DNA from: an uncultured Planctomycetia bacterium | GTDB taxonomy: Bacteria; Omnitrophota; Gorgyraeia; Duberdicusellales; 4484-171 | Length of the DNA: 39,611 bases | Assembly (NCBI GenBank): GCA_964536195.1 | Contig: CAZHVO010000003.1 | Location: forward strand, 1,797-41,407 | Reading direction: 5' to 3' | Shown: in pieces, positions 1 through 39,611 of the stretch | Layout of the letters: the number at the start of each line of letters is the position of its first letter | Position numbering within the stretch: the first letter of the stretch is position 1 | Notes under the pieces: model-generated | What the model saw: the letters and a program-made list of their open reading frames with translations, nothing else | Databases searched by the model: none | Told to the model about the DNA's origin: nothing | Translations under genes and position numbers: made by a program

Positions 1-4
1 AAAA

Positions 5-598
5 ATGCAAGTCTCATTGAAAAAATCAATCACTTTAGTTGAACTTCTCATATGTATGACATTATTAGGAGTGATTGTCTTAGGAGCTGTTGCTTTTCAT
101 CTTTCCGCTGAAAGGTTTTTAAGCTCTTCAGAAGGAAAGACCCAGGTATTAAATGAGTTAATGTTAGTATTGCAACATATTCAGAAGAATGTTTTGATGG
201 CGACAGGAGATATAGGTGATGTTGGTATCTGGGTAGCTGGTGCTCCGCCGATTTTAAGAATTCGTCAGGATATTAACGGAGCAACTGGCGTAGTCAATAG
301 GACTCCTGAGAATTATGCTGACGATAGGATTGTCGGCTATCGATTTGATCTTGGTACAGGTGTAATTGATTTTGAGGGCACAGATATTCTTACTAATGGA
401 TTTGTCCAAGAAGCCGGATTTCCTTTTAATATTCGTGCCGGTGCTGCAGTAAACGGAGGAGTCGAGATAACAAATCTTGCTGTAAGGGTAAACCCTGCTT
501 TTCCTGAGGACTCTAACACTAACCCTCAAGTGAGTACTATAGATACTGGTGGTAGTCGCACAGTATACTTCTACTCCTATGTCCACACTTGGCGATAA
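5..598 (+). CDS. Type IV pilin-like protein (prepilin N-terminal cleavage/methylation motif, PilW/PulJ-like)
   Basis: N-terminus KKS|ITLVELLICMTLLGVIVLGAV: basic leader, Glu at +5 and hydrophobic helix; S|I in place of the canonical G|F. Confidence 0.75.
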   Translation: MQVSLKKSITLVELLICMTLLGVIVLGAVAFHLSAERFLSSSEGKTQVLNELMLVLQHIQKNVLMATGDIGDVGIWVAGAPPILRIRQDINGATGVVNRTPENYADDRIVGYRFDLGTGVIDFEGTDILTNGFVQEAGFPFNIRAGAAVNGGVEITNLAVRVNPAFPEDSNTNPQVSTIDTGGSRTVYFYSYVHTWR

Positions 599-623
599 TC
601 TTTAACCTCGACAATAAAGTAAA

Positions 624-652
624 TTTACAAAGATTGTATTTTTTGATATAAT
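624..652 (+). promoter_or_regulatory. Sigma70-type promoter with extended -10, probably leaderless transcript
   Basis: TTTACA (624-629), 17 bp, TATAAT (647-652) preceded by TG; ATG at 659 follows 6 nt later with no SD. Confidence 0.6.
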
Positions 653-658
653 TTTTTA

Positions 659-1351
659 ATGGAGAACTTTCTAAAAAGAATTATCTTATTGGTTACTTTA
701 TCTTTTTGTTTTCATTTAACCTCTCTAGCTGCCCCTTGTTATGGCACAAAGATGCCCGAAGAGGGAAGATTTTTCTGGGGATTCCAAACCCATAGTATAT
801 TCAGGAGGGGTCTAGAGGCTGACTACGGAAAGTTGCGATCAACCCAGCACTTCTTTCAATTTTCCTATGGAATTTGGGATTGGTTATCTTTAGATTTGAA
901 AGGTGGTGCTGGAAATATAAAGCAACACCCCATAGGTAGCGATGAGATTGATTATAACTCTTCTTTTGCCGGCGGTTATGGCATCCGGTTGAAGTTTTGT
1001 GACTGGGAAAGAATAAGAATGGTTTTTGGTTTTCAACACATAAGCATACATCCTAGAAGTGTTCGTTTGGGGGGCTTAAAGCACAAATCAGTCCTAGATG
1101 ATTGGCAAGTGTCCCTCCTAGCCTCCTATGATTTTTCCAAGGTTACCCCTTACTTAGGGGCTAAGTTCTCAAGGGTTGATTATATCCATTGGGTGGAGGA
1201 TAACAGAAAAAGAAGAATGTCCGACTTAACTAAATCAGTAGGAGTCGTCTGTGGCCTTGATATAAATCTTACCGAGAAAACATGGCTTAATTTAGAAGGT
1301 CAATTTATTGATGGTCAAGCCTTAGCATGTAGCTTTAACTTTAAGTTTTAG
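659..1351 (+). CDS. Secreted protein, probable outer-membrane beta-barrel
   Basis: Signal peptide ending TSLA|A, alternating amphipathic strands, C-terminal aromatic motif SFNFKF. Confidence 0.6.
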   Translation: MENFLKRIILLVTLSFCFHLTSLAAPCYGTKMPEEGRFFWGFQTHSIFRRGLEADYGKLRSTQHFFQFSYGIWDWLSLDLKGGAGNIKQHPIGSDEIDYNSSFAGGYGIRLKFCDWERIRMVFGFQHISIHPRSVRLGGLKHKSVLDDWQVSLLASYDFSKVTPYLGAKFSRVDYIHWVEDNRKRRMSDLTKSVGVVCGLDINLTEKTWLNLEGQFIDGQALACSFNFKF

Positions 1352-1358
1352 TCAATGA

Positions 1359-1488
1359 GGCTTGTCCCGCTTTTCGCGGGACTTAGCCGACCCATTCGAC
1401 TTCGCTCAGGGTTGGCACTGAGTGTTATCGAAGTGCCGAATTGATCCTGAGCGACCTCGACGATACGTCGAGGGAGTCGAAGGATCTT
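1359..1488. repeat. Cluster of REP-like palindromes (TTCGAC..GCTCA family plus a GTCCCGC/GCGGGAC hairpin)
   Basis: gtcccgc-ttttc-gcgggac (1364-1382); gccgaccc-attcgacttcgctca-gggttggc (1386-1416); ggcact..agtgcc (1414-1437); gatcctgagcga-[cctcgacgatacgtcgagg]-gagtcgaaggatc (1443-1486). Confidence 0.7.
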
Positions 1489-1499
1489 AATTCATTCCG

Positions 1500-2963
1500 G
1501 TGATTATAAAAGATAAGAATCAGGATTTATTCAATTATTTAGAGGATACCTCTAATGTTAAGGGCAAAGCCTCTTTGCTTTACCGACCTCAAAACAACAG
1601 GGAAGTTTTAGAAAGCTTAAGGGATTGCTCTAGGAAGAAAATTCCTTTTACCTTATCGTCCGGCCATACTGGTACAACCGGGGGTTGTGTTCCTTTAGAA
1701 GGAGCAGTCATTTCTTTGGAAAACTTGAATAAAATTATTGATGTCAATCAAGAAAAACAAATTGTTCATTCTCAAGGTGGTGTAACTCTAGAAAATTTAG
1801 AAAAGGAAGTTAATAAGTTTAACCTAACTTTGCCGGCATCTCCTACTGAGAGTTTAGCTTTTATTGGCGGAGCAATCGCAACCTCTGCTTCAGGAGTAAG
1901 AGGATTCGGCTATGGATCAATAAGAAAATATGTAAGGGCCCTAGAGGTTATTCTAACTACTGGGGAGGTAATCAATATAAAAAGAGGCGAAGTCACTTCT
2001 AAAGGAAGGCATTTTGACTTTGAGCATGAGAAAAGAAGTTTTAAATTTACTATTCCTTCTTATCAGCTGCCAAAGACTAAGTCACAGGCTGGTTATTATG
2101 TTAAGGATAATATGGATTTAATTGATTTATTCATTGGTAGCGAAGGAACTCTGGGAGTTATCGTTTCTTGTGAGTTAAATTTAGGAAAAGTTCCTTTTAA
2201 TATCTTTGATGGGTTAATATTCTTTTCCCAAGAAGCTGATGCTCTTGAGTTTATAGAAGAGATAAAGTGTCTAAAGAGAAAGGGGAAACTAAAGCCAGCT
2301 TGTTTAGAGTTCTTTGATAAAAATTCTTTAGAGCTATTAAGTAGTGAGTATTCTTTTATACCAGATTCTGGGGCAGCAGTTTACTTTGAACAAGAAGTTG
2401 AAGATGAGGCCAGTTTCCAGCCGCTGCTTCTTAAGTGGCAGGAGCTAATTGAGAAGAATAAAGCTTATTTGGATAAGAGTATTCTTGCTGATACTCAGAG
2501 GCAGAGAAAGCGGGTATTTGATTTTCGGCACAAACTGCCTCAGATGATTAATGAATTTTTAAGAGAGAGTAACCAGGTAAAGACCGCCAGCGATATTGCA
2601 GTGCCTGAGGATAAATTTAATCAAATGTATGATTTTTATAAGAAAATCGCTGGTGAAGCAAAAATCAGATATGTAAATTTTGGCCATATCGGAGAGTCAC
2701 ACCTTCACTTTAATTTCTTGCCTTCAAATGATCAAGAGGGCAAGAGAGCTAAAGAATATCTTAAGAAGCTTTCTCAAAAGGCAGTGTCCCTAGGAGGAAC
2801 AGTCTCTGCTGAGCATGGCATTGGTAAGATAAAAAGACCTTATTTAAAGATTATGTATAAGGAATCAGAAATTAAAGAAATGGCTGCTCTGAAGAAATAC
2901 TTTGACCCTTCCTGCCTCTTAGGCCTCGATAACATTTTCGATAAAGAACTCTTGTTGAAATAA
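1500..2963 (+). CDS. FAD-linked oxidoreductase, GlcD/D-lactate dehydrogenase family
   Basis: GSEGTLGV, GHIGESHLH and GGTVSAEHGIGKIK motifs; GTG start. Confidence 0.85.
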   Translation: MIIKDKNQDLFNYLEDTSNVKGKASLLYRPQNNREVLESLRDCSRKKIPFTLSSGHTGTTGGCVPLEGAVISLENLNKIIDVNQEKQIVHSQGGVTLENLEKEVNKFNLTLPASPTESLAFIGGAIATSASGVRGFGYGSIRKYVRALEVILTTGEVINIKRGEVTSKGRHFDFEHEKRSFKFTIPSYQLPKTKSQAGYYVKDNMDLIDLFIGSEGTLGVIVSCELNLGKVPFNIFDGLIFFSQEADALEFIEEIKCLKRKGKLKPACLEFFDKNSLELLSSEYSFIPDSGAAVYFEQEVEDEASFQPLLLKWQELIEKNKAYLDKSILADTQRQRKRVFDFRHKLPQMINEFLRESNQVKTASDIAVPEDKFNQMYDFYKKIAGEAKIRYVNFGHIGESHLHFNFLPSNDQEGKRAKEYLKKLSQKAVSLGGTVSAEHGIGKIKRPYLKIMYKESEIKEMAALKKYFDPSCLLGLDNIFDKELLLK

Positions 2964-2967
2964 ACTC

Positions 2968-3642
2968 TTAAAGTTCCATTCTTTTTTCATCAAAGTAGTC
3001 TAAATCTGTCAAAGGTAGTATTACTGAGGTAGCAATATTTGTTAAGTGGGCAGTGATACGTTTAAAATATCGGGCTATAAGGGTAAAACAGACCGCTTCA
3101 TTAACTGAGAGGTTACTACCGGCTAATTTTTCAATAATTTGGTCGCAACGTTTAGCGATTTTAGTCTTATAATCCCAAGCCTTAGCTGCTTTGGTTTCGT
3201 CGGATTCGATAAAAGCTTTTTTAGTTTCTTTAAAAAGTTCAGATATTTCGACTTCAACGCTATCAAAAAGCTCAAGGTACTTTTCTTTATTCAGAGGACC
3301 TTTCGTTAAGGTGCTTACCTCATAAAGATTTTTGGCATAATCACCTAGGCGTTCAGCATCTTTTACTACACTCATAAGAAGCAAACAAGTCGGTACATCT
3401 TTTGATGGCTGAAGAGATAAGTGTTCAATTACCCGCTTTCGGATATCTTTTTGTAGATCATTTACTTGTCTGTCTATGCCGTAAACCTTATCTTTTAAGC
3501 CTGGCTCTTCTTTGTTGTCAATTAACCTCTTGCATACAGAATCAAACATTATTTGGGCATCATCGAGCATATTTTTAAAATTTTCAAATACCTGATTCAA
3601 AAAATCTTTTCCTTTCCAAAATTGTAATAGATTTTTAAACAT
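2968..3642 (-). CDS. PhoU-domain protein
   Basis: Two helical PhoU-like repeats (KDAERLGDYAKN, RYFKRITAHLTNIA); adjacent to a Na/Pi symporter. Confidence 0.8.
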   Translation of the reverse strand: MFKNLLQFWKGKDFLNQVFENFKNMLDDAQIMFDSVCKRLIDNKEEPGLKDKVYGIDRQVNDLQKDIRKRVIEHLSLQPSKDVPTCLLLMSVVKDAERLGDYAKNLYEVSTLTKGPLNKEKYLELFDSVEVEISELFKETKKAFIESDETKAAKAWDYKTKIAKRCDQIIEKLAGSNLSVNEAVCFTLIARYFKRITAHLTNIATSVILPLTDLDYFDEKRMEL

Positions 3643-3655
3643 AACTCACCTCCCT

Positions 3656-4780
3656 TTATTTCAATACCTTAAAAATAAAAATAAATAATGTCGGTATTAT
3701 GAAAAATGTGACCAAAGTGTATATTAGGGCATAGCGGCGCCTTTTGTAAGCTAAATCACCGAGTTTTTTTGATAGAATTATAGGGATATTTCTCAATATC
3801 TTTATTGGATAAATACAGAGGAGTCCAATTGCATTAAAGAGACAGTGGACAAAAGCTACAGTAAGAGCAGCAATATTTCCGGTAGCAAATGATGCTAAAA
3901 TGGCGGTGACAGTTGTCCCGATATTGGCTCCTATTACTAGAGGATACATTGTCTCAAGGGTTAAAATACCGGCAGCAATAAGAGGAATCATCAAGGCAAT
4001 GGTTATTGAGCTACTCTGAATTACTGCAGTAAAGAAAGTGGCAGCGAAAATAGCTAGTATTCCGTGCTTGCCAATTACATTATTAAGAACAATCTCAGCT
4101 CTTTTTGCTACCATAGTTCGCATCAATTTTACAATATAATACAGGGCAGCAAACAAGAGTATTAGTGAGATAACTAGCATCAAAGTATAGGTTGTGCCAG
4201 ATGAAACTTTTAATTTCATAACTAGATCTTCTATAAAATGCACTATTGGTTTTGTGGCTGCTTTAATCGGGCTAGTGAATTTGATTCCGCCAATGTTGGC
4301 GAAGGCGCCACTCATCCAGCTACCTATTTTACTTAATATGCCGGTAGCCAGTTCAAGGGGGAAAATTATGGCAACACACATTATTTTAAAGAAACCATCA
4401 AGGGTGCCTCCGCTTACAGCTCTTCTAAATTCCTCTCGGCGTCCAATATGTCCTATTGATACTAATATGCCAGTTACAGTAGTTCCGATATTTGCTCCCA
4501 TAACTATCGGGATTGCGTTTGAAACAGTAATCACTCCTGAACCTACCATCCCGACTACAATAGAGGTGGTGGTTGATGAGCTTTGGACAATACTGGTGGC
4601 TAGAATTCCGATAAATAGGCCGATAAAGGGGTTAGAGGTGGTTTTAATTAAGTTTTCAGCAAATTCTTTGCCAAAGCCTTTAAAAGCAACCCCCATAAGG
4701 CTAATGCTTACTAGAAAGAGATAGACAAAGGTAAGGACTAGAAGTATTTTAAATAGGGCTTTGATTTTTTCGCTATGCAT
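3656..4780 (-). CDS. Na+/phosphate cotransporter (NptA/SLC34 family)
   Basis: Duplicated QSSS motifs (VQSSSTTTS, IQSSSIT) and GANIGTT twice; multi-TM. Confidence 0.9.
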   Translation of the reverse strand: MHSEKIKALFKILLVLTFVYLFLVSISLMGVAFKGFGKEFAENLIKTTSNPFIGLFIGILATSIVQSSSTTTSIVVGMVGSGVITVSNAIPIVMGANIGTTVTGILVSIGHIGRREEFRRAVSGGTLDGFFKIMCVAIIFPLELATGILSKIGSWMSGAFANIGGIKFTSPIKAATKPIVHFIEDLVMKLKVSSGTTYTLMLVISLILLFAALYYIVKLMRTMVAKRAEIVLNNVIGKHGILAIFAATFFTAVIQSSSITIALMIPLIAAGILTLETMYPLVIGANIGTTVTAILASFATGNIAALTVAFVHCLFNAIGLLCIYPIKILRNIPIILSKKLGDLAYKRRRYALIYTLVTFFIIPTLFIFIFKVLK

Positions 4781-4804
4781 AGATTTATTGAGGAAGATCT
4801 TGAA

Positions 4805-4868
4805 AAGATCCTTCGACTCGCTTGGTTCGACTAATGCTCACCACATGTCGCTCGCTCAGGATTAATTC
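4805..4868. repeat. REP-like element, inverted copy of the 1438-1488 element with a different centre
   Basis: aagatccttcgactc (4805-4819) and tcgctcaggattaattc (4852-4868) are reverse complements of the arms at 1474-1488 (exact) and 1438-1454 (1 mismatch). Confidence 0.75.
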
Positions 4869-4932
4869 AACTAGACATTTTTTAGTAAAAAAATGTAAGT
4901 TTCATTGAAATTATATACAGAAAAAGGAATCA

Positions 4933-4961
4933 TTGCAAGAAATTTATTTTTAAAGTATAAT
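4933..4961 (+). promoter_or_regulatory. Sigma70-type promoter upstream of pyrE
   Basis: TTGCAA (4933-4938), 17 bp, TATAAT (4956-4961). Confidence 0.6.
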
Positions 4962-4991
4962 TAATGAAATGACGAAGAATCTTAAGCAATT

Positions 4992-5537
4992 ATGGATAAG
5001 AAGAAAGAACTACTAACCCTTCTCAAGAAGAAAGCTTTTCTTAAGAAAAGAATCAAGCTGTCTTCAGGAAGGGTCAGCAATTTTTATATTGACGTAAGAA
5101 AAGTAAGCTTAAGCCCTAAGGGTGTATACTTAATCTCCCATCTTATTTTCAACCTCTTAAAGTCTAAGAAAGTAACTGCTATTGGTGGCCCTACTTTAGG
5201 AGCTGATCCTATTGTTAGCGGGGTTTGCTATTTAGCTTATAAAAATAAGAAAAAGCTAAAGGGTTTTCTTATCCGAAAGTCACCCAAGAAGCATGGTCGT
5301 CAGAAGTTGATTGAAGGTCAAGTTTTGCTTCCAGGAGAGAGAGTAGTCATAGTTGATGATGTGGCTACTAGCGGATCTTCTTTGATTAAGGCTATAGAAG
5401 TTTTAAAAAAGGAAAGAATAAAAGTAGTAGCAGCAGTAAGTGTTGTTGATAGAGAGGAGGGTGCAAGAGAGGCTCTCGCTCGCCACAACTGTTCCCTCAT
5501 TTCTCTTTTTACTAAATTCGACTTTCTAAATAGATGA
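4992..5537 (+). CDS. pyrE: Orotate phosphoribosyltransferase
   Basis: LSSGRVSNFYID, RKSPKKHG loop, PRPP-binding VVIVDDVATSGSS. Confidence 0.93.
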   Translation: MDKKKELLTLLKKKAFLKKRIKLSSGRVSNFYIDVRKVSLSPKGVYLISHLIFNLLKSKKVTAIGGPTLGADPIVSGVCYLAYKNKKKLKGFLIRKSPKKHGRQKLIEGQVLLPGERVVIVDDVATSGSSLIKAIEVLKKERIKVVAAVSVVDREEGAREALARHNCSLISLFTKFDFLNR

Positions 5538-6310
5538 ACCATTCTTTCCGTTTCTCTTTATTCCTTATTCTTTTATTAAGCGGATGTGTCACGACAGAAT
5601 ATAATGTTGGCACTGGTAAGCAAGATGTCTATTTTTATTCCACTGAGAGCGAAGTTATTATGGGACGAAATATCGCCAAAAAGATCTACCAGGAGTTTAA
5701 GATTTCTAATAGCCCTGATGATATCCAGAGACTTAATCGAATAGCCGGTAAAATCGTAGAGGTGCTAGATCGTAAGGAGTTAAGTTATTACTTCTACATA
5801 ATCGATGAGGACCAAGAGGGTAAGCCACAAGTAAATGCTTTTAGCCTTCCTGGAGGGTATTCTTATATATTTAGAGGATTGTTAGATATTTTAGATAATG
5901 ATGATCAGCTTAGCTTTATTCTTGCTCACGAAGTAGGCCATATTGTAAGCCGTCACCATATGAAACGTCTTCAAGCAGCTATGGGATACAATCTTTTAAC
6001 TGTAGTTTCTTCTGTTTCGGGAACGTCTTCAGAGTTTCGGAGAGGTCTTTCTTTTGCTCTTATTCAGATTTTATCCGGGTATTCCCGGGAGGATGAATTT
6101 AATGCCGATGAGTTAGCAGTTAAATATTGTAAGCTTGCCGGGTTTGATCCTACTGCCGGAATAGAGGTTTTAGAAAAACTCTATAAAGAAAATAAGAAAA
6201 CAATACGTCCTTTTTCTTATTTTAGGACACATCCCTATCCAGCCCAGAGAATAAGACATATCAAAGAAACTTTGCAGCTGCCCCTAGGTGTCGATGATTA
6301 TATAAATTGA
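5534..6310 (+). CDS. M48-family zinc metallopeptidase, lipoprotein
   Basis: Lipobox LSGC, NAFSLPGG, HEVGH, YSREDEFNAD, THP. Confidence 0.9.
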   Translation: MNHSFRFSLFLILLLSGCVTTEYNVGTGKQDVYFYSTESEVIMGRNIAKKIYQEFKISNSPDDIQRLNRIAGKIVEVLDRKELSYYFYIIDEDQEGKPQVNAFSLPGGYSYIFRGLLDILDNDDQLSFILAHEVGHIVSRHHMKRLQAAMGYNLLTVVSSVSGTSSEFRRGLSFALIQILSGYSREDEFNADELAVKYCKLAGFDPTAGIEVLEKLYKENKKTIRPFSYFRTHPYPAQRIRHIKETLQLPLGVDDYIN

Positions 6311-6314
6311 CTAT

Positions 6315-6355
6315 TTTCGAATCGGACGCATTCAACCAGACTCTGCTCCCTCTCC
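6315..6355 (-). repeat. Partial duplicate of the tRNA-Ser(CGA) 5' half
   Basis: 39/41 nt identical to 6977-7017; the copy ends exactly at the end of the 7-nt anticodon loop. Confidence 0.9.
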
Positions 6356-6384
6356 AAAAATTTACAAAGTTAATTTCTGGAGAG
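6350..6384. terminator. Hairpin between convergent genes, possible bidirectional terminator
   Basis: ctctcca (6350-6356) / tggagag (6378-6384) closing an imperfect AT-rich stem. Confidence 0.4.
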
Positions 6385-6390
6385 CATTTT

Positions 6391-6852
6391 TCATCTACCT
6401 TCTACAATTAATCCATTAATTATATCAAATTCTAATTTATCGCCGATACTTAATTCAATTTCTTCTACTGTTAGAGCATTTAATTCTAAAACATATTTTG
6501 CCTTTACATTGGGACTGATTATAGGGCATGGTTCTGCCTTGCAAGGTTGAATGTTCTGGCCAATAAAAATTACTTCTTTGTCTTTATTAATCCAAATTAT
6601 ATCTAAGGGTATCAAAGTATTTTTCATCCAAAAAGAATGTTTTCCTTCCTCTTCGTAAACAAAAAGTATGCCCTTATCCGAGTCTAAATGCTCTCCGAAC
6701 ATTAAGCCCTGAGTCCTTTTCTCAACAGTTTGAGCCAATTCAACATTAAAGCTATAGTTTTTAAAACAGACTACGCCACGATTTAAGTCAACACAGGTAC
6801 CCTCAGATGAGCTGAAAAGAAAAATGCTAATTATAACAACTGTCCATTTCAT
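6391..6852 (-). CDS. DUF192-family protein, probably exported
   Basis: VELAQT..RTQGLMF, FWMKNTLIPLDIIW, YVLELNA. Start moved to ATG 6852 (MKWTVVIISIF) because the longer ORF overlaps tRNA-Ser. Confidence 0.85.
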   Translation of the reverse strand: MKWTVVIISIFLFSSSEGTCVDLNRGVVCFKNYSFNVELAQTVEKRTQGLMFGEHLDSDKGILFVYEEEGKHSFWMKNTLIPLDIIWINKDKEVIFIGQNIQPCKAEPCPIISPNVKAKYVLELNALTVEEIELSIGDKLEFDIINGLIVEGR

Positions 6853-6925
6853 AATGAGATACCTATTTAATGAAAAAGTACTCCAGGTCAAAGCTTGAGC
6901 CCGAAAGTTGCTTAGCGAAGTAGAA

Positions 6926-7017
6926 CGGAGAGGGGGAGATTCGAACTCCCGGTCCACCTATTAAGTAGACATCCGATTTCGAATCGGACGCATTCAACCA
7001 GACTCTGCCACCTCTCC
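6926..7017 (-). tRNA. tRNA-Ser(CGA)
   Basis: GGAGAGG acceptor, anticodon arm TCCGA-TTCGAAA-TCGGA, long variable arm, GTTCGAATC T-loop; no encoded CCA. Confidence 0.95.
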
Positions 7018-7022
7018 TGGGA

Positions 7023-7107
7023 TGGTGCGCGAGGGGGGAGTTGAACCCCCATGGTGTTACCCACTAGAACCTGAATCTAGCGCGTCTGCCAATTCCGCCA
7101 CCCGCGC
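7023..7107 (-). tRNA. tRNA-Leu(CAG)
   Basis: GCGCGGG acceptor, CTAGA-TTCAGGT-TCTAG anticodon arm, variable arm, ends ACCA. Confidence 0.95.
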
Positions 7108-7140
7108 AAATGCCTGATAAAGTTCATTAAAACCATATAA

Positions 7141-7192
7141 ACTATATAACCAATTTTATTACCTTTGTCAACTAATTATCATATGCTATAAT
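7141..7192. promoter_or_regulatory. Divergent overlapping promoters (tRNA pair on -, AEC transporter on +)
   Basis: + strand: TTGTCA (7165-7170), 16 bp, TATAAT (7187-7192) preceded by TG, ATG 7 nt later. - strand: TTGACA (7171-7166), 17 bp, TATATA. Confidence 0.55.
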
Positions 7193-7199
7193 CCTATCT

Positions 7200-8147
7200 A
7201 TGGGTATGATAGTGTTAGCAGTTGTCAAGCTTTCTCTGGTAGTTTTATTAGGAGTTTACCTTTTTCGGAAGGATTTCATCAAGGAGAGAAGTCTAAAGTT
7301 TTTAACTTTTTTTGTTATAAATTTTGCTTTCCCTTTTCTAATATTTTCCAACCTCATTGAGAATTCCCAGATAGTATTAGCGCACTCTCTGGGGAGGTTC
7401 ATCGCAATAAGTGTGGGCATTTTTCTATCCGGTTGCATCCTGGGGTTTGTCGCTTCTTTTAGAAGGAGCCGGGAGCTTAGGGGCGAGTTTATCAGCATGG
7501 TAAGTCTTCAGAATGGCGGGTATTTGCCGATAAATATCGCTTTTTTTCTTTTTCCCCCGGGGATACGGGAAAAATTTCTTGTTTTTACCTTTCTCTACCT
7601 TCTTGGCTTTAATGTTCTTATGTGGTCAGGGGTAAGTTTTTTTATTTTCAAGGGCAAGAGGAGAAAGTTTAAATTAAAGAGTCTTTTTATTCCCCCGATA
7701 ACTAGTACTATTGTAAGTTTGATATTAATTTATACTGGGCTGATTAAACTTATTCCATCTTTGGTAATTTCACCTTTAAAGATGGTTGGCGAGACTAGTT
7801 TCGTACTCTCAGCAATAATTTTAGGTTGTTGGTTAGCTAAGATAAGGCTAAAAGGGTTCATAGAGCGATTACCTCTTATAGCTGAAGCCGCAGGTTTAAA
7901 GTTAATAATTTTACCTTTGTTTTTTCTTATAGCTGTGTTGAGTTTTAAGATTTTTTCATTGTTGGGATTATTCATAATCCTGCAGGCTGCTATGCCTTCA
8001 GCAGTTTCACTACCAATTGTAGCTAATTTAAATGGCGCTGATAGCGAATTTGTCTCCCAAGGGGTATTTTTCACCCATATCCTTAGTATATTTACTATTC
8101 CCTTATGGTTGGGTTTATATTTAAAAGTATCAGGATTTACTTTTTAA
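7200..8147 (+). CDS. AEC (auxin efflux carrier) family membrane transporter
   Basis: About 10 hydrophobic segments; QNGGYLP and LQAAMPSA motifs; C-terminal THILSIFTIPLW. Confidence 0.85.
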   Translation: MGMIVLAVVKLSLVVLLGVYLFRKDFIKERSLKFLTFFVINFAFPFLIFSNLIENSQIVLAHSLGRFIAISVGIFLSGCILGFVASFRRSRELRGEFISMVSLQNGGYLPINIAFFLFPPGIREKFLVFTFLYLLGFNVLMWSGVSFFIFKGKRRKFKLKSLFIPPITSTIVSLILIYTGLIKLIPSLVISPLKMVGETSFVLSAIILGCWLAKIRLKGFIERLPLIAEAAGLKLIILPLFFLIAVLSFKIFSLLGLFIILQAAMPSAVSLPIVANLNGADSEFVSQGVFFTHILSIFTIPLWLGLYLKVSGFTF

Positions 8148-8148
8148 G

Positions 8149-8607
8149 ATGAGTAAAATAGCAGCTACAAACAGAAAAGCCAGGCGCGACTATCACATTG
8201 TCGAAACCTATGAGGCTGGTATAGAGCTTAAAGGTAATGAGGTAAAGTCATTGCGGACAAAGAGCTGTACCTTAAATGATAGTTTTGCCCGGATAGAGCG
8301 GGGAGAGCTCTTTTTGTACAATGCCCATATTCCTGAATTTGAGAAGAGCTCATTCTTTAAGTCTGAGCCAAAAAGGACAAGGAAGTTACTTGTCCATAAG
8401 AAAGAAATTAAGAAACTAGTGGGTCTTACTATTCAGAGGGGCCTTACTCTTATTCCGACCAAGATTTACTTTAATGAGCGAGGTCGGGTTAAGGTAGAGA
8501 TTGCTTTGGCTCGGGGAAAACACACTTTTGACAAGAGGAAAAAGATTAAGGATAATATAGTCGAGAGAGAGACCCAGAGAGCTTTAAAAAGGTTCCGCAG
8601 GGGTTGA
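8149..8607 (+). CDS. smpB: SsrA-binding protein
   Basis: NRKARRDY, EAGIELKGNEVKSLR, RKLLVHKKEI, ARGKHTFDKR. Confidence 0.97.
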   Translation: MSKIAATNRKARRDYHIVETYEAGIELKGNEVKSLRTKSCTLNDSFARIERGELFLYNAHIPEFEKSSFFKSEPKRTRKLLVHKKEIKKLVGLTIQRGLTLIPTKIYFNERGRVKVEIALARGKHTFDKRKKIKDNIVERETQRALKRFRRG

Positions 8608-8682
8608 TAAAATATCGCTTTTTTTAACCTCTGATGGTATAATTATCATAATGAGATATTGTAGTCTAGTTGGGAGAGTGAA

Positions 8683-9459
8683 ATGAAAGAAATTATAAAT
8701 GTAGCAATCAATGCGGCAAAACAAGCCGGTGATTTTTTATTGGAGAATTTCGGAAAGATTAGTAAAATTACGAAAAAGGGCGATAGAAATTTTGCCACGA
8801 ATCTGGACAAAGAAGCCGAGGATTTGATTATAGATAAGATTAAGACCCAATTTCCTAATCATGGGATTATTGCTGAAGAAGGCGGCAGTAGCGCCCCTGA
8901 TAGCGAGTATTTATGGATAATTGACCCTCTTGACGGAACACATAATTTTATGCGCAACATAGATATCTTCGGGGTTTCTATAGGCATAGTGCATAAAGAG
9001 AAATTTGTCGGCGGAGTAATTTATATGCCTAAGGAAGATGAATTATATGTGGGGCAAAAGGGAGGAGGGGCTTATAAAAACAATAAGAAAATCAAAGTTT
9101 CTTCTAATGACAATTTAAAAGATTGTTCAATTGCTTTTGATTCTAGCATAAGGTGCTCTCCGGAGGTTATGCTGAAAGTTTTAGGAGATTTAGCAAATGA
9201 GGTTTTTAATGTAAGAATGTTTGGCTCTTCAGCCCGACACCTATCTTATCTTGCTGAAGGAACCCTTGATTTTGTTGTTGAATTTCATGACCGGCCCTGG
9301 GATTTTGCTGGAGGAGCGTCTATAATAGAGGAGGCTGGAGGTAAACTAACCGACCTTAAGGGGGGTCCTTTGAGCTACAAGAATATTGGCTATATCGCTT
9401 CCAATGCTTTTGTCCATGGAAAAGTAGAAGAAATCATTAGAAAATACATCAATAAATGA
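8683..9459 (+). CDS. suhB: Inositol monophosphatase family protein (SuhB-like)
   Basis: IAEEG, WIIDPLDGTHNF, PWDFAGG motifs. Confidence 0.85.
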   Translation: MKEIINVAINAAKQAGDFLLENFGKISKITKKGDRNFATNLDKEAEDLIIDKIKTQFPNHGIIAEEGGSSAPDSEYLWIIDPLDGTHNFMRNIDIFGVSIGIVHKEKFVGGVIYMPKEDELYVGQKGGGAYKNNKKIKVSSNDNLKDCSIAFDSSIRCSPEVMLKVLGDLANEVFNVRMFGSSARHLSYLAEGTLDFVVEFHDRPWDFAGGASIIEEAGGKLTDLKGGPLSYKNIGYIASNAFVHGKVEEIIRKYINK

Positions 9460-9537
9460 TAAAAGCTGGTTAATAATTAAAATTGACTTGCATATAAATA
9501 TATGGTAAAAATTAAGTAAGGGGGGTGTAGTGAAAAG

Positions 9538-10038
9538 ATGGTAAAAATGAAAAAGGTTCTTTTCTCTTTTTTCTTGGTTTTTTTGGCTTTTTTTATTTCT
9601 TCAGCAGCGGCTCAAGAAAATATCACCATAACCACCTTTTATCCGTCTCCTTTTGGGGTATACAGAAACTTGGAGACACAGACCATAAGAATATTGAATA
9701 GTAATGAGGAGGTCTCTATAGGGCTTGATGGCAATAATCCGGCCATAGAACTTAGAGATAGAGACGCTGGTGGTAGGACCCCTTATATAGACTTTTCAAA
9801 TGATGCAGTTAGTAATTTTGATATGAGAATTATATTGAACGGCAACAATGAACTGAGGGTTCAGGGAGGCAATCTAAGAGTGCTCGGCAACGTTGTGGCG
9901 AATAATTTGCCCGGTTGTCAAAGACGCACTTTTACGGCAGCCACCGGCGTACAACAATGTCCAGTCGGATTTGCGGTTTCTCTAGCTCCGCTCGCGCCCA
10001 TATCGACCTCAGGCAGTTTTTTATGTTGTGCTTATTAA
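9538..10038 (+). CDS. Secreted hypothetical protein, possibly fibre/adhesin-like
   Basis: Signal peptide ending AAA|Q; ITITTFYPSPFGVY; PYIDF..FDMRII segment; Cys-containing C-terminus ending FLCCAY. Confidence 0.6.
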   Translation: MVKMKKVLFSFFLVFLAFFISSAAAQENITITTFYPSPFGVYRNLETQTIRILNSNEEVSIGLDGNNPAIELRDRDAGGRTPYIDFSNDAVSNFDMRIILNGNNELRVQGGNLRVLGNVVANNLPGCQRRTFTAATGVQQCPVGFAVSLAPLAPISTSGSFLCCAY

Positions 10039-10058
10039 CAAAAAAGGAGTTTTAATAA

Positions 10059-10472
10059 ATGAAGTTTCAGTTAAGCTGTAAAATTTATCCTTTTGAGGCT
10101 GTTCTAAATGCTTCCTATACTTTTATTGACCGTGTCTATATTTTTTTGGATAGTAATTTAAAGGAGGACAAGGTAATAGTTTCTTTTAAAGAAAAACAAA
10201 AACTTTCTCCCAAAAAATTGGAAGATTTGCGCGGAGAATTTATGAATGAGCTATTGCATTGCGTTTTGAGATACAAGATAAGTAAAAATAACAAAAAGAT
10301 TAGAGAATATATTGTCGGACGCGCTTTATATTCCGCTCTGCCTTTACCAATGGAAGAAGCTCTGCTGGGAGAGGATTCGGGGAAACTAGATTATCAGGAA
10401 GACCCTTTAGGTATTACTATACCTTGGGAAGAGAAGCATGGAAAGAAAAAAAATGCTAAATCTAAAGTTTAA
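10059..10472 (+). CDS. hxsD: His-Xaa-Ser system protein HxsD
   Basis: KIYPFEAVLNASYTFIDRVYIFL and EFMNELLHCVLRYKI..IREYIVGRAL; just upstream of HxsB; SD aggag. Confidence 0.8.
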   Translation: MKFQLSCKIYPFEAVLNASYTFIDRVYIFLDSNLKEDKVIVSFKEKQKLSPKKLEDLRGEFMNELLHCVLRYKISKNNKKIREYIVGRALYSALPLPMEEALLGEDSGKLDYQEDPLGITIPWEEKHGKKKNAKSKV

Positions 10473-10665
10473 TACTAAAATATATAAAATGAAGGCAATT
10501 CAAGAAGCCATTTTGGCCTATTCTGATAGGGCGAAATTTTCTCTATCTAATGATAAAAGGTATATACAGGTGCGGATAAATAAAGTAGACTCGGAAATTA
10601 AGGCTATTATTGGTGATGAGTTTGCCAATTATGTATTGGGGTTGACTAAAAAATGGATACAATAA
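10438..10665 (+). CDS. Second, short HxsD-like protein (alternative start 10453)
   Basis: KIYKMKAIQEAILAY...DEFANYVLGL parallels KIY...EFMNELL of the upstream HxsD; overlaps both neighbours. Confidence 0.7.
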   Translation: MERKKMLNLKFNTKIYKMKAIQEAILAYSDRAKFSLSNDKRYIQVRINKVDSEIKAIIGDEFANYVLGLTKKWIQ

Positions 10666-12125
10666 TTGAGAATGTAGATAGGCAAAAGGTTGGTTTTTGC
10701 AGGTTTAAAAAACTGAACGATAAGTATTTGCTTACCAATGATGTTGGCGATTACTGTTTTTTAACTCCTGTGTATTTTAAGGCATTGTTTTTGGGTAAGC
10801 TTGAGCAGATAGAGAAAGATAATCAGCATAAGTATCAGGAACTTGTTGATAAGGGTTTTGTGCGTAGTCTATTAGATTTCGATAGGTTGATTGAGAAATA
10901 TTCTACAAAGAATATGGCTTTGAAGGAAGGGCCGGTTCTGCATATAATTGTAGTAACACTAAGATGCAATCATGCGTGTGTTTATTGTCAATCTAACGCC
11001 GGCGGAGTTGATAATAAAACGTTGGATATGGATATATCCGTAGCAAGGAAGGTTGTTGATAGAATTTTTGAATCTCCCGGATCAAACATTACTATTGAAT
11101 TTCAGGGGGGAGAGCCTATGCTTAACTTTAAAACTGTGAAATTTATTGTTGAGTATGCACGAGAAAAAAATAAAGAGAAAAAGAAAAGTTTAAAGATAAC
11201 AATGGTTTCTAACTTAACTTGTGCTACCGAAAAGATAATAGCATTTTTAATAAAAAATGATGTTGATATTTGCACCTCTATTGACGGCCCGGAATATGTT
11301 CATAATAAAAACCGGATTATTTTCGATAAAAACAAGAATAGCTATAAAAGAACAGTAAAATGGCTGAAGAAAATCGAAGATAAGCTTGGTGCGAAAAAGT
11401 TTAAACATAGACCTAATGCTTTGTTGACGTTGACAAAACGTTCTTTTACTTATTCTAAGGAGATTGTTGACGGATATGTAAAGATTGGTTTGGACGGTAT
11501 CCATTTGAGACCAATGAATACATTTAGTTTGTCTAAAAAAGTGCCTCGCACTTTAAGCTATACCTGGGCTGATTTTATTGCTTTTTATAGAAAGACAGTT
11601 GATTATATTATTGAACTAAATCTTAAAAAGAGATTTTTCTATGAGAGGACGGCAGTGGTATTTTTGATTAAGATTCTTACTGATAACGACCCGAATTACT
11701 TGGATATTCGTTCTCCCTGCGGGGCCGGTATTGGACAGCTGGCCTACGATTATAATGGAAATGTATATACCTGTGATGAAGGTAGAATGTTGAGCAGGAT
11801 TGGAGATGAGTCATTTAAACTAGGCAATGTAATGCATAATACTTACTCGGAGATGATTAATCACCCCACAGTTAAGGCAATGTGTGTTGCTTCTTGTTTA
11901 GATAATCTTCCCGGATGCAGCCAGTGTGTATATAAGCCGTATTGCGGTGTTTGTCCCTTACTGAATTATGCAGAACAAGGCAGTATTTTTATCCAGCAGC
12001 CTAAAAACGAGAAGTGCTTGATGCAAAACGCAATTTTAGATTATCTTTTTGAAAAATTAGAAAATAAAAGTTGCAAGGATGTATTTAAAAAATGGGTGGA
12101 CCATTTTATGTCTGGAAATCAATAG
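10653..12125 (+). CDS. hxsB: His-Xaa-Ser system radical SAM/SPASM maturase HxsB
   Basis: YLLTNDVG, LHIIVVTLRCNHACVYC, EFQGGEP, DIRSPCGAGIGQLAYDYNGNVYTCDEGRM, CSQCVYKPYCGVCP. Confidence 0.9.
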   Translation: MDTIIENVDRQKVGFCRFKKLNDKYLLTNDVGDYCFLTPVYFKALFLGKLEQIEKDNQHKYQELVDKGFVRSLLDFDRLIEKYSTKNMALKEGPVLHIIVVTLRCNHACVYCQSNAGGVDNKTLDMDISVARKVVDRIFESPGSNITIEFQGGEPMLNFKTVKFIVEYAREKNKEKKKSLKITMVSNLTCATEKIIAFLIKNDVDICTSIDGPEYVHNKNRIIFDKNKNSYKRTVKWLKKIEDKLGAKKFKHRPNALLTLTKRSFTYSKEIVDGYVKIGLDGIHLRPMNTFSLSKKVPRTLSYTWADFIAFYRKTVDYIIELNLKKRFFYERTAVVFLIKILTDNDPNYLDIRSPCGAGIGQLAYDYNGNVYTCDEGRMLSRIGDESFKLGNVMHNTYSEMINHPTVKAMCVASCLDNLPGCSQCVYKPYCGVCPLLNYAEQGSIFIQQPKNEKCLMQNAILDYLFEKLENKSCKDVFKKWVDHFMSGNQ

Positions 12126-12139
12126 GTAAGGAGGAGATT

Positions 12140-12844
12140 ATGTGTTTGAAAAAATTGATCCTTTTGGTAGCGATCGTTTGTATTGGTATGTTTTATTCAA
12201 ATATTATTTTTGCCGAAAGTTTAGAAGATTTAACAACTAATTTTAATATTGATACGATTGAAAAAGATGTTTTTCAAAGATATTCTAAAGCAGAAGGGTT
12301 GTTAGGTGCATATTTAATATGTACAGCAGCAGTGAGAGGTGACCAGACAGTGTGTGATGACCTAAATTCGGATGAAGCCCGGTTTTGTAGTAAGCAATTT
12401 AGCTCGATGCATAATTTTTATAGAGAGTTAGTTACAACAGGAACAGTTACTTCAAAAGCTATAGAAAGTTGTATGCAAACTGAAAACGGCGTAACATCCC
12501 AAGATTGTCGGGATTTGGCAGAGGCATTCATTTCTAAGGATGCGTCTATATGTGAAGTATCAGAATGTAGTGCGATAATAAAAAGAGACGTTGGGTCTTG
12601 TAAGGAAGATAAAGGATGTCGGGATAGGGTTTATTATATAAAAGCAGTTGAAAAGAATAATGCCAAAAGTTGTGATAAGATAAAAGATGAATCTCTTAGA
12701 ATGCTTTGTATGGGAAGTATTACCCTAGATGAGAAGATATGTAAACAATGTAGTGGTTTTAAAAAATTTATTGAGCGGTATCATGAAGACCTAATAAAAA
12801 TGGAGGTGGGCGATGAAGAAGAAAATCAGGCTACCCAAGATTAG
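12140..12844 (+). CDS. Secreted Cys-rich repeat protein
   Basis: Start at ATG 12140 after SD aggagg; signal peptide ending IIFA|E; 13 Cys in the mature part with five (D/N)xxxC units. Confidence 0.7.
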   Translation: MCLKKLILLVAIVCIGMFYSNIIFAESLEDLTTNFNIDTIEKDVFQRYSKAEGLLGAYLICTAAVRGDQTVCDDLNSDEARFCSKQFSSMHNFYRELVTTGTVTSKAIESCMQTENGVTSQDCRDLAEAFISKDASICEVSECSAIIKRDVGSCKEDKGCRDRVYYIKAVEKNNAKSCDKIKDESLRMLCMGSITLDEKICKQCSGFKKFIERYHEDLIKMEVGDEEENQATQD

Positions 12845-13109
12845 GATAGAAATAAAGGATTTCCTTTTAAGTGAAGAGGGGAAAATTACTAAAAAGAATA
12901 TTGCTAAGTTGGGGATGTCTTTAGCAGTTATGGCGATAATGTTTAAACCCCAGGCTGCTAGTGCAGCTCATTCTAGCCATGGTAACCACGGTAATGCTTT
13001 TTTTTCTGGCGATAGAGGTGGGCATACTTCAGGAACACCACATGCTTCGCATGGTTCACATGGCTCGCATGGTTCACATGGCTCGCATGGTTCGCATGGA
13101 CAATGGTAA
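12813..13109 (+). CDS. hxsA: His-Xaa-Ser repeat RiPP precursor (HxsA-type)
   Basis: SD ggaggtgg; 51-aa leader, then AHSSHGNHGNAFFSGDRGGHTSGTPHAS(HGS)x5HGQW; lies among HxsD/HxsB/HxsC-like genes. Confidence 0.9.
   Translation: MKKKIRLPKIRIEIKDFLLSEEGKITKKNIAKLGMSLAVMAIMFKPQAASAAHSSHGNHGNAFFSGDRGGHTSGTPHASHGSHGSHGSHGSHGSHGQW
13041..13103 (+). repeat. 9-bp tandem repeat x7 encoding His-x-Ser triplets
   Basis: catgcttcg catggttca catggctcg catggttca catggctcg catggttcg catggacaa; the 18-mer catggttcacatggctcg occurs twice exactly. Confidence 0.95.
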
Positions 13110-13118
13110 AACGTTTGG

Positions 13119-14072
13119 ATGCAACAGCTGATAATTGTATTGACCCACCGCTGCAACCTCAGGTGTCGATATTGCCCCGTTTTGCATAATTCCGCTACAA
13201 TAAATTATAATACTGCTATAATAGCCATTGATTTATTTTTAAATGGGCAAGATAGAAAATATTTAATTAAATTTTCGGGCGGAGAGCCGTTGTTAGAATT
13301 TACTTTATTGAAGGATATCGTAATATTTGCCAGAAATAAGGGGCTAAAATTAAATAAGAGTGTTCAGTTTCAAATAACGACAAATGGTATCTTGCTTAAT
13401 GATGCGGTTATAAATTTTTTCAAAAAAAGTAAAGATATTGAATTAATAGTAAGCCTGGACGGCAGCAGAAATACTCAGCTGAAGAATAGAATATCGGTTG
13501 ATAAAAAATTAAATTCTTCTGACAGTATCATCTTTCAAAAGCAGAAAATTCTTTCGATCCCTCGCGTAATCATCAATATGGTAGTTGCGCCTAATGAGGT
13601 GAAGAAATTCTATCGTAATTTTCTTTATATTTTGAAACTGGATTTTTGCCGCTTTATTTTTTTACCGGCCTATTTCGTTTACTGGAATAAAGAAAAAATT
13701 AATAAATTAAAAAAGGAATTTTGTAGGATAGCGGAATTTATAAGTAAAAATAAAAATAGAATAAATATTTATGTTAAAAACTTAGATTTGATAAGCCCAG
13801 CGCCTCTTTTTAATAGTGGGTTAGTCATTGATTGTAATGGAGATGTGTTTAGTGACAATTTGGTTCTTTCCCAACGATTTGCTTATCTGCGTAGGCAGCT
13901 TAGGGTTGGAAACATTAAGGATTTCTCTTTTAAACCTTTCTTTTTTAGACAATCGATCGATATAAATCACTTAATTGACCGGGTTACTCCCAAGTCTATT
14001 CTAGGGTCAACTAGAACAGTTGATCGTGTCTTAACGGATTTTGTTAACCGCCTAAAAAATGAAACGAGCTGA
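13119..14072 (+). CDS. Radical SAM protein (group B here: no C-terminal Cys cluster)
   Basis: LTHRCNLRCRYC, FSGGEP, TTNG, SLDG; C-terminal NSGLVIDCNGDVF. Confidence 0.88.
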   Translation: MQQLIIVLTHRCNLRCRYCPVLHNSATINYNTAIIAIDLFLNGQDRKYLIKFSGGEPLLEFTLLKDIVIFARNKGLKLNKSVQFQITTNGILLNDAVINFFKKSKDIELIVSLDGSRNTQLKNRISVDKKLNSSDSIIFQKQKILSIPRVIINMVVAPNEVKKFYRNFLYILKLDFCRFIFLPAYFVYWNKEKINKLKKEFCRIAEFISKNKNRINIYVKNLDLISPAPLFNSGLVIDCNGDVFSDNLVLSQRFAYLRRQLRVGNIKDFSFKPFFFRQSIDINHLIDRVTPKSILGSTRTVDRVLTDFVNRLKNETS

Positions 14073-14949
14073 TATTAAAACCGGGTTTAATTGTAATAAT
14101 CATTGTCGGTTTTGTGTCCAGGGTAATAAGAGAGTTTTGTATGGCGATAAAAGCACGGTAGAAATAAAGAAAGCTTTACAGGAGGCAAGAAACGATTGCG
14201 ATAGTGTGGTATTTACCGGCGGAGAACCAACAGTCAGGAAAGATATTATTGATTTGGTAAGATATGCTAAGAGTTTAGAATTTGAGACTATTCAGATACA
14301 GAGTAACGGCCGGATGTTTTGCTATGAGAAATTCTGTACGGCAATAATTATTGCCGGAGCGAATGAATTTTCTCCGGCAATTCACGGTCATATCGCACAA
14401 CTCCATGACTTTTTGACTGCTTCAAAGGGTAGTTTTAAGCAGAGTATCACTGGAATTAAAAATTTAAAGAAACGGGGGCAAAAAGTAATCACTAACACTG
14501 TTATTACGAAATCAAATTATCGGCATTTACCGGAAATTGCGCGACTTCTATCTTATTTAAAAGTAGATCAGTATCAATTTGCCTTTGCTCATGCTTTAGG
14601 AACGGCTGGAGAAAATTTTGAATCAATCATTCCTCGAATGTCAATGATTATGCCTTATGTGAAAGAAGGCTTGGATATTGGAATCGTAGCCGGAAAAAAA
14701 GTTATGACCGAAGCAATTCCTTATTGCCTTATGCAGGGGTATGAAGAATACATTGCTGAAAAGATTATCCCTGATACAAAAATATACGATTATGATCGTA
14801 TAATAGATGATTTTACAGAAATACGTCGAAAAGAAGGCAAATTAAAGGGGCCGAAATGCAAACAATGTAAACATTTCCAATATTGCGAAGGCCCCTGGCG
14901 GGAATATCCCGAAAAATTTGGCTGGACAGAATTTGTGCCAAAAATGTGA
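14059..14949 (+). CDS. Radical SAM protein, HxsC-like (group A here)
   Basis: CNNHCRFC, FTGGEPT, IPYC, CKQCKHFQYCEG. Confidence 0.88.
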   Translation: MKRADIKTGFNCNNHCRFCVQGNKRVLYGDKSTVEIKKALQEARNDCDSVVFTGGEPTVRKDIIDLVRYAKSLEFETIQIQSNGRMFCYEKFCTAIIIAGANEFSPAIHGHIAQLHDFLTASKGSFKQSITGIKNLKKRGQKVITNTVITKSNYRHLPEIARLLSYLKVDQYQFAFAHALGTAGENFESIIPRMSMIMPYVKEGLDIGIVAGKKVMTEAIPYCLMQGYEEYIAEKIIPDTKIYDYDRIIDDFTEIRRKEGKLKGPKCKQCKHFQYCEGPWREYPEKFGWTEFVPKM

Positions 14950-15036
14950 GATCAAATATTGGATCTCTGTAATCAGAGGACATTTGTAAAAGCTTACCTA
15001 AGAGAGGGATAATTTTTAGGAGCGAGGGCAGCTATA

Positions 15037-15957
15037 TTGGGAAGCGGCGAATTCCTTCATGTCTCTATTAACAATCGATGCAATAATAATTGCATATTTT
15101 GCATGGAAACTGATGCTAAAAATTTGATTCCTCCCTCTTCTAAGAGGCTATCCATTCTCTTCCAGAAAGCAATAAAAAAAACAGATAGTGTTTTATTTAC
15201 TGGACCTGAACCCACAGTAAATAAATCTTTGGTAAATTATATAAAGATGGCCAAAAAAATAGGATACAAAGATATACGTTTAGTAACCAATGGCCGTCTT
15301 CTTTGTCACTTTGATTATGCTCGTGAATTACTAAAATCTGGTTTAACAGAATTCAACATTGCTCTTCATGGGAGTAAAAGATCGATTCATGATGCCATGA
15401 CAAGAACACCTCATAGCTTTGATCAAACAATCAAAGGATGCTATAATCTATCGAAGTTGAAGTCAGATTATCTATTTCGATGGTATATTAGTTTTACACT
15501 TACCAAAGTTAACTCACCCGATTTGTACAACTTTCTTAAATTAACAGTCTTCTTAAAAGGAGTTAATGGGAGTATTATTAATACGGTGATTCCTCAAGGA
15601 GGAGGATTGATCTTTTTTAAGAATTTAATTTCAAACTATACTGATCTAGCTGATTCTTTTAAATCAGCAATTGAGCGGTTAAAGAAGAATCCTAAAGTTC
15701 AATCAAAAGACCGATTCAATATCAGCATACTTGGTTTACCAGTCTGTTTGTTGGTAGGCTATGAGAAATATGCCAGCGAGTACGAGAGCATCTTAATGAA
15801 TTCCGGAAACAAAAAAATCAATATTAGAAAAAGAGAACGTTCCAAAAAATTAAAAAGAGAAAAATGTAAAGAGTGCAAATATGATTCGTTTTGTGAAGGA
15901 GTTTGGTGGCGATATATAAAAATGAAAGGTTGGCGGGAATTTCACCCGATTAAATAA
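15037..15957 (+). CDS. Radical SAM protein, HxsC-like (group A)
   Basis: CNNNCIFC, variant FTGPEPT, LPVC, CKECKYDSFCEG; TTG start uncertain. Confidence 0.85.
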   Translation: MGSGEFLHVSINNRCNNNCIFCMETDAKNLIPPSSKRLSILFQKAIKKTDSVLFTGPEPTVNKSLVNYIKMAKKIGYKDIRLVTNGRLLCHFDYARELLKSGLTEFNIALHGSKRSIHDAMTRTPHSFDQTIKGCYNLSKLKSDYLFRWYISFTLTKVNSPDLYNFLKLTVFLKGVNGSIINTVIPQGGGLIFFKNLISNYTDLADSFKSAIERLKKNPKVQSKDRFNISILGLPVCLLVGYEKYASEYESILMNSGNKKINIRKRERSKKLKREKCKECKYDSFCEGVWWRYIKMKGWREFHPIK

Positions 15958-15989
15958 TGTGTTAAAAATTTTATCCTAACTGAATAAAA

Positions 15990-18800
15990 ATGAATGAAAA
16001 TACATCAAAGACTAGATATCGTGATAAAATCGTTGGTCGAACCGATAGCTTTCCGAATGCAATTTGTTTGGTAAATAAATTCAAAAAGACAATTAAAAGA
16101 CCAGAATTGTTAAGGAAAGTTAAAACAATTTTTTCAACTTCAAGAAAGAATAGCATTGTATGCACGCTAGCTGATTATCGAGCCCTTGTAGATGTATATC
16201 AGCGGAGTCGAAATCGAAAAGCCGAAAAAAGCAGTTCTAAATCTAAAATTCTTCTTTTCAGGAATATTTTTAATTCTTCGGGTAAAGAGAAAAACCAAAG
16301 TTTTAGCTCAGCAACTCTTTATTTGGCTTCTGGCCTAAAGAAGGCAGGTTTTAGAGTCGTTTTTAGCAATTCCAAGATTTCTTTGGAGAACGACGATTTT
16401 ATTACGCAAAAAGAGGAGTTGGAGAAAATTTTGAGAGCGAATTCCGACATAAACATTATCGGTATTTCTCTCTGTGAAGACTTTTTCGAAAAGGCTAAAG
16501 AATTAATTAAATTTCTAAGAAAAAGAACGAAGGCTTTTATCGCAGTGGGTGGTGTAATGCCAACACTAACTCCTGAACATGTTTTTGTTCATTTACCGGA
16601 TGCGAATTTTTTGGTCAGGGGCGCTGGTGAAGAAGTTCTTCCCAAAATGGCTAAAATTTTAGGAGGAAAGAATATTGATTCTTCTTTCGACAAAGGAGAG
16701 GTAGAAAATCTTTTAAAACTTAAAGGCGTTCTTTTTCAGAATAAATTTATTTTTATTTCTGCAGCTTTAGATAAAGTTAATAATATTACAGATTACGACT
16801 GTTCTTTTCTTGATTTCAGTTTCCTGAAGGCGGAAAATATTACTAACGGTCTAATTCTTTTTACTTCCCGAGGATGTTTTAATAATTGTTTTTTTTGCAC
16901 TTCGCCGGGAAAGGGTGAATATGTAGCTAAAAGTTTTAAGAATTTAAAAACAATTATTAAGAACTATAAGCAGAGGCTCAACGAAATTTTTAAGAAAGAT
17001 ATCCCACCTTCTGCTTTACGGATTTCTTTCTATGATGATGATTTTCTCGCCGATACTCAAAGAGCTAAATCTTTTTTCTTGTATCTGAAAAAACAACCAT
17101 TCCGCATAAATTTTTTCCAAACCGGCATAAACTCTTTTTTTGAAAAAGTTGGAAAGAAGTACTCCGGCAAGTTAGACCGGGGACTTCTTAAGAGTTTGGC
17201 TCCGGAAATTTTTGACCCCTCAAAAGAAACAAATATTTATATAGGACTTGAAAATATTTCCGATAGAGAACTTACAAGATTAGGCAAGGGGTACAGCCAT
17301 AAAAAAGCCGAAAAAATAATAAATACATTAGCTCTGAAGAGAATTAAAATCACTTGTCACTTTATAGCTTCAAATCAATTAACTTCTTTAGACAATATTG
17401 TAGAAAATTTATTCAAGTTTTCTGTTTTCCAAGCTCTTTACGGACAATATTTTAAAGTTTTAACTCCAATTATTCCTTACCTTGTGTCTCTTTATCCATC
17501 GGCAAGTTATAAAATTTCTTTAATAAATAAACGAGAAAAATTTATTAATATTCGTCGTAATCTATTAGTGGAAAATTATCCAGAGTATGATTATTCTCTA
17601 GTAGAGAATGATATTCCTATGAGCAAGGCTGTACAAGCCTTGGTTCCTTTACTTTATGATTCATTTTTGGCTAATAAGAATTATTTTAAAATTTTAGATG
17701 AGATGTTATCTAATCTCCTGCTTTTACAAGAAAAAATTCCTTCGGCACAAAAAGAGATATCAAATGTGGTTAGGAAATATAATAATTATTACCTGATGAT
17801 TGATAAAAAGGTATCTCGTATGGTAACCCCCGGCCGGAATAACCTGCAATTAATGATTACTAAGCGATGCCACCTTCGCTGTAAATATTGTCCGATTGTT
17901 AAAAAAAATGAAGACATGAGCGAAGATGTGCTGTATCAAGCAATTAATTTTCTTTTTACCGCTTCCGGAGACACTCTTCGCTTGGATTTTACTGGTGGAG
18001 AGCCGTTGTTAAGATTTGATTTGGTAAAAAAAGGAGTTGAGTACGCTAAAAAATTAGCCCGAAAGAAAAACAAAAATATTTCTTTTTACCTGGTAACAAA
18101 TCTTATTGCGATGGAGGATGATATTGCTGATTTTTTGGCCAGAGAAAATTTTTTCCTGGAATTGTCAGTAGACGGGGAAGAAAAATTCCATAATCTTTAT
18201 AAAATCGGAAGAGACCATAAAATAAACGCTTATCAATCAACAATAACTAAATTGCAGAAAGTATTTTCAAGAAAAATAAATAATTATGCGGTGATGGTAG
18301 TAAATCCAGCCACTGTTAGATATCTGTGGCGTAATTTTTACCATATTATGAAATTAGGATTTAGAAGAATCGGTGTTAATTATGCCCTTTGCTCAACATG
18401 GGAAGCAGATGCCCGAAGGGAATTTTTCCGACAATTTGATTTAATTAAGGAAGCTTTACACCTCCATATTAAAAAAGGGATAGTCAGCTTAACTAATCTA
18501 GAGTCGAGAAACGAACCGGCTATTCTAAATAGTGAAATAATGGTTGACGTTGACGGGAGAGTGCGACTATTGACCGATTACCTTTTTGAAAAAGAAATTA
18601 AAAAGAAACCGCCCTTTTTAGGAGAAATAGGAAACTTTAAGAATATAAATGAAATTTTTTTGACGCAGTTTCGAACTTTATCCCGGTTGTTTCGGTATCA
18701 GGCAACTCCTAAAATAAAAAAGGTTATTCTTAATAATATCGAAATGGGAAATTTGACAAAAATCTATTTTGAAGAATGGAAAAGCAAATTAAAGCAATAA
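15990..18800 (+). CDS. Cobalamin-binding radical SAM domain fused to a group B radical SAM domain
   Basis: LYLASGLKKAG, VGGVMPT, VRGAGEE, TSRGCFNNCFFC, FYDDDF; second domain ITKRCHLRCKYC, FTGGEP, EPAILNSEIMVDVDG. Confidence 0.85.
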   Translation: MNENTSKTRYRDKIVGRTDSFPNAICLVNKFKKTIKRPELLRKVKTIFSTSRKNSIVCTLADYRALVDVYQRSRNRKAEKSSSKSKILLFRNIFNSSGKEKNQSFSSATLYLASGLKKAGFRVVFSNSKISLENDDFITQKEELEKILRANSDINIIGISLCEDFFEKAKELIKFLRKRTKAFIAVGGVMPTLTPEHVFVHLPDANFLVRGAGEEVLPKMAKILGGKNIDSSFDKGEVENLLKLKGVLFQNKFIFISAALDKVNNITDYDCSFLDFSFLKAENITNGLILFTSRGCFNNCFFCTSPGKGEYVAKSFKNLKTIIKNYKQRLNEIFKKDIPPSALRISFYDDDFLADTQRAKSFFLYLKKQPFRINFFQTGINSFFEKVGKKYSGKLDRGLLKSLAPEIFDPSKETNIYIGLENISDRELTRLGKGYSHKKAEKIINTLALKRIKITCHFIASNQLTSLDNIVENLFKFSVFQALYGQYFKVLTPIIPYLVSLYPSASYKISLINKREKFINIRRNLLVENYPEYDYSLVENDIPMSKAVQALVPLLYDSFLANKNYFKILDEMLSNLLLLQEKIPSAQKEISNVVRKYNNYYLMIDKKVSRMVTPGRNNLQLMITKRCHLRCKYCPIVKKNEDMSEDVLYQAINFLFTASGDTLRLDFTGGEPLLRFDLVKKGVEYAKKLARKKNKNISFYLVTNLIAMEDDIADFLARENFFLELSVDGEEKFHNLYKIGRDHKINAYQSTITKLQKVFSRKINNYAVMVVNPATVRYLWRNFYHIMKLGFRRIGVNYALCSTWEADARREFFRQFDLIKEALHLHIKKGIVSLTNLESRNEPAILNSEIMVDVDGRVRLLTDYLFEKEIKKKPPFLGEIGNFKNINEIFLTQFRTLSRLFRYQATPKIKKVILNNIEMGNLTKIYFEEWKSKLKQ

Positions 18801-20011
18801 TTAATTCTTTTATCGATGATTTCGATCAGCAAAAGCTGGTTTTGCTGGAGCATATACTTTTTTCTCTATTGTTGGAGAGAGAAGCGTATTTACTTCAAAG
18901 AAAAAAAAGCACATATACAAAGAAAATAGCAGGAATCCTATCTCGTTATGCTAATTACCGGTATCTAATTTACGAAACAATGTCAAAGAAGAAAAAAGTT
19001 GATAAAAACTTTCTTATGAGAAATATTTATATCTCCCCTCAGCGCCTTATCGTTCTTCTGACTCATAATTGTCAATTACGCTGCGAGTATTGTCGGGTAA
19101 GCAAATTCTCATCTTTCATGAATAAAGAAACTTTATTTAAAGCGATCGATTTACTGTTTACTTCCAATTCACGAGAGCTTCAACTTCAGTTTTTTGGCGG
19201 TGAGCCTCTTCTAAAATTTGATTTGATCAAAAAAGCAGTTATTTATGGAGAAAAAGCTGCTAAACGGCTGGAAAAAGATCTAGTTTTTATCCTTACGACC
19301 AACGGTATTGAGCTGACAAAAGAAAAGGTAGATTTTCTAAAAAAGCACCGGTTTATTATCGAGTATAGCATAGATGGTGAGGTTGAGGCTCAGCTTAAGA
19401 CCAGGATGGCCTCTAACAATAAAAATTATTATTCACATATGATAGATAATTTTGAGTATCTTAAACAGTCAGGCATACGCCACTATTCTATTAGCGTGGT
19501 CATGCCGCATACTGTTTCGCCAATGTTTAGAAACTTTAAGCATTTGGTAGATATTGGGTTTGAGAGTTTACAGATGAATTATTCTTTAGGGTTTTTCTGG
19601 CCCAAGAAGGAGGTAAAAACTCTTTTTCGACAAACAGAGCAAATTCTTAACTATGTTAAGAAACACAGGGATATTCAATTCATTAATTTAACTTCTGCGA
19701 GGAAAGAGCCGGTAGTCCTTAACGCTGAGCTGACGGTAGATTGTGATGGTGGGATATATATGGAATCGGGAATTTGCCTTGAGGAAGATTTTATTGAGAT
19801 GAAAAACAAATTTTTGGTAACCGATCTAGAGAAAGCGGTAAACGTCAATTTGTACGGTTCCACTCCTTTTCAAAATTTTTACCGCTTATCAGAAATTTAT
19901 GGCGCGGCAAACCCCAAATTTAGAGAAATTATTCTAAATAATATTTTCTTGGGAAAAAAATACAACTTATTTTTAAAAAATGAAAAAAGTAAAATTTTCC
20001 ATTCCTTATAA
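18776..20011 (+). CDS. Radical SAM protein (group B) with an N-terminal helical extension
   Basis: LTHNCQLRCEYC, FFGGEP, TTNG, SIDG, EPVVLNAELTVDCDG. Confidence 0.88.
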   Translation: MEKQIKAIINSFIDDFDQQKLVLLEHILFSLLLEREAYLLQRKKSTYTKKIAGILSRYANYRYLIYETMSKKKKVDKNFLMRNIYISPQRLIVLLTHNCQLRCEYCRVSKFSSFMNKETLFKAIDLLFTSNSRELQLQFFGGEPLLKFDLIKKAVIYGEKAAKRLEKDLVFILTTNGIELTKEKVDFLKKHRFIIEYSIDGEVEAQLKTRMASNNKNYYSHMIDNFEYLKQSGIRHYSISVVMPHTVSPMFRNFKHLVDIGFESLQMNYSLGFFWPKKEVKTLFRQTEQILNYVKKHRDIQFINLTSARKEPVVLNAELTVDCDGGIYMESGICLEEDFIEMKNKFLVTDLEKAVNVNLYGSTPFQNFYRLSEIYGAANPKFREIILNNIFLGKKYNLFLKNEKSKIFHSL

Positions 20012-20972
20012 TGGAGATATTGAGTTAATTAAATGGGCGATTAAAAATAAGCAGGTTGAGGAAGTTTATTTTGCTGGTCCGCAAGGGTATGATTTTTCTG
20101 ATCCATACGAGAACGAAAAAAAACATAGCCTTTACGATGTCAGTGCTTTAATGAGGCTTTGTAACAAAAATAAAGTAGATACGAATTTATTAATTAATAA
20201 GAATGTAATGTTTTTTGAGTCTTTGGCGAGGATAAAGAAAAGTATTAATATTTTGCAAAAAGCAGGGAGTTTAGATTATATTACTGTAGCTGATGTTTTT
20301 CTTGCTAAGTGGCTAAAAGAAAATTTTCCTTTAATTAAATTGCAATCGTCTATTTATATGGGGATAAACAATTTTTTGAAGGTAAAAGAAGGTATAAAAG
20401 CAGGCATATCCAAATTTTGTTTAGATCCTTCAATAAACCGTAATGGACAGGAGTTAAGAAAAATTGCCGGTTTAAAAAAGCATTATCCTTTTTTGCGGAT
20501 CAAACTGTTAGGATTGATTATGTGCTATCAGAATTGTTTTTATTCTTTAAGACATAGCGCTTTGCCGATTTTTAGTAGACAAATCAAGAGTAAGGGGGGG
20601 TACTTGGGAGAGCAGTTTGATTGTTATAAATGCCATTATTTGCCATCAGGAATAGTAGATGAGATTAAAAGGCCCTACGTTCGTCCAGAAGATGTTAGCT
20701 ATTACGAAAAAGAAAAGTTGACCGATTCAATAAAGTTGGCTTATCGTAATGAGCCCAGTGCTTCATTGAAGCTAAAAATGATAAGTTACTTTAATCGTAG
20801 TTATAATGGTAACTTATTTGATTTAATGGATTCTATTAATTATGATAATTTATTTTGTGATAATAAAAGGATACCTAAAGATTTCGCTAAAAAGGTTGTG
20901 GAGTGTAATAAAGATTGTTTTTCGTGTGGTTATTGTGAGTTTATCGCTAAAAGATACCTTAAAGCCAGGTGA
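19980..20972 (+). CDS. U32 'peptidase' family Fe-S protein
   Basis: FSIPYN..EEVYFA, ITVAD, LQSS, LDPSINR, CYQNCFY..H, VRPED..YY, IKLAYR; C-terminal CNKDCFSCGYC. Confidence 0.75.
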   Translation: MKKVKFSIPYNGDIELIKWAIKNKQVEEVYFAGPQGYDFSDPYENEKKHSLYDVSALMRLCNKNKVDTNLLINKNVMFFESLARIKKSINILQKAGSLDYITVADVFLAKWLKENFPLIKLQSSIYMGINNFLKVKEGIKAGISKFCLDPSINRNGQELRKIAGLKKHYPFLRIKLLGLIMCYQNCFYSLRHSALPIFSRQIKSKGGYLGEQFDCYKCHYLPSGIVDEIKRPYVRPEDVSYYEKEKLTDSIKLAYRNEPSASLKLKMISYFNRSYNGNLFDLMDSINYDNLFCDNKRIPKDFAKKVVECNKDCFSCGYCEFIAKRYLKAR

Positions 20973-23170
20973 AAATGTCTAAAATTGTTTTGATAAATCC
21001 TGTAAATCTTGACCCCCCGCCTAATTATTTTGGGCCGCCATATGGGTTAAGTCTTATAGCGGCTAATCTTTTAAAATGCAACAAGAAAGTTACCGCTTAT
21101 GACTTTGACTTTCAACCGATGCCGGTAATGCTGCAGGCAATCCCGGAAATACTAAAAAAAGATAAACCTGATTATATAGGTATTGCAACACAAAGTTGTG
21201 CTAGAGGTTCAGTATATCAGATCATTAGGGCAATAAAAAAAAATGATAACAAGGTAAAGATAATATTAGGTGGGCCATTTGCGTCATTGAAATTTGAGTT
21301 GCTTTTGCGCAATTTTGCTGTTGATTTTGTAATAATCGGCGATGGAGAGATAACTTTAAATCAGCTTATTGATTGTATTGACAATAAAGATAACTTGAGT
21401 GATGTGGATGGTATAGCATATATAGGAAGTGGTAAGCTTTGTGTGACTCAGGAAAGAGAAAAAATAAGCAATTTAGATCAATTACTTTACCCTGCTTTTC
21501 ATCTTTTTAAAGACTTTAATGAGAGAATGGCCTTTCCTAAAAATCTTGGCCCTTTGCCAAATTTTTTATTAGGTAAACGGTGTACAACCTTAAAAGATGC
21601 ATTGTTAATGTTGTCTTCCAGAGGGTGTATTTATAGCTGTAACTTTTGTCCAATGAGCAAGATAACTAAGCATAAAATAAGATTTCATAGCCCGGAGTAT
21701 TTTGTAAATATGGTTGAGTATTTTCATGAAAAGTATAGTATTAGTGATTTTGTTTTTGGCGATAATTTCTTTACATTAAGAAAAGAAAGAGTTCTGAAAA
21801 TTTGTGAGTTGATATTACAGAAAAAGCTAAAAATAAAATGGGGTTGTATGACTCGTTCTGATTATGTTGACGAGGAGATGTTGTCGATAATGGCGAAAGC
21901 TGGCTGTTTTGAAATATCTTATGGAGTTGAAAGTGGATCAGTTTTGATTCAGAAAAAAATAGGTAAAAATCTTGATCTAGCTAAAACCAAAGAATCATTT
22001 TTAATGACGGAAAAGTTTGGCATTAGAAGTGTGCTTATGCTTATGATTGGGAATAGTGGAGAAAATGTAAATACGATAAAGCAGACTATGAAATTTGTCC
22101 GCGGAATGAGGCCGGATAGTATTTTGGTTAAAAAAGTAAAGGTGTATCCCGGTACAAAAATTCATGATATTTTTGAACAAAAAGGTTTGATAGATGACAA
22201 TTATTATTTAGGCGATGACTACCATCCGCCTACCTTTACTTTGGCGCATAGCCAAAATAAACTTAATGATTTTTCAGATATGATTAAGTCGAGGAGGGTA
22301 TATATAGACTCTACTAACGTTTCAAACAACAATTCATTGTTTAGTGATTTAGATAGCGGTTTAAGAGATAAAGATCTTGATACCATTAAAAAAGAACTTG
22401 CATTAGCTTTAACTAGGGCAGAACTGGTGGTACTGACCGGAGGCGAGTTTTTTCTGCGTAAAGATTTTTTTGATATTCTGCGATTTGCTATCGACTTAAA
22501 TCTTCATCATCTTTATATAAAAAGCAACGCAAGAATATTTTTATACAATAAGTTTTTAGAAAAATTGATGAATATAGAATGTCTGGAAAAAATTTTAGTT
22601 CCTTTTTACGGCGAAGAGGCTTATCACGATCAAGTTTGCCGGGTTAAAGGAGCTTTTTCCCAAACTGTAAAAGGCATTAAGAATTTAAAATTAAGATTTC
22701 CTTACATCAAAGTCCAGGCACAAATACCAATTTTACTTAATAATTTTGAAAGAATTCAGGATTTAACAGTAATGCTTTCAAATATGGGGGTTGATGAGTT
22801 TCACTATCTATTTGGCCGTAGTTGCGATGGGATTACGAAAGTAAGTCCGAATAATTTACCGCTTATCAGCAAAGCTATGAAGAGTATTGCAACGGCAAGT
22901 AAGTGGTTGGTTAAAAAAAATAAAGAAATATCTTTTGAGGGTGTGCCTTTATGTATAGCCGGAAAGTACAAATACTATTGTTGCGATTTCACGCAGCCCT
23001 TTGACGAGGTAATAACATTTGATAATAAAGTCGTGGGTTGTATTGAATTGAGAAAAAAATATAAGAAAAAGTATTTTTTTTGTAGAAAATGCAAAGAGGG
23101 TGATTTGTGTGAAGGTGTTTGGAGAAATTATGCGAAAATAGCAAAATCTGATGAGCTTAAACCATACTGA
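20969..23170 (+). CDS. B12-dependent radical SAM (class B methyltransferase-like) fused to a degenerate HxsC-like domain
   Basis: IVLINP, PPYGL, ILGGPFAS, IGDGE, SSRGCIYSCNFC, YGVESGS; C-domain SNNNSLFS, LTGGE, VPLC, CRKCKEGDLCEG. Confidence 0.87.
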   Translation: MKMSKIVLINPVNLDPPPNYFGPPYGLSLIAANLLKCNKKVTAYDFDFQPMPVMLQAIPEILKKDKPDYIGIATQSCARGSVYQIIRAIKKNDNKVKIILGGPFASLKFELLLRNFAVDFVIIGDGEITLNQLIDCIDNKDNLSDVDGIAYIGSGKLCVTQEREKISNLDQLLYPAFHLFKDFNERMAFPKNLGPLPNFLLGKRCTTLKDALLMLSSRGCIYSCNFCPMSKITKHKIRFHSPEYFVNMVEYFHEKYSISDFVFGDNFFTLRKERVLKICELILQKKLKIKWGCMTRSDYVDEEMLSIMAKAGCFEISYGVESGSVLIQKKIGKNLDLAKTKESFLMTEKFGIRSVLMLMIGNSGENVNTIKQTMKFVRGMRPDSILVKKVKVYPGTKIHDIFEQKGLIDDNYYLGDDYHPPTFTLAHSQNKLNDFSDMIKSRRVYIDSTNVSNNNSLFSDLDSGLRDKDLDTIKKELALALTRAELVVLTGGEFFLRKDFFDILRFAIDLNLHHLYIKSNARIFLYNKFLEKLMNIECLEKILVPFYGEEAYHDQVCRVKGAFSQTVKGIKNLKLRFPYIKVQAQIPILLNNFERIQDLTVMLSNMGVDEFHYLFGRSCDGITKVSPNNLPLISKAMKSIATASKWLVKKNKEISFEGVPLCIAGKYKYYCCDFTQPFDEVITFDNKVVGCIELRKKYKKKYFFCRKCKEGDLCEGVWRNYAKIAKSDELKPY

Positions 23171-26100
23171 AAATAATAGTGTTGCAAATATGCTGATTTG
23201 TATTACAGCAAAATGCCAATTAGATTGTTCTTATTGCAGTCTTGACCGGGAGGTTCAGGATATTACTGAGTCGATGCTATACGATGCATTGGACTTGTTG
23301 TTTACAGCCAAGAAAGATATCCTGGAGATACAATTTTTTGGCGGTGAACCATTGTTGAGGTTTGATCTTATGGAAAAGGCAGTTAATTATGCAACGGAAA
23401 AAAATCAAAAAATAGGAAAAAATATCAGGTATGTTTTAACTACCAATGGTTTAATCTTGAATGATGAAAATTGCCAGTTTTTAAAACAGCATGATTTTAC
23501 ATTGTTACTAAGTATTGATGGCATGCCAGAAACACAAATTAAGAATAGGCCTTTGAGTTTTTCGGGTAAAACAAATTATTTTGAGTCAATTTCAAAAGCT
23601 TTAGCTTTTCTTAAAGTTTTCAAAATCGATTATTTTGTCAATATGGTTTTTATGCCTGATGATGTAAAAAAGATGACTGAAAACGTAGAATACCTTATCG
23701 ATTTGGGCGTGAAGGATATACAACTAGCTTATGCGGTTGGACAGTATTTTAGTGATAATAATATTTTTAGATCTGTGGATGAATTTACTAAAATAGCTCA
23801 GTTGGCTAAGGAGAGAAAAGTACGTTTTCGTAATTTAGACAATGATAATGAACCGATATTGTTTTCTCCACAAGTAGTCGTGAGTCCTTTGGGTAAAGTT
23901 TATGTTGGGTGTGCGTTGGTTTTAGAAAAGAAATTTAAAGAATTCAATGATATTTTTTATTACGATCAGTTAAATAATGGGTTAACCTTTGAAGATGTTT
24001 GCCGGACAAATTCTGAGCAGTTTGCCTTGCTTGAGAAAAATAGGGATAAAATAGATAAAGCTTTATTTAGCAATTTATCTTTGGGTGTCGCTTTGGATAT
24101 CTTTGCTAAACATTATCGCATAAGCAAAGATAAGGGCTTAAATATGTACGAGGCCCAGAGTAATTATCTATACCATGATAAACTTATGCTAATGCTTACC
24201 CATAAATGCCAGATGTGTTGTCGTTATTGCTATCTTGATTTTACTCATCCCGACATCAAAGAAGAGGTAATTTATAAGGCTATAGATGTTTTGTTTTTTT
24301 CACAGAAGAAGGATAGTGTCGAGATACAATTTTTTGGCGGTGAACCTTTGCTGAGATTTGACCTTATGAAAAAGACCATAAATTATGCAGAGAAAAAATG
24401 TGTAGAGGCCGGGAAAAAAGTAAAGTATCTCTTAGCTACTAATGGAATTGGGTTAGGTGCTAAGGAATTGGAATATTTGTCTAATTATCAGGTTGGTTTT
24501 ATTCTTAGCATTGACGGTAAAAGCCGTACTCAAAGATATAATCGACCGTTATTAAACAAGAAGAAAAATTATCCTTTTATTCGATTTACGCGGGTTATCA
24601 ATAACTTGGTAGGCCAAAAACGGGATTTCTTTATTAATCTTGTTGTTGGTCCCAAAAATGTAAATGCTTTAGTTGACAATGCTTTGTTTTTTTTAAAGTT
24701 GGGCGTAAAGAATATAAGACTATCTTATGAACTTGGAGTTTTTTGGGAAAAAAAATATATCATCCGATATTGTATCGCTTCATTTAAGATTATGTGGGAG
24801 TGGATAAAACATGGTGATAATAATTTAATAAATTTACATGTTGATGATGAGCCTTCTCTTATATCTCCGGTGCTTACAGTTGATTACGAGGGAAGTGTTT
24901 ATAGTGGGTGTACAATAACTTTAGAGAAGTTATTTCCGGCTTTTCGAAAAATTAATTATATTGACAATATATGTAATGTTAAAAGAATGGAAGATATGAG
25001 TCGAACCAGGAAAGAAGTAGTGAGTAAAATGTGGAGTTTATCTGAAAAACGTGAGTTGGTGTTTAATAATCTTATGGTCGGTAAACTTGCCGAGCAGCAT
25101 TTCCATAAATTTAACGTGGAAGAAAAGAAAGACGTCGACTCAGACTTGCCTAAATATAAGGTAAGCGGGCTAATGCTAATGTGTACTTATCAGTGCCAAT
25201 TAAAATGTGGATATTGCGAGATAGAACAATGTGATAAGTCAATGAAGCAGAAGGTAGTTGAGGATGCTATTGATTTGCTGTTGACCACTAAGGGCAAAGA
25301 GTGTTTGTTGAGATTTTGGGGCGGAGAGCCTTTGCTTGAATGGGAACTTATTAAAAAAGGGATTAAGGCCGGAATTAAGAAAGCCAAAATAAAAAACAAA
25401 AAGCTAAAATTTTCCATTACTACTAATGGATTACTGTTGGATGAAGAGAAACTTGATTTTTTAAAAAAGAATTCAGTGGAAATAATGTTCTCTATGGATG
25501 GAGATGAATTAGCAAATAAAACTTTTAGGCTAAAAGGGGTTAATGAAAAACTTTATACTGAGTTGGAGAATAACTTAAAGCTTTTAGCTAATTCAGGTAT
25601 CGCCCATTTTGTTAATTTAGTGGTTTTTCCGGATAACGTAGAACACTTGGCTAAAAATATCAGTTTTATCAAACGATTAGGAGTTCAGCGGATACAGATT
25701 GGTTATCAGAATGCTGTATTTTGGGGTGCAGATAAGGTTAAGGCGATGCAAGATCAAATAAGAAAGTTTTTTGAGGCAAATGGAGGAGAAGAGCTATTGA
25801 TGAATTTCGTTAATGATTGTGAACCGACAATGCTTAGTAATGAAATATTGGTGGATGTGGACGGAAAACTTTATTTGGACGGAGCTGTTTTCATGGAAAA
25901 AGATTTTCCTGCCCTGCGAAAGCAATATTTTTTAGGTGATCTTAAGGCTATTAAGCGTGTTGATGACCTGTATTTAACTAAAAAAGATGTATTCAATAAA
26001 TTCAAAAAAGCATGTAATGCTAGGCAGCGTAAGCTATTAGATAATAATATTGATCTTGGTCTGGAAATGGAATATTTTTACAATGATTTTTCTTCTCGTT

Positions 26101-27032
26101 CTTTTCAATCTAACGAGCATCCGGTTTTGATTCCCGTTCTAAAAAGTGATGTTGAAGCTCAACAGAAGACTTTGAAAAAGATAGGCATAAACTCTTCATT
26201 TTTATATCTAAATGGCCCCTGTAGAAACAATTGCATATTTTGTCTTAATAAAGAAGAGGAGCGCTATTCTGATCCTTTTAAAAGTGAACGCTTGATTGAG
26301 AAGAATAAGGATTTGAAGAATAATAAATTATGTATTGTCGGAAATGACCCTCTCCTGCATCCTGATATCATTACTATTGTAGAATTAGCCAGAGGATTCA
26401 ATTTTAAAGAGATAGAAATCATGACTTCAGGAGAAGTATTGGCTAATGAGGGTTTTACTAAAAAGTTGATTAATTCCGGTGTTAGTTCATTTTCTCTTCC
26501 TTTATATTCTGATATAGCCCAAATCCATGATTTTATAGTAGGAGTTAAAGGTAGCTATCCGAAGGTTTTGAAGGGCGTAGAAAATGTTTTATCTAATAGA
26601 GGGAGGGTGTTTGTTCATTCTAATTTGTTGAAGCAGAATATTGACGGTCTAAAAAAATTAGAAGGGTTTGTGAAAAATATTTTAGGTTTGCCGTTTGTTA
26701 TTTTGCCGGTTAGACCTAAAAGTTCTAATTTGTTATACAAAGATTTAGTGCCTTCTTATAGGGATATTGTAATGAAGTTAAAAGGGGTAAATTCTTTGAT
26801 GGCTTTTCCCCTATGCGTTGTTAAGCAGGTTCAGAAGAATATTTTTAAAGATGAAAGCGAGATAGCCGATTCGATGAAATTATATGTTTTAGACCAAAAG
26901 TTTGTTAAACCGCAAAAGTGCCGCCGGTGTGCGGATCGCCTTAAATGTGTGGGGATTTTTAAAGAGCATGGCCAGATGTATGGAGTTGGAGCTTTGAAGC
27001 CTTTTATTAGAAATGGCAAGAAAATCAGTTAA
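23151..27032 (+). CDS. Four-domain radical SAM protein (B-B-B-A)
   Basis: CQLDCSYC (aa 22), CQMCCRYC (aa 353), CQLKCGYC (aa 682), CRNNCIFC (aa 1024) in one open frame. Confidence 0.88.
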   Translation: MSLNHTENNSVANMLICITAKCQLDCSYCSLDREVQDITESMLYDALDLLFTAKKDILEIQFFGGEPLLRFDLMEKAVNYATEKNQKIGKNIRYVLTTNGLILNDENCQFLKQHDFTLLLSIDGMPETQIKNRPLSFSGKTNYFESISKALAFLKVFKIDYFVNMVFMPDDVKKMTENVEYLIDLGVKDIQLAYAVGQYFSDNNIFRSVDEFTKIAQLAKERKVRFRNLDNDNEPILFSPQVVVSPLGKVYVGCALVLEKKFKEFNDIFYYDQLNNGLTFEDVCRTNSEQFALLEKNRDKIDKALFSNLSLGVALDIFAKHYRISKDKGLNMYEAQSNYLYHDKLMLMLTHKCQMCCRYCYLDFTHPDIKEEVIYKAIDVLFFSQKKDSVEIQFFGGEPLLRFDLMKKTINYAEKKCVEAGKKVKYLLATNGIGLGAKELEYLSNYQVGFILSIDGKSRTQRYNRPLLNKKKNYPFIRFTRVINNLVGQKRDFFINLVVGPKNVNALVDNALFFLKLGVKNIRLSYELGVFWEKKYIIRYCIASFKIMWEWIKHGDNNLINLHVDDEPSLISPVLTVDYEGSVYSGCTITLEKLFPAFRKINYIDNICNVKRMEDMSRTRKEVVSKMWSLSEKRELVFNNLMVGKLAEQHFHKFNVEEKKDVDSDLPKYKVSGLMLMCTYQCQLKCGYCEIEQCDKSMKQKVVEDAIDLLLTTKGKECLLRFWGGEPLLEWELIKKGIKAGIKKAKIKNKKLKFSITTNGLLLDEEKLDFLKKNSVEIMFSMDGDELANKTFRLKGVNEKLYTELENNLKLLANSGIAHFVNLVVFPDNVEHLAKNISFIKRLGVQRIQIGYQNAVFWGADKVKAMQDQIRKFFEANGGEELLMNFVNDCEPTMLSNEILVDVDGKLYLDGAVFMEKDFPALRKQYFLGDLKAIKRVDDLYLTKKDVFNKFKKACNARQRKLLDNNIDLGLEMEYFYNDFSSRSFQSNEHPVLIPVLKSDVEAQQKTLKKIGINSSFLYLNGPCRNNCIFCLNKEEERYSDPFKSERLIEKNKDLKNNKLCIVGNDPLLHPDIITIVELARGFNFKEIEIMTSGEVLANEGFTKKLINSGVSSFSLPLYSDIAQIHDFIVGVKGSYPKVLKGVENVLSNRGRVFVHSNLLKQNIDGLKKLEGFVKNILGLPFVILPVRPKSSNLLYKDLVPSYRDIVMKLKGVNSLMAFPLCVVKQVQKNIFKDESEIADSMKLYVLDQKFVKPQKCRRCADRLKCVGIFKEHGQMYGVGALKPFIRNGKKIS

Positions 27033-28125
27033 TACCCAGCAATTATTAAAAAGATTAGCAGAGTTGGGCATCAAGGATCCTTTAAGTAGTAATACTTTGG
27101 GAGAAGTGTACTTAATGTTATCTCTGCGTTGCAATTTACGATGTAAGGTATGTTCTTGGTGGGGGGCAAAAGGCCCTTGCAGGGATAGAGGGTTTATGGA
27201 TAAATATGCTTCATCGTTGACCTTGAAAGAGCTTAAACCTTTCATGGAAGATATTATAAGCTTTTCTCCGAAAACAATTACTTTTTCTGGAGGAGAACCG
27301 CTTATGTATAAAAAATGGTATGTTTTGGCCGATTATTTTAAGGCAAGGGGAGTCAAAGTGTCTTTAACCACAAACGGTGTATTTTTTCTAAATAATTTCG
27401 ATAAATTGGTTAATGTTGTAGACGAGATAAACCTTTCATTAGGCGGCCCCCCTTCTATACTGAATCTTATCCGAGACAATCGCCCCAGCCATTTTAATAA
27501 GATACTGCAGGGGTTGAAAAAAATAAGTGATTTTAAGCGAAACAACCGCAATAAGCCTTTGTTAGGGATACTTTATACTATTTCAGATATAAGCTATGGC
27601 TATATGTCGGAACTTATAGAATTTTTACAAGATAACCGTATTCCAATTGACCGGTATTGTTTTCAACATTTGATGTTTATCGGCCCGGATACATTTAAGG
27701 CTCAGCAAAGAATATTTAAAAATAAGTTCGGGATTACATCTTTAGATTTGTGGCAGGGATATACTTATCTCCCCAAGAAAATAGATTTTAAAAAATTCAG
27801 AGATGAGATAAAAAAAGTAAAAAAAATGGCAAATGTAAGATTCAGCCCTGATTTTCGTCTTCACGAAATAGAAGACTATTATAAATGTAATAGAGGGGCA
27901 TTACATTATGCCGATTACTGTACCGCTCCTTGGCATCAGATAGATATGATGCCTAACGGAGATGTCTATACCTGTCATGATTATTTTATCGGTAATATAA
28001 AAAATTCGTCATTTAAGGATATATGGAACGGACAAAAAGCAAAGAATTTAAGAAAATATCTTTTGAATAAATTGTTTCCCGGGTGTAAGGGGTGTTTTTA
28101 TCATTATTGCGATAGGGTAGATTAG
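27013..28125 (+). CDS. Radical SAM protein with SPASM/twitch domain
   Basis: CNLRCKVC, FSGGEP, CTAPW..MPNGDVYTC..IGNI..FKDIWNG..CKGC. Confidence 0.88.
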   Translation: MARKSVNTQQLLKRLAELGIKDPLSSNTLGEVYLMLSLRCNLRCKVCSWWGAKGPCRDRGFMDKYASSLTLKELKPFMEDIISFSPKTITFSGGEPLMYKKWYVLADYFKARGVKVSLTTNGVFFLNNFDKLVNVVDEINLSLGGPPSILNLIRDNRPSHFNKILQGLKKISDFKRNNRNKPLLGILYTISDISYGYMSELIEFLQDNRIPIDRYCFQHLMFIGPDTFKAQQRIFKNKFGITSLDLWQGYTYLPKKIDFKKFRDEIKKVKKMANVRFSPDFRLHEIEDYYKCNRGALHYADYCTAPWHQIDMMPNGDVYTCHDYFIGNIKNSSFKDIWNGQKAKNLRKYLLNKLFPGCKGCFYHYCDRVD

Positions 28126-28148
28126 CTTAAAGAAGGTAGGGAAAGTGT

Positions 28149-28177
28149 TTGTTGATTCTGAGGTTTCGTGGTATATT
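28149..28177 (+). promoter_or_regulatory. Possible internal promoter for the second half of the cluster
   Basis: TTGTTG (28149-28154), 17 bp, TATATT (28172-28177) preceded by TG; strong SD aaggaggt before 28203. Confidence 0.4.
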
Positions 28178-28202
28178 TATCTATAGATAATAAAGGAGGT
28201 GT

Positions 28203-28697
28203 GTGATGAGAGCAACGAAAGCAAAAAAGGAAAGCGGTAAATCAGGGAAAAAAGGCAAAAGTAGAAAAGGAGCCCTCTATGCTCCAAAATCCTCAACAGT
28301 AGTCGCTGGAAGATTTATTGATAGTGGAGATGGTACAATAACCGATTTGAAGACAAGGTTAATGTGGGCTAAAGAAAGTAATAGTATTGGTTGCTATTGC
28401 GGCAAGAAAATGACATGGAACGATGCTGTTAAATATGCAAAGTCTCTATCGTCTGCAGGATATTCTGATTGGCGCCTTCCGGAAATAGAAGAATTAATAA
28501 GCATTGTAGATTATTCAAAACTTGACCCTGCCATTCACGAGGTTTTCCTGAGTACACCTAATGGCTATTTTTGGACAAGTACTGTTTTTAAAAGTGATAC
28601 CAGAGGCGTCTGGGTAGTAGGCTTTGATACCGGAAGAGTCAATGGCGATGACAAGAGCGAATTTTTTTATCTTAGATGTGTTCGTAATATAAAATAG
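28203..28697 (+). CDS. DUF1566 (Lcl C-terminal-like) domain protein with a Lys-rich N-terminus
   Basis: RFIDSGDGTITDLKTRLMW, TWNDA, GYSDWRLPEIEEL, FWTST, LRCVR. Confidence 0.85.
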   Translation: MMRATKAKKESGKSGKKGKSRKGALYAPKSSTVVAGRFIDSGDGTITDLKTRLMWAKESNSIGCYCGKKMTWNDAVKYAKSLSSAGYSDWRLPEIEELISIVDYSKLDPAIHEVFLSTPNGYFWTSTVFKSDTRGVWVVGFDTGRVNGDDKSEFFYLRCVRNIK

Positions 28698-28714
28698 CGA
28701 GAGTATTTAAAGAG

Positions 28715-29134
28715 ATGGCTATTAATCGTCGCGTAGGGAAGTTCGCTTTCTGCTGTCCTCACTGTCGGGTTATAGCAGAAGATTTAAGATATTGCCCCTT
28801 ATGTGGTAGAAAACTGTTTGTGGTTAAAGAAGGCTATTATGCTAGTCTCTTAGGAGATACCGTAATAAAAACTGACTTTCCTGAACAGAAAAAACCTTCT
28901 CATCTGGGAGATTTTCCTTGGATAAGTATATGTGTTTGTTCTAAGTGTAAATACACGGTTCATGCGGGAGAGGTTTGTCCTGTAGATGGTACAAAGCTAA
29001 AAAAGAAGATAGTTAAAATAGCTTACGCTTGCAAAAGAGACAGAATCGCTTTTTCTACTAAGACAACGTGTCCTCTTTGTAAAATTCCCACCATAAAAAT
29101 TGAGGACGTTCATACTGTTAAATTTGCCATTTAA
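28715..29134 (+). CDS. Small protein with three Cys-knuckle (zinc-ribbon/heavy-metal-binding-like) units
   Basis: CPHC..CPLCG, CSKC..CPVDG, CKRD..CPLC. Confidence 0.65.
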   Translation: MAINRRVGKFAFCCPHCRVIAEDLRYCPLCGRKLFVVKEGYYASLLGDTVIKTDFPEQKKPSHLGDFPWISICVCSKCKYTVHAGEVCPVDGTKLKKKIVKIAYACKRDRIAFSTKTTCPLCKIPTIKIEDVHTVKFAI

Positions 29135-29219
29135 TCTTTGTTGGAGGCGTATTTGATTAAATTAGATTCTTCCATAAGGGTTTAGCTTTGGTAAAGATAA
29201 CCTTTTTATTACATAACAA

Positions 29220-30149
29220 ATGGAGCGGCTTGAATTTCATATCTCATACAAATGTTATAACAATTGTTGTTTTTGCAGTGAAAGCGGCCAATTAAGTAAA
29301 TTCAGAGATTTATTTGTTTCCCGAGAGAAGATTATTGCTAATCTGGAAAATTTTGCCAAAAAAGGCTTTAAACATATTACTTTTACCGGAGGCGAGCCGA
29401 CCTATCATCCTCATTGTATTGAGATTCTGAAATTAGCCAAAAAATTAGGATATAAAACTTATCTGACAACTAACGGTGGACTGTTCTCGCTAAAGAAGTT
29501 TACCCAAAAAGCTTTGCCCTATCTTGATGAAGTTTGTTTTTCACTTCACGGCCACACTGCAAAGCTCCATAATTTTCATACTCGTAACAAAAAAAGTTTT
29601 AGTAAACTGGCCAAAGCCTTAGCAAACATAGAAGAGGCAAAGGAAAATACTTTTGGGTTTGCTAATATTGTAATAACTAAATATAATTTCGATTTTTTAA
29701 TTGAGATTATCGATTTCATTAGTCGCTACAAGAAGATAAAACAGGTTCTTGTTTCCAATTTTGCTCCTGAAGGTAACGGGTTATCCAATTTTAATGAATT
29801 AGTTGTACCTTTATTCCGAATTAAAGAAAAGGTTGGCGCGATCGTCGATAAGGCAGAGAGTCAATCTATAGTGGCAAGATTTTTTGGAGTACCGCTTTGT
29901 GCATTAAATGGTTATTGGAATTATTCTAACGATGCTTATTGGTCATCGCGTACGACCATTGAACAATGGAAAACGAATAAAAAGATATTTCTAAAGAAAA
30001 CTTTAAGCTATAAACCGGTTCGGGGAAGAGTTAAAACTCTCAAGTGCCGGCAATGTTTAAAAAAAGATATTTGTGGAGGACTTTTTAAAAAATATTATCA
30101 TGAATTCGGTGATTATGAATTAATGCCGTTTTCAAGAGAGGTAGAATGA
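29220..30149 (+). CDS. Radical SAM protein, HxsC-like (group A)
   Basis: CYNNCCFC, FTGGEPT, VPLC, CRQCLKKDICGG. Confidence 0.88.
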   Translation: MERLEFHISYKCYNNCCFCSESGQLSKFRDLFVSREKIIANLENFAKKGFKHITFTGGEPTYHPHCIEILKLAKKLGYKTYLTTNGGLFSLKKFTQKALPYLDEVCFSLHGHTAKLHNFHTRNKKSFSKLAKALANIEEAKENTFGFANIVITKYNFDFLIEIIDFISRYKKIKQVLVSNFAPEGNGLSNFNELVVPLFRIKEKVGAIVDKAESQSIVARFFGVPLCALNGYWNYSNDAYWSSRTTIEQWKTNKKIFLKKTLSYKPVRGRVKTLKCRQCLKKDICGGLFKKYYHEFGDYELMPFSREVE

Positions 30150-32239
30150 ATAATAATCAAAGAGATTTGACAGCACAGGTTAAGAAAAAATGGGTTAGGC
30201 TAACTCGGGTGTGCAATAACCGCTGTCTATTCTGCTTGGACAAGAATGCACAGAATGGTAGTCATTTATCCCTAGCTGAGATAAAAAAAGTTTTTCAAGC
30301 CGGGCGTAAAGAAAAGGCAGAAAAAGTTATTTTAAGCGGCGGCGAACCTACTTTGCACCCGAAATTTATTGATATTGTAAAAAAAGCTAAAAAACTGGGC
30401 TATACTAAGATTCAGGTTATTACCAATGGCAGGATGTTTGCTTATAAGAAATTTTTAGATCAGGCAATAAATGCTGGTGTTGGTGAGGTGACTTTTTCTA
30501 TACATGGACATAATCAGAGATTACATGATAAACAAACCGGAGTAAAGGGGTCTTTTTTCCAAACTTTGGCCGGTTTAGCGGCTGCTTTACAGACTCAGGG
30601 GCTTATAGTAAATGTAGATATTGTGATTAACAAAATCAACATACGCTATCTGAAAGACATTATAGAGTTTTATATTAATTCAGGCGTTTTAGAGTTTGAT
30701 CTCCTGCAAGTTATGCCTTTTGGCCGAGCCTGGGACAATAGAGAGGTTCTTTTTTACGACATTGAAGAGTCACTTCCATTTTTAAATGAGGCTTTCCAAT
30801 TATCCAGGGACCCCAATCTACATATTTGGACCAATCGGTTTCCGCCGGAATACCTTGAGGGTTTTGAAGATTTAATTCAACATCCAGTTAAGCTATATGA
30901 CGAAGTAGGCGGACGTCGTGACATGTTTGATAGATTCCTTAATAATGGAAAAAAAATGGATTGTAAAGGCAAGAAATGCTCATATTGTTTTTTGGAAAAC
31001 TTTTGTAAAGATGTGATACTGCTAAAAGAAAAAGGTGAATTGACCTCACACGTTCTCCCTTTTTGTTTAAAAGAGGCGAAAGAGACCCGCGATGTAAAGA
31101 TGCAGTGTAAATATACATTGAGTAAAGACAACAGGGGTATTTTTAAGTTCCTTTCTTTTTATATTCAGCATAGATATTTTATAAAGGGGCTAAGGTGCAA
31201 AAAGTGTAAATTTAATGATCGCTGCACAGGAATGCAATGTGATTATATCCGTAATCATGGATTCCAGGTTTTGAAGCCGATTCTGGACAAGAGAACAAAA
31301 TATAAACAAACTGTTTTGCAAAAAAACATTCCCTACAGGCTTCTTCGGTTAAATTTAGCCTGCAATGCTAATTGTCTATTTTGTAATGTGCCGCCGGAGT
31401 CTTATCCGTTGCAAGAAATGTCGACTCAGCAAGCTAAATCCGAAATTGATCGTCTTATTGCTTTAGATAAAGAATTAAGATTGGATATTACCGGTGGTGA
31501 ACCTACTTTAAGGGGCGATTTAGAAGAGTTAATCGAATATGCATCTAAAAAAGGAGCAAAGGTAATTGAAATTCAGACCAATGGTATTTTATTGGCTAAT
31601 AAAGAGTACGTAAAAAAATTAAAATTAGCGGGCCTTGGTAAAGCATTCTTGGCTCTTCATTCTTGTTATCCTGAGATTCACGATTTTCTTGTCGGCAGAA
31701 AGGGTGCTTTTGAAAAATGTGTTACTGGTATTAAAAACTTATTGAAAGCCGGCGTTGAAGTCATTCTGAATCCGGTAATTACTGTTAAGAATTATGAATG
31801 TTTACCGGATTATATAAAATTTATCAAAAACAATTTTCCCCGGATAAAATCCGTATCTCTTTCGGTTGTTCAGCCGCGAGGCCGCGCAGGAAATAATAAA
31901 TATTTAATACCCCGTTACAAGGTAATTTCCTCTCATATAAGAAAAGCATTGACACTGGCTAAAAAATATGGATTGATTATCTATAATCCCTATTGTGGAG
32001 TGCCATTATGTATAGGGGGATGGCATCGCTACCCGGAGCAGTGTGTGGAATATTGCGAGAATCTTTTGAAGTCAAAAAGCGGTTTCGGAGAAGATGATTT
32101 TAATGCCGATAAGGTGAAAAGTCCCGACTGTTGCAAGTGCGATTTAAATAATTTTTGCAATGGCGTATGGAAAGAGTATGCCGCGATTTATTCTTTTTCT
32201 GATTTAAAGCCGGTCAGGCTGAAAAAGCAAGCTATCTAG
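30146..32239 (+). CDS. Tandem two-domain HxsC-like radical SAM protein (A-A)
   Basis: CNNRCLFC/LSGGEPT/LPFC/CKKCKFNDRCTG and CNANCLFC/ITGGEPT/VPLC/CCKCDLNNFCNG. Confidence 0.88.
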   Translation: MNNNQRDLTAQVKKKWVRLTRVCNNRCLFCLDKNAQNGSHLSLAEIKKVFQAGRKEKAEKVILSGGEPTLHPKFIDIVKKAKKLGYTKIQVITNGRMFAYKKFLDQAINAGVGEVTFSIHGHNQRLHDKQTGVKGSFFQTLAGLAAALQTQGLIVNVDIVINKINIRYLKDIIEFYINSGVLEFDLLQVMPFGRAWDNREVLFYDIEESLPFLNEAFQLSRDPNLHIWTNRFPPEYLEGFEDLIQHPVKLYDEVGGRRDMFDRFLNNGKKMDCKGKKCSYCFLENFCKDVILLKEKGELTSHVLPFCLKEAKETRDVKMQCKYTLSKDNRGIFKFLSFYIQHRYFIKGLRCKKCKFNDRCTGMQCDYIRNHGFQVLKPILDKRTKYKQTVLQKNIPYRLLRLNLACNANCLFCNVPPESYPLQEMSTQQAKSEIDRLIALDKELRLDITGGEPTLRGDLEELIEYASKKGAKVIEIQTNGILLANKEYVKKLKLAGLGKAFLALHSCYPEIHDFLVGRKGAFEKCVTGIKNLLKAGVEVILNPVITVKNYECLPDYIKFIKNNFPRIKSVSLSVVQPRGRAGNNKYLIPRYKVISSHIRKALTLAKKYGLIIYNPYCGVPLCIGGWHRYPEQCVEYCENLLKSKSGFGEDDFNADKVKSPDCCKCDLNNFCNGVWKEYAAIYSFSDLKPVRLKKQAI

Positions 32240-32390
32240 ACTATGCCGGGAGTTAAAAGGAAGAATTTATATTAGAACCAGCGGCTATCACAATAACCCT
32301 GGCCCTTAACCGAAGGGTAACCCTGATAAGCAACAAAGTAAAAAAAGTTAGATTTTAACAAAGGACAGTAACTATTTAAAAGTAGTAATA

Positions 32391-33410
32391 ATGATTGTTA
32401 TGGGCCTCGCGGATAAATGTAATTTTAATTGTTTATTCTGTTTAGATAGACAGAGTAGGGGGAAAGGTTCTCCGTCATTACAAGAAATCAGAGGATTATT
32501 TGAAGAAATTAAGAGAAGCAACGAAAATACAATTATGTTGATGGAAGGGGAGTCGCTTATTAGACCAGATTTTTTTGAGATATTGGAAGAAGCAAAGAGA
32601 TGCAAATTAAATGTGTATATTACGACTAATGGTTCAATGCTTAGTTATTATGATTATTTAGTAAAGATTATTAAGAGAGGCGTGAGTCAAATAAACCTTT
32701 CTATACATTCTCATATTCCTGCTATTGCCAATGCCATATCGAGAAATAGCTCTTGCTATTCTTTACAGAGAAAGGCATTAGAAAATATCGATTTATTTAA
32801 TTCCTTGCAAAAAAGAAAGGTAAAAAGAATACCTTTGTATATCAATACAGTTGTTTGTAAATTAAACTATAAACATTTAGAGGGCTTGGTTCTTTATCTA
32901 AAGGGCCTATTAAAGCACACTGATTTTAAAATAAAGTTCAAGTTTATGGTCCGCGGTGGTATTAATATTAATCTTTATAGGAAGCTTTTGCCTTCCTTAA
33001 AAGAAATGAAGCCTTATCTCAAGAGGGCGATAAGCATATTAGGTATAAATAAGGTAATATTCTCTGGTTTTCCTTTGTGCGTTGCGCCTTCCTACGAACG
33101 AGCATGTGTTGAATTGTGGGAGGCATTATATAGCCATAATTTGTATCTCGATTCTTACAGATTAAAGAACTCTAGAACGCAGAGAGACGTAGTTGACCAG
33201 GAATATTGTAAATATAAAGAGTGTAAGGGTTGTTCCTTGAATTCTATATGTTTGGGAGTAAGAAAGGATTACAAGAAGTTAAATCCCGATTTTAATTTAA
33301 CATTATCGAAAAGCAATCCCCAAGAGGTATTTAAGTTTATGAAGTGTTTTCCAGGGAAATCTAAAATAGCAAATCTTGAGATAGAAGAAAAGGAAATATG
33401 GCCAGCTTAG
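32391..33410 (+). CDS. Radical SAM protein, divergent HxsC-like (group A)
   Basis: CNFNCLFC, variant LMEGES, TTNG, FPLC, CKGCSLNSICLG; start uncertain. Confidence 0.82.
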   Translation: MIVMGLADKCNFNCLFCLDRQSRGKGSPSLQEIRGLFEEIKRSNENTIMLMEGESLIRPDFFEILEEAKRCKLNVYITTNGSMLSYYDYLVKIIKRGVSQINLSIHSHIPAIANAISRNSSCYSLQRKALENIDLFNSLQKRKVKRIPLYINTVVCKLNYKHLEGLVLYLKGLLKHTDFKIKFKFMVRGGININLYRKLLPSLKEMKPYLKRAISILGINKVIFSGFPLCVAPSYERACVELWEALYSHNLYLDSYRLKNSRTQRDVVDQEYCKYKECKGCSLNSICLGVRKDYKKLNPDFNLTLSKSNPQEVFKFMKCFPGKSKIANLEIEEKEIWPA

Positions 33411-34330
33411 CCTACATACAGGTTTGTCGTATATGCAATCAGGAGTGTAGGTTTTGCTCCAATCCTTCGCTGGATAAGACTATATCGTTAAAGAAGGCTA
33501 AGAGTCTTGTTGACAATTATATTAGGCAGGGATATGAGGGGGTAATTTTAAGCGGAGGAGAGCCGACGATGTACCCTTATCTTGTAAAACTTATATCTTA
33601 TATAGCAGCTAAAGGATTACCGATGCGGATAATTACTAATGGTCAAAAAACAGCGAATTTTGAATATATTAAGTCGCTTACTGATGCCGGTCTAAAACAT
33701 ATGGGCCTATCTATATATTCTCATAAGCCGCGTATTCAGTCTTTTCTCACTAAAAATAAAGATTCACTCAAGAATATAAAAATAACTCTTAATAATATCG
33801 AAAGATTAAATATGAGCGTTGACATCGGGACGGTGATTAATAAATATAATGCCGGACATCTGAGCGAAATTGTTGAATGGCTGGTAAAAGAATACCCTTT
33901 TATTCGCCATTTTATCTGGAATAATCTTGATGCTTCAATGAACCGTGCTTCTGAGAATCCGGATACAATACCATCACTGATTGGTTTTGAATTAGAACTT
34001 TATAAAGCAATGTTGTTTTTACACAATAAGGGTAAAACTTTTAGAGCCGAAAGAGTGCCTTTGTGCTACATGACTGAATTTGCGCATTGTTCCACCGAGG
34101 CAAGAAAAATAATAAAAAAAGAAGAAAGAACAATTTATTTTTTGGACAAAAAGGGTTTGACATTTCAGAAAGGATGGGCTTACGGAAAAACTGAGTGCTG
34201 TAATGAATGTTCTTTAAATAAGATATGTCCCGGTTTATACTTAATAGATAAGTATTTTTCTTCTAAAGAGTTATATCCTGTTTTTGTTTCAAAAGATGAA
34301 GTAATAAAACGCGTTTTAGCCAACCCATAA
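33398..34330 (+). CDS. Radical SAM protein, HxsC-like (group A)
   Basis: CNQECRFC, LSGGEPT, VPLC, CNECSLNKICPG. Confidence 0.88.
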   Translation: MASLAYIQVCRICNQECRFCSNPSLDKTISLKKAKSLVDNYIRQGYEGVILSGGEPTMYPYLVKLISYIAAKGLPMRIITNGQKTANFEYIKSLTDAGLKHMGLSIYSHKPRIQSFLTKNKDSLKNIKITLNNIERLNMSVDIGTVINKYNAGHLSEIVEWLVKEYPFIRHFIWNNLDASMNRASENPDTIPSLIGFELELYKAMLFLHNKGKTFRAERVPLCYMTEFAHCSTEARKIIKKEERTIYFLDKKGLTFQKGWAYGKTECCNECSLNKICPGLYLIDKYFSSKELYPVFVSKDEVIKRVLANP

Positions 34331-34331
34331 A

Positions 34332-35219
34332 ATGGCAAAAAGATTAGATATAAAAGTCACTTTTAAGTGCAACAACAGTTGTAAATTTTGTGTTCAGGGG
34401 GATAAGAGAAAGTTTTGCCAAGATAAAAAGTTTTATGAGATTAAAAAGATTTTAAAAGAATCAAAGAGTGATTATGATGAAGTTATATTTACCGGCGGAG
34501 AACCTACCATAAGGCCTGATATCATAGAATTGGTAGAGTATGCTAACAAATTAAAATATAGGGTGCATATCCAAACCAATGGGAGGATGTTTTTATACAG
34601 AGAATTTTGTAAAAGGATGATAGAGGCCGGTGCCGCAGCATTTACAGTTTCAATACATGGCCATAACGCTCGGCTGCACGACGCTCTTACTGGGGTAGAG
34701 GGGAGCTTTGATCAAACCATTGCAGGTATTAAGCATCTTTGTTCTCTCAAGGCAGAAGTGTTTACCAATAGTGTTATCACCACTTTAAATTATTGTTTTT
34801 TACCCAAAATAGCTGTTATGGTGATTAATTTAGGTATATTTGAATATCGGCTTTCTTTCCCTCACATTTTGGGAAGAGCATTAACCAATAGAGATTGGAT
34901 TGTGCCGCGAAAAAAAGCAGTCGTCCCTTACGTAAAGAGGGCATTGGAAATCGGCATTAAGAAAGGGCGGATTCCTTTAACTGAGGCTATACCGCATTGT
35001 TTTCTAAGCGAATATGTTCATTGTGCTTCTGAAACCTATATGCCCGAGACAAAAGTGTTTGATAATAAATTAATAGTAGATTTTAGCCGTTGGCGGATGG
35101 AAGAGGGAAAAAATAAAGGGCCAAAATGCAGAGAATGTAAATATTTTGAATGTTGCGAGGGTCCCTGGCGGGAATATCCTGAAATTTTCGGCTGGGATGA
35201 ATTTACTCCTATTAAATAA
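34332..35219 (+). CDS. Radical SAM protein, HxsC-like (group A), close paralogue of 14059..14949
   Basis: CNNSCKFCVQG, FTGGEPT, TEAIPHC, KGPKCRECKYFECCEGPWREYPE. Confidence 0.88.
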   Translation: MAKRLDIKVTFKCNNSCKFCVQGDKRKFCQDKKFYEIKKILKESKSDYDEVIFTGGEPTIRPDIIELVEYANKLKYRVHIQTNGRMFLYREFCKRMIEAGAAAFTVSIHGHNARLHDALTGVEGSFDQTIAGIKHLCSLKAEVFTNSVITTLNYCFLPKIAVMVINLGIFEYRLSFPHILGRALTNRDWIVPRKKAVVPYVKRALEIGIKKGRIPLTEAIPHCFLSEYVHCASETYMPETKVFDNKLIVDFSRWRMEEGKNKGPKCRECKYFECCEGPWREYPEIFGWDEFTPIK

Positions 35220-35224
35220 TTTGG

Positions 35225-36181
35225 TTGAATATGTCGACTAACATTATATCTAATATAATTTTTTTGCCGGTCATTTTGTTTATTGGTTGCGTTACAAGCT
35301 ACGAAGATTTTACGATTTCAAAGATTAGGAATAAATGGATTTTAATGGGATTACTCTATGCATTTGCAGTATATTCGGTATCCTGGATTTTGTATGCTTT
35401 AGCCGCAAGTGAAATCATAAGTCCTGTTATCGGAAAAGTAACCTCTGATCTGGTATGGATTTTTGATAAATGGTGTATAAATTTAGTGATAAGCATTATT
35501 GTGGCTTATCTGTTATGGCATTTTAAAATGTGGGGGGCCGGCGATGCAAAACTTTTTATTTGTTATTCTTCACTGATTCCAATGGCGCAGTACTCCAAAG
35601 TGTATTTTGATTATTATTTTGCCTCGTTTTGGCTATTAGTGGCTATTTTTATACCAGCAACAATCTTTTTCTTTGTGCGATCGTTAGCCTATCTTATTAA
35701 AAAAATTACTTTTAGAAACATTAAAGAAACGCTGCCGAAGATGATTAAGGAAAGGTTGGGCAAAGTTAATAAAATTGAGATAGCCAGAACTATATTTGGC
35801 TTTTTCGTTCTTTTCCTATTTTTTAGAGTATTAAGACAGGAATTTCAGAATTTACTTCGCGGAGTTTTGCCCAATCAAAATATCGTAATGCTCTTACCTT
35901 TATTGGCGTTCCGGCCGCTATCTAGAATTTTCAAAAAGAATATCAAATTTACAGTTATTGCTTTTGTTTTTTTAACAGCATACCTTATTTTTAAAATGTT
36001 ATATTCTTGGGAAAGATTTATCCGTGAGATAAGCGGTACACTGGGATGGGTTATATTTATTATGGTATTATTTCCAACTGTCAAAAAGATAATAAATCTT
36101 TATACGGAAAGGATTACTCAAAAAACTAGTCCTTTTGCTCATTGGATGTTTTTAGGGATGCTAATTGTTTGGTTTCTTTAA
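35225..36181 (+). CDS. A24-family prepilin/preflagellin-type aspartic peptidase (start 35225 TTG or 35231 ATG)
   Basis: First catalytic Asp in SYEDF..KIRN, second in WGAGDAKL (GxGD), C-terminal PFAHWMFLG; multi-TM. Confidence 0.8.
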   Translation: MNMSTNIISNIIFLPVILFIGCVTSYEDFTISKIRNKWILMGLLYAFAVYSVSWILYALAASEIISPVIGKVTSDLVWIFDKWCINLVISIIVAYLLWHFKMWGAGDAKLFICYSSLIPMAQYSKVYFDYYFASFWLLVAIFIPATIFFFVRSLAYLIKKITFRNIKETLPKMIKERLGKVNKIEIARTIFGFFVLFLFFRVLRQEFQNLLRGVLPNQNIVMLLPLLAFRPLSRIFKKNIKFTVIAFVFLTAYLIFKMLYSWERFIREISGTLGWVIFIMVLFPTVKKIINLYTERITQKTSPFAHWMFLGMLIVWFL

Positions 36182-36192
36182 CATAGGAGGCT

Positions 36193-37293
36193 GTGATGTT
36201 TAAATTCAAAAATGTTTCGATGGGGCTCATAATCCTTTGGTTAATCTCGATGAATTTCGCTAATTCATATGCTGGCGAGGTTGCTTTGTATAGAGGTAAC
36301 TTAGAAAGGACAGGGGTGTTTTCTTCTTCGGCGCTCAAAGAGCCCGTTGAAATAAAATGGAGATTTAAAGCAAAAGGTGAGATAAGCTCTTCTCCAGTAG
36401 CTCACGAAGGGGTAGTTTATTTTGGAAGCTATGACGGAAATTTATACGCCTTAGATGCTAACAGCGGTGAAGAAAAATGGCGGTTTGATACCGGTGATTG
36501 GATACGTTCTTCGGTAGCTGTATTCGGAGAAAAAGTCTATTTTGGGAGCAGAGACGGCAATTTTTATGCCCTGAGTGCCAAAACAGGTAAAGAAATATGG
36601 AGATACCATATCGGAGATTGGATAATTTCTTCTCCTGCTGCATATGAGGGCGTGGTCTATTTTGGAAACGGAGGAGCCTTCTACGCTTTGGATGCATTGA
36701 ACGGAGAATTAAGATGGAAGGTTGAAACAGGTTTAGCTGTTTGGGCATCTCCGGCTATATACAAGGGGATAGTTTATTTTGGGAGTTTTAACAAGAGTTT
36801 TTATGCAGTTGATGCCAAAACCGGTGAAGAAATCTGGAAGTTTAAGGCAGGAAGTCAGATAGAGAGTTCACCCGCGATAGTCGAGGATATAGTCTATTTT
36901 GTAAGCCGTGATGGAGGCCTTTACGCTTTGGATACAGCAACGGGTCGCGAGGAATGGAGATTCAAAGTAGATGCTGAGATAATCACTTCACCGGTGATAT
37001 TTAAAGATATTATTTATTTTGGAACCAACAAGGGGTTATGTGCAGTAGATATAAAGATGAGTCGAGAAAAATGGAGATTTAATGTTGGAACCTGGGTGCA
37101 CTCTTCACCGGCGATAGCCGGGGGAGTGCTTTACTTTGGCGGATATGGCATCTTTTATGCCTTGGATAGCAGTGATGGTAGGGTTTTATGGACTTTTGAA
37201 ATGGCAAAAGGGTCAACATTCTCGTCACCTTCCGTATATGATGGTGTAATTTATTTCGGTGCTGTTGATTATTCTCTTTATGCTTTTGAATAG
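36193..37293 (+). CDS. Secreted PQQ-like (BamB-type) 8-blade beta-propeller protein
   Basis: SD aggagg; signal peptide ending NSYA|G; eight SSP-x4-G-x-VYFG..LYALD..G..W repeats. Confidence 0.88.
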   Translation: MMFKFKNVSMGLIILWLISMNFANSYAGEVALYRGNLERTGVFSSSALKEPVEIKWRFKAKGEISSSPVAHEGVVYFGSYDGNLYALDANSGEEKWRFDTGDWIRSSVAVFGEKVYFGSRDGNFYALSAKTGKEIWRYHIGDWIISSPAAYEGVVYFGNGGAFYALDALNGELRWKVETGLAVWASPAIYKGIVYFGSFNKSFYAVDAKTGEEIWKFKAGSQIESSPAIVEDIVYFVSRDGGLYALDTATGREEWRFKVDAEIITSPVIFKDIIYFGTNKGLCAVDIKMSREKWRFNVGTWVHSSPAIAGGVLYFGGYGIFYALDSSDGRVLWTFEMAKGSTFSSPSVYDGVIYFGAVDYSLYAFE

Positions 37294-37302
37294 AAAACTC
37301 CC

Positions 37303-37330
37303 TTTACAGTCCCAAAAAACTGGATATAAT
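37303..37330 (+). promoter_or_regulatory. Sigma70-type promoter for tRNA-Pro/Arg
   Basis: TTTACA (37303-37308), 16 bp, TATAAT (37325-37330). Confidence 0.55.
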
Positions 37331-37352
37331 AGGGTTAATTTCCTTTTATTTA

Positions 37353-37428
37353 CGGGGCGTAGCGTAGCTCGGCTTAACGCGTCTGCTTTGGGAGCAGAAG
37401 ATCGGTGGTTCAAATCCACTCGCCCCGA
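37353..37428 (+). tRNA. tRNA-Pro(TGG)
   Basis: CGGGGCG acceptor, TCTGC-TTTGGGA-GCAGA anticodon arm, GGTTCAAATCC T-arm; no encoded CCA. Confidence 0.95.
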
Positions 37429-37570
37429 CAGTTTTTTTTGGTTAGATAGGTGAGTGTAGGTGTGGTTGCTCATCATTATTTGTGAGCCTAATACATTATT
37501 TGGCACTTGTTTTTGCTTCCTGCTTGCGGGAAAGCCTGAAGCTCTTTGGCTTTCAGCCAAAGACAAGTGA

Positions 37571-37589
37571 CAAATCCACTCGCCCCGAC
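37571..37589 (+). repeat. 19-bp direct repeat of the tRNA-Pro 3' end (att-like)
   Basis: caaatccactcgccccgac is identical to 37411-37429. Confidence 0.9.
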
Positions 37590-37623
37590 GTATTTTGTAG
37601 GTTTTAAGTTATTTTGGTAATAT

Positions 37624-37700
37624 GCGCCCGTAGCTCAATCGGATAGAGCACCTGCCTTCTAAGCAGGATGTTGCAGGTTCGATTCCTGCCGGGCGCGCCA
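37624..37700 (+). tRNA. tRNA-Arg(TCT)
   Basis: GCGCCCG acceptor, CCTGC-CTTCTAA-GCAGG anticodon arm, GGTTCGATTCC, ends GCCA. Confidence 0.96.
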
Positions 37701-37726
37701 TCCCGGGGAACGATAAGGAGAAAGGT

Positions 37727-39043
37727 ATGAAGAGAATAGTAAAAAGAATTTCGATTACAGCAGGGATAATACTAGTTATTGTGATTATGCTTCATGTTGT
37801 GCTTTTTGCCTTCATTAATACCAAAGGAAGAGACCTAATCGTTGGAGGCCTAAGGAATAGCCTTGGCTTAGAAGCAACCATGGGTTCTTTATCCCTCAAG
37901 TTTCCTTTTAACGTAGAAATTAAGGATTTCGAATGTGCGGTTCTATCTTTTAAAAGGGCAAATATTTCTTTAGGATTTTTTAATCCTTTTACCGGGAATA
38001 TAAATTTAAGCAAGGTTTATTTAGATGGTCTTGATTTAAAGGTGGCTAAAGATAGGGGTGGAATCTCTTTAAGCCTGCCTTCCGAAGATAAGCCTAAGGC
38101 TGAAGAAAAAATAGTCTTACCTGAAGATAGCCTCGGTTTTGATAACCTTAAGGCTGAGATTAAACCAGAGAAAGAAGAAGAGAAAGATGAGAAGGAAGGA
38201 GGAGGAGGAGAGGAGTCTAAACCTAGAGAGAAGAAGTTTTCTCTGGCCATTGGAAACCTCTATCTTAAGAATTCCAGGATAGAAGTAAATTATCCGATAG
38301 GAAAAAGGCCTGTTAATATTATTTTTAGTGATCTTTCTTTGAGGGTAAAGGGTTTTACTTATCCTAAATTAAGTAGCTTCTATGTAAAGCTAGATACTGC
38401 TTTGGTTTCACCTTCCCAGGAAAGTCAAAGAACTAATATTTTAGGTATTGAAGGATGGGTAGATTACAATAACAAAAATATGAATCTGGATATAAATATA
38501 GATGATTTTGACTACATTGTTTTTGGCAAGTTTTACCCTCCTTTTTTGCGGCCGAATAATCTAAGGTTGAAAGAGGCTATTTTTTCTTTTGAGTCGAACC
38601 TTAAATCCAAAGACAACAGTTTAACCATTGACAATCTTTTAACTATAGAGGGGGTAGAATTTATCGAAGAAGAGGACGAGGCAGAATCTTTTCAAGCCAA
38701 GATTTTAAAAACAGCGATCTCTTTTCTTAAAGGTGACAAAGACAAACCCAGTATTCACTTTAAATTAACAACAAACATGGATTCGCCCAAGCTAGACCTC
38801 TCCTCACTCAAGAAGAGTCTTATGGAAGCAGCCGGCATTGGACCTTTGATGATAATAGAAGGGGCTGTCGATAAAATAAAAGGGAAAATTGAAGGCCTAG
38901 GGGGTGCTACCATAGGTAGTGTTGTTGAGACCCTAAAGGGCGCAACTGAAACCATCGAGGGCATCTTAGAGACTGATGATGCCGAAGAACCTCAAGAAAG
39001 TAAAGAAGATGCTTCCAAAGATGAGAAAGCTTTTCAAGAATAG
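37727..39043 (+). CDS. AsmA/DUF748-like envelope protein
   Basis: N-terminal TM anchor, beta-rich repeats (INLSKVYLDGLDL, LAIGNLYLKNSRI), charged low-complexity linker; SD aaggag. Confidence 0.6.
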   Translation: MKRIVKRISITAGIILVIVIMLHVVLFAFINTKGRDLIVGGLRNSLGLEATMGSLSLKFPFNVEIKDFECAVLSFKRANISLGFFNPFTGNINLSKVYLDGLDLKVAKDRGGISLSLPSEDKPKAEEKIVLPEDSLGFDNLKAEIKPEKEEEKDEKEGGGGEESKPREKKFSLAIGNLYLKNSRIEVNYPIGKRPVNIIFSDLSLRVKGFTYPKLSSFYVKLDTALVSPSQESQRTNILGIEGWVDYNNKNMNLDINIDDFDYIVFGKFYPPFLRPNNLRLKEAIFSFESNLKSKDNSLTIDNLLTIEGVEFIEEEDEAESFQAKILKTAISFLKGDKDKPSIHFKLTTNMDSPKLDLSSLKKSLMEAAGIGPLMIIEGAVDKIKGKIEGLGGATIGSVVETLKGATETIEGILETDDAEEPQESKEDASKDEKAFQE

Positions 39044-39060
39044 ATTGTATTTATTTTTAC

Positions 39061-39135
39061 GGTGGCTATAGTGTAGCGGCAGCACAAGAGATTGTGGTTC
39101 TCTTAGTACGGGTTCAACCCCCGTTAGCCACCCCA
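39061..39135 (+). tRNA. tRNA-His(GTG)
   Basis: G-1 plus GTGGCTA/TAGCCAC acceptor with C73, AGAGA-TTGTGGT-TCTCT anticodon arm, encoded CCA. Confidence 0.95.
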
Positions 39136-39221
39136 TTATTTTATTCTGCTTATTTCTTCCTGGTTTTACTAATGATTTTGGTGATAACAATAGGGTTATA
39201 GTTATAAAGGATTAGAACGAG

Positions 39222-39611
39222 ATGATTTGGTTTTTAGGGATATTAATTAGCTTAGGTGTTGGCCTGGTGATATTTTCTTTTTTTCTGCCCGAAGGCAGCC
39301 GCGGAGGGAATTCCCGGGGTAATTTTCAGAACAAGACCGAAGCTGCGCTTAGCCAGCTAAGGGATAGAATTTTATTCCTAGAAGGTGAGTTTGGAAAGGT
39401 AAATCAGCTCTGTTCATCGATAAAAGAAGATTTATCTAATTTAAGAGAAAAGGATCTAGCCTTTATTATTAATCTTTTAGAAAAAAAAGAGGATTTCAGA
39501 CAAAAAGAGAGCTTTTCCGGCCAGGAGGGTTTAAGGTTTCAGGAATATGAGAAAACCATAGGGCTTTTAAAAAAAGAGATAGAGGAGCTATCTCATAAAT
39601 TGATAAAGCTG
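39222..39611 (+). CDS. Partial membrane-anchored coiled-coil protein, runs off the window (not in the ORF track)
   Basis: ATG 39222, open for 130 codons to the end: MIWFLGILISLGVGLVIFSFFLP then a heptad-like E/K/L-rich region. Confidence 0.65.
   Translation, partial: MIWFLGILISLGVGLVIFSFFLPEGSRGGNSRGNFQNKTEAALSQLRDRILFLEGEFGKVNQLCSSIKEDLSNLREKDLAFIINLLEKKEDFRQKESFSGQEGLRFQEYEKTIGLLKKEIEELSHKLIKL

Follow-up and report, generated by a model that had tools for sequence, protein, structure and literature searches.

What does a lake-water bacterium with a small genome (assembly size, 1.17 Mb) make with fourteen radical SAM (rSAM) genes grouped around one His-rich peptide? The window, i.e., the whole 39,611-nucleotide stretch of DNA analyzed here, contains a single co-directional island on the + strand (positions 9538 to 37293) with 14 rSAM genes and 20 rSAM domains. 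We consider it somewhat probable that these 28 kb are one accessory island for an enlarged version of the His-Xaa-Ser (Hxs) maturation pathway, which would modify the precursor HxsA4 in multiple steps and export it. The gene and domain numbers and the sole His-rich precursor had been proposed in an initial annotation, and a regular-expression count and all-against-all blastp showed that they are real. Indeed, blastp of the 20 domains exactly reproduced its sorting into 10 HxsC-like, 6 group B, 2 B12-binding and 2 SPASM domains, the last two being those of HxsB and the product of 27013-28125. Its left edge, 10059, was wrong: the unit begins at 9538 with the gene for a 166-aa secreted protein, conserved as the opening gene of related loci.

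The listed + strand open reading frames (ORFs) contain 20 CX3CX2C motifs, 19 of which lie within rSAM domains; the other (aa 309 of the product of 19980-20972) is in the Cys-rich tail of a U32-like protein that has no Radical_SAM Pfam match. The count of 19 intact motifs plus one domain degenerated from Cys to Ser was thereby borne out, the degenerate domain being the C-terminal half of 20969-23170. Paralogs within the window share 23 to 39% identity, except for one pair at 52%, and in the 1.17-Mb assembly all group B and HxsC-like paralogs are confined to the island. The island is accessory: the corresponding site of the congeners G006 and G004 is empty, and the GC content is 34.7% in the cluster versus 38.2% in the assembly. 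At its right border lie tRNA-Pro and tRNA-Arg (37353-37700, +), with a 20-nt copy of the tRNA-Pro 3' end at about 37571-37590. From 10059 to 37293 there are 21 gene junctions: 10 overlaps, 5 gaps of 1 to 17 nt and 6 gaps of 32 to 180 nt. A precursor search among 87 small + strand ORFs (20 to 100 aa) left HxsA4 (12813-13109) as the only one with at least 8% His, in agreement with the single visible precursor of the initial annotation.

The Hxs-type identity rests on three genes that exceed their NCBIfam cut-offs in HMM searches: HxsD (10059-10472, +; TIGR03976, 66.1 bits versus 50), the rSAM/SPASM maturase HxsB (10653-12125, +; TIGR03978, 502.3 bits versus 370; CX3CX2C at aa 105) and the 98-aa HxsA4 (+; NF038313, 71.1 bits versus 55). 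The supposed 180-nt gap at 10472-10653 is filled by a gene that had been overlooked, encoding a 75-aa HxsD-like protein (10438-10665, +; NF038315, 73.3 bits versus 41), whose actual start may be an inner ATG. In HxsA4, a charged leader precedes an export-like hydrophobic stretch, which is followed by a His-rich tail of ten His-x-Ser/Asn units that ends in HGSHGQW; in alignment A6, each of the 8 HxsA rows from mega-clusters has the leader motif and a C-terminal SHGSHGQW. HxS units and rSAM domains do not vary in step, with 6 units beside 18 group B and HxsC-like domains in G253 and 17 units in the HxsA of L041. No island gene reached the cut-off of the HxsC or HxsC4 model in the NCBIfam search, the best scores being 105.1 versus 267.9 for HxsC (single domain) and 231.5 versus 500 for HxsC4 (two domains summed), and therefore "HxsC-like" denotes likeness, not membership.

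All of the remaining rSAM genes are encoded on the + strand as well. HxsA4 is followed by a group B gene with an HxsB/PapB-like core and no SPASM domain (13119-14072; NCBIfam and domain blastp) and by an HxsC-like gene (14059-14949; HxsC4, 168.5 bits, and HxsC, 105.1 bits, each below cut-off); their counterparts are fused into one gene in G272. The 14059 product is the copy nearest to HxsC of a canonical-size locus and falls into a 13-row clade with the HxsC-position gene of G009 (SH-aLRT, 96); its family comprises 2440 proteins at an E value of ≤1e-20, and its AF2 model (pLDDT 87) has a generic rSAM fold. A predicted complex of this protein with HxsD scored 0.47 versus 0.01 for the best control (partner pLDDT of at least 67, run-to-run contact agreement of at least 45%). 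Of 80 solved complexes, 58 passed the mark, as did 2 of 110 mismatched pairs, with passing scores of ≤0.60 in 7 of the solved complexes and in both mismatches; the model was rated as weak support for a pairing of the two proteins.

Further downstream are an HxsC-like gene (15037-15957; NCBIfam and domain blastp; orthologous clade, support 100), a B12-binding rSAM fused with a group B rSAM (15990-18800; 936 aa; PF02310 and two PF04055 stretches), whose counterparts elsewhere have 849 to 937 aa and 43 to 54% identity, and a group B gene with an N-terminal extension (18776-20011; alignment A3; clade support 98). A second B12-binding rSAM is fused with the degenerate HxsC-like domain (20969-23170; Pfam, domain blastp), in which the three cluster Cys are replaced by Ser (SNNNSLFS, nt 22322-22345); the corresponding sequence of its G253, G375 and G277 counterparts is CNNxCxxC. 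The next gene encodes 1293 aa with three group B domains followed by an HxsC-like domain (23151-27032; four PF04055 stretches), domains that are partitioned otherwise among the genes of other genomes. It is followed by an rSAM/SPASM protein (27013-28125; PF13186, 49.2 bits versus a cut-off of 21.5) with counterparts of 36 to 61% identity in G253, G375, G277, G419 and G420. The rSAM genes in the right part of the island are all HxsC-like: 29220-30149 (domain blastp; 9-row clade, support 100); 30146-32239 (NCBIfam and domain blastp), with two such domains in one protein, separated by an additional copy of the Cys-rich tail, and each half in a separate starred clade; 32391-33410 (NCBIfam and domain blastp), a long branch unplaced in the tree that has no clear counterpart and does not exceed 29% identity with any of the compared loci; 33398-34330 (domain blastp; clade support 99); and 34332-35219, with 52% identity to the 14059-14949 product.

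The accessory genes, also on the + strand, were in part as first described: the DUF1566 (Lcl_C) and beta-propeller genes were found as such, while the U32 and zinc-ribbon assignments stayed below the Pfam cut-offs and the A24 assignment was without an HMM match. The first gene of the unit (9538-10038) has a signal-peptide-like N terminus, as read by eye, and its product matched no Pfam or NCBIfam family; its counterparts directly precede HxsD in related loci, and its nearest Atlas cluster is a hypothetical protein of Elusimicrobiota (score, 0.92). Also without a Pfam or NCBIfam match is a Cys-rich 250-aa protein with a signal-like N terminus (12092-12844) that is conserved in position and size, with similar-sized proteins in G253, L040 and G277. 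The U32-like Fe-S protein (19980-20972; 17.3 bits versus a cut-off of 22.4) has invariant C182, C186, H192 and C218 and a CX3CX2CX2C tail, and a profile of 8 counterparts matched PDB 5d88 (E = 1.6e-5). The Lcl_C gene (28203-28697; PF07603, 111.6 bits) and the gene for a Cys-pair, zinc-ribbon-like protein (28715-29134; DZR and Zn_ribbon matches, sub-threshold only) are window specific, each with a counterpart in 0 of 17 compared loci. A polytopic membrane protein (35225-36181), which had no match in HMM or Foldseek searches, is probably a GxGD (A24-like) aspartyl protease: D28, N36, an AGD107xKL motif and P303 show no variation among 6 counterparts, both Asp motifs thus being kept, and VIA-align of its poor AF2 model (pLDDT 62) gave FlaK (3s0x_B) as the top match (Z 9.9, rmsd 3.3, 154 aligned residues; runner-up, Z 4.8). 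The last gene encodes a PQQ/BamB-like beta-propeller with a signal-like N terminus (36193-37293; PF13570, 212.5 bits; PF13360, 174.9 bits), a counterpart of which (46% identity) closes the G253 cluster.

Contigs from independent DNA runs span 22010-23272, 23526-25333, 24081-28124 and 25305-27207 with zero differences, and therefore the 1293-aa four-domain gene is not an assembly artifact. RNA-library contigs fit the HxsA4 (12767-13224), HxsD-like (10498-10681), Cys-rich and Lcl_C genes, a fit that alone is no proof of transcription, and none of them matched any rSAM gene. Neither promoter-like sites (68 versus 73.2 in shuffles) nor terminator-like sites (15 versus 12.1) were enriched; therefore, the operon structure is only putative.

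The enlargement is not peculiar to one genome: the same gene set was found in several phyla, and that of G253, with 13 HxsC-like and 5 group B domains, is larger. Nearly all genes have counterparts in similar order and with about 45 to 68% identity in G272, G253, G375 and G277, and near gene-for-gene counterparts occur in further genomes of this class as well as in records whose titles name Omnitrophota, Elusimicrobia, "Spirochaetes" and two archaeal MAGs. All 12 fetched loci contained counterparts; their titles name Omnitrophota, Elusimicrobia, Spirochaetes, Methanosarcinales, Aenigmatarchaeota and Deltaproteobacteria. HxsD/B/A were found wherever the sequence of a counterpart locus extends far enough: HxsB and HxsD are present in 4 of the 12 fetched loci (L037, L040, L041 and L045), each within ±10 kb, and when 5 further genomes were searched whole, HxsB exceeded its cut-off in 4 of them. 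The extra rSAM genes thus accompany HxsD/B/A elsewhere, so the pattern named at the outset as contrary to an Hxs reading of the downstream genes, their occurrence without HxsA/B/D, is not what we found. In quick IQ-TREE runs, with SH-aLRT as the only support, clades with values of at least 95 united 9 of the 10 HxsC-like and 4 of the 6 group B domains of the window with domains of other genomes. Judging from these trees, the paralogs appear to be ancient, each kept as a separate orthologous group across phyla, a pattern that suggests numerous distinct steps and not redundancy.

In the Elusimicrobia genome G420, nitrogenase-like genes, a NifH-NifD/K fusion (PF00142, 221 bits) and a NifD/K-like protein (PF00148, 142 bits), lie within the counterpart cluster, all on one strand, between its HxsD/B/A end and the remaining rSAM suite. 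Their presence suits peptide defense no better than cofactor chemistry. An rSAM suite adjoining nitrogenase paralogs in Elusimicrobia was seen earlier, with no Hxs link drawn in the accessible part of that report (10.1101/765248).

How might the pathway work? The substrate would be the 98-aa HxsA4 and the core, as in the canonical system, HxsB, the HxsC-position enzyme (14059-14949) and HxsD or the HxsD-like protein. We infer that all of the enzymes act on HxsA4, with about a dozen further rSAM enzymes placing successive distinct modifications on its His/Gly/Ser tail. HxsC-like and group B domains would introduce cross-links or dehydrogenations, the two B12-binding domains would transfer methyl groups, and the U32-like protein would possibly catalyze an oxygen-independent hydroxylation. 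The GxGD-type membrane protease would remove the leader, and the product would act outside the cytoplasm alongside the secreted proteins of the cluster.

A 2026 study established the canonical system of about four genes, far exceeded here, as an antiphage system in which a periplasmic effector is matured (PMC13128918). In Escherichia coli, HxsB/C/D process HxsA, which is then active in the periplasm; HxsC binds HxsD, and HxsA undergoes a +8-Da change on an HxS motif (PMC13128918). The canonical system has thus ceased to be an uncharacterized RiPP. E. coli HxsA has a peptidoglycan-binding domain, whereas HxsA4 lacks one and has zero Pfam matches; moreover, the HxsA4 repeats are HGS and not particularly rich in basic residues, and therefore the DNA-binding model for E. 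coli HXS need not apply. As to the role, we tentatively guess at an envelope-located protective factor resembling the E. coli effector, a guess more apt to be wrong than right. The main alternative is a metal-binding peptide or cofactor: cross-linking, methylation and hydroxylation of the His-Gly-Ser tail would give an imidazole-rich chelator or redox cofactor, to which the nitrogenase-like reductase of Elusimicrobia would add a reduction. The 10 His per about 46 residues of the tail, the two B12-binding domains, the U32-like Fe-S protein, the PQQ-type propeller and the G420 genes fit this idea, as does the cofactor-synthesis interpretation of the rSAM-rich context of nitrogenase paralogs in the accessible parts of two reports (10.1101/765248; PMC13474568). 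Yet neither the genome of the window nor G422 has a NifH-type gene beyond weak P-loop matches, the sole tested Hxs system is antiphage, and a core metabolic cofactor would hardly be absent from congeners, two of which (G006 and G004) nonetheless lack the island at this site; among 41 relatives, HxsB turned up in only 6. We therefore consider a chelator or cofactor unlikely.

That the site is variable also bears on the possibility that two or more unrelated rSAM sets accreted in a hotspot, with Hxs confined to the first few genes. The site is a hotspot: besides being empty in G006 and G004, it is occupied by a small Hxs locus in G002 and, in G001, by a different 58-kb island with many B12-binding rSAM genes. 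Moreover, the Lcl_C and zinc-ribbon-like genes break the run, the widest intergenic gaps are at 28125, 29134 and 32239, and the U32-like gene and those at 29220, 30146 and 33398 form a sub-unit held together in G375, G277 and L042. However, the same gene families accompany HxsD/B/A in genomes of differing families and phyla, fusions join group B and HxsC-like domains in several arrangements, and the confinement of the paralogs to the island also argues against accretion, which we regard as improbable. Equally improbable is that the extra enzymes work on a lipid, glycan or tetrapyrrole of the envelope with the Hxs genes as mere neighbors: B12-binding rSAM enzymes frequently have small-molecule substrates, the 14059 model resembles BlsE, GDGT-MAS and viperin no less than it does peptide maturases, and smaller Hxs loci of relatives (G025, G015 and G039) contain glycosyltransferase-like genes by eye, but in NCBIfam group B comes nearest to the peptide maturases PapB, CcpM, SCIFF and HxsB (each below cut-off), the linkage with HxsA/B/D is close and recurrent, and HMM searches found no lipid, sugar or tetrapyrrole pathway genes in the cluster of the window.

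The enlarged Hxs maturation pathway is thus our preferred reading of the island. It would mean that a known His-Xaa-Ser system has been enlarged to fourteen rSAM enzymes, a conserved pathway that was previously unstudied.

The island at 9538-37293 is an unbroken run of about 24 genes, all on the + strand. It begins with a gene for a secreted-type protein of 166 aa (SP166, 9538-10038) and continues with HxsD, an HxsD-like gene, HxsB, a gene for a Cys-rich protein (12092-12844, 250 aa), HxsA4 and then the radical SAM (rSAM) genes. The cut-offs of curated models were exceeded by HxsD (10059-10472, +; TIGR03976, 66.1 bits, cut-off 50), the 75-aa HxsD-like protein (10438-10665, +; NF038315, 73.3 bits, cut-off 41), HxsB (10653-12125, +; TIGR03978, 502.3 bits, cut-off 370) and HxsA4 (12813-13109, +; NF038313, 71.1 bits, cut-off 55). 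Since HxsA4 and the HxsD-like protein both score above NCBIfam cut-offs, the precursor type has already been modelled by curators. The numbers of rSAM genes and domains given in the initial annotation were confirmed; the HxsD-like gene had been overlooked there, in a "gap" of 180 nt between HxsD and HxsB. Of the 21 junctions in the span that it covered, 10 overlap and five more are gaps of 1-17 nt. Promoter and terminator scans of 9300-29250 gave no excess over shuffled sequences.

PF04055 was found above the cut-off in all 14 rSAM proteins (named here by the start coordinates of their genes), and an all-against-all blastp sorted their 20 rSAM domains into the same four classes that had been proposed from inspection of the DNA. 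Ten domains are HxsC-like (14059, 15037, the C-terminal half of 20969, the fourth domain of 23151, 29220, both halves of 30146, 32391, 33398 and 34332) and six, HxsB/PapB-like cores without SPASM, make up group B (13119, the C-terminal half of 15990, 18776 and the first three domains of 23151). Two are B12-binding rSAM domains, the N-terminal halves of 15990 and 20969, and the SPASM proteins are HxsB and 27013. A regular expression counted 20 CX3CX2C motifs, 19 of them inside domains matching Pfam Radical_SAM and the 20th in the Cys-rich tail of a U32-like protein (19980-20972). One domain had been described as having lost its cysteines and indeed, the C-terminal half of 20969-23170 reads SNNNSLFS; three Cys are kept in its counterparts in the compared genomes G253, G375 and G277, and the four C-terminal Cys conserved across the whole HxsC-like group are retained in the window as well. 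In 30146-32239, an extra copy of the HxsC-like C-terminal Cys-rich segment (HMM positions 214-306) lies between the two HxsC-like domains, at about residues 303-394. Assembly artefacts as the source of the fused genes were ruled out by independent DNA contigs: most of the length of the four-domain gene, which encodes 1293 aa, and its junctions were covered by contigs of two independent DNA runs with zero differences.

None of the window's proteins reached the HxsC model TIGR03977 (cut-off 267.9), the best single domain scoring 105.1 and the best whole protein, with two domains, 215.9. Membership in the "rare" HxsC4 family (NF038332, cut-off 500) was also rejected on score, with best values of 231.5 bits for 30146-32239 (two domains), 197.5 bits for 15037-15957 and 168.5 bits for 14059-14949, and no HxsC4 match at E ≤ 1e-60 was obtained from the 401 genomes sampled in the phylum. 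The best models for group B over the rSAM core were PapB, CcpM, SCIFF and HxsB, with 122 to 145 bits for single domains, all far below the cut-offs of 340 to 500. Among peptide maturases, group B is thus likest to the rSAM/SPASM enzymes PapB (ranthipeptide), SCIFF and CcpM over the rSAM core but differs from them by these scores below the cut-off, by the absence of a SPASM domain and by a conserved C-terminal half of its own. The B12-binding model PF02310 (cut-off 32.1) matched 15990-18800 with 39.5 bits and 20969-23170 with 51.1 bits, each time adjoining the PF04055 core. The SPASM model PF13186 (cut-off 21.5) matched 27013-28125 with 49.2 bits; HxsB, which matches its own model over the full length, scored 20.1 bits, just under the SPASM cut-off.

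HxsA4 consists of a Lys-rich leader with a conserved FLxSEEGK motif, a hydrophobic stretch ending in AASA, which by eye resembles a signal-like segment, and a tail, AHSSHGNHGN...HGSHGSHGSHGSHGSHGQW, with eight H-x-S and two H-G-N units. It has no Pfam domain. The C terminus SHGSHGQW is present in 8 of 8 HxsA proteins of mega-clusters, and HxsA of the small loci of relatives ends differently. No further His-rich precursor was found among 87 small ORFs of the + strand. In the window, 10 His-x-Ser/Asn units stand beside 10 HxsC-like domains, but one enzyme per repeat was rejected because G253 has 6 HxS units and 13 HxsC-like domains and a further locus, L041, has 17 units. In one metatranscriptome library, contigs fit 12767-13224, which includes the entire HxsA4 gene, 10498-10681 (HxsD-like), 12446-12596 and 28429-28587 (Lcl_C). 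None fit an rSAM gene, and this lack of cover is not evidence. The pattern is as a highly expressed precursor would give, and contigs of an RNA library are no proof of transcription.

The canonical counterpart is HXS, an E. coli antiphage system composed of HxsD-HxsB-HxsC-HxsA (Li et al., Nat Commun 2026, PMC13128918). According to the accessible text of that report, HxsC binds HxsD, mature HxsA is periplasmic and blocks phage DNA entry, 99.7% of HXS systems are in Pseudomonadota, more than 99.8% have four genes, and the usual order is D-B-C-A (over 99%); the system has two rSAM enzymes and one change of +8 Da, the chemistry of which is still unsolved (PMC13128918). A JBC paper of 2022 has HxsB and HxsC as network clusters only. 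Like E. coli HXS, the window has HxsD, HxsB and a His-Xaa-Ser repeat protein that pass the models, with an HxsC-type rSAM protein beside them, and the N terminus of its precursor looks made for processing or export. In contrast to HXS, it has 14 rather than two rSAM genes and about 24 rather than four genes in the order D, D-like, B, Cys-rich, A and so on; its HxsA4, of 98 aa, has no peptidoglycan-binding domain and HGS rather than basic repeats; and B12-binding rSAM, SPASM, U32-like, GxGD-protease-like and secreted-protein genes are added. Furthermore, the hosts of the mega-clusters are uncultured anaerobes rather than the Pseudomonadota that the accessible text names for HXS. Literature searches with His-Xaa-Ser/HxsA-D terms and for rSAM in Omnitrophota and Elusimicrobia returned no description of an enlarged Hxs cluster, and none was mentioned in two Omnitrophota papers that were probed.

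In the reading favoured below, the 14059 protein with HxsD would act as the HxsC/HxsD core. A complex of 14059 with HxsD was predicted with a score of 0.47 (best control, 0.01), a partner pLDDT of at least 67 and agreement between runs in at least 45% of contacts. This weakly supports a contact. Of the solved complexes, 58 out of 80 passed the mark used, as did 2 out of 110 mismatched pairs; scores of 0.60 or below account for just 7 of the 80 solved complexes and for both passing mismatches. A fold search with the 14059 model returned generic rSAM neighbours (BlsE, GDGT-MAS, SkfB, SuiB and viperin) and no functional lead.

Among the accessory genes, the assignments of Lcl_C (DUF1566; PF07603, 111.6 bits, cut-off 34.9) and of the PQQ-type propeller are solid. 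The U32-like protein matched PF01136 with 17.3 bits, below the cut-off of 22.4, and a profile of eight counterparts matched the U32 structure 5d88 with E = 1.6e-5 over 82 positions; its Cys/His pattern is conserved. The peptidase U32 family also includes Fe-S hydroxylases. A membrane protein of 318 aa (35225-36181) had no match in Pfam, NCBIfam or PDB sequences, a PDB search with its profile returned designed helical proteins only, and Foldseek with its model found nothing at E ≤ 0.001. D28 and an AGD107 (AGDxKL) motif are invariant in six sequences. In a structural comparison (VIA-align), the GxGD protease FlaK (3s0x_B) came out on top with a Z score of 9.9 (rmsd 3.3, 154 aligned; runner-up, Z 4.8), a value to be read with the poor model (pLDDT 62) and with the fact that Z below about 13 can arise by chance for helical bundles. 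Of the parts of a RiPP biosynthetic cluster, the island thus has a precursor, maturase-like enzymes and this candidate leader protease. The zinc-ribbon call had sub-threshold matches only. The Lcl_C and zinc-ribbon-like genes (28203-29134) have a counterpart in 0 of 17 compared Hxs loci and look like a local insertion. The nearest Atlas cluster of SP166 is an Elusimicrobiota hypothetical protein (score 0.92), with weak tail-fibre/adhesin likeness (TM below 0.5); no usable match came from an Atlas search with the Cys-rich protein. The window's first ORF (5-598) encodes a prepilin-type methylation motif at the N terminus (PF07963, 21.6 bits). An A24-type peptidase could naturally act on this protein, with no relation to the cluster.

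The cluster makes up 2.4% of an assembly of 1.17 Mb (124 contigs, 91.7% complete), and its GC content is 34.7%, compared to 38.2% for the assembly. No group B or HxsC-like paralog of the assembly lies outside it; in the rest of the assembly, only some six generic rSAM ORFs gave a response. Its proteins and loci have their nearest named relatives under the labels Candidatus Omnitrophota or Omnitrophica, and the DNA of the window was found in several metagenome runs from lake water. The island is flanked by SuhB-like (8683-9459) and DUF748 (37727-39043) genes. These two are direct neighbours in the congeners G006 and G004, about 470 and 330 bp apart, respectively, and G002 has the same SmpB and SuhB-like genes with a small Hxs locus after them. 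At the same spot, G001 has a different island of about 58 kb (contig C1, about 17.9-75.7 kb; L057-L059) between SuhB-like and DUF748, with about ten B12-binding rSAM genes, a 1299-aa rSAM protein with three motifs, glycosyltransferase-like genes and two U32-like genes, and without HxsB. Since the spot is empty, small or differently filled in congeners, the cluster is accessory cargo at a variable hotspot. After the island come tRNA-Pro (37353-37429) and tRNA-Arg, and an exact 20-nt copy of the 3' end of tRNA-Pro is at about 37571-37590, 140 nt downstream and just before tRNA-Arg. This copy may be an integration scar; no integrase was seen in the window.

HxsB was found at E ≤ 1e-40 in 6 of 41 relatives, including the window's own genome, G000; most loci are smaller, and that of G009 is of canonical size. 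When 401 genomes of the phylum were scanned with a group B alignment, with up to five candidates scored per genome, 57 had matches at E ≤ 1e-25 and only seven (G000, G277, G272, G375, G253, G270 and G399) had full-length matches above 230 bits. The regions of G272, G253, G375 and G277 contain counterparts of nearly every gene of the window with about 45 to 68% identity, including the fusion of B12-binding and group B domains (936 aa), the fusion of B12-binding and HxsC-like domains, SPASM, U32-like and membrane proteins, HxsD, HxsB and HxsA; the multi-domain B/C protein is split differently in each of the four. HxsC-like and group B domains number 10 and 6 in the window, 13 and 5 in G253, 11 and 6 in G277 (two contigs), 8 and 6 in G375, 8 and 3 in G272, and 11 and 5 in G420 (L044 plus L062). 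The group B family is small (265 representatives at E ≤ 1e-30 out of 1.84 billion, many with several domains); the 14059 family is larger and has 2440 proteins at E ≤ 1e-20, of which the top 120, at least 60% identical, are called "radical SAM protein" or bear generic or unrelated names.

A collection-wide scan with an alignment of 18776 orthologues gave 25 loci, titled as MAGs of Omnitrophota, Elusimicrobia, "Spirochaetes", Methanosarcinales, Aenigmatarchaeota and Deltaproteobacteria. Each of the 12 loci examined contains several rSAM families of the window. HxsB and HxsD were inside the fetched flanks of 10 kb in 4 of the 12, and in four of five further cases HxsB was found above the cut-off elsewhere in the genome; the exception is an archaeal MAG of 0.8 Mb, where the contig ends. 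The initial annotation had named downstream rSAM genes that occur without HxsA, HxsB or HxsD as an argument against its reading. No such separation emerged among the loci and genomes examined. The records with the same rSAM suite that are titled Methanosarcinales or Aenigmatarchaeota MAGs are L039 and L065 (G423) and L046 (G424); G423 also has HxsB, HxsD and a 1642-aa fusion with three motifs. They represent either transfer into archaea or mis-binned contigs. Mid-sized Hxs loci in G025 (L015/L016), G015 (L018) and G039 (L020) have a Cys-containing HxsA ending in SY or CY, 3 to 10 rSAM genes of other types and repeated glycosyltransferase-looking genes; they elaborate the Hxs core in a second, different way.

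The paralogs of the window share 23 to 39% identity, with one pair (14059 and 34332) at 52%. Recent tandem duplication was ruled out by the 23 to 39% identity and by DNA repeats limited to short conserved motifs. In a quick IQ-TREE of 100 HxsC-like domains, nine of the 10 window domains fell into clades with domains of other genomes at SH-aLRT values of at least 95, in eight distinct clades; 14059 and 34332 share a clade with the gene in the HxsC position of G009 (support for the grouping of 14059, 96), and 32391 was unplaced. Of the six window domains in a tree built from 55 group B domains, four were in clades with SH-aLRT of at least 95 and the other two had support of 90 to 94. These placements are provisional, and, as judged from sequence, the paralogs appear to be old and each conserved individually. 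G272 encodes a 595-aa protein in which counterparts of 13119 (group B) and 14059 (HxsC-like) are joined, and L037 has an ORF of equal length with the same best hit. The 1293-aa protein of the window likewise combines group B with HxsC-like domains. Such fusions mirror the canonical pairing of HxsB and HxsC.

The best-supported explanation, and one that we regard as modestly probable, is one conserved multi-step pathway acting on HxsA4, for which we infer both chemistry and role. About a dozen extra rSAM proteins have stayed distinct, each in an orthologous group of its own, across phyla of bacteria and in two records of archaeal MAGs, which argues for many successive radical reactions, each different, on a single small peptide rich in His. 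The pathway would modify HxsA4 and then export the product, with each further rSAM paralog catalyzing one distinct step. Within such a pathway, a protective role in the envelope like that of HXS is conceivable, and we put it forward tentatively.

A different context has been described for a similar suite. In the accessible text of Meheust et al. 2020 (10.1101/765248), as many as 13 rSAM genes, a part of which include fused B12-binding domains, are reported beside NifH/D/K paralogs in groundwater Elusimicrobia, Elusimicrobia bacterium GWA2_69_24 is named as a carrier, and synthesis of a tetrapyrrole cofactor is guessed. The function of these group VI nitrogenase paralogs is still given as unknown in the part of a recent review that was available (Chem Rev 2026, PMC13474568), and the 2020 paper was not among the Hxs-term literature matches listed. 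Two loci from records titled Elusimicrobia GWA2, L041 and L044, have the gene families of the window plus HxsD, HxsB and HxsA, with NifH-like genes on the same contigs; the genome of the window, in contrast, has no nitrogenase-like genes. In G420 (L044, titled Elusimicrobia GWA2_56_46), one strand carries SP166-like, HxsD, HxsB, HxsA, five rSAM genes, a NifH-NifD/K fusion, a NifD/K-like gene and the remaining rSAM suite; the fusion (741 aa) and the NifD/K-like protein (495 aa) are encoded at 121-3613 of the adjoining L062 (G420:C15:50001-68000). In G419, NifH-like genes are about 17 kb from the rSAM suite on the same contig. From the gene order of G420 it follows that the rSAM genes around nitrogenase-like genes belong, at least there, to an Hxs-type mega-cluster, and the published group VI paralogs may belong to its pathway.

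These embedded genes, together with the His-rich tail and the Fe-S and B12 enzymes, would suit the main rival explanation, in which the product is a peptide-derived metal-binding compound or cofactor; the patchy, island-like distribution speaks against it, and we consider it unlikely. Improbable in our view, an imidazole-based macrocycle could be built from the (His-Gly-Ser)n tail by some fifteen distinct rSAM steps as a new peptide-derived metallocofactor or chelator, the group VI reductase being one more pathway enzyme in Elusimicrobia; if true, this would give group VI its first substrate and context. That the cluster is an accretion of unrelated gene sets, or that the extra rSAM enzymes act on a non-peptide substrate, is in either case quite improbable because of the repeated linkage and the fusions.

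The cluster also occurs beyond this genome and has not gone wholly unnoticed: NCBIfam models of the precursor and a partner exist, the rSAM suite has been seen in Elusimicrobia under another name, and the canonical cousin has a published function. If one pathway does act on HxsA4, the cluster would, to our knowledge, be among the most enzyme-dense peptide-modifying clusters. Its value lies in many distinct, conserved rSAM steps on one peptide, in its spread by transfer among uncultured anaerobes and in the link to the group VI paralogs. The mega-clusters offer many natural variants for working out the roles of HxsB-type and HxsC-type enzymes. Moreover, the rSAM suite of Elusimicrobia can now be viewed as part of an Hxs-type cluster whose peptide substrate is visible, so that the question of group VI becomes testable.

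Follow-up and report, generated by a model that had tools for sequence, protein, structure and literature searches.

The window, by which we mean the whole 39,611-nucleotide stretch of DNA that was analysed, carries a forward-strand gene cluster in which a short precursor ORF stands between the gene for an HxsB radical SAM/SPASM maturase and a long array of further radical-SAM ORFs, followed by the gene for a membrane peptidase homologue (Table 1). The precursor has a GGAGG at 12802-12806 with its ATG 6 nt further on, and its 98-residue translation, which begins MKKKIRLPKIRIEIKDFLLSEEGKITKKNIAKLGMSLAVMAIMFKPQAASAAHSS, is as written in a preliminary description of this DNA made from the letters alone; the ORF read there is real, and the interval singled out in it (12813-12965) covers exactly residues 1-51, ending in A-S-A. 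That description missed the membership of the ORF in a curated family. When compared with the NCBIfam model NF038313 (HisXaaSer_A4), the translation scores 71.1 bits (E 1.1e-19, cut-off 55), with positions 2-93 of the 93-position profile aligned to residues 7-98, and it scores 70.2 bits in a whole-genome search with the same model. It is an HxsA4-type precursor of a variant HXS radical-SAM system. A leader HMM run over the genome matches this ORF only (E 1.4e-15; next best 0.39). Within the core lie eight H-x-S triplets (HSS, HTS, HAS and five HGS, the last five consecutive) between residues 53 and 95. The AF2 model of the precursor contains helices at residues 8-19 and 27-43, with G23 in the break between them; the second helix passes through the h-region, placing G34 inside a continuous helix.

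Table 1. Features of the HXS-type cluster and of the two proteins discussed in the text, with positions in the window
Feature	Position	Strand	Basis or remark
HxsD	10059..10472	+	TIGR03976, 66.1 bits (cut-off 50)
HxsD-like protein	10438..10665	+	NF038315, 73.3 bits (cut-off 41)
HxsB radical SAM/SPASM maturase	10653..12125	+	TIGR03978, 502.3 bits (cut-off 370)
HxsA4-family precursor ORF	12813..13109	+	98 aa + stop; NF038313 HisXaaSer_A4
N-terminal leader M1-G23	12813..12881	+	Basic start, P-x-I-[KR]-x, amphipathic helix, F17-L-L-S-E-E-G23; conservation in 155 sequences
Basic linker K24-K32 (K-I-T-K-K-N-I-A-K)	12882..12908	+	Anchored residue counts, 155 sequences
h-region L33-F44, with conserved G34	12909..12944	+	Mean Kyte-Doolittle (KD) +2.21, predicted helix 27-43
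c-region K45-A51 (K-P-Q-A-A-S-A), putative signal peptidase I site after A51	12945..12965	+	AxA counts
His/Ser/Gly-rich core A52-W98, ending GQW	12966..13106	+	Translation; HxsA4 profile covers core
Array of 13 further radical-SAM ORFs	13119..35219	+	NCBIfam and Pfam matches
Divergent A24/GxGD membrane aspartyl peptidase homologue	35225..36181	+	318 aa; PF01478, AF2, FlaK match
Putative catalytic D28	35306-35308	+	In TM1
Putative catalytic D107, in W-G-A-G-D	35543-35545	+	G-x-G-D motif

Several of the 13 radical-SAM ORFs are multi-domain, with lengths of up to 1293 aa, and their array is broken by three ORFs of other kinds, namely a Cys-rich ORF, one with an Lcl_C domain and one at 19980-20972 for which no family was found. 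At least eight ORFs of the cluster are hit by the HxsC and HxsC4 models, with all of these hits below the model cut-offs. Cys-rich secreted proteins are encoded just upstream of the precursor both in the window and in locus L034; since the two have no detectable relation (E 1.3), we do not count them as a component of the system.

HxsA4-type relatives amount to 309 representatives at 50% identity (E ≤0.001). Conservation was counted in the query and 154 relatives that are 33-69% identical to it (n = 155, anchored on G23); these were picked by similarity to the whole query, so part of the leader conservation is a selection effect. The preliminary description had picked out an F-x-x-x-E-E-G motif in the leader, and the motif is kept in all 155 family sequences, a degree of conservation that in this alignment is far beyond chance. 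By position, relative to G23, the aromatic residue at -6 is F in 149 and Y in 6 sequences, -2 is E in 147, -1 is E or D in 151, and the position of G23 itself holds G in 146 and A in 9. Conservation continues on both sides, with I at +2 in 131 sequences and K or R at +4, +5 and +9 in 140, 86 and 103, respectively, and with an upstream P-x-I-K-K in which P is found in 136 of 154 sequences and the basic residues in 136 and 140 of 154. At the start of the h-region lies a second conserved glycine, G34, not flagged in the earlier description, where G (137), A (10) and S (6) together account for 153 of the 155 sequences. Precursors of this kind can be mined with the tag P-x-I-K-K-x-I-x-x-F-L-x-x-E-E-G-K-I-[ST]-K. 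Matches of residues 13-43 to the MCM_C winged-helix family, seen in 15 of 150 members with a best E of 0.0088, fall below threshold and were set aside as noise. The FlaFind-type pattern of a charged residue at -2, G or A at -1 and hydrophobic residues from +1 was likewise discarded, fitting neither G23 (Lys at +1) nor G34 (Leu at -2).

With its F-L-x-x-E-x-G, the leader presumably resembles those of Flp pilins, to which the preliminary description had likened it, and the precursor shares with the Flp/Tad prepilins that it is a short protein, oriented N-in, whose charged leader has acidic residues and Gly at its end; the dedicated GxGD aspartyl peptidase (TadV/CpaA in those systems) is a further common feature. 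A small protein encoded together with an A24-like peptidase might therefore be a genuine prepilin of the Flp/type IVc kind that builds a His-rich fibre, but we judge this to be very unlikely. The genome search with Flp_Fap (PF04964) showed nothing at the precursor at E ≤1; its only three matches were weak and all on another contig (C63), whose genuine Flp-like genes look different; nor was Flp_Fap among the 25 families listed of the 81 matched in a scan of 150 members. The Flp processing motif is given as GXXXXEY in the available text of PMC10934763, and none of the 155 sequences has GXXXXE[YF] at the position of either G23 or G34. Unlike in Flp prepilins, no hydrophobic helix follows G23 directly, the uncharged, hydrophobic run after G34 is at most 15 residues long in 131 of 155 sequences, and the Pfam matches of the cluster include no pilus ATPase, platform or other pilus assembly gene. 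The likeness to Flp leaders does not, in short, extend to membership of that family.

What follows the motif looks like an export signal. The leader had been described as composite, and this layout holds in that a conserved cytoplasmic motif precedes a signal-peptide-like h/c region with a terminal AxA. A strict A-x-A ends the leader in 92 of 155 sequences, and in 63 of these 92 a His lies one to three residues past it; a small pair at -3/-1, a feature of little discriminating power, is found in every one of the 155. By simple feature counts the query has the basic segment, h-region and c-region expected of a Sec signal, and the genome contains a signal peptidase I (S26) gene (PF10502, 162.4 bits). 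The h-region and AxA-type site thus fit a Sec/signal-peptidase-I signal, as predicted from these features. A variant of the reading in the preliminary description is that T-K-K-N-I-A-K, the h-region and A-S-A make up a Tat-type export signal with twin Lys. The two lysines are there in the query (K27 and K28) but are not a feature of the family: 73 of the 155 sequences have basic residues at both positions (KK 60, KR 5, RK 8, RR 0), and the second is non-basic in 69. Although the consensus of the family, [ST]-[KR]-K-x-[ILV]-[LAVI]-K, is similar to S/T-R-R-x-F-L-K, and export following cytoplasmic modification would suit Tat, the lack of any RR pair speaks against this route, as does the fit of Sec to the Pro of the c-region and to the length of the h-region. 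A search for TatC (PF00902) at E ≤1 likewise came up empty in the genome but succeeded in 12 of 14 control genomes; because the genome is 91.7% complete, this does not prove that TatC is absent. We consider export by Tat extremely improbable.

The ORF that follows the radical-SAM array encodes a divergent homologue of the A24/GxGD peptidases. Pfam and NCBIfam scans assign no family to the protein itself, and hmmscan gives no PF01478 report at E ≤10; when the PF01478 profile is searched against the ORF, it aligns over positions 4-98 of 104 with 14.2 bits (E 0.035), below the Pfam cut-off of 26.5. Its homologues match PF01478 at E ≤1 in 26 of 30 cases, 13 of them above the 26.5-bit cut-off, and the closest (from locus L022, 54% identical) reaches 30.3 bits. 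All 14 close homologues compared keep D28 and G106-D107, the latter in W-G-A-G-D-A-K-L-F, without change, and the first Asp and the x-G-D are kept in eight representatives linked to HxsA3. Positively charged loops after TM1 and before W-G-A-G-D suggest that both Asp residues lie at the cytoplasmic face. When the AF2 model (pLDDT 80.1) was compared with 48,161 chains by VIA-align, the top match was the archaeal preflagellin peptidase FlaK (3s0x_B; Z 12.2, rmsd 3.2, 166 of 186 residues aligned), well ahead of the next at Z 5.8, with the caveat that for helical proteins a Z below about 13 may mean merely a common arrangement. Foldseek against the PDB returned nothing at E ≤0.001 (FlaK was at E 1.9, rank 33), phmmer against PDB sequences found nothing relevant, and the top Atlas cluster scored 0.95. 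The two proteins share the D...GxGD arrangement; unlike FlaK, to which it is 16% identical, the ORF has some 150 extra helical residues between its GxGD half and a C-terminal P-F-A helix, and, unlike for FlaK and other class III signal peptidases, its putative substrate is neither a pilin nor an archaellin. A separate canonical PilD-like A24 gene and Flp-like pilin genes lie elsewhere in the genome.

The preliminary description had suggested that an A24-type peptidase serves this leader, and the suggestion gains strong comparative support from gene linkage, since the peptidase family co-localises with leader-bearing precursors of two subfamilies. In a sample of 401 genomes of the phylum, an HxsA4 match that includes the N-terminus is present in 15, and 14 of these 15 have an A24-like homologue on the same contig at a distance of 0.05-30 kb, leaving one genome (G306) with the two on different contigs. 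Two more genomes (G385 and G219) have a strong A24-like homologue and no match to the HxsA4 model, with a leader-bearing ORF adjacent to it or 7.5 kb away. Among HxsA3-subfamily metagenome loci with at least 5 kb of upstream sequence, all 44 of 44 have an A24-like gene, and in L074 the gene lies within the operon HxsD, HxsD-like, A24-like, HxsC, HxsB, HxsA3; the sampled genomes are related and the metagenome loci are often near-duplicates, with 41 distinct peptidase translations among 52. Searching a contig collection with an 18-sequence alignment yielded five loci, of which three have an A24-like ORF within the flank, these three not being independent: L051 may repeat a genome of the phylum sample, and L052 is not independent of L024 because their peptidases are identical. 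Nor do the taxon names attached to these records reliably show that the loci are spread over several phyla. The HxsD-like family follows the same distribution, scoring above its cut-off in 17 of 401 genomes, including every genome with an A24-like match at E <1e-14 but two (G223 and G224), where it matches only below the cut-off. Given this equally good co-occurrence, the HxsD-like protein could be what reads the leader motif instead.

The linkage also bears on whether the peptidase homologue has a different substrate altogether or a non-proteolytic role, in export or immunity, with the leader being just an extended Sec n-region. In favour of such a role, the ORF itself is below the Pfam cut-off, and no leader ORF is present in the 3.8-kb loci of 12 further A24-like proteins from the phylum, which form a third clade. 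Both catalytic Asp residues are invariant, however, and the linkage of 14/15 and 44/44 would be hard to square with another function; in the window, the cluster encodes no other protein with a class III-type N-in anchor that could be the substrate, and the genes for the canonical PilD-like enzyme and Flp-like pilins sit apart from it. We therefore think such a role unlikely.

The HXS system is represented here by a new variant. The canonical antiphage system of Pseudomonadota (HxsA-HxsB-HxsC-HxsD), in the available text of PMC13128918, consists of four proteins in >99.8% of cases, and its HxsA carries a plain 22-residue signal peptide, with N-terminal processing preceding periplasmic export. 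The variant shares with it HxsB, HxsD, radical-SAM enzymes of the HxsC type and an H-x-S repeat protein whose export signal is N-terminal (PMC13128918, as far as its available text goes). It differs from the canonical form in that its precursor has 98 aa and no peptidoglycan-binding domain, that a conserved 33-residue leader precedes the h-region, and that the cluster is enlarged by 13 radical-SAM ORFs, an HxsD-like gene and a gene for an A24-like peptidase. Because the canonical system has four proteins and an HxsA with a plain signal peptide, the extra leader coincides with the extra peptidase.

From these comparisons we infer, with a probability of roughly 0.55, that a dedicated A24-type leader peptidase acts on the precursor, with a putative cut at G23 or G34. 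Held in the cytoplasm by its leader, the precursor would have its H-x-S core modified by HxsB and the numerous HxsC-like radical-SAM enzymes, perhaps with help from HxsD and the HxsD-like protein. Leader cleavage by the A24/GxGD peptidase would come next, on the cytoplasmic side of the membrane and after G23 (which we favour) or G34. Loss of residues 1-23 would leave a textbook signal peptide (n-region KITKKNIAK, h-region LGMSLAVMAIMF, c-region KPQAASA), and Sec export with a signal peptidase I cut after A51 would place a 47-residue His-rich peptide outside the cytoplasm. The restriction of the G23 position to G or A, the residues tolerated before a prepilin-type cut, favours this model. In known substrates of A24 enzymes, the cut immediately precedes a hydrophobic helix of roughly 20 residues, and it counts against a cut after G23 that the 10 residues that follow are mostly polar (mean KD -0.23). 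G34, as strongly conserved as G23, would be the right place, at the membrane boundary, but is predicted to be mid-helix. Also against the model is that, should signal peptidase I suffice to free the core, there is no obvious need for an A24 cut.

In another reading, F-L-x-S-E-E-G is a mere recognition sequence for the maturation machinery (the N-terminal domain of HxsB, HxsD or the HxsD-like protein) and the A24-like enzyme cuts after G34, or clears the signal-peptide remnant after signal peptidase I has acted, as a signal-peptide peptidase would. Leaders of RiPP style are typically more conserved than their cores, the association of the leader with the HxsD-like protein is as tight as that with the peptidase, G34 is conserved directly before the hydrophobic stretch, which is the usual position of an A24 cut, and the GxGD proteases include the signal-peptide peptidases. 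It is at odds with this reading that the G23 position is G or A throughout and lies in a predicted loop, in contrast to the mid-helix G34, and that the residue at -2 of G34 is hydrophobic and uncharged; housekeeping clearance of remnants would not explain strict membership of the operon either. On balance we regard it as rather unlikely. Action of the dedicated peptidase on the leader, our preferred reading, leads to a more specific proposal, which we put forward only tentatively, that the cut after E-E-G serves as a checkpoint which turns a masked precursor, retained in the cytoplasm, into a Sec substrate only after modification, and that the HxsA3/HxsA4 systems have recruited a prepilin-peptidase-like GxGD protease as leader peptidase for a secreted peptide modified by radical-SAM enzymes.

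A24 peptidases are known to act on pilins, pseudopilins and archaellins, while the proteases known to remove RiPP leaders are of the serine, cysteine and metallo classes. Our literature search found no paper joining prepilin peptidase, radical SAM and precursor peptide, and none naming HxsA3, HxsA4 or HxsC4. The M50 metalloprotease EpeP has in common with the system described here that it is a membrane protease encoded beside a radical-SAM-modified peptide (a RiPP), and it is thought to couple cleavage with export, according to the available text of PMC10885120; its catalytic class is different, zinc there and aspartyl GxGD here. A term search of the available text of that 2023 review of RiPP proteases (PMC10885120) found no mention of prepilin, A24, aspartyl or aspartic. 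The leader and its dedicated peptidase form an unreported partnership that probably controls trimming and export of the peptide. If the checkpoint proposal is true, RiPP-like maturation would have its first A24-class enzyme, and the precursors would be a new non-pilin substrate class for A24 peptidases. How export awaits cytoplasmic radical-SAM modification in the canonical HXS system is a question that the available text of the 2026 paper (PMC13128918) leaves open, and the association of the leader motif with the HxsD-like protein and the GxGD peptidase offers a handle on the N-terminal processing and export of HXS-type effectors.

The FxxxEEG motif picked out in the precursor leader by the preliminary description is conserved in homologues, with F-x3-[ED]-x-[GA]-x-[IVM] occurring near the N-terminus in 155 of 155 listed sequences, a set chosen by similarity to the query, so that conservation is somewhat inflated, with identities reaching down to 33%. 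This set comprises the query, 150 listed of the 309 proteins found at E<=0.001 (47 at E<=1e-10) when phmmer was run exhaustively against 1.84 billion cluster representatives, and the proteins from a word-based search with residues 1-56, which gave six proteins with D-F-L-L-S-E-E-G-K-I in all. When the listed sequences are anchored on G23, the motif begins with F in 149 and Y in 6, followed by E at -2 (147), E or D at -1 (151), I at +2 (131) and K or R at +4 (140); upstream, P stands at -15 in 136 of 154, with basic residues at -12 and -11 in 136 and 140 of 154. G34, 11 residues past G23 and directly ahead of the hydrophobic stretch, is G in 137, A in 10 and S in 6 of the 155. Conservation of the leader motif across these sequences is more than chance. 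The precursor itself, whose earlier translation we reproduced exactly, matches the NCBIfam HxsA4 model NF038313 at 71.1 bits (cut-off 55) with residues 7-98 aligned, and the N-terminal motif therefore belongs to the curated family model; the related HxsA3 model gives 46.7 bits, under its cut-off of 65, and Pfam returned no family. It is the only ORF with this leader in the genome assembly. At the other end of the peptide, 117 family members (among P0002-P0155) are no longer than 130 aa, and 91 of these finish with W (49), C (23), Y (14) or F (5), common endings being GQW (as in the query), GGWC and GSW. Some leader-bearing proteins are longer (P0155 among them), including a frame of 527 aa with long H-S-Q / S-C-H repeats (locus L054), and a few carry Hint/intein-type domains behind the repeats (Intein_splicing and Hint, two members each, best E 5.1e-06).

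The segment following G34 resembles a Sec signal peptide. Its uncharged run is 10-13 residues long in 107 and <=15 in 131 of the 155 listed sequences, a length usual in Sec h-regions and on the short side for a stable transmembrane helix. A strict A-x-A follows the h-region in 92 of 155, with the first His of the core 1-3 residues on in 63 of those 92; the query c-region reads K-P-Q-A-A-S-A, and the genome encodes a signal peptidase I (162.4 bits). These simple feature counts suggest a Sec-type signal peptide. For canonical HxsA, an excerpt of the HXS paper gives a signal peptide at residues 1-22, periplasmic action, and N-terminal processing that needs HxsB, HxsC and HxsD (PMC13128918).

The twin lysines K27-K28, previously read as Tat-like, are not shared across the family: only 73 of 155 listed sequences have two basic residues there, and RR occurs in none. 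TatC had no match at E<=1 in the genome (12 of 14 control genomes match), to be read as not found rather than absent because the assembly (1.17 Mb, 124 contigs) is an estimated 91.7% complete. The Flp processing motif, GXXXXEY according to an excerpt of PMC10934763, was sought as GXXXXE[YF] and is present at G23 or at G34 in 0 of 155 listed sequences; the Flp_Fap profile has no match at the precursor ORF, and by mean KD the 10 residues following G23 are polar (-0.23) and those following G34 hydrophobic (+2.21). Separate Flp-like genes exist in the same genome, where contig C63 carries five tandem small ORFs with [KR]-[AS]-Q-x-x-x-E-Y and then a long hydrophobic run, and contig C72 a canonical PilD-like A24 peptidase (41 bits) with a Cys-rich N-terminal part; the former are probably the genome's real type IVc pilins, served by the latter. 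Together with these genes, the negatives argue that the precursor is neither an Flp prepilin, given the missing motif, the lack of a profile match and the polar stretch after G23, nor a Tat substrate, given the absence of RR among listed sequences, the non-conserved Lys pair and the TatC result.

ORF 35225-36181, which the preliminary description had called a peptidase without giving evidence, is a divergent A24/GxGD homologue that retains the catalytic pair and carries some 150 additional helical residues, as backed by PF01478, invariant D28 and D107, and a structural match to FlaK. It was assigned no family by hmmscan against Pfam and NCBIfam; in a genome-level search PF01478 matches it weakly over nearly its full length (14.2 bits, E 0.035, profile 4-98/104). 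Among 30 homologues from the 401-genome phylum sample, PF01478 reaches E<=1 in 26 and exceeds the 26.5-bit gathering score in 13, including the nearest relative (L022, 54% identity, 30.3 bits). The 14 closest share invariant D28, W103, G106, D107, K109, L110 and F111 (W-G-A-G-D-A-K-L-F) and a likewise invariant C-terminal helix P-F-A-x-W-x-F-L-G. With the AF2 model (pLDDT 80.1, pTM 0.69), Foldseek found nothing significant (FlaK at rank 33, E 1.9), and exhaustive VIA-align gave FlaK (3s0x_B, a GxGD protease) as the single outstanding match at Z 12.2 (rmsd 3.2 Å, 166/186 residues; next Z 5.8), values to which arrangement alone can bring helical bundles. In the protein atlas the ORF belongs to a cluster of 98 members, 29% of which have PF01478, and 10 of its 10 best family-bearing matches carry that family. 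Ahead of the last helix, many A24-like proteins of these systems (L030, L031, L034 and the HxsA3-linked peptidases, such as that of L074) contain a further conserved stretch of some 70 residues (Y-N-Y-x-x-I-P-T ... G-L-P ... I-V-R-K-I-P-F-A), which is missing from the window's protein and may be a cytoplasmic substrate-binding domain.

Peptidase and leader are closely linked. The HxsA4 model matches 17 of the 401 genomes, two of them (G078 and G253) by the His repeat only, leaving 15; the peptidase query matches 35. A peptidase homologue lies on the precursor's contig in 14 of the 15 genomes and on a different contig in G306, the distance ranging from adjacent (G242, where locus L034 reads HxsD-like, Cys-rich protein, precursor, peptidase) through about 2 kb (G248, G353) to 6-30 kb in the others, with 22 kb in the window. 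The other 20 matches, in HxsA4-leader-negative genomes, are weaker except in G385, where two leader-bearing precursors lie between HxsB and the peptidase, immediately ahead of the latter, and in G219, which has a leader-bearing ORF 7.5 kb upstream. Twelve of the 20 form a separate clade (97/99 support). These A24-like proteins of about 290 aa (L036, L038-L041, L043-L049) come from the same phylum; their 3.8-kb loci contain no leader-bearing ORF, the L036 gene has radical-SAM-like ORFs and a kinase-like ORF as neighbours, and the clade may serve another peptide system.

As an independent test we scanned metagenome contigs for the motif of the other subfamily, E-[ED]-G-N-[IV]-x-R. Each of the 80 loci kept has a leader ORF, and 52 also have an A24-like ORF. 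Where the precursor is preceded by 5 kb of sequence or more, the A24-like ORF is present in 44 of 44 loci, on the precursor's strand and 3.5-4.8 kb ahead of it; many loci are near-duplicates, their peptidases amounting to 41 different translations and their spacings to at least 8 types. In the L074 operon (HxsD, HxsD-like, A24-like, HxsC, HxsB, HxsA3) genes abut or overlap, and HxsC scores 309 bits (cut-off 268), HxsB 513 (370) and HxsA3 104 (65). Eight representatives of the HxsA3-linked peptidases retain the first Asp and x-G-D. In a maximum-likelihood tree the HxsA3-linked peptidases form one group (96/89) and the A4-linked peptidases, together with four ungrouped rows, another (85/87). In 17 of 401 genomes an HxsD-like gene scores above its cut-off, with the same distribution as the peptidase, and canonical HXS consists of four proteins in >99.8% of cases according to an excerpt of PMC13128918; therefore, the extended leader, HxsD-like protein and A24-like peptidase occur together as one variant. 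The A24-like protein of L052, labelled a Planctomycetia bin, is identical to that of L024, from a genome placed in the class of the window's genome, so such taxon labels are no evidence for spread across phyla.

Upstream of the window's precursor lie HxsD (66.1 bits, cut-off 50), the HxsD-like gene (73.3, cut-off 41) and HxsB (502.3, cut-off 370), and downstream (13119-35219) 13 further ORFs with radical-SAM matches, some multi-domain (697 to 1293 aa) and all under the HxsC/HxsC4 cut-offs. The 14 radical-SAM-matching ORFs, HxsB included, are unusually many for an HXS system; among them are a 1293-aa protein with four radical-SAM stretches and others of 936, 733 and 697 aa, two of them with B12-binding-type N-terminal parts. 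Directly upstream of the precursor, both the window and L034 encode a Cys-rich protein, some 250 aa long and signal-like at its N-terminus; similarity between the two proteins is not detectable (E 1.3).

Coordinates of features in the window and at other loci
Feature	Location	Coordinates	Strand	Remarks
HxsB and 13 radical-SAM ORFs	window	10653-35219
Cys-rich protein	window	12092-12844		overlaps precursor start by 32 nt
Precursor ORF	window	12813-13109	+	98 codons; GGAGG 6 bases upstream
Precursor residues 1-51	window	12813-12965
GQW ending	window	13098-13106
Lcl_C-domain protein	window	28203-28697		111.6 bits; inside radical-SAM array
PQQ/BamB-like beta-propeller	window	36193-37293		signal-like N-terminus; starts 12 nt after peptidase gene
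Cys-rich protein	L034	2651-3394
527-aa leader-bearing frame	L054	9977-11557
Flp-like ORFs	L056 (G000, the window's genome, contig C63)	694-1985	minus	~20 hydrophobic residues after motif; only 3/5 match Flp_Fap weakly (13-15 bits)
HxsA3-linked peptidase	L074	6475-7500

The peptidase would need a substrate with an N-in anchor, for which the precursor is the cluster's only candidate, and both Asp would, from the positive loops, lie at the cytoplasmic face, where the leader would sit. The order may be modification in the cytoplasm, trimming and then export, the same as the earlier idea of an A24 cut 'unmasking' an export signal and in agreement with the proposal for the canonical system in an excerpt of the HXS paper (PMC13128918). 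We infer two candidate sites, and tentatively favour a cut after G23 (probability roughly 0.3). This position is only G or A (146 and 9 of the 155 listed sequences), is preceded by two acidic residues, as is the Gly of Flp leaders, and sits between helix 8-19 and helix 27-43 of the precursor model, where a break is predicted; what remains after a cut here would be a textbook Sec signal peptide. A cut after G34 would fall at the membrane boundary, the normal cutting place of A24 enzymes, but is the more doubtful, with this residue predicted mid-helix and a hydrophobic residue at -2.

Neither the precursor family nor the HXS system is new. The literature searched yielded nothing on a GxGD peptidase dedicated to the system, on how strictly it is linked to the leader motif, or on the role that this implies; a term search of the review PMC10885120 gave 0 occurrences of prepilin, A24, aspartyl or aspartic, and NCBIfam has no model matching the ORF 35225 peptidase. 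The novelty would lie in a dedicated GxGD peptidase tied to the HXS leader motif, with a mechanism proposed from sequence.

Follow-up and report, generated by a model that had tools for sequence, protein, structure and literature searches.

The His-Xaa-Ser (Hxs) family dates from a genome-based prediction of 2011, as recounted in PMC13128918 and in PMC9062424, which also maps the system in an enzyme network. Our literature search on HxsB returned a single study of the system itself, together with its preprint version (PMC13128918). That study concerns the canonical HXS system of Gammaproteobacteria (HxsD-HxsB-HxsC-HxsA), reported as an antiphage barrier to DNA entry in the case of HxsA of E. 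coli. HxsB, HxsC, and HxsD are genetically needed, the mature protein is periplasmic, one HxS motif of the substrate bears a single modification of +8 Da, and the substrate undergoes N-terminal processing that is linked to the maturases (PMC13128918). The HxS repeats of this system are basic and are invoked for DNA binding (PMC13128918).

Triceptides are a second point of comparison. Radical SAM/SPASM enzymes that close cyclophanes on His-containing three-residue motifs are established, as the first-pass annotation of the DNA studied here had stated; PMC11499958 describes links from His C2 to a C-beta for HaaB on HAA, YhhB on HNR, and HtkB on HTK. Closer in sequence is a set of NCBIfam models for a type-4 system, namely NF038313 (HxsA4), NF038315 (HxsD_rel), and NF038332 (HxsC4). 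A search of the accessible literature for HxsA4, HxsC4, HxsA3, and HxsA2 found no paper, and neither did a search joining prepilin peptidase, radical SAM, and precursor peptide. The Omnitrophota preprints that we found give radical SAM only as a domain count.

Here, we describe hxsA4 and its surroundings in a 39,611-nucleotide stretch of DNA (the window) from an uncultured bacterium of the Omnitrophota. We consider it likely, if well short of assured, that this gene encodes the precursor of a type-4 His-Xaa-Ser system, a peptide held by its leader, modified by radical SAM enzymes, cleaved, and exported to the periplasm or the cell surface.

Results

A precursor of the HxsA4 family

The hxsA4 gene (12813..13109, + strand) encodes a 98-aa His-Xaa-Ser repeat precursor. 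Read directly from the sequence, a Shine-Dalgarno-like GGAGG (12802..12806, +) stands 6 nt 5' of the ATG. The codon for Ala52 is at 12966, His53 begins at 12969, Trp98 ends at 13106, and the stop codon occupies 13107-13109. The peptide scores 71.1 bits against NCBIfam NF038313 (HxsA4; cut-off 55, E 1.1e-19), with residues 7-98 aligned to positions 2-93 of the 93-position model. The HxsA3 model gives 46.7 bits, under its cut-off of 65. The canonical HxsA model, TIGR03979, has no match to the peptide at E<=0.01, and a Pfam search of the peptide found no domain, peptidoglycan-binding domain included.

We found 421 relatives at E<=0.01. All 50 of those placed in alignment A1 match NF038313 at E<=0.001, and a single one touches TIGR03979 (E 1.1e-5). 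Because GGAGG precedes the ATG, the HxsA4 score exceeds its cut-off, and relatives are this numerous, the ORF looks real. An antisense ORF at 12968-13156 also encodes H-x-x runs because the repeat is near-palindromic and CATGG-rich; we rejected it since homology favors the + frame. NCBI annotation already names close relatives in Omnitrophota MAGs HxsA4, and the Omnitrophota label predominates among named relatives, with other uncultured groups represented too. A tblastn search of phage and plasmid collections with the peptide gave no match. Judged by its sequence, hxsA4 is a genuine new member of a catalogued family that is known only as annotation models.

A triplet array of variable length around a conserved motif

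The core (residues 53-98; 12969..13106, +) contains 11 H-x-(S/N/Q) triplets, ends in Trp, and lacks both Cys and Lys. The triplets run HSS, HGN, HGN, then HTS after a 9-residue spacer, and, after a further 3 residues, HAS, five HGS, and HGQ before the final W. This amounts to 8 HxS, 2 HxN, and 1 HxQ, as the first-pass annotation had it. Among 200,000 same-composition shuffles of the 46-residue core, an in-register run of at least seven H-x-x triplets arose 6 times and 11 H-x-[SNQ] triplets arose 0 times.

The last seven triplets are encoded by a DNA tandem repeat (13039..13099, +), for which Tandem Repeats Finder reports a period of 18, 3.4 copies, 93% matches, and a score of 101; at 13041-13099 it reports a period of 9, 6.6 copies, and 82% matches. 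The second and third 18-bp copies have the same sequence, which makes a 36-bp exact repeat, and the 9-bp repeat with an exact 18-bp duplication that had been noted earlier is thereby confirmed. The upstream part of the core behaves differently: the last HxN, the spacer, and the lone HTS form one conserved non-repeat motif (H59...F-F...R-G-G-H71-x-S73; 12987..13031, +), with the consensus HxNxFFxxxRGGHxS in alignment A1. H59, G69, H71, and S73 are each conserved in at least 90% of the 50 sequences, and triplet number varies only in the flanking arrays. The earlier division of the core into three blocks thus stands as a reading of the triplets but not as a description of the HGN...HTS segment, which belongs to the conserved motif.

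That repeat number would vary had also been proposed, and it does so among relatives, from 5 to 24 triplets per protein in 119 of 121 proteins, the other two giving 0 as an artefact of the counting script. Independent, nearly perfect DNA repeats occur in other loci, such as 9 bp x6.8 at 100% (L013) and 45 bp x2.2 at 96% (L007). These arrays show, at the level of the family, a triplet number that is readily changed by slippage or unequal exchange within the repeated coding DNA.

Of the 1,209 triplets in the 121 proteins, 907 (75%) have Ser at position 3. At position 2, Gly leads with 496 (41%), followed by Ser (20%), Ala (14%), and Thr (9%). Trp lies within 3 residues of the C-terminus in 101 of the 121, and 50 end in HGQW. 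Family cores are 18.4% His, with Lys and Arg at 0.9% and 1.1%. A His at every third residue in so His-rich a core fits a periplasmic metal-binding peptide or metallophore-like product, in which an imidazole ladder made rigid by radical SAM cross-links would bind Ni, Zn, Cu, or Fe. That the peptide carries export-type features (described below) agrees with such a role, and the lanthipeptide noursin needs a His cross-link for copper binding, according to PMC10206099. However, NCBIfam and Pfam searches recognized no metal transporter, regulator, or metal-dependent enzyme in the cluster, and a plain His-rich tail would need no 19 radical SAM domains. We regard a metal-binding product as very unlikely; metal binding by the core, like the allotment of one radical SAM paralogue to each triplet type, is pure conjecture.

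Hxs maturases and an array of radical SAM domains

Three maturation genes lie upstream of the precursor. The first, hxsD (10059..10472, +; 137 aa), scores 66.1 bits against TIGR03976 (cut-off 50), and its homologues, for which alignment A4 was also made, are found upstream in 10 of 14 related loci. An hxsD-like gene follows (10438..10665, +; 75 aa; NF038315 HxsD_rel, 73.3 bits, cut-off 41), with counterparts in 7 of the 14. The third is hxsB (10653..12125, +), which encodes a 490-aa radical SAM/SPASM maturase with 502.3 bits against TIGR03978 (cut-off 370), Pfam Radical_SAM and SPASM domains, a CX3CX2C motif at residue 105, and 17 Cys. An HxsB homologue is encoded no more than 2 kb upstream of a precursor-like ORF in 12 of the 14 related loci. 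With HxsA4, HxsB, and HxsD all over their cut-offs (71.1/55, 502.3/370, and 66.1/50), the proposal that the peptide is of the substrate type of an Hxs system is supported.

Downstream of the precursor, NCBIfam, Pfam, and a motif count delineate a radical SAM array of 13 ORFs (13119..35219, +), broken by 19980-20972, 28203-28697, and 28715-29134. Eighteen CX3CX2C motifs in the array are intact (HxsB brings the total to 19), and one domain is degenerate. By class, the array comprises six HxsB/PapB-like, ten HxsC-like, and two B12-binding radical SAM domains, alongside one SPASM protein. Pairwise identities among the radical SAM domains are 23-39%, apart from one pair at 52%. Against HxsC (TIGR03977, cut-off 267.9), the best score of 215.9 is a two-domain sum for 30146-32239, and the others range from 42.8 to 136.1. 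Against HxsC4 (NF038332, cut-off 500), the same ORF reaches 231.5 (again two domains), 15037-15957 reaches 197.5, and 14059-14949 reaches 168.5. By these scores, the HxsC-like proteins are relatives of HxsC4 that fall below the curated cut-off, not members. Compared with the NCBIfam HxsA4 set, the locus therefore has the peptide and the HxsD-like neighbor over cut-off, but its best candidate for the HxsC4 partner stays at 231.5 of 500. HxsC-like radical SAM arrays also lie downstream of the precursor in three related loci (L001, L008, and L012).

What might these enzymes make of the triplets? One reading, which builds on the poly-cyclophane suggested in the first-pass annotation, is a secreted RiPP of the triceptide type in which each triplet would be ring-closed from His C2 to the residue-3 C-beta with a loss of 2 Da, the paralogues dividing the triplet types among themselves. 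The core resembles triceptides, as PMC11499958 presents them, in its repeated aromatic-X-X pattern with His first and C-beta hydrogens at position 3; His is invariant at position 1, position 2 is variable, and Ser makes up 75% of position 3. There is further likeness in a precursor, here predicted to be leader-dependent, encoded beside a radical SAM/SPASM enzyme such as HxsB, and paralogues as divergent as these (23-39% identity) could mean a division of labor.

Unlike the triceptide enzymes, however, the maturases fall outside the curated cyclophane-synthase families. HxsB scores 55.1 against YhhB (NF041707, cut-off 445) and 54.5 against GrrM/OscB (TIGR04261, cut-off 310), and the product of 13119-14072 scores 42 against FxsB (TIGR04269, cut-off 370) and 35.9 against AmcB (NF041718, cut-off 425). 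The 1,293-aa product of 23151-27032 reaches 146.7 of 425 against AmcB as a sum over three domains. All of these are far under cut-offs of 310-445. Outside the Hxs families, HxsB and its paralogues match best to thioether-forming maturases and to the anaerobic sulfatase maturase. With just 4-8 Cys each, 6 of 7 HxsB-like domains could not complete a SPASM domain. What was reported for the studied Hxs system is one change of +8 Da (+C/-4H), with the other recovered peptides unshifted, rather than -2 Da per triplet (PMC13128918).

Fusion proteins also bear on the nature of the product. Domains of about 330 aa are fused to HxS arrays under a leader common to hxsA4 (L012 and P0252/P0263/P0272/P0274); they are modeled as beta-sandwiches (pLDDT 72.8), with no convincing PDB match (TM <=0.26) and no Pfam family. 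Such fusions of leader and array resemble protein modification, not the making of a small natural product. An export-type segment is present in this precursor and is not described for triceptides in the accessible text of PMC11499958. The poly-cyclophane product is not supported by this evidence, and we hold it to be unlikely.

A putative export-type N-terminus

The N-terminus of the peptide appears to have three parts, an arrangement described here for the first time: a conserved leader that runs to K-x-G, an uncharged stretch, and an A/S-x-A site. The leader (residues 1-34; 12813..12914, +), as defined from alignment A1, has a basic start, a ..DFLLSEEGKI.KK.. motif, and a K32-x-G34 end. Over the 50 sequences of that alignment, P8 and E22 are invariant, and F17, E21, G23, K27, K32, and G34 are conserved in at least 90%. 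A search with the leader region alone (52 residues) returned 65 representatives, comprising 49 with at least 4 His triplets, 3 Cys-rich proteins, and 13 other or short ones. Residues 35-52 (12915..12968, +), delimited by pattern counts, comprise a 10-residue uncharged stretch (35-44), K-P-Q, and an A/S-x-A site before the first His.

Both candidate cleavage sites come from pattern counts of our own design over 121 family members. Of the 121 proteins, 110 carry a [KR..]-x-[GA] site ahead of the uncharged stretch; Gly occupies -1 in 106, and K or R occupies -3 in 102. In 95 of the 110, the Gly at -1 is followed by L, M, I, or V at +1, and in 88 the uncharged stretch is 10-11 residues long. A small-x-small site stands ahead of the first His in 104 of the 110, and in 87 of these 104 it is 0-1 residue from that His. 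Residues 35-52 may therefore act as an export signal. Residues 27-52 show a conserved pattern that may correspond to a cleavable Sec-type signal (a basic n-region, an h-region of 7-15 residues, and small residues at -3 and -1); the conserved 26-residue extension that precedes it is atypical.

A basic leader running to a Gly, with a hydrophobic stretch next, is the arrangement of prepilin and class III signals, which are cut by A24 GxGD aspartyl proteases (PilD, TadV/CpaA, FlaK). Classical bacterial type IV prepilins have a Glu at +5 and do not have their basic residue at -3. The K-x-G site of hxsA4, in contrast, has a basic residue at -3 and lacks Glu at +5, and its hydrophobic stretch spans 10-11 residues. 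Its leader is also long (34 aa) and highly conserved, and pilus machinery is absent from the cluster.

A linked candidate GxGD protease

The array is followed by a candidate leader peptidase (35225..36181, +), which Atlas, alignment, and gene linkage point to as a GxGD membrane protease of the Peptidase A24, or prepilin-peptidase-like, type. Its Atlas feature score is 0.95, with 0.87-0.88 to A24 clusters. Among the 120 homologues listed for it, 39 carry a precomputed PF01478 flag, and some bear source names such as 'prepilin peptidase' or 'Flp pilus assembly protein protease CpaA'. Across the 36 sequences of alignment A3, D28 and G106-D107-x-K109-L110 never vary, and we take D28 and D107 to be the catalytic Asp positions of the A24 family. 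The protein thus resembles A24 proteases in both Asp positions and in a GxGD..KL motif. PF01478 is matched by 33 of the 36 aligned homologues (29-76% identity), a set biased towards PF01478-flagged proteins; the copy in the window has no PF01478 match even at E 0.5.

A profile search of PDB sequences with the protease gave 0 matches. Its model (pLDDT 84.1) has FlaK (3s0x) as the top PDB fold match, which is not significant (E 0.82, TM 0.25/0.38), and in the Atlas an archaeal prepilin peptidase matches its structure with a TM of 0.83 by match and 0.40 by query. The membrane topology of the product is suggested by the all-helical model alone.

An A24-like gene adjoins the system in the window and in L001, L006, and L013, and the order of the genes takes three different forms. 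L001, L006, and L013 are 3 of the 14 related loci, the available DNA of the other 11 being short or ending inside the radical SAM array. By locus tags, precursor and protease are 3 genes apart in one case (PHP89_02615 and PHP89_02630) and 19 in another (ABIC68_01005 and ABIC68_01100). In eight pairs, a precursor homologue and a protease homologue come from contigs of equal length. A GxGD protease that closes the hxsA4 cluster and recurs near its relatives is, to judge from these gene neighborhoods, a new observation. Pilin-like genes also occur in the window (5-598) and in L001 (412-2031), and the A24-like protease could serve these instead of hxsA4.

Linkage of a dedicated A24-like protease is also the starting point for reading the peptide as a mini-pilin or fiber subunit. 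A GxGD cut at G34 would then leave the hydrophobic stretch as an anchor or assembly helix, and the period-3 (Gly-Ser-His)n tail would form a cross-linked rod that is trimeric, collagen-like, or fibrous in another way. Gly at -1 followed by L, M, I, or V in 95 of the 110 proteins agrees with such a cut. In one relative, P0258, a Peptidase_S74 domain (55.7 bits on rescan), presumably a trimerization chaperone, accompanies an hxsA4-type leader and an HxS array, and its four list neighbors have this domain as a precomputed flag. A stand-alone Lcl_C domain gene (28203..28697; Pfam) lies inside the radical SAM array. Collagen-like adhesin models are weakly matched by 5 of 50 family members, but these matches may merely reflect low complexity, and Gly at position 2 in only 41% of triplets breaks a strict Gly-X-Y register. 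Moreover, pilin helices are longer than the 10-11 residues of the uncharged stretch, and NCBIfam finds no pilus assembly ATPase or platform gene in the cluster. We judge this fiber reading most improbable.

Genomic setting and comparison with canonical HXS

Several neighboring genes encode proteins with signal-like N-termini. A 250-aa Cys-rich protein (15 Cys; 12092..12844, +), whose gene overlaps the start of hxsA4 by 32 bp, matched no family in Pfam or NCBIfam, and the Atlas gave no useful lead; L001 has a counterpart in the matching position that is 28% identical. Directly upstream of hxsD, a 166-aa protein (9538..10038, +) has no family match, and its first 52 residues match an L001 protein in the corresponding position. 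A beta-propeller protein with PQQ/BamB-like repeats (36193..37293, +; Pfam PQQ_2, 174.9 bits) is encoded by the final gene ahead of the tRNA genes that start at 37353. Rfam detects five tRNAs and nothing else. A promoter and terminator scan of 8500-13400 gave a count not above shuffles (19 vs 16.8 +/- 4.2) and no + strand terminator.

The flanks of the cluster are housekeeping genes (smpB, pyrE, inositol monophosphatase, and tRNAs). GC is 0.32-0.36 inside the cluster and 0.35-0.41 in the flanks; a recently acquired island was set aside since there is no sharp edge between the two.

Set beside canonical HXS, the locus shares HxsB and HxsD over cut-off and an HxS-repeat substrate with an N-terminal export-type segment. 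Its substrate differs in length (98 aa against 214 aa), in having no peptidoglycan-binding domain or TIGR03979 match, and in carrying 11 triplets rather than 5, with basic residues nearly absent from the core. The cluster adds an HxsD-like gene and a GxGD protease and has 19 radical SAM motifs instead of 2.

Could the peptide nonetheless be a type-4 version of the antiphage barrier, a mature periplasmic peptide that blocks the entry of phage DNA? The HxsB and HxsD families are common to both systems, and the gene order of D, B, substrate, and C-like enzymes is similar. The canonical system stops phage DNA entry and needs every HxS repeat to do so (PMC13128918), the peptide has export-type features, and a labile repeat number would suit an arms race. 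Yet the core is nearly devoid of Lys and Arg, whereas the published model needs basic repeats, and the substrate lacks both the TIGR03979 match (at E<=0.01) and the peptidoglycan-binding domain. The housekeeping flanks and the GC profile also stand against a barrier of this kind, and PADLOC 2.0 found only weak, generic viperin-like (pVip-type) matches to the radical SAM domains of the cluster. Ten to nineteen radical SAM domains seem excessive for a one-site change. In addition, 99.7% of HXS systems are in Pseudomonadota according to the published survey (PMC13128918), and the present family belongs to Omnitrophota and other uncultured groups. An antiphage role is, in our estimation, quite unlikely.

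Discussion

Our analysis keeps part of the earlier interpretation of this DNA. An Hxs substrate, His cyclophanes as an established chemistry, and variation in repeat number all stood; maturases of the cyclophane-synthase kind and a loss of 2 Da per triplet were not supported. Beyond that interpretation, we report an export-type N-terminus, a GxGD protease in the cluster, and the placement of HGN...HTS within a conserved non-repeat motif.

We propose that the hxsA4 peptide probably undergoes modification before it leaves the cell. The 98-aa peptide would be made from a translationally coupled operon, as the ORF, its ribosome-binding site, and its family suggest. Its leader (about residues 7-31) may then serve as a cytoplasmic handle for HxsB, HxsD, and the HxsD-like protein, because the leader is conserved and the core variable, and because HxsB, HxsC, and HxsD are genetically needed in the studied system. 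The His/Ser/Gly-rich core would be modified by the radical SAM enzymes ahead of export. Their most likely targets would be the invariant His and the position-3 Ser of each triplet and the R-G-G-H-x-S motif, and the most likely chemistry would be H-atom abstraction at the C-beta of residue 3, leading to a His-Ser link or to oxidation of the Ser. C-methylation by the B12 enzymes may occur in addition.

Sequence patterns and gene linkage suggest the remaining steps. The short uncharged stretch may carry the C-terminal core across the membrane, and the leader could be cut at K-x-G, on the cytoplasmic face, by the GxGD (A24-like) protease of the cluster. Alternatively or additionally, signal peptidase I could free the core at the A/S-x-A site. 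A modified poly-imidazole peptide of roughly 46 residues would then work in the periplasm or on the cell surface, where it might form a barrier as the HXS antiphage effector does, bind metal, or have another role.

A bolder form of this proposal, which we offer as a long shot, fuses a maturase-recognition leader to a prepilin-like (class III type) signal that is removed by the GxGD protease of the same operon. Up to 19 radical SAM domains would stitch the array triplet by triplet into a rigid poly-imidazole rod on display in the envelope, its length tuned by slippage, in ultra-small and probably host-dependent bacteria. Such a rod might act as an envelope barrier or as a trap for metal or DNA, and the hybrid N-terminus would be of a kind undescribed for RiPP-like substrates.

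Why does this locus matter? Hxs has so far been studied only in its simplest, gammaproteobacterial form, and the radical chemistry is unsolved there. The hxsA4 locus stands at the opposite extreme, with a 98-residue substrate, 11 target-like triplets, 19 radical SAM motifs, and a membrane protease of its own, in a lineage without a cultured model. If none of these readings holds, the locus is one more annotated HxsA4 cluster. If the enzymes do act on the triplets, the short Cys-free substrate could be a convenient mass spectrometry handle on Hxs chemistry because each repeat would be a separate read-out. Finally, the pairing of a prepilin-type protease with a radical-SAM-modified peptide would, if confirmed, be a new route of leader removal and export.

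A new member of the HxsA4 family

The HxsA4 precursor is a 98-residue protein encoded at 12813-13109 (+), as read by ORF calling and translation. A GGAGG sequence lies 6 nt 5' of its ATG, and the 9-nt gap between its stop and the start of the next gene places it within a tightly packed operon. The triplet region runs from His53 (12969) to Trp98 (13106) in the order HSS, HGN, HGN, a 9-residue spacer, HTS, a 3-residue spacer, then HAS, five HGS, HGQ and W. This translation agrees with the first-pass annotation, which had counted 11 triplets (8 HxS, 2 HxN and 1 HxQ). As a chance control, we shuffled the core 200,000 times; a run of at least seven in-register H-x-x triplets appeared in 6 shuffles, and eleven H-x-[SNQ] triplets in none. 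The precursor holds the only H-x-x run on the + strand of the window, and a second leader-like motif is absent from the window. H-x-x runs are also found in an antisense ORF of 62 aa (12968-13156, -) because the repeat is CATGG-rich; this ORF is without support as a gene. Genes for tRNA-Ser(CGA) (6926-7017, -) and tRNA-His(GTG) (39062-39135, +) flank the region. Within the core, TCG is the commonest Ser codon (4/10) and all His codons are CAT or CAC (11/11), a match to the flanking tRNAs that is probably coincidence.

The precursor is a genuine member of the HxsA4 family, and its radical-SAM operon is unusually large. The precursor scores above the cut-off of NCBIfam NF038313, 'His-Xaa-Ser repeat protein HxsA4' (71.1 against 55 bits), falls under that of HxsA3 (46.7 against 65) and has no match to TIGR03979, the canonical HxsA, at E<=0.01. 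Since NCBI had already modelled and named this family, the locus is a new member of it. A word-indexed search found 421 related proteins at E<=0.01. Among the 120 matches listed, relatives are 80-153 aa long and, if named by their source at all, appear as HxsA4 or hypothetical proteins of Candidatus Omnitrophota, the exceptions being one Deltaproteobacteria MAG and one plain 'bacterium'. All 50 relatives that we aligned match NF038313. Our literature search on HxsA4, HxsC4, HxsA3 and HxsA2 found no paper, and the family is known as annotation only; the experimental Hxs work that we found is on the canonical four-gene system.

Family members share a common plan. First come a basic N-terminus, a conserved ..DFLLSEEGKI.KK.. 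motif, a short uncharged stretch and a small-x-small site; these are followed by an HxN-x-FF...RGG-HxS motif, likewise conserved, then a variable array of H-x-S triplets and an aromatic end. The triplets had been described as three blocks; the middle 'blocks' fall in the conserved non-repeat motif, and variation in number is confined to the arrays around this motif. Variation in triplet number among relatives, proposed earlier as a check, is indeed found across the HxsA4 family, with 5-24 triplets per protein and a median of 9 in 121 family proteins (2 of the 121 scored zero, the counting script having set the core start behind a C-terminal hydrophobic tail). Position 3 of the 1209 triplets is Ser in 907, Asn in 138, Gln in 67 and Ala in 63, and position 2 is mainly Gly (496), Ser (242), Ala (170) or Thr (113). 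Trp is among the last three residues of 101 of the 121 proteins, and 50 end in HGQW. The pooled family core is 21.8% Ser, 18.4% His and 15.0% Gly, with only 0.9% Lys and 1.1% Arg.

A labile array and its variant forms

Tandem Repeats Finder detected a period of 18 at 13039-13099 (3.4 copies, 93% matches, score 101) and a period of 9 at 13041-13099 (6.6 copies, 82%), and the exact 18-bp duplication noted earlier is present as two letter-identical copies. The precursor genes of related loci carry DNA repeats of 9 bp x6.8 (100%, L013), 9 bp x2.6 (100%, ending at the contig end, L002), 45 bp x2.2 (96%, L007) and 9 bp x14.8 (78%, L008), and the arrays of L012 have diverged. Independent recent duplications of differing unit length support a repeat number that drifts by slippage or unequal exchange.

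The 52-residue leader alone retrieved 65 representatives among 1.84 billion, of which 49 have at least 4 His triplets; the core is Cys-rich in 3, and the last 13 are other or short. A GGW(x)C ending occurs in 15 of the 65. The same leader stands on Cys/Asp/Tyr-rich cores with no His-Ser array in L006 (9968-10618), P0298, P0307, P0309 and P0325. The L006 core is encoded by a 48-bp DNA repeat (x3.1, 86%), and its precursor adjoins HxsD, HxsB, a TPR protein and an A24-like gene.

Longer forms of the precursor number 37 at E<=0.001. One type joins the leader and an HxS array of up to ~40 triplets, through a C-P-F..V-W junction, to a ~330-aa beta-rich domain (L012 9995-11569, 524 aa; P0252, P0263, P0272, P0274 and P0321). 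This domain matched no Pfam family and gave no convincing PDB fold match (model pLDDT 72.8). A second type carries Peptidase_S74 (P0258-P0262 by precomputed flag; P0258 scored 55.7 bits when rescanned, with the domain behind the array), and further long forms have Pro/Thr-rich linkers. The HxS array is thus a module that also stands N-terminal in larger exported proteins, as in canonical HxsA, and this makes it somewhat less likely that the product is purely a 'small natural product'. Where Gly occupies position 2, the array is (Gly-Ser-His)n, with a collagen-like period (13041-13103), and 5 of the 50 aligned family members have weak matches to models of the collagen-like adhesin SclB. Together with the S74 fusions, this period may reflect a trimeric or fibrous form, or a low-complexity artefact.

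An expanded set of radical-SAM enzymes

Directly upstream of the precursor lie HxsD (10059-10472; 66.1 bits, cut-off 50), an HxsD-like protein (10438-10665; 73.3, cut-off 41) and HxsB (10653-12125; 502.3, cut-off 370). Between HxsB and the precursor, 12092-12844 encodes a 250-aa protein with 15 Cys and a signal-like N-terminus that matched no family. Downstream, a radical-SAM array of 13 ORFs occupies 13119-35219. The cluster, HxsB included, has 19 intact CX3CX2C motifs and one further domain without the motif. Apart from HxsB, its radical-SAM domains comprise six HxsB/PapB-like domains with few Cys, ten HxsC-like domains, two B12-binding radical-SAM domains and one SPASM protein. Paralogues are 23-39% identical, with a single pair at 52%, and to judge from their sequences they are old. 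No array protein reached the cut-off of HxsC (best 215.9 against 267.9) or HxsC4 (best 231.5 against 500).

The closest pair is the HxsC-like products of 14059-14949, the second ORF of the array, and 34332-35219, the last radical-SAM ORF; the counterpart of the former is the best-conserved radical-SAM protein in L001, L008 and L012 (52-60%). In 20969-23170, an HxsC4-like C-terminal domain (residues ~436-733) that is missing CX3CX2C and keeps 10 Cys is fused behind an intact B12-binding radical-SAM domain, and may be a non-catalytic, substrate-holding paralogue. Also inside the array, 19980-20972 encodes 330 aa with a weak Peptidase_U32 match (17.3 bits, under the 22.4 cut-off) and a CX3CX2C close to the C-terminus, at residue 309; no counterpart was found among the 14 related loci. 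Two small non-radical-SAM genes, 28203-28697 and 28715-29134, split the array. The product of one is a stand-alone Lcl_C domain (PF07603, 111.6 bits) with a very basic N-terminus; that of the other is 139 aa long, contains 12 Cys and matches zinc ribbons weakly. We found no counterpart of either in related loci.

What chemistry might these enzymes perform? In the published precedent, from E. coli, HxsB, HxsC and HxsD are each needed for a non-canonical N-terminal cleavage of HxsA, HxsA bears a +8.0 Da (+C/-4H type) change on one HxS-containing motif, HxsC binds HxsD and mature HxsA is periplasmic (PMC13128918). In H-x-x motifs, HaaB, YhhB and HtkB close rings between His C2 and C-beta (PMC11499958). 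The family pattern fits this ring geometry, in that His never varies, position 2 is unconstrained and position 3 is usually Ser. However, HxsB scores higher on the models of PapB (141.9 bits), the SCIFF maturase (122.2) and the anaerobic sulfatase maturase (96.5) than on the cyclophane models YhhB (only 55.1) and GrrM/OscB (54.5). Overall, the observation of the first-pass annotation is confirmed and its interpretation is partly supported. Because the core has no Cys, attack at Ser C-beta is the obvious analogue, and could give a His-Ser link or Ser oxidation. The presence of two B12-type domains points to methyl transfer as a further step of the pathway, and different paralogues may act on different triplets, as proposed earlier.

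Related loci and the canonical system

One scan of species-representative genomes yielded 14 related loci. In 12 of these, a homologue of HxsB is encoded no more than 2 kb upstream of the precursor-like ORF; L005 lacks one within 4.4 kb, and L010, where upstream DNA is absent, gave a weak match only. HxsD is found in 10 of the 14 loci and the HxsD-like gene in 7. HxsC-like radical-SAM arrays follow downstream in L001, L008 and L012, and the array of the window is roughly a doubling of that of L001, an Omnitrophota contig with ~9 radical-SAM motifs in 9.5 kb. L009, L011 and L014, labelled Elusimicrobia, have two HxsB paralogues in tandem upstream of the precursor-like ORF, each with an HxsD-like gene ahead of it, a different way to multiply maturases. 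The MAGs that carry HxsA4-like loci are labelled Omnitrophota, Elusimicrobia, Parcubacteria, Saccharibacteria, Microgenomates, Minisyncoccia, Woesearchaeota and others, several of them groups of the candidate phyla radiation and most of them ultra-small uncultured lineages. This spread suggests lateral transfer or shared ecology, although many contigs are short and the bin labels, which may be wrong, should be taken with caution.

Unlike the canonical HXS system, this locus has a substrate of different size and architecture, with no peptidoglycan-binding domain and a core in which basic residues are nearly absent. Moreover, its enzyme set is tenfold larger, and a candidate GxGD protease is linked to it.

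A conserved N-terminal pattern and a linked candidate protease

In 110 of the 121 family members, [KR..]-x-[GA] directly precedes the uncharged stretch. At this K-x-G site, Gly (106) or Ala (4) stands at -1, mostly Lys (92) or Arg (10) at -3, and one of Leu, Met, Ile and Val at +1 in 95 of the 110. In 88 of the 110 the stretch measures 10-11 residues, a length on the short side for a membrane span and in the usual range of signal-peptide cores. Of the 110, 104 have a small-x-small site, most commonly AxA (38), ahead of the first His, and in 87 of those 104 it is only 0-1 residue away from that His. By eye, most of the 11 proteins outside the strict pattern retain K-x-G and a hydrophobic stretch.

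The gene that ends the array, 35225-36181 (+), itself matched nothing in Pfam or NCBIfam. The Atlas placed it with Peptidase_A24 clusters (best 0.95, in a cluster that is perhaps its own; others 0.87-0.88), and it has 131 homologues at E<=0.001, with PF01478 on 39 of the 120 matches listed. Some homologues are named 'prepilin peptidase' (NCBI) and some 'Flp pilus assembly protein protease CpaA' (JGI). D28 and G106-D107-x-K109-L110 are invariant across 36 aligned sequences, the latter corresponding to the GxGD signature. Of these 36, which were chosen with a bias for flagged proteins, 33 match PF01478 and 3, the window copy included, do not. The confident model of the window copy (pLDDT 84.1) is all-helical, and FlaK was the top hit in a PDB fold search (E 0.82, not significant). 

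This product could be the cell's ordinary prepilin peptidase, with pilin-like genes as alternative substrates. A pilin or pseudopilin-like gene with an N_methyl motif lies upstream of the cluster in the window (5-598), as do such genes in L001 (412-2031). As to linkage, an A24-like gene follows the radical-SAM array in L001 (65% identity), lies ~7 kb downstream of the precursor in L006 and stands upstream of HxsD in L013; the remaining 11 of the 14 loci are uninformative, their DNA being too short or ending inside the array. Source locus tags put precursor and A24-like gene three genes apart in one genome and 19 in another, and 8 further pairs of precursor and protease homologues are on equally sized contigs. 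We therefore regard the product of 35225-36181 as a candidate A24-type protease linked to the Hxs system. Our literature search found no paper combining 'prepilin peptidase', 'radical SAM' and 'precursor peptide'.

The conserved N-terminal pattern and the candidate protease are the main addition to the earlier account. The gene with its family and neighbours, the conservation of the leader, the export-type pattern and the repeat's lability are directly supported, and a working scheme can be proposed around them. HxsB, HxsD and the HxsD-like protein would recognise the precursor by its leader, and the core would be modified in the cytoplasm by the radical-SAM enzymes before passing through the membrane. 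A plausible route of leader removal and export is that the candidate GxGD protease would cut at K-x-G, that signal peptidase I would release the core at A/S-x-A, or both. The product would then be active in the envelope, together with the co-encoded proteins with signal-like N-termini (9538-10038, 12092-12844 and 36193-37293).

Follow-up and report, generated by a model that had tools for sequence, protein, structure and literature searches.

Organization of the enlarged His-Xaa-Ser cluster

The stretch of DNA analysed here, referred to as the window, is 39,611 bases long. Its gene cluster runs in the order HxsD, HxsB, a Cys-rich protein, the His-Xaa-Ser repeat protein HxsA4, roughly 20 radical SAM domains and, lastly, a membrane protein. 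The features considered below are the following, with proteins named by the first coordinate of their reading frame.

10059..10472, + strand: HxsD (TIGR03976, 66.1 bits, cut-off 50)
10653..12125, + strand: HxsB, radical SAM/SPASM maturase (TIGR03978, 502.3 bits, cut-off 370)
12813..13109, + strand: HxsA4, His-Xaa-Ser repeat protein (NF038313, 71.1 bits, cut-off 55)
14059..14949, + strand: HxsC-type radical SAM protein, 296 aa, lineage C1; CxxxCxxC at aa 12, PYC at aa 221, CKQCKHFQYCEG at aa 267 (nt 14857-14892), tail FVP
15037..15957, + strand: HxsC-type radical SAM protein, 306 aa, lineage C2; PVC at aa 235, CKECKYDSFCEG at aa 277 (nt 15865-15900), tail FHP
22280..23170, + strand: C-terminal HxsC-type domain of a 733-aa B12-binding/radical SAM fusion (ORF 20969-23170); PLC at aa 660, CRKCKEGDLCEG at aa 705 (nt 23081-23116), tail LKP
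26181..27032, + strand: fourth domain, HxsC-type, of a 1293-aa fusion of four radical SAM domains (ORF 23151-27032); PLC at aa 1220, CRRCADRLKCVG at aa 1257 (nt 26919-26954), tail LKP
29220..30149, + strand: HxsC-type radical SAM protein, 309 aa, lineage C5; PLC at aa 225, CRQCLKKDICGG at aa 276 (nt 30045-30080), tail LMP
30146..31300, + strand: first HxsC-type domain of a 697-aa two-domain protein, lineage C6; PFC at aa 305, CKKCKFNDRCTG at aa 351 (nt 31196-31231), tail LKP
31301..32239, + strand: second HxsC-type domain of the 697-aa 30146 protein, lineage C7; PLC at aa 620, CCKCDLNNFCNG at aa 662 (nt 32129-32164), tail LKP
32391..33410, + strand: HxsC-type radical SAM protein, 339 aa, lineage C8; PLC at aa 228, CKGCSLNSICLG at aa 278 (nt 33222-33257), xP tail absent at the aligned position
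33398..34330, + strand: HxsC-type radical SAM protein, 310 aa, lineage C9; PLC at aa 221, CNECSLNKICPG at aa 268 (nt 34199-34234), tail LYP
34332..35219, + strand: HxsC-type radical SAM protein, 295 aa, second member of lineage C1; PHC at aa 221, CRECKYFECCEG at aa 266 (nt 35127-35162), tail FTP
35225..36181, + strand: polytopic membrane protein, last gene of the array

An HxsC-type gene neighbourhood is thus present, with HxsB, HxsD and the repeat protein all above their cut-offs, and the locus is best explained as a greatly enlarged HxsA4-type His-Xaa-Ser maturation cluster. HxsA4, which contains 11 His and 8 HxS, is the presumed substrate. The membrane protein 35225 found no match in a Pfam search at E<=1; its relatives, 24-54% identical, lie at cluster ends in other genomes.

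A four-cysteine signature in all ten domains

The core motif (C..C.{5}C.G) was searched by regular expression in all ORFs and in the six-frame translation of the window. Exactly 10 occurrences were found, all on the + strand (10/10), one in each of the ten domains and none elsewhere in the window, and PxC lies 34-48 residues upstream in every domain. The PxC...CxxC-x5-CxG signature of the original prediction was therefore confirmed, as was its statement that most of the domains end in (F/L)xP: this tail is present in 9/10, and 32391 has LTL at the aligned place. Composition-preserving shuffles of the six frames gave a mean of 0.052 motifs (maximum 1, n=500), and when the ten domains themselves were shuffled, an average of 0.008 domains contained it (maximum 1, n=2000). 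The invariant columns of the ten-domain alignment (A1, 14059 numbering) are F18, N153, P221, C223, K263, C267, C270, C276 and G278. Because the K263 column, a Lys 3-4 residues ahead of the first CxxC Cys, is invariant, this Lys also belongs to the signature.

The CxxxCxxC motif of the radical SAM cluster is found in 9/10 domains, the exception being the 20969 C-domain, which keeps the C-terminal signature and has Ser at all three SAM-cluster Cys places (codons TCA, TCA and AGT), a point on which the original prediction was silent. CxxxCxxC is intact in the orthologs G223_23745 and G248b_8939 of this domain. Additionally, domain 1 of 30146 carries an extra Cx4Cx2Cx5C at aa 273, and the four-Cys insert is present in 11/11 of the orthologs examined.

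Relationship to HxsC and HxsC4

The top NCBIfam match of each protein or relevant domain was HxsC4 or HxsC, with HxsC4 (NF038332, rSAM_rare_HxsC4) being the best for 14059, 15037, 30146, 32391, 34332 and the 20969 C-domain. Several HxsC4 matches extend to model position 334-335 of 335 and hence include the C-terminal motif. No window domain reached a curated NCBIfam cut-off. Scores for HxsC (TIGR03977) were 42.8-105.1 bits in the single-domain proteins and 215.9 bits, summed over both domains, in the 30146 protein, all below the cut-off of 267.9, and none of the matches in the window's own genome exceeded it (0/1). Those for HxsC4 were 59-231.5 bits, below the cut-off of 500, with 15037 as the best single domain (197.5 bits) and the two-domain 30146 protein highest (231.5 bits); matches of NF038332 above cut-off were found in 0/1 own and 0/5 related genomes. 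HxsC4 and the window domains are alike in missing the long N-terminal extension and in the presence of HxsA4 (NF038313), the partner of HxsC4, above cut-off. In the literature, we found no paper that names HxsC4 or HxsA4.

The alignment and tree with canonical HxsC that had been proposed as a check were carried out. The ten window domains and four canonical HxsC proteins (from Aeromonas, Nostoc, Adhaeribacter and Mesorhizobium plasmids) formed one clade (SH-aLRT 98) against 12 other radical SAM domains, namely 5 HxsB, 6 SPASM-less PapB-like and 1 SPASM protein, an outgroup limited to the domains at hand, without MoaA, AhbD/NirJ, BlsE and the like. Together with the NCBIfam top matches and the adjoining HxsD, HxsB and HxsA4 genes, this clade bears out the assignment of the domains as HxsC-like.

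The canonical proteins share with the window domains a radical SAM core with CxxxCxxC and a C-terminal xC...K..CxxCx5CxG, present in 4/4 and aligned at the same places as in the ten domains. They differ in being 379-401 aa long with an N-terminal extension of ~100 residues, which all ten window domains lack, so that CxxxCxxC is located at aa 108-123 in 4/4 canonical HxsC and at aa 10-23 of each window domain. Moreover, Q replaces P ahead of the first Cys in 3/4 canonical proteins, and their hairpin region is shorter. HXS was described as an antiphage system, HxsD-HxsB-HxsC-HxsA, of Pseudomonadota, and >99.8% of HXS systems are given there as four-gene (Li et al., Nat Commun 2026, PMC13128918). 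A canonical system has one HxsC copy, whereas the window has ten HxsC-type domains.

The core motif was also present in 148 of the best 150 metagenomic library representatives, which together contain 252 motifs (PxC lies ahead of 234), as well as in 120/120 homologs of 14059 among the matches listed. Among 62 modules, drawn from the window plus eight further genomes of Omnitrophota, the Gly and all four Cys never vary, and the Pro is conserved in at least 90%. PxC...K-x3-4-CxxCx5CxG characterizes the C-terminal module of HxsC throughout the family, and the four-Cys part, which canonical HxsC also carries, is a general hallmark of the HxsC family and not peculiar to the window.

Ancient paralogs in a single array

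The original prediction also proposed that the family had radiated locally, possibly for position-specific chemistry. Ten paralogs in a single co-directional array, the 52% identity of 14059 and 34332, both of lineage C1, and the closeness of 10 modules to the 11 His of the window's HxsA4 would suit duplication within this lineage, with each copy serving an individual position of the repeat peptide. However, all other pairs among the ten domains are 16-32% identical. No two window domains are sisters in the tree, in which the window label requires 10 changes for 10 rows, and 34332 is sister to G171_14411 (SH-aLRT 100) rather than to 14059. A single window clade was rejected by the AU test (delta lnL 1615, p-AU 3e-66), and every domain has a match outside the window that is at least as good as its best one inside.

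Orthologs in other genomes were marked for 9/10 window domains; 15037 groups with those of G248b, G242 and G240, and domain 4 of 23151 with those of G248b, G223 and G242, while the tree gives no clear placement for 32391. Homologs of 14059 are 60-84% identical, and their named sources span several phyla; orthologs of 33398, 48-62% identical, occur in Omnitrophota, Myxococcales, Parcubacteria and Saccharibacteria. Orthologous kits were found in other Omnitrophota, CPR groups, Elusimicrobiota, Myxococcales and one archaeal MAG, and the gene order of lineages C1, C5, C6 and C9 is repeated in other phyla. The number of modules does not track that of His either, the HxsA4 His/HxsC-type module counts in seven genomes being 11/10, 7/3, 8/4, 10/2, 7/13, 14/8 and 17/11. 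Local duplication is therefore highly improbable, and the counts lend no support to position-specific chemistry; the ten copies are ancient paralogs present in many microbes, not a local expansion.

Predicted structure of the C-terminal module

The AlphaFold2 (AF2) model of 14059 has a pLDDT of 96 and a pTM of 0.92, and that of the isolated C-terminal module a pLDDT of 93.2. The same order of elements (Cys, hairpin, helix, CxxCx5C) was predicted in both: C223, E240-243 plus a short strand, H252-260 and C267/270/276 in the whole protein, and C19, E37-40, E43-47, H48-56 and C63/66/72 in the isolated module. Structural comparison of the whole model ranked SkfB first (Z 22.2). Past residue 276, alignments continued only with SPASM enzymes and BlsE; these included SuiB (Z 20.6), anSMEcpe (Z 19.1, 271 residues aligned), CteB, PqqE and ChlB, and the SPASM-enzyme alignments spanned residues 1-293 of 296. 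Alignments with Viperin, PFL-AE, NifB and HydE mostly ended at 217-258, with single entries reaching 276. With the isolated module as query, Foldseek found nothing at E<=0.001 and VIA-align matched 0/48,161 chains at Z>=2.

Grell, Goldman and Drennan reportedly treated the twitch domains of radical SAM enzymes in 2015. Like the twitch domains of BtrN, SkfB and MoaA, the window modules lie behind the (beta/alpha)6 core and carry conserved Cys that would serve one auxiliary cluster. A twitch domain is defined as a truncated SPASM-like C-terminal module with three or four conserved Cys and one auxiliary cluster (PMC10452713), and the window modules have four invariant Cys. Their predicted topology of Cys, beta1'/beta2' hairpin, helix alpha2' and Cys ligands appears to be that of a twitch/SPASM half-domain, in agreement with the ligand pattern described for BtrN and SkfB (Cys, hairpin, alpha2', Cys; PMC6231123). 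BtrN and SkfB, however, have one post-hairpin Cys and two Cys after alpha2', whereas the window modules lack a conserved post-hairpin Cys and take three Cys from a SPASM-type CxxCx5C loop.

SPASM domains (PF13186; anSME, PqqE, SuiB and CteB) likewise have CxxCx5C followed by Gly. The SPASM pattern of seven or eight Cys for two clusters (CX9-15GX4C...CX2CX5CX3C...C) is absent from the window modules, in which only four Cys are invariant, CX9-15GX4C is missing and no fourth Cys stands three residues past the third; the sole exception to the four-Cys pattern is the 30146 domain-1 lineage with its extra Cx4Cx2Cx5C. The fourth ligand lies upstream in the window modules and downstream in SPASM. Pfam SPASM matched 0/10 C-terminal segments at E<=10, in a search whose HMMER filters drop most matches above about E 0.1; PF13186 does match elsewhere in the window, in the 27013 protein (E 6.7e-13) and in HxsB (E 0.00082). 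A profile-profile comparison with the HxsB SPASM region (hhalign) gave an 18-column motif-on-motif alignment (probability 8.9%, P 0.0037). A one-cluster AhbD subset of SPASM is described with CX2CX5C plus one Cys (PMC10452713). The combination of a pre-hairpin Cys with CxxCx5C exactly matches neither the BtrN/SkfB twitch nor SPASM Aux II.

A candidate auxiliary cluster

A second iron-sulfur cluster is probably housed in the four-Cys tail. A compact module with one auxiliary metal site, as opposed to a full SPASM domain, is plausible. The reading that we consider likely is that of an enlarged HxsA4-type cluster whose ten HxsC-type domains share a family-wide four-Cys module ligating one auxiliary [4Fe-4S] with a redox role. 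One Cys directly behind the last core strand, a hairpin and a helix, and then the Cys of the CxxCx5C loop would form a half-SPASM of twitch topology carrying a single cluster, fully ligated by the four invariant Cys. SAM would be cleaved at the N-terminal CxxxCxxC cluster, and the auxiliary cluster may transfer electrons while radical chemistry proceeds on the His/Ser/Gly repeats of HxsA4. The analysis established that the motif exists and does not vary, that canonical HxsC has it too, which topology the models predict, and that the paralogs are old and their synteny is conserved; the identity of the metal, its full ligation, the redox role and the substrate are proposed.

Structural zinc, with a Cys4 knuckle or ribbon stapling the C-terminal tail to the barrel, is an unlikely alternative to iron-sulfur. 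A C...CxxC...C arrangement also suits Zn, the isolated module had no SPASM or twitch structural match, and 1/10 C-terminal segments weakly matched the rubredoxin-like zf-ChsH2 (E 0.0096, 16.1 bits, cut-off 23.2); the other nine had no zinc-finger match. Persistence of the motif in the 20969 C-domain despite the loss of the SAM cluster would also fit a purely structural site. On the other hand, the SPASM cluster motif has at its core CxxCx5C with a Gly behind it, and the module, as modelled, occupies the place of a twitch/SPASM domain with the same element order. Furthermore, the site is taken to be a 4Fe-4S domain in the one paper that reports experiments: E. coli HxsC is shown there with a second 4Fe-4S domain, and its C342A/C345A variant is reported to have only lowered HxsA cleavage (PMC13128918). 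A cryptic full SPASM domain, with two auxiliary clusters in all ten domains and non-Cys or substrate ligands completing the second site, seems more doubtful still. SPASM enzymes, BlsE aside, were the sole structures aligning over the whole model, the 30146 domain-1 lineage does have a second four-Cys set, and open or non-Cys coordination is known from accounts of CteB, PqqE and MoaA. Nevertheless, the four Cys are the only invariant ones in both the 10 window domains and the 62 modules, the module measures only about 75 residues from PxC to the end, and neither CX9-15GX4C nor a Pfam SPASM match was found.

Beyond the likely single auxiliary [4Fe-4S], a more elaborate reading is put forward tentatively, combining a hybrid auxiliary site, lineage-specific modifications, a second cluster in C6 and a reduced 20969 C-domain. 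The site would be of a type unseen in any solved radical SAM structure, with one [4Fe-4S], all of its ligands being Cys, in the twitch (Aux I-like) position, held by a SPASM Aux II-type CxxCx5C loop and the pre-hairpin Cys. Each of the ~ten ancient lineages (C1, C2, C5, C6, C9 and others), which are conserved in taxa ranging from Omnitrophota and CPR to an archaeal MAG, might install a different radical modification on one His-Xaa-Ser protein. Lineage C6 would have gained a second cluster, and what is left of the 20969 C-domain may be a scaffold or electron relay that bears a cluster but is blind to SAM.

Implications for His-Xaa-Ser maturation

On the chemistry of HXS systems, the published account reports an unexplained +8 Da change alone, and the enzymes could not be reconstituted (PMC13128918). 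Small single-domain members without the N-terminal extension, such as 14059 (296 aa), are compact biochemical targets for work on which metal the second site contains and what it does. The four-Cys module is the common denominator of canonical HxsC and all enlarged-cluster paralogs. The age and synteny of the paralog lineages speak for a multi-step pathway encoded by the enlarged clusters and against redundant copies.

The four-cysteine signature in the ten domains and in the family

The pattern C..C.{5}C.G occurred exactly ten times in a regular-expression search of the window translated in all six frames, once in each of the HxsC-type domains for which the original prediction had described it: ORFs 14059, 15037, 29220, 32391, 33398 and 34332 (named by their start coordinates in the window), the C-domain of 20969, domain 4 of 23151 and both domains of 30146. 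Shuffled translations contained a mean of 0.052 motifs (maximum 1 in 500), and the ten domains gave 0.008 when they were shuffled themselves. PxC was found 34-48 residues upstream of CxxCx5CxG in all ten domains, and the [F/L]xP tail ascribed to most of them was present in nine, the exception being 32391. The invariant columns of the ten-domain alignment were F18, N153, P221, C223, K263, C267, C270, C276 and G278. The ten-domain signature is confirmed by these observations.

The ten-domain profile was then searched against 1.84 billion representatives, yielding 100,836 proteins at E ≤ 0.001, the weaker of which include general radical SAM proteins, and 4,642 at E ≤ 1e-30. The core motif was present in 148 of the best 150 representatives, the majority of which were fusions of two to five HxsC-type domains; these 150 contained 252 motifs altogether, with PxC upstream in 234 and a hydrophobic-x-P tail in 209. 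Additionally, all 120 of the 14059 homologs listed carried the motif. Across 62 modules, taken from the window together with eight further Omnitrophota genomes, only the four cysteines and the glycine were invariant. The four-Cys motif is a family signature and not a window-specific feature.

Gene array and neighbouring genes

The source genome comprises 1.17 Mb (91.7% complete), with the window on contig C3. The domains belong to a single co-directional array on the + strand, from nt ~9500 to ~36200, with the following members:

9538-10038, + strand, secreted 166-aa protein ending in CCAY, just 5' of HxsD
+ strand, HxsD (TIGR03976, 66.1 bits; cut-off 50)
+ strand, HxsB (TIGR03978, 502.3 bits; cut-off 370)
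+ strand, Cys-rich 250-aa protein between HxsB and HxsA4
12813-13109, + strand, HxsA4, a 98-aa His-Xaa-Ser repeat protein (NF038313, 71.1 bits; cut-off 55)
+ strand, fourteen radical SAM genes after HxsA4 and before the membrane protein
19980-20972, within the array, 330-aa non-radical-SAM protein carrying the twentieth CxxxCxxC
35225-36181, + strand, polytopic membrane protein of 318 aa, the closing gene of the array

The fourteen radical SAM genes contain 19 CxxxCxxC motifs and one degenerate radical SAM domain. Six domains (13119-14072, 17800-18800, 18776-20011 and 23151-26150) had their best match to PapB/HxsB-type maturases; these PapB-like domains lack both a SPASM domain and the C-terminal Cys motif, and three of them are fused within ORF 23151.

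Several other genes were also characterized. Relatives of the CCAY protein (27-37% identity) occupy the equivalent place in three other Omnitrophota genomes (G061, G171 and G223). The N-terminal box FLxSEEGKIxKK is common to the HxsA4 relatives, as is a hydrophobic segment with an AxA-like site at its end; these proteins terminate in GQW, GGWC or SRW, and their HxS units range from ~5 to >30. The 330-aa protein matched Peptidase_U32 only weakly and below threshold (E 0.0031), carries a C-terminal CxxxCxxCxxC, and has 49-52% identical orthologs in two other genomes (G248 and L038). The array is broken at 28203-29134 by two non-radical-SAM genes, one encoding a protein with an Lcl C-terminal domain (PF07603, E 3.4e-32) and the other a protein of 139 aa that contains 12 Cys and weakly matches double zinc ribbons. 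The closing membrane protein had no Pfam match at E ≤ 1, recurs at the ends of related arrays and contains GAGDAKL, which resembles the GxGD motif known from A24 prepilin peptidases.

Relationship to canonical HxsC

The top NCBIfam match of each protein, or of the relevant domain in fusions, was HxsC4 (NF038332) or HxsC (TIGR03977). For comparison, four annotated genes on Aeromonas, Nostoc, Adhaeribacter and Mesorhizobium plasmids, each adjoining hxsB, served as the canonical HxsC set. In all four, the core aligned with the window domains and xC...K..CxxCx5CxG fell at identical columns. The ten domains and the four canonical proteins formed one clade (SH-aLRT 98) in a tree with 12 other radical SAM domains, namely the outgroups at hand: five HxsB, the six PapB-like domains of the cluster, which formed a clade of their own, and the SPASM protein 27013. 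The window domains are therefore not unrelated to HxsC; they descend from a common stock with it and, judged from their sequences, are predicted to work like it. The designation HxsC-like holds to this extent, but not in the strict sense. No window protein reached the curated cut-offs of TIGR03977 or NF038332, and canonical HxsC carries ~100 extra N-terminal residues, whereas all ten window domains lack them; by the curated tests, the domains are thus not members of either family. Moreover, no NF038332 (HxsC4) match above cut-off was found in the source genome or in five related genomes.

Age and distribution of the paralogs

The original prediction held that the family had radiated locally. 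Pairwise identity among the ten domains was only 16-32%, except for 14059 and 34332 (52%), and none of the ten had a better match inside the window than outside it. Homologs of 14059 at 60-84% identity came from sources named Omnitrophota, Patescibacteria, Parcubacteria, Deltaproteobacteria and Margulisiibacteriota. A maximum-likelihood tree was built from 60 near-full-length modules and the four canonical HxsC, excluding partial domains and contig-end fragments. The window label required 10 changes for 10 rows on this tree, and nine of the ten window domains grouped with domains of other genomes at SH-aLRT ≥ 95, the placement of 32391 being without such support. A single clade of the ten was rejected by the AU test (delta lnL 1615, p 3e-66). 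Local radiation is refuted by the low identities, the label changes and the AU test. A correspondence of one enzyme per histidine was also considered and rejected: module number and HxsA4 His number did not track each other in seven genomes, the DNA of which may miss cluster genes.

When the profile was run on 300 further genomes of the phylum, with at most seven candidates scored per genome, matches reaching profile position 283 or beyond were present in at least 21 genomes among the matches listed; there were 83 further, weaker matches, and several genomes had at least seven candidates. Gene order in the arrays of eight genomes recalls that of the window, sharing HxsD, HxsB, HxsA4, the B12 fusions of 900 and 730 aa, the two-domain protein and, at the close, the membrane protein. 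The two same-genus genomes (G260 and G135) gave just one match between them, and a weak one (E 8.8e-28); genomes of other families carry full arrays. This patchy distribution points to loss or transfer. A recurrent kit, composed of relatives of 14059 and 34332 (54-68% identity), often with relatives of 30146 domain 1, 33398 and 29220, HxsD/HxsB/HxsA4 and the membrane protein, was also found in MAGs labelled Myxococcales, Parcubacteria, Saccharibacteria, Portnoybacteria and Elusimicrobiota, and in one labelled Methanosarcinales.

A putative auxiliary cluster in the C-terminal module

The AlphaFold2 model of 14059 had a pLDDT of 96 and a pTM of 0.92, and the isolated 92-residue module a pLDDT of 93.2. 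In both models, the first Cys, directly after the last core strand, is followed by a beta-hairpin, a helix and the CxxCx5C loop. The SkfB paper describes the same Cys, beta-hairpin, helix and Cys order for twitch and SPASM domains (PMC6231123), and a second paper defines a twitch domain as a shortened SPASM that has three or four Cys and one cluster (PMC10452713). The predicted structure of the HxsC-type module fits this element order and definition, although its exact ligand pattern differs from those of BtrN/SkfB and of SPASM Aux II. Structural alignments of the whole model extended past residue 276 only for SPASM enzymes and BlsE (SuiB, anSMEcpe, CteB, PqqE and ChlB); those with Viperin, PFL-AE, NifB and HydE mostly ended at 217-258, with single entries to 276. 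In the E. coli HXS antiphage system, HxsC is reported in a recent study to have two 4Fe-4S cluster domains, and HxsA cleavage was lowered by C342A/C345A (Nat Commun 2026, PMC13128918). From this study, we infer that the C342/C345 CxxC corresponds by position to the window motif.

Other searches were contrary or neutral. SPASM was matched in none of the ten isolated C-terminal segments in a Pfam search at E ≤ 10, which gave only sub-threshold, chance-level matches (zf-ChsH2, NSRP1_N, A33R and Ral). Nor did hhalign give evidence of SPASM homology: a 67-module profile reached a probability of 8.9% against 11 HxsB SPASM regions and of 1.7% against those of three SPASM370 proteins, although the aligned columns set motif on motif. 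The isolated module had no Foldseek match in the PDB at E ≤ 0.001 (five at E ~9) and no VIA-align match at Z ≥ 2 among 48,161 representative chains, and these fold searches establish neither that the fold is new nor that it differs from twitch domains. The ten-domain profile gave 40 matches to solved structures, with listed ranges confined to the radical SAM core (profile positions to ~210); the module was left uncovered in the three alignments shown and in all listed ranges. For 14059, the ESM Atlas gave nothing beyond generic 'radical SAM' clusters.

Weighing the supporting against the contrary or neutral results, we consider it likely that the module, as modelled, holds one fully ligated auxiliary [4Fe-4S] cluster in a twitch-like arrangement, and the metal site originally proposed is a reasonable inference. 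A structural Zn would also be held by four Cys, as many as are invariant here, but is unlikely on the same weighing, which includes the twitch-like element order and the clusters reported for E. coli HxsC. A cryptic SPASM with two clusters would be in line with the reach of the SPASM enzyme alignments; given the four invariant Cys and the lack of a Pfam SPASM match, it is very unlikely.

Departures from the common plan

Two domains depart from this plan. In the C-domain of 20969 (ORF 20969-23170, a B12/radical SAM fusion), Ser (TCA, TCA and AGT) occupies all three SAM-cluster Cys positions (window 22310-22345, aa 448-459), with the C-terminal four-Cys signature intact. Its orthologs in G223 and G248 retain CxxxCxxC. 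On its sequence, this is probably a SAM-blind domain. Meanwhile, domain 1 of 30146 (ORF 30146-32239) has an additional Cx4Cx2Cx5C upstream of PxC (window 30962-31006, aa 273-287). All 11 orthologs examined (Omnitrophota, Myxococcales, Parcubacteria and Saccharibacteria) conserve this set, which points to a probable second auxiliary site confined to this lineage.

Neither the HxsC family nor the HxsA4/HxsC4 models are new, and a second cluster in HxsC has been proposed before. Apart from PMC13128918 and its preprint, full-text literature searches returned no description of enlarged clusters or of the motif. The evolutionary inference originally drawn from the signature is wrong; the finding itself correctly describes the signature of a family, here in a variant of a known system.

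Follow-up and report, generated by a model that had tools for sequence, protein, structure and literature searches.

A C-terminal HxsC-like radical SAM domain without its three cluster cysteines, in a fused B12-binding radical SAM protein of an Omnitrophota bacterium

The last 298 residues of a fused protein encoded in the 39,611-nucleotide stretch of Omnitrophota DNA analysed here (the window) are, on balance, probably an HxsC-like radical SAM (rSAM) domain that has turned into a pseudo-enzyme in this lineage only and has been kept for a noncatalytic role. All three cysteines of the SAM-cleaving cluster site are absent; the domain would therefore not hold the rSAM cluster and so would generate no 5'-deoxyadenosyl radical. 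Our claim is confined to the loss in a single lineage, and the function of the domain is something that we infer from sequence.

The whole ORF (20969..23170, + strand) joins a B12-binding rSAM enzyme to the cysteine-less HxsC-like domain and encodes 733 amino acids from a GTG start, or 731 from an alternative ATG at 20975. The 731-residue protein is listed with exactly the same sequence on three contigs, and this speaks against an isolated error of assembly. Its B12-binding domain (21026..21367, + strand; residues 20-133; PF02310, E 1.5e-13, 51.1 bits against a cut-off of 32.1) is followed by the catalytic rSAM core (21614..22099, + strand; PF04055, best stretch residues 216-377), where the CX3CX2C motif is intact as CIYSCNFC (residues 220-227, nt 21626-21649) in a region that is invariant in alignment A2. 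The N-terminal part has the predicted layout of a cobalamin-dependent (class B) rSAM enzyme, a B12-binding domain and then a core with CX3CX2C. The Foldseek neighbours of an AlphaFold2 model of the full-length protein (pLDDT 85.9, pTM 0.85 over 731 residues) are TsrM, OxsB, AprD4, MgmA, CysS, and TokK (E 5e-20 to 2e-16), cobalamin-dependent rSAM enzymes whose solved structures come closest to the N-terminal two-thirds and which share with it the B12-binding domain followed by the rSAM core. Unlike the window protein, these top structural matches have no second, C-terminal rSAM-type domain annotated. The pTM of the full-length model is compatible with a C-terminal domain packed on the enzyme. 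An earlier note on this DNA had described the N-terminal part as methyltransferase-like, which is unproven: every match to NCBIfam fell below its cut-off, the best of them (ApyD, BchE, HpnJ, and PhpK) far below, and OxsB and AprD4 among the structural neighbours are not methylases.

The C-terminal domain itself (22274..23167, + strand, 298 amino acids; P0001) has S-NNN-S-LF-S in place of C-x3-C-x2-C at 22322..22345 (+ strand). The codons TCA AAC AAC AAT TCA TTG TTT AGT translate in an open frame to S-N-N-N-S-L-F-S, as the earlier note had read them; its alignment of this segment to CNNNCIFC of ORF 15037 holds, and so does its count of base changes, each TCA lying two changes from TGT or TGC and AGT one. 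Recoding of TCA and AGT was considered and rejected, as the same codons elsewhere in the gene align with serine in the orthologues (residues 74, 320, 322, and 352). The barrel-forming residues are kept, as are the NNN and the Phe within the former cluster loop, and the four motifs listed previously, LTGGE, SNAR, VPLC, and CRKCKEGDLCEG, are all present in the translation. The G-G-E of LTGGE is retained at 22439..22447 (+ strand); this motif is the SAM amino-group site in rSAM enzymes. The ribose motif, S-N-A of SNAR (22523..22531, + strand), retains its Asn and has Ala for the Gly of the T/S-N-G consensus, TNA or SNA being found also in 37 of 198 family domains with intact cysteines. The P-L-C of VPLC (22946..22954, + strand) contains the first Cys of a presumed auxiliary-cluster site (22952-22954), the other three lying within C-x2-C-x5-C-x-G (CRKCKEGDLCEG; 23081..23116, + strand). 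P225, C227, C270, C273, C279, and G281 are invariant in all ten HxsC-like domains of the window (alignment A1), and C227, C270, C273, C279, and G281 in all 72 sequences of alignment A3. These observations support the view that the domain is of the rSAM type and no longer has its three cluster cysteines, with the C-terminal cysteine motif intact.

Among protein families, the best matches of the domain are HxsC (TIGR03977) and HxsC4 (NF038332). It has in common with them the pattern P-x-C ... C-x2-C-x5-C-x-G coming after an rSAM core, as well as the genomic company of HxsA4, HxsB, and HxsD, but it differs from them in lacking the Cys triad, in standing behind a B12-rSAM enzyme, and in scoring far below the cut-offs (47.2 bits against 267.9 for HxsC and 68.6 against 500 for HxsC4). 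The intact paralogues of the window are also under the HxsC4 cut-off (at most 231.5 against 500), and we therefore call the whole set HxsC-like. PF04055 gives the domain alone 26.5 bits, under its cut-off of 29.5, with a match (residues 30-158) that starts past the cluster loop. A curated NCBIfam family, TIGR04347 "pseudo-SAM/SPASM", bears a name that marks its members as homologues of rSAM proteins but sets them apart from true rSAM enzymes, so this kind of protein is already known to curators; the name also suggests that the members lack the Cys triad. The window domain scores 27.7 bits against TIGR04347, below the cut-off of 525, and is fused, whereas TIGR04347 proteins stand alone and have a SPASM C-terminus. 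Among the papers searched, we found none on pseudo-rSAM proteins, degenerate rSAM proteins, or rSAM proteins lacking CX3CX2C, and no mention of HxsC4, HxsA4, or HxsA3.

AlphaFold2 predicts an rSAM barrel of six strand-helix units for the C-terminal domain (pLDDT 94.3, pTM 0.92), in a model that is shaped by aligned homologues possessing the cysteines and does not imply that the cluster-free Ser form folds. By this model, the domain is of the partial (beta/alpha)6 TIM-barrel type that characterizes the radical SAM superfamily. Foldseek returned 154 PDB matches at E<=1e-3, and the top matches are all rSAM enzymes: SuiB (TMq 0.71), SkfB, DesII, BlsE, viperin-like enzymes, anSME, PqqE, and MoaA. 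The nearest solved structures are those of SuiB (5v1s), SkfB (6efn), and BlsE (7vob), with TMq of 0.71, 0.64, and 0.52, respectively; a profile sequence search led to the same three in another order (BlsE, E 1.3e-26; SkfB, 8.4e-22; SuiB, 1.1e-16). Unlike the window domain, all three are active enzymes with CX3CX2C. Their sequence matches stop at about profile position 220 and so take in the core only, and in the profile search the HxsC-type C-terminal Cys region was without a solved relative by sequence. Auxiliary clusters follow the core in SuiB and SkfB.

Nine of the ten HxsC-like domains of the window have C-x3-C-x2-C and one has S-S-S (alignment A1). A wider family set comprised 243 domain hits in 156 proteins, with 212 domains filling all three Cys columns; 207 of these are C-C-C, two S-S-S, one S-S-F, one R-C-C, and one a misaligned "CCP", and both S-S-S entries are the window's own protein. 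These counts bear on the idea that the domain has remained an active rSAM enzyme whose cluster is held by the three serines or by other cysteines, for example the lineage-specific C-C pair at residues 236-237 of P0001, an idea that strikes us as very improbable. No other ligand set occurs among the 212 scored domains, and to our knowledge there is no natural rSAM enzyme with a SAM-cleaving cluster held by three serines. In favour of this idea, the domain does keep GGE, the ribose-motif Asn, the loop residues NNN, and the Phe preceding the third position, and it has extra cysteines that are not conserved in the orthologues. The C-C pair, however, lies 9-10 residues after C227, where the model predicts two helices (H226-235 and H237-240) of the C-terminal subdomain, and so would be close to the presumed auxiliary site, away from the N-terminal cluster loop.

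The earlier note had proposed looking for S-x3-S-x2-S in orthologues, and there the expectation fails. All eight full-length fused orthologues other than the window protein are C-C-C, as are two of the three shorter sequences that span this segment (the partial L002 and P0010; the third, P0007, has R-C-C), and the orthologue DNA reads TGC or TGT at the three triad positions. From these comparisons, the S-S-S triad is a private change of the window lineage and not a family trait. A word-index search, which may miss some relatives, covered 838 candidates of 163-522 amino acids and turned up no close relative of the domain at E<=1e-20; the 295-residue P0007, absent from its result, was found at E 2.9e-63 by a representative search. 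As to our preferred reading of a retained pseudo-enzyme, it weighs against it that S-S-S occurs in no other sequence of the orthogroup and that persistence over evolutionary time is not seen directly.

A second Cys-less HxsC-like domain, with the triad S-S-F, is found in P0144, a metagenomic protein of 611 amino acids. Like the window domain it has lost the triad cysteines, keeps GGE and the C-terminal Cys, and is fused to another enzyme-type domain. Its ribose motif is an intact TNG. Its partner is arginase-like (PF00491, E 3.9e-5) and C-terminal to it, whereas that of the window domain is an N-terminal B12-rSAM enzyme, and the two sequences are only 29% identical. In a midpoint-rooted tree of 186 domains, no clade of fewer than 178 tips contains both, and 171 of those 178 are C-C-C; P0144 is thus far from the window domain, which indicates an independent loss. 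Cys-less HxsC-like domains have arisen at least twice, in the window and in P0144, a hint that the route may be repeatable.

It is also conceivable, though we regard it as quite unlikely, that the C-terminal domain had already shifted to a structural, docking, or redox role in the whole fused orthogroup, the triad serving in most members only to hold a cluster and the window protein being the cluster-free endpoint. The aromatic residue (F/Y/H) before the third Cys is present in 6 of 11 orthogroup members against 172 of 198 domains outside (Fisher p 0.013); for an intact GGE the counts are 7 of 11 and 171 of 198 (p 0.062), in tests that take no account of shared ancestry and use a small sample. 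Within the orthogroup, SAM-site motifs are thus eroded also in members with intact cysteines, with the GGE variants GCGE, AGSE, PCAE, and SGGD, and the C-terminal domain evolves about 1.9 times faster than the N-terminal domain over the whole tree. However, retention of C-C-C in every other full-length orthologue indicates selection for the cluster, and the window's own domain keeps both the Phe and GGE. The R-C-C of P0007 would favour such a shift, but this sequence may be a fragment or contain an error.

Continued purifying selection on the C-terminal domain is favoured over random decay by several comparisons of the sequences. The maximum-likelihood ratio of C-domain to N-domain terminal-branch length is 2.11 for the window, against 1.68-3.33 for eight orthologues and 1.87 for the whole tree, and with seven sequences it is 2.12 against 1.42-3.02, in a test that averages over the long terminal branch of the window (about 0.9 substitutions per site) and is compatible with a recent loss. 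Pairwise C/N identity ratios are 0.64-0.68 for pairs including the window protein, against 0.59-0.77 for all remaining pairs. Of the 53 residues that do not vary among the other six orthologues, the window protein keeps 42, or 42 of 50 when the Cys sites are left out; the comparison orthologues P0009 and P0012 keep 42 of 52 and 42 of 48. Its 11 losses comprise the three cysteines, five conservative changes (I/V, F/Y, L/I, F/Y, and E/D), and the departures Y->K, L->A, and G->K.

The reading frame adds to this picture. None of the 298 in-frame codons is a stop, whereas the two alternative frames have 26 and 37 stops in 297 codons each, and 152 of the 2682 possible single-base changes in the domain would create one. 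To reach TCA, a TGY codon has to become TCY first and then take a further, synonymous step; two codons of the triad show this, and the extra step at both implies that time has elapsed since the cysteines were lost. Under a simple equal-rates model of neutrality, the joint chance of reaching both TCA codons with no stop is at most about 2e-5 at the divergences tried. Synonymous sites between the window and loci L001 and L003 are saturated (pS 0.73-0.81), and a lineage-specific dN/dS is therefore not calculable; the baseline dN/dS between L001 and L003 is 0.09 for the N-terminal domain and 0.16 for the C-terminal domain. Serine accounts for two of the seven non-stop one-step replacements of Cys, and three serines would arise by chance with a post hoc p of about 0.023. 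The earlier note had held that the changes look selected and not like random decay. Purifying selection on the domain is indeed favoured by the lack of a rate rise, the invariant sites, the open frame, and the later steps to TCA, but selection for the Cys-to-Ser changes themselves is only weakly testable with this post hoc value.

These results also bear on the simplest alternative, which we judge unlikely, that the domain was inactivated recently without any retained function, having become redundant with nine paralogous domains, and is a passenger in early decay whose frame is open by chance or by coupling. The C-domain rate is not raised relative to that of the N-terminal domain, and the 42 of 50 non-Cys invariant sites kept resemble the numbers in Cys-intact orthologues on long branches. 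An intact 298-codon frame together with later synonymous steps is also hard to reconcile with recent inactivation under the neutral model. It would nevertheless agree with cysteines kept in all eight other full-length orthologues, with an S-S-S triad known from one protein only, with the failure of the search of 163-522-residue candidates to yield a close relative that would show persistence, and with the departures at the three otherwise invariant sites. The downstream gene, starting at 23151, overlaps the end of the ORF at 23170, which would fit a passenger too; coupling accounts for the open frame, however, and not for conservation at the level of residues. That the following gene starts inside the ORF, and that translational coupling could in part explain the open frame, also weighs against the reading of a retained pseudo-enzyme.

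The surroundings of the fused gene suggest what a retained pseudo-enzyme domain might do. The window cluster is a giant His-Xaa-Ser peptide-maturation block with twenty rSAM domains, 19 of which have an intact CX3CX2C, and this set of 20 rSAM-type domains in one Omnitrophota cluster contrasts with the four-gene proteobacterial HxS system. Upstream of the fused ORF and on the same strand are HxsD, a candidate docking partner (10059..10472, + strand; TIGR03976, 66.1 bits against a cut-off of 50), an HxsD-like protein (10438..10665, + strand; NF038315, 73.3 bits against 41), the rSAM/SPASM maturase HxsB (10653..12125, + strand; TIGR03978, 502.3 bits against 370), and the His-Xaa-Ser repeat precursor HxsA4 (12813..13109, + strand; NF038313, 71.1 bits against 55), which ends in HGS repeats and is the presumed substrate. 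The related locus L003 has the same HxsA/HxsB/HxsD set. Other contigs carry homologues of HxsD with 99%, 96%, 79%, and 76% identity, which shows that there are sister genomes. In E. coli, the HxS system is described as an anti-phage defence in which the first cluster of HxsC is essential: its mutation abolishes processing of HxsA, whereas with the second cluster mutated processing is merely lowered, as in a C342A/C345A double mutant in the second cluster domain, and HxsC pulls down HxsD (PMC13128918). That study stops short of settling the chemistry of the four-gene system (PMC13128918).

We infer that the C-terminal domain may serve as a docking, scaffold, or auxiliary-cluster module, and that it would be retained because the fused protein still needs its noncatalytic functions. 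Likely candidates are packing against the B12-rSAM part and docking of the HxsA4 precursor, of an HxsD-type adaptor, or of both, as E. coli HxsC binds HxsD, and the domain probably carries a C-terminal auxiliary Fe-S cluster. The same cluster encodes nine further HxsC-like domains in which the triad is intact, and these may be the reason why a loss of catalysis in this one can be tolerated. A broader proposal, tentative and on present grounds doubtful, is that the HxsC-like module in such fusions is mainly a built-in docking and electron-relay unit that presents the HxS precursor or the HxsD adaptor to the B12-rSAM enzyme. If so, the rSAM barrel would have been reused as a substrate-recognition scaffold, and the window protein would be a natural cluster-free form with a role independent of SAM cleavage.

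Radical SAM enzymes are usually annotated by fold alone, and a domain with the fold, GGE, and auxiliary cysteines but without the SAM-cleaving cluster would be annotated as active. If kept for docking or electron transfer, the domain described here would be a natural separation-of-function variant of HxsC, and such a variant could help to assign a role to each of the numerous rSAM domains that expanded His-Xaa-Ser systems contain.

The open reading frame at 20969-23170, on the forward strand like all features described here, encodes a fused B12-radical-SAM (rSAM) protein, whose length is 733 aa if translation begins at GTG and 731 aa if it begins at the ATG at 20975. Pfam places a B12-binding domain at residues 20-133 and an N-terminal rSAM core with an intact CIYSCNFC motif at residues 216-377. 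The final 298 residues (22274-23167) form a second, HxsC4/HxsC-like rSAM-type domain, here called the C-domain, whose best family matches, HxsC4 NF038332 (68.6 bits, cut-off 500) and HxsC TIGR03977 (47.2 bits, cut-off 267.9), are both well under the curated cut-offs. The earlier note reported that serines replace the CX3CX2C triad that ligates the SAM-cleaving [4Fe-4S] cluster, with LTGGE, SNAR, VPLC and CRKCKEGDLCEG retained. All of these motifs are found in the C-domain, and the replacement is borne out at 22322-22345, where S-NNN-S-LF-S is encoded by TCA AAC AAC AAT TCA TTG TTT AGT. Codon reassignment was ruled out because other TCA and AGT codons of the gene align with serine in orthologues. 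Three contigs are listed as carrying the identical protein.

Nine of the ten HxsC-like domains of the window carry C-x3-C-x2-C, S-S-S occurring solely in the C-domain, and P225, C227, C270, C273, C279 and G281 do not vary among the ten. A profile built from these domains and run over 156 collected proteins gave 243 domain hits, 212 of which fill the three triad columns. Among these 212, 207 are C-C-C and two are S-S-S, both of the latter being the window's own protein; the rest comprise one S-S-F (P0144), one R-C-C (P0007) and one 'CCP' attributable to misalignment.

Searching with the C-domain region brought up P0003 (748 aa) and P0004 (733 aa) as fused orthologues. Genome contigs were also scanned: of the 46 matching stretches, three encode a relative, namely the truncated L002 and the 738-aa genes L001 and L003, which come from Candidatus Omnitrophota MAGs. 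Among 2742 hits (E<=1e-3) in a search of representative sequences, the best 150 yielded P0009, P0012, P0051, P0061 and the shorter pieces P0007 and P0010; P0008, which also came from this search, differs from the L001 protein at a single residue. With the representative search covered to that depth, the triad is C-C-C in all eight other full-length fused orthologues, so the proposal that orthologues conserve S-x3-S-x2-S fails and the S-S-S triad is, judging from these sequences, private to the window's lineage. At the DNA level the orthologues carry TGC or TGT at each of the three positions. Of the shorter pieces, L002 and P0010 are C-C-C and P0007 (295 aa), which may be a fragment or carry a sequencing error, has arginine for the first cluster cysteine; P0007 is the nearest relative of the P0004 C-domain among the matches listed.

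From the mechanism of the superfamily, a domain without the three cysteines would be unable to hold the SAM-cleaving cluster, and for this reason we lean slightly towards the C-domain being a pseudo-enzyme domain under retained selection; leftover catalysis through unusual ligands is very improbable. It is also unlikely that the triad was lost recently from a domain with no function left, as four lines of sequence evidence, namely rates, invariant sites, reading frame and codon history, say that the C-domain is not decaying. With nine full-length orthologues on a fixed maximum-likelihood tree, the terminal branch leading to the window's protein measures 0.409 substitutions per site for the N-terminal part and 0.863 for the C-domain. 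The resulting ratio of 2.11, which averages over one long branch, compares with 1.68-3.33 in the other eight orthologues and 1.87 over the whole tree. With seven sequences the ratio is 2.12 against 1.42-3.02, and pairwise identities agree. Of the 53 C-domain columns that do not vary among the other six orthologues, 42 are also unchanged in the window's protein; three of its eleven losses are the triad cysteines, and five of the other eight are conservative. Cys-intact long-branch members keep similar numbers (P0009, 42/52; P0012, 42/48). The NNN of the old cluster loop and the phenylalanine before the third triad position are likewise retained.

None of the 298 in-frame codons is a stop, versus 26 and 37 per 297 codons in the other frames, and 152 of the 2682 possible single-base changes in the C-domain create one; coupling to the next gene downstream, which overlaps this one and starts at 23151, might likewise favour an open frame. 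Each TCA lies two steps from TGY, and the sole stop-free path runs through TCY and a later synonymous change, so time has elapsed since the replacements. A simple, crude neutral codon model with equal rates puts the joint chance of both codons being at TCA with no stop, as a product of two probabilities, at about 2e-5 or less at the divergences tried. Lineage-specific dN/dS is precluded by saturation of the gene's synonymous sites against L001 and L003 (pS 0.73-0.81); the L001-L003 baseline is 0.09 for the N-domain and 0.16 for the C-domain. With a branch ratio in the orthologue range and no stops, the C-domain looks constrained, in line with the earlier note's view of selection rather than random decay. 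Serine makes up two of the seven non-stop one-step replacements of a cysteine codon, giving p of about 0.023 (post hoc) for three serines by chance, or about 0.009 (also post hoc) when the independent S-S-F case is added and serine stands at five of six positions. This bias is only suggestive; it would be consistent with serine having been selected as the most isosteric substitute for cysteine while the domain still had to fold.

An AlphaFold2 model of the C-domain, from a 72-sequence alignment, comprises six strand-helix units plus a C-terminal subdomain (pLDDT 94.3, pTM 0.92). The rSAM barrel proposed from the sequence is thus predicted, although the models inherit their fold from Cys-bearing homologues and do not prove folding of the serine form. 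Foldseek returned 154 PDB matches (E<=1e-3), headed exclusively by rSAM enzymes: SuiB (TMq 0.71), SkfB, DesII, BlsE, viperin-like enzymes, GDGT-MAS, anSME, PqqE and MoaA. A PDB profile sequence search agrees, with coverage limited to the core. The full-length model (16-sequence alignment; pLDDT 85.9, pTM 0.85) has the cobalamin-dependent rSAM enzymes TsrM, OxsB, AprD4, MgmA, CysS and TokK as neighbours, and a pTM of that size across 731 residues would fit a C-domain packed in a fixed position against the enzyme.

That the C-domain was already non-catalytic in the entire fused orthogroup appears doubtful. In favour of this idea, an aromatic residue precedes the third cysteine in 6/11 of the orthogroup versus 172/198 family domains outside it (Fisher p 0.013) and GGE is present in 7/11 versus 171/198 (Fisher p 0.062), both tests ignoring shared ancestry. 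Several Cys-intact fused orthologues among P0003, P0012, P0051, P0061, L001 and L003 have non-canonical GGE regions (GCGE, AGSE, PCAE, SGGD) and a non-aromatic residue (P, C, G, S) before the third cysteine, which suggests weak constraint on the SAM site of the C-domain throughout the orthogroup.

The S-S-F domain of P0144 (611 aa) retains GGE, TNG and the C-terminal cysteines and precedes an arginase-family domain (PF00491, E 3.9e-5). We infer an independent loss of cysteines in this protein because its nearest neighbours in a 186-domain tree are all C-C-C and, with midpoint rooting, the smallest clade joining it to the C-domain has 178 tips, 171 of them C-C-C. The middle domain of P0033 (1011 aa; residues 290-509) is an rSAM-like core without triad, GGE or C-terminal cysteines, flanked by a CX3CX2C rSAM domain (residues 6-210) and an intact HxsC-like domain near the C-terminus (residues 789-1004). 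Pseudo-rSAM proteins are a kind already known to curators, since NCBIfam names a 'pseudo-SAM/SPASM' family, TIGR04347, of which the C-domain is not a member (27.7 bits, cut-off 525). Our literature search, in which subscription journals were thinly covered, turned up no paper dealing with pseudo-rSAM proteins or motif-less rSAM homologues, nor the names HxsC4, HxsA4 and HxsA3.

The fused gene belongs to an expanded 'type 4' His-Xaa-Ser (HxS) block of about 26 kb (10059-36181), in which HxsD (66.1 bits, cut-off 50), HxsD-like (73.3, cut-off 41), HxsB (502.3, cut-off 370) and HxsA4 genes precede a long rSAM series, with 19 intact CX3CX2C motifs in Pfam-recognised domains and one Cys-less domain. 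The 98-aa HxsA4 precursor (12813-13109; NF038313, 71.1 bits, cut-off 55) has a hydrophobic stretch, then HSSHGNHGN ... HGSHGSHGSHGSHGSHGQW, and ends in HGS repeats. The protein encoded between HxsB and HxsA4 (12092-12844; 250 aa) is rich in cysteine, has a hydrophobic segment near its N-terminus and matches no Pfam or NCBIfam family; L003 has an unassigned 325-aa ORF at the equivalent position. A second B12-binding rSAM protein of 936 aa (15990-18800) carries a fused PapB-like rSAM domain, and its two CX3CX2C motifs are intact. A 330-aa ORF (19980-20972) ends in a stop that overlaps the start of the fused gene; it has only a weak, below-cut-off Peptidase_U32 match (E 0.003) and, at its C-terminus, the motif CNKDCFSCGYC. 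Downstream, a 1293-aa protein (23151-27032) has three PapB/HxsB-like rSAM domains and a C-terminal HxsC-like one with G-N-D-P in place of the family G-G-E-P; its equivalents in L001 and L003 are split or joined differently (983 aa, or 318 + 678 aa). Among the rSAM genes there is also one for a protein with an Lcl C-terminal domain (28203-28697; PF07603, E 3.4e-32).

Loci related to this block are found in Omnitrophota MAGs, and the L003 cluster is of the same kind, with HxsB, HxsA4 and several HxsC-like genes. In contrast, the HXS system described in PMC13128918 is a four-gene anti-phage defence with 99.7% of its occurrences in Pseudomonadota. The same paper reports that in E. coli HxsC a first-cluster double mutation abolishes HxsA processing, that processing is only reduced by a second-cluster double mutation, and that HxsD is recovered in pull-downs with HxsC.

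The serine replacement is real and, by sequence comparison, the C-domain looks constrained; yet it is a single-lineage loss, with the Ser triad conserved nowhere else, and its function is only proposed. The retained jobs would most likely be the non-catalytic ones of an HxsC-type module: holding the fused B12-rSAM enzyme stable by packing against it, serving as a docking site for the HxsA4 precursor or an HxsD-type adaptor, or bearing an auxiliary cluster at the C-terminal four-Cys site. The nine intact paralogous domains of the same cluster may let the loss of catalysis be tolerated. What is new here is the variant: an HxsC-like domain without its triad cysteines, joined to a B12-rSAM enzyme within an expanded HxS cluster.

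Follow-up and report, generated by a model that had tools for sequence, protein, structure and literature searches.

Four tandem radical SAM domains in one protein of a probable expanded Hxs maturation cluster from an uncultured Planctomycetia bacterium

PMC9062424 credits the definition of the families TIGR03976-03979 to Haft and Basu 2011. The canonical HXS antiphage system, HxsD-HxsB-HxsC-HxsA, consists of four genes in >99.8% of cases and occurs to 99.7% in Pseudomonadota, according to the part of PMC13128918 that deals with its composition. The same source reports that the maturation of HxsA in E. coli is carried out by HxsB and HxsC, of which HxsC binds HxsD (Li et al. 2026, PMC13128918). 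A fusion of two radical SAM domains is described in PMC11917521, in its account of FbiC (FO synthase): the CofG and CofH domains, separate proteins in some organisms, are joined in one chain and yield one product. In Elusimicrobia and Myxococcales, group VI nitrogenase paralogues are known to have suites of radical SAM genes beside them, for which the reduction of a tetrapyrrole substrate has been proposed from the gene context (Méheust et al. 2020, 10.1101/765248); an HxS peptide is absent from the passages of that paper that make this proposal.

The window analysed here is a stretch of 39,611 nucleotides from an uncultured Planctomycetia bacterium; all features described below lie on its plus strand (+). 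It contains a cluster of ~25 kb and about 20 genes, 14 of which are radical SAM genes that together encode 19 intact radical SAM domains; two B12-binding domains are also present. This cluster is most likely a hugely expanded form of the four-gene HXS antiphage system, to which its gene content likens it. As in the canonical system, there are an HxsD (10059..10472; TIGR03976, 66.1 bits, cut-off 50), an HxsB with a full SPASM domain (10653..12125; TIGR03978, 502.3 bits, cut-off 370), an HxS-repeat target with an N-terminal segment for export or processing (12813..13109; NF038313, 71.1 bits, cut-off 55) and, as a putative partner of HxsB, another radical SAM enzyme of the HxsC type. All of these except HxsC exceed the curated cut-offs. 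An HxsD-like small protein (10438..10662; NF038315, 73.3 bits, cut-off 41) and a Cys-rich protein of 250 aa that has a hydrophobic stretch at its N-terminus and no family (12092..12844) are encoded among them. The four-gene D-B-C-A organisation of Li et al. 2026 was not found among the about 20 genes present here, and the multi-domain fusions also set the cluster apart. Moreover, the canonical target is 214 aa long and carries a peptidoglycan-binding domain, whereas here it is a 98-aa peptide of the HxsA4 type. PADLOC 2023, which contains no HXS model, gave only generic viperin-like matches.

Downstream of the precursor gene, three single-domain radical SAM genes (13119..15957) encode one B-type (13119-14072) and two C-type proteins (14059-14949 and 15037-15957). 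They are followed by a fusion of a B12-binding radical SAM and a B-type domain (936 aa) and by a B-type protein with an N-terminal extension (411 aa), together at 15990..20011, and then by a weakly peptidase-U32-like protein of 330 aa (19980..20972; 17.3 bits, below the cut-off). The latter has a homologue in P0013 that is joined to radical SAM domains. The next gene (20969..23170) encodes a 733-aa protein in which a B12-binding radical SAM domain is joined to a C-type pseudo-domain without CxxxCxxC; this second half alone scored 26.5 bits, below the cut-off of 29.5, and has kept Cx2Cx5C. On the other side of the four-domain gene described below lie a radical SAM/SPASM protein of 370 aa (27013..28125), whose homologue in P0014 is fused to B1-B3-C, an Lcl_C/DUF1566 protein (164 aa) with a Cys-rich zinc-ribbon-like protein (139 aa; together 28203..29134), and six C-type radical SAM domains in five genes (29220..35219; 309, 697 with two domains, 339, 310 and 295 aa). 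A polytopic membrane protein without a family, conserved in related clusters, is encoded at 35225..36181.

The ATG-started open reading frame at 23151..27032 (+) encodes a protein of 1293 aa, here called P0001, with no internal stop; given the base composition, 1293 codons would be free of stops by chance with a probability of ~1e-45. A sequence-only reading of this DNA had described it as a single polypeptide with four tandem radical SAM domains, three of one type and an HxsC-like last one, and had suggested a Pfam scan and structure prediction as checks. Both agreed with it. The Pfam analysis of the whole protein gave four Radical_SAM stretches (E 2.1e-52), and each domain piece scanned alone exceeded the PF04055 gathering cut-off of 29.5 bits. 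The domain order is B1-B2-B3-C: D1 (B1) at 23151..24155 scored 57.4 bits, D2 (B2) at 24156..25145 scored 40.4, D3 (B3) at 25146..26150 scored 53.4 and D4 (C), with an HxsC-like core, at 26151..27032 scored 48.8. Their CxxxCxxC motifs start at aa 22, 353, 682 and 1024, that is at nt 23214, 24207, 25194 and 26220, exactly where the earlier reading had placed them. In 14-row alignments, these cysteines were invariant or at least 90% conserved among the homologues, and the SAM motif, GGEP in D1-D3 (aa 64 in D1) or GNDP in D4, was invariant or nearly so. The AF2 two-domain models were confident for both D1-D2 (pLDDT 86.0, pTM 0.88) and D3-D4 (pLDDT 85.6, pTM 0.81). When these models were scored against solved radical SAM enzymes with VIA-align, the partial TIM-barrel radical SAM fold was found in all four domains, with Z values of 25.4 (D1), 24.2 (D2), 27.7 (D3) and 17.5 (D4).

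The nearest folds were anSME 4k36_B for D1 (rmsd 3.4, 302 aligned residues, model range 10-327), ChlB 9gmc_A for D2 (rmsd 3.8, 301 aligned, model range 338-659) and CteB 5why_B for D3 (rmsd 3.1, 298 aligned). The matches extend over ~300 residues (Z 24-28) and include the SPASM region, and the best family model for these three domains is of the PapB/HxsB type. D1-D3 differ from CteB, ChlB, anSME and PapB in that the SPASM-like fold is retained while its cluster cysteines have been lost: no SPASM/twitch auxiliary-cluster cysteines (Cx2Cx5Cx3C and partners) were found in D1-D3, and no N-terminal recognition domain is present on the fused domains. As auxiliary clusters are used by related peptide maturases, the chemistry of D1-D3 may differ or be absent. 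The PapB model (NF047865, cut-off 340) gave 124.9, 127.4 and 135.9 bits with the three domains taken singly and covered only profile positions 1 to ~214 of 330. The assignment of P0001 as a PapB maturase was rejected, as its 373.7 bits exceed the cut-off only by the summing of three partial matches and the SPASM cysteines are missing.

The sequence-only reading had also noted an exact 26-bp stretch common to D1 and D2 and regarded it as a sign of internal duplication. The string does occur at 23325 and 24321 (two occurrences versus 0.00 expected in 100 shuffles), and D1-D3 are indeed paralogues, but the duplication is old and the match is no sign of recency. The identity corresponds to eight identical codons within the conserved SAM-binding motif EIQFFGGEP. 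Where D1 and D2 have the same residue, they use the same codon 59% of the time (0.59^8 ~0.015), while the two domains share only 52% DNA identity and 37-39% protein identity. A conserved motif together with codon bias therefore explains the match, and a recent D1/D2 duplication was rejected. In the tree, B1, B2 and B3 form separate clades with SH-aLRT values of 98, 98 and 97, and on this phylogeny D1-D3 are old, distinct paralogues that belong to separate orthologous groups.

The fourth domain is of another type. Its nearest folds are GDGT-MAS 7tom (Z 17.5) and NifB 6y1x_A (Z 16.8), and the best stretch of the HxsC model in P0001, residues 1012-1177, lies inside it. The score of P0001 with the HxsC equivalog (TIGR03977) was 136.1 bits, below the cut-off of 267.9. 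None of the C-type domains in the window passed this cut-off either, the best being the two-domain 697-aa protein with 215.9 bits, so that the cluster lacks a canonical HxsC. HxsC4 (NF038332, cut-off 500) was absent from the 25 best families for P0001; it was the best or second-best family for its C-type neighbours, none of which passed (64.5-231.5 bits, the highest again for the 697-aa protein). Compared with the 'rare' Hxs variants of NCBIfam, the cluster thus has a precursor that is an HxsA4 member and C-type proteins below the HxsC4 cut-off. We found no paper using the names HxsA4 (NF038313) or HxsC4 (NF038332). Four C-terminal cysteines of D4 (1222, 1257, 1260 and 1266) are invariant in alignment A1, and this Cx2Cx5C motif with one upstream Cys could hold one cluster.

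The search for the same architecture elsewhere revealed the order B1-B2-B3-C in P0003 (60% identity, 100% coverage), P0010 (37%, 99%) and P0028. The modules of the cluster recur in other genomes, fused or split in many combinations, such as U32-C-B3-C, B1-B3-C-SPASM, C-B3-C, B12-C-B3-C and B-C-C-C. Four domains are not a unique count, since other four-domain orders were found. Domains 1 and 2 are carried on a separate gene in at least one genome. In all good related loci, D3 and D4 are joined in one chain, and this conserved fusion argues that the B-type and HxsC-like enzymes work together, as had been supposed from the fusion of the two types. FbiC is comparable in having radical SAM domains fused in some organisms and separate in others; as far as its description in PMC11917521 goes, it differs in having two domains rather than four, a small-molecule substrate and an unrelated subfamily.

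A repetitive substrate had been predicted for the enzyme, and a His-Gly-Ser repeat peptide, HxsA4, is encoded 10 kb upstream of P0001. Its gene sits in an apparent 274-bp gap, with the ribosome-binding site GGAGGTG at 12802-12808. The precursor consists of a leader with FLLSEEGKITKKN, a hydrophobic stretch and eight HxS units, to which three HGx units are added, and ends in SHGQW (C-terminal sequence SHGSHGSHGSHGSHGQW). A single copy was found in the genome. HxsA4-like peptides are present in the related loci L010, L012, L013 and L015, and among the genomes of 10 further related loci a match was obtained in nine at E<=0.01, six exceeding the cut-off; none of 14 control genomes did so. In a sample of 301 genomes of the phylum, all four with a P0001 match carried an HxsA4 match on the same contig, as against six of the other 297, so that six of the ten genomes with an HxsA4-like match are without a strong P0001 match. 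A syntenic core of HxsD-HxsB-HxsA4 and a B+C didomain was seen in L108-L111. Judging by gene neighbourhood and co-occurrence only, the cluster most likely remodels this small peptide.

We consider it likely that P0001 is a genuine, catalytically equipped four-domain chain in a greatly expanded Hxs maturation system that acts on the 98-aa HxsA4. In such a system, the many radical SAM modules would form one cytoplasmic multi-enzyme machine that moves iteratively along the repeat array of the precursor. Each active site would make a 5'-deoxyadenosyl radical and perform a different step on every His-Gly-Ser unit, and the fusion would set the stoichiometry and hold the precursor between the active sites. 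As the fused domains lack a recognition domain of their own, leader recognition would be supplied in trans, the candidates being HxsD, the HxsD-like protein and the N-terminal extension of the 411-aa neighbour. The product would then be exported via the hydrophobic segment of HxsA4; by analogy, it could be an antiphage agent, a peptide-derived cofactor or a metal binder.

The four-domain frame might be an artefact: two or more neighbouring genes could have been joined by a misassembly or by overlooking a stop or a frameshift. Indeed, L012 and G248 encode the same four domains as two adjacent genes, B1-B2 and B3-C (in L012 the former stops 1 nt before the latter), and on a contig of low coverage, L016 has C in another frame than B1-B3. 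The comparison of runs, moreover, used assembled contigs and not raw reads, and the runs containing the stretch are all lake-water metagenomes of one year that may sample one population, with no RNA runs among them. Nevertheless, none of the four runs compared had a listed insertion or deletion, and all three domain junctions are bridged with 0 differences by a contig of 4044 nt that spans 24081-27300 and comes from X4, a run without the source flag. D2 and D3 are linked by ~20 aa in frame and not by a read-through stop, all homologues have kept SNEHP as the D3/D4 linker, and the order is shared by the three proteins from other assemblies mentioned above. An artefact is thus extremely improbable. 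It is rather doubtful, too, that some of the four domains, especially D1-D3, are non-catalytic scaffolds or peptide-binding modules and that only a part performs radical chemistry. The loss of all SPASM ligands from D1-D3, the occurrence of Cx2Cx5C in none of six B-type modules and the loss of CxxxCxxC from the pseudo-domain of the 733-aa neighbour would fit this; however, CxxxCxxC and GGEPLL (the latter invariant in the 14-row alignments) are conserved across the D1-D3 homologues in a way unexpected for a mere scaffold.

The assembly line suggested by the sequence-only reading is unlikely if it is taken to mean that each radical SAM domain modifies one particular His-Xaa-Ser unit. The 19 intact domains, set beside a precursor with 8 HxS and 3 HGx units, and the ordered action suggested by the fused domains speak for it. 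However, HxsA4 relatives with a similar enzyme set have anywhere between 6 and 35 HxS units, which argues for iterative processing of each repeat, and the age and distinctness of the B1, B2 and B3 groups fit different chemistries rather than positions. We also regard a non-peptide substrate as improbable, although the tetrapyrrole proposal of Méheust et al. for the Elusimicrobia suites is repeated in a passage of a 2026 review (PMC13474568), and the two B12-binding domains and the structural closeness of D4 to GDGT-MAS and NifB would suit a cluster that builds or tailors a small-molecule cofactor or tailors a lipid. Against this, HxsA4, HxsB and HxsD head the operon here and in relatives, including Elusimicrobia operons with nitrogenase paralogues; D1-D3 are closest to the peptide-modifying CteB, ChlB and anSME; and the genome of the window, which is 91.7% complete, has 0 PF00148 matches.

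The group VI suites resemble the present cluster in that their B-type, C-type and B12 radical SAM modules are homologous to those found here and that the B3-C didomain is shared (L018, L022, L023, L027). There, the NifD/K-like genes come after the radical SAM suite on the same contig, while the genome of the window differs by the absence of PF00148 just mentioned. This family had no match in five tested MAG genomes from Omnitrophota or 'Spirochaetes', and it was present in 5/5 Elusimicrobiota and Myxococcota relatives. Tentatively, and with somewhat less than even confidence, the clusters may represent a multi-phylum factory leading from peptide to polymer or cofactor, in which ~15-20 radical SAM sites rebuild every His-Gly-Ser unit of a ribosomal repeat peptide into a new, heavily cross-linked or heterocyclic form and which a group VI nitrogenase-like reductase joins in Elusimicrobiota and Myxococcota. 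If so, the 'unknown cofactor' clusters of the group VI nitrogenase paralogues would act on the HxsA4 peptide and not on a tetrapyrrole, and the repeated independent fusions, with up to five radical SAM domains per chain, would mark a physical mega-complex. This reading is drawn from three observations: in L112, a NifD/K-like gene belongs to the operon at whose head HxsD-HxsB-HxsA4 stands; in L113, NifD/K-like genes share a 20-kb stretch with an HxsD-like-HxsB-HxsA4 set; and in P0031, B3-C is fused to a nitrogenase component-1 domain in one protein.

The open reading frame at 23151–27032 on the plus strand starts with ATG and stays free of stops for 1293 codons, a run with a probability of ~1e-45 from the base composition (window: 39,611 bases, G+C 35.6%, N = 0). 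The CxxxCxxC motifs of its product, P0001, start at residues 22, 353, 682, and 1024 (nt 23214, 24207, 25194, and 26220), exactly where the sequence-only reading had placed them, and, as it had also stated, the frame is open throughout. Pfam assigned the product four Radical_SAM stretches (E 2.1e-52), and the domains D1–D4, scanned one by one, scored 57.4, 40.4, 53.4, and 48.8 bits, all above the gathering cut-off of 29.5 bits. To our knowledge, radical SAM enzymes almost always have one catalytic domain; four domains in one chain, within a 19-domain operon, represent an extreme case.

The folds were examined in two AlphaFold2 models, each based on a 14-row alignment: D1–D2 (665 aa, pLDDT 86.0, pTM 0.88) and D3–D4 (628 aa, mean pLDDT 85.6, pTM 0.81). 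Both were compared by VIA-align with the PDB chains ranked by Foldseek. D1 (residues 10–327 of the first model) matched anSME 4k36_B (Z 25.4, rmsd 3.4, 302 aligned) and D2 (338–659) matched ChlB 9gmc_A (Z 24.2, rmsd 3.8, 301 aligned). In the second model, D3 (3–321) matched CteB 5why_B (Z 27.7, rmsd 3.1, 298 aligned), while D4 (338–589) matched GDGT-MAS 7tom (Z 17.5), NifB 6y1x_A (Z 16.8), and the PFL-activating enzyme (Z 15.1). Four radical SAM folds are therefore predicted, and the refuting case named in the sequence-only reading, a smaller number of such folds, does not apply.

The domain junctions were checked on the assembled contigs, rather than the raw reads, of four public runs. In run X1, a possible source of the window, one 25.6-kb contig spans 22900–27300 with 0 differences. 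A 4044-nt contig of run X4, which is not flagged as a source, covers 24081–27300 with 0 differences and crosses the junctions D1/D2 (~24156), D2/D3 (~25146), and D3/D4 (~26151). The contigs of X5 and X6 cover the stretch in part only, and no indels were listed in any of the four runs. It should be noted that all these runs are lake-water metagenomes from 2018–2019, so one population may have been sampled. Among the public RNA runs, none was found to contain the stretch. Independent support for the fusion comes from other assemblies, where the identical four-domain order is found in P0003 (1309 aa, 60% identity and 100% coverage versus P0001), P0010 (1287 aa, 37% identity, 99% coverage), and P0028 (1231 aa, from the 50%-identity representative library).

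Local BLAST of every radical SAM protein in the window sorted the modules into two types and agreed with the earlier assignment of three group B domains followed by an HxsC-like one. D1, D2, and D3 are of the B-type, as are the genes of 317 and 411 aa and the 936-aa gene in its C-terminal half. To the C-type belong D4, seven C-type genes (single or double), and the 733-aa gene in its C-terminal half. The C-terminal Cx2Cx5C motif is present in 11/11 C-type modules of the window versus 0/6 B-type modules. Cysteines 1222, 1257, 1260, and 1266 of D4 are invariant in 14 sequences, and we infer that the C-terminal cysteines of this domain hold one auxiliary cluster. Meanwhile, D1–D3 superpose on SPASM enzymes across ~300 residues and have just two to three cysteines beyond the radical SAM motif, indicating that their auxiliary clusters were lost. 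On the NCBIfam PapB model, single domains D1, D2, and D3 scored 124.9, 127.4, and 135.9 bits versus the cut-off of 340, matching profile positions 1 to ~214 of 330 only. The whole-protein score of 373.7 bits is the sum of these three partial matches and does not make P0001 a member of the PapB family. On the HxsC model, P0001 scored 136.1 bits, below the cut-off of 267.9.

The sequence-only reading had proposed an internal duplication on the basis of a 26-base string shared by D1 and D2. The two copies, at 23325 and 24321, were confirmed (0.00 expected in 100 shuffles), and they correspond to eight identical codons in EIQFFGGEP, within an identical stretch of 16 residues. The protein identity is 39% between D1 and D2, 27% between D1 and D3, and 32% between D2 and D3, and the DNA identity of D1 and D2 is 52%. 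Where D1 and D2 agree in a residue, they use the same codon 59% of the time, which gives eight consecutive ones a chance of ~0.015. On this codon-sharing estimate, a recent duplication or gene conversion behind the 26-base identity was rejected for this ORF; the match fits a conserved SAM-binding motif combined with codon bias. A quick maximum-likelihood tree was built for 64 B-type modules, HxsB cores among them. In it, B1, B2, and B3 of the window each grouped with the equivalent modules of other genomes in a clade of its own (SH-aLRT 98, 98, and 97), and B1 and B2 were sisters inside a 17-row clade (SH-aLRT 99). The separate cross-genome clades indicate that D1–D3 are long-standing, distinct paralogues. 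Duplication thus stands as the origin of these domains, while the 26-base match is no sign of its recency. In P0003, the nearest relative with four domains, residues 25–124 and 360–459 of domains 1 and 2 form an exact 100-residue repeat, the remainder of both domains differing; this repeat could be due either to intragenic gene conversion or to assembly collapse.

When species-representative genomes were scanned with an alignment as the query, 524 matches were confirmed; the 80 best of these were retained, and 17 top loci were dissected. With a single protein as the query, the genome-contig scan gave 0 matches. B3 and C form one ORF of 619–705 aa in loci L010–L015, L018, L022, L027, and L041, whose hosts are labelled as Omnitrophota, 'Spirochaetes' MAGs, Elusimicrobiota, and an archaeon. 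In L012, a B1–B2 gene (678 aa) ends 1 nt ahead of the B3–C gene. Single-ORF C–B3–C occurs in L017, L020, and L021, and L019 of a 'Rickettsiales' MAG has a 3065-aa ORF (3536–12733) with five Pfam Radical_SAM stretches (B12-type, C, B3, C, and one more). The ~1100 N-terminal residues of this ORF are without an assigned family. The related proteins are arranged as B1–B3–C (P0005, P0006, P0009, P0011, P0012, and P0016), B2–B3–C (P0007), U32–C–B3–C (P0013), B1–B3–C–SPASM (P0014), C–B1–B2 (P0015), and C–B12–B (P0017 and P0018). In L016 (660–3485), the B1–B3 and C domain frames differ; the contig is 3.5 kb at 2.7x coverage, and the frame change is probably a sequencing frameshift or a decayed copy. 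The B3–C fusion is hence the conserved one and the other fusions are variable. A four-domain chain in a 19-domain operon, as in the window, offers a natural 'Rosetta stone' that points out radical SAM proteins acting together.

A module census of 142 further representatives among the top 150 of a profile-free search showed one module in 79, two in 47, three in 11, and four in 5. Four intact motifs were present in three of these five: P0028 (B–B–B3–C), P0040 (B12–C–B3–C, 1951 aa), and P0055 (B–C–C–C). Together with the varied domain orders, the census indicates that four domains per chain are rare but recurrent and arose in several orders. No fused relatives of 2264–5000 aa were found in a length-limited search, which is weak evidence because L019 contains the 3065-aa ORF with five stretches. 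In a sample of 301 genomes of the phylum, a strong P0001 match was seen in four, the window's own among them, and all four domains were fused in 0/3 of the others; the two other species of the genus and the five genomes of the family gave none. The architecture was not found described in the searched literature on multi-domain radical SAM fusions, Omnitrophota radical SAM proteins, and HxsA4/HxsC4/SHG repeats, supplementary gene maps (e.g., Méheust et al. Figure S6) lying outside this search.

The apparent 274-bp gap before 13119 contains an unlisted gene at 12813–13109 (+) for a 98-aa HxsA4-type precursor, which is preceded by a strong RBS (GGAGGTG, 12802–12808) and shares 32 nt with the end of the ORF before it. 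The precursor reads HSSHGNHGNAFFSGDRGGHTSGTPHASHGSHGSHGSHGSHGSHGQW in its C-terminal half and scores 71.1 bits on the NCBIfam HxsA4 model versus the cut-off of 55. The repetitive substrate assumed in the sequence-only reading thus has a concrete candidate, a His-Gly-Ser repeat peptide encoded upstream of P0001. Upstream of the precursor gene lie HxsD (66.1 bits versus 50), an HxsD-like protein (73.3 versus 41), and HxsB (502.3 versus 370). Downstream, 14 radical SAM genes, all on the plus strand and mostly overlapping or almost touching, contain 20 Pfam Radical_SAM stretches, 19 of them with CxxxCxxC. The C-type half of the 733-aa protein (22268–23170) has lost CxxxCxxC and kept Cx2Cx5C (26.5 bits alone); judging by its motifs, this half is likely a pseudo-enzyme, and its fusion partner is a B12-binding radical SAM domain. 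The L012 counterpart has a second CxxxCxxC at aa 456. Two cluster genes have B12-binding domains in Pfam, and the others include a weak U32-like, an Lcl_C/DUF1566, a zinc-ribbon-like, a polytopic membrane protein without a family, and a PQQ-type beta-propeller gene. Measured from HxsD through its final radical SAM gene, the cluster spans 25.2 kb, or ~2% of the 1.17-Mb genome (91.7% complete), so its product is probably important to the cell. All 13 P0001 matches in this genome are on this contig, and it has one HxsA4 gene.

L010, L012, L013, and L015 themselves encode HxsA4-like peptides. For ten further loci, the host genomes were searched with the HxsA4 model, which matched in nine at E<=0.01 and in six above the cut-off, versus 0/14 control genomes above the cut-off. 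Among the 301 phylum genomes, ten had a match at E<=0.001: all four P0001-matching ones, always on the same contig as the P0001 match, and six with no P0001 match at E<=1e-40. The order HxsD–(HxsD-like)–HxsB–HxsA4–[B+C didomain] recurs in L108–L111, covering Elusimicrobiota, Myxococcota, and a 'Rickettsiales' MAG. The peptides have in common the leader motif FLxSEEGKIxKxN, a hydrophobic stretch, an (SHG)n array, and mostly an SHGQW end, while their HxS units range from 6 to 35. As this number differs more than five-fold between peptides with similar enzyme sets, the assembly-line idea in the form of one domain per repeat is unlikely, and a common multi-step chemistry per unit is favoured.

According to Li et al. 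2026 (PMC13128918), the four-gene HxsD-HxsB-HxsC-HxsA system of E. coli blocks phage DNA entry. Pseudomonadota account for 99.7% of HXS systems there, and >99.8% of the systems consist of four proteins. Both the N-terminal processing of HxsA and a +8 Da change of its last HxS repeat need HxsB and HxsC; this mass change in E. coli HxsA is the sole chemical datum from a relative. In the pull-downs described, HxsC binds HxsD and a stable HxsB–HxsC complex was not seen. The cluster of the window likewise has HxsA, HxsB, and HxsD family members, but differs in its size, its smaller target, and in having no protein at the HxsC cut-off. A complex prediction for D4 with HxsD scored 0.00 and gave no answer either way. 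Meanwhile, the B3–C fusion conserved in relatives provides genetic support for the joint action of HxsB-type and HxsC-type domains that the sequence-only reading had proposed and that these pull-downs do not show.

The observation of four domains in one polypeptide is thus confirmed, and the sequence-only interpretation of it is right in part. We conclude that the P0001 locus is an expanded maturation system of the Hxs type that includes radical SAM fusions of several domains and in which the B3–C fusion co-occurs with HxsA4, HxsB, and HxsD. By its motifs and predicted folds, P0001 combines four equipped active sites of two module classes in one chain. Since the motifs start ~20 residues into the domains, the fused domains have no N-terminal recognition domain and would depend on a shared leader-binding partner serving all of them. 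The modules may assemble into a multi-enzyme complex in which every active site would carry out its own, distinct abstraction of hydrogen on all His-Gly-Ser units, and the matured product would be exported.

Méheust et al. 2020 (10.1101/765248) report up to 13 radical SAM genes adjoining new group VI nitrogenase paralogues in groundwater Elusimicrobia, NifH homologues of this group also in Gracilibacteria and Myxococcales, and tetrapyrrole reduction as the proposed role. In a 2026 review (PMC13474568), these paralogues are still listed under 'unknown cofactor synthesis'. The suites described by Méheust et al. are homologous to the cluster of the window, L023 being from one of their named genomes. 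NifD/K-type genes (PF00148) were found in 5/5 genomes of L017, L018, L020, L022, and L027 (Elusimicrobiota, Myxococcota, and one unclassified 'bacterium' MAG), in 3/4 of L023, L024, L026, and L028, in 0/5 of L010 and L012–L015 (Omnitrophota and 'Spirochaetes' MAGs), and not in the window's own genome. On a single strand of L112, in the Elusimicrobia genome of L024 (G316:C15:46000-65999), the genes for HxsD, HxsB, HxsA4 (93 aa, ending in SHGSHGSHGSHGQW), a B-type protein, and four C-type proteins are followed by a NifD/K-like gene (741 aa), three C-type genes, and a conserved membrane protein. The similar L113, in the Elusimicrobia genome of L023 (G315:C70:43000-62999), has HxsD-like, HxsB, and HxsA4 genes on the same stretch as NifD/K-like genes. 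P0031 (1133 aa, representative library) joins B3–C and an oxidoreductase domain of the nitrogenase component-1 type (PF00148, 60.8 bits) in one protein. The HxsA4 sets beside NifD/K-like genes suggest a peptide rather than a tetrapyrrole substrate, with an HxsA4-derived peptide as the target of the group VI paralogues; no paper stating this was found, supplements being outside the search. The finding joins the newly characterised four-gene HXS antiphage system, the NCBI HxsA4 family, and the radical SAM suites beside group VI nitrogenase paralogues.

The polytopic membrane protein at 35225–36181 is kept at the end of the related clusters (L010, L012–L015, L107, and L112) and has no Pfam family even at E<=5. 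Its GAGDAKL presumably resembles the active-site motif of prepilin-type aspartic peptidases, and the protein is a possible candidate for the leader peptidase. Directly upstream of HxsD, 9538–10038 encodes a 166-aa protein without a family assignment that looks secreted; it has a signal peptide and, at the C-terminus, a pair of Cys residues. PADLOC gave only generic viperin-like radical SAM matches.

The cluster is flanked by tRNA genes upstream (Ser and Leu, 6926–7107) and downstream (Pro, Arg, and His, 37353–37700 and 39062–39135), as well as by smpB (8149–8607). Its G+C content is 0.32–0.36 versus 0.37–0.41 in the flanks. Together with the absence from the two other species of the genus and the five genomes of the family, these features fit an acquired island.
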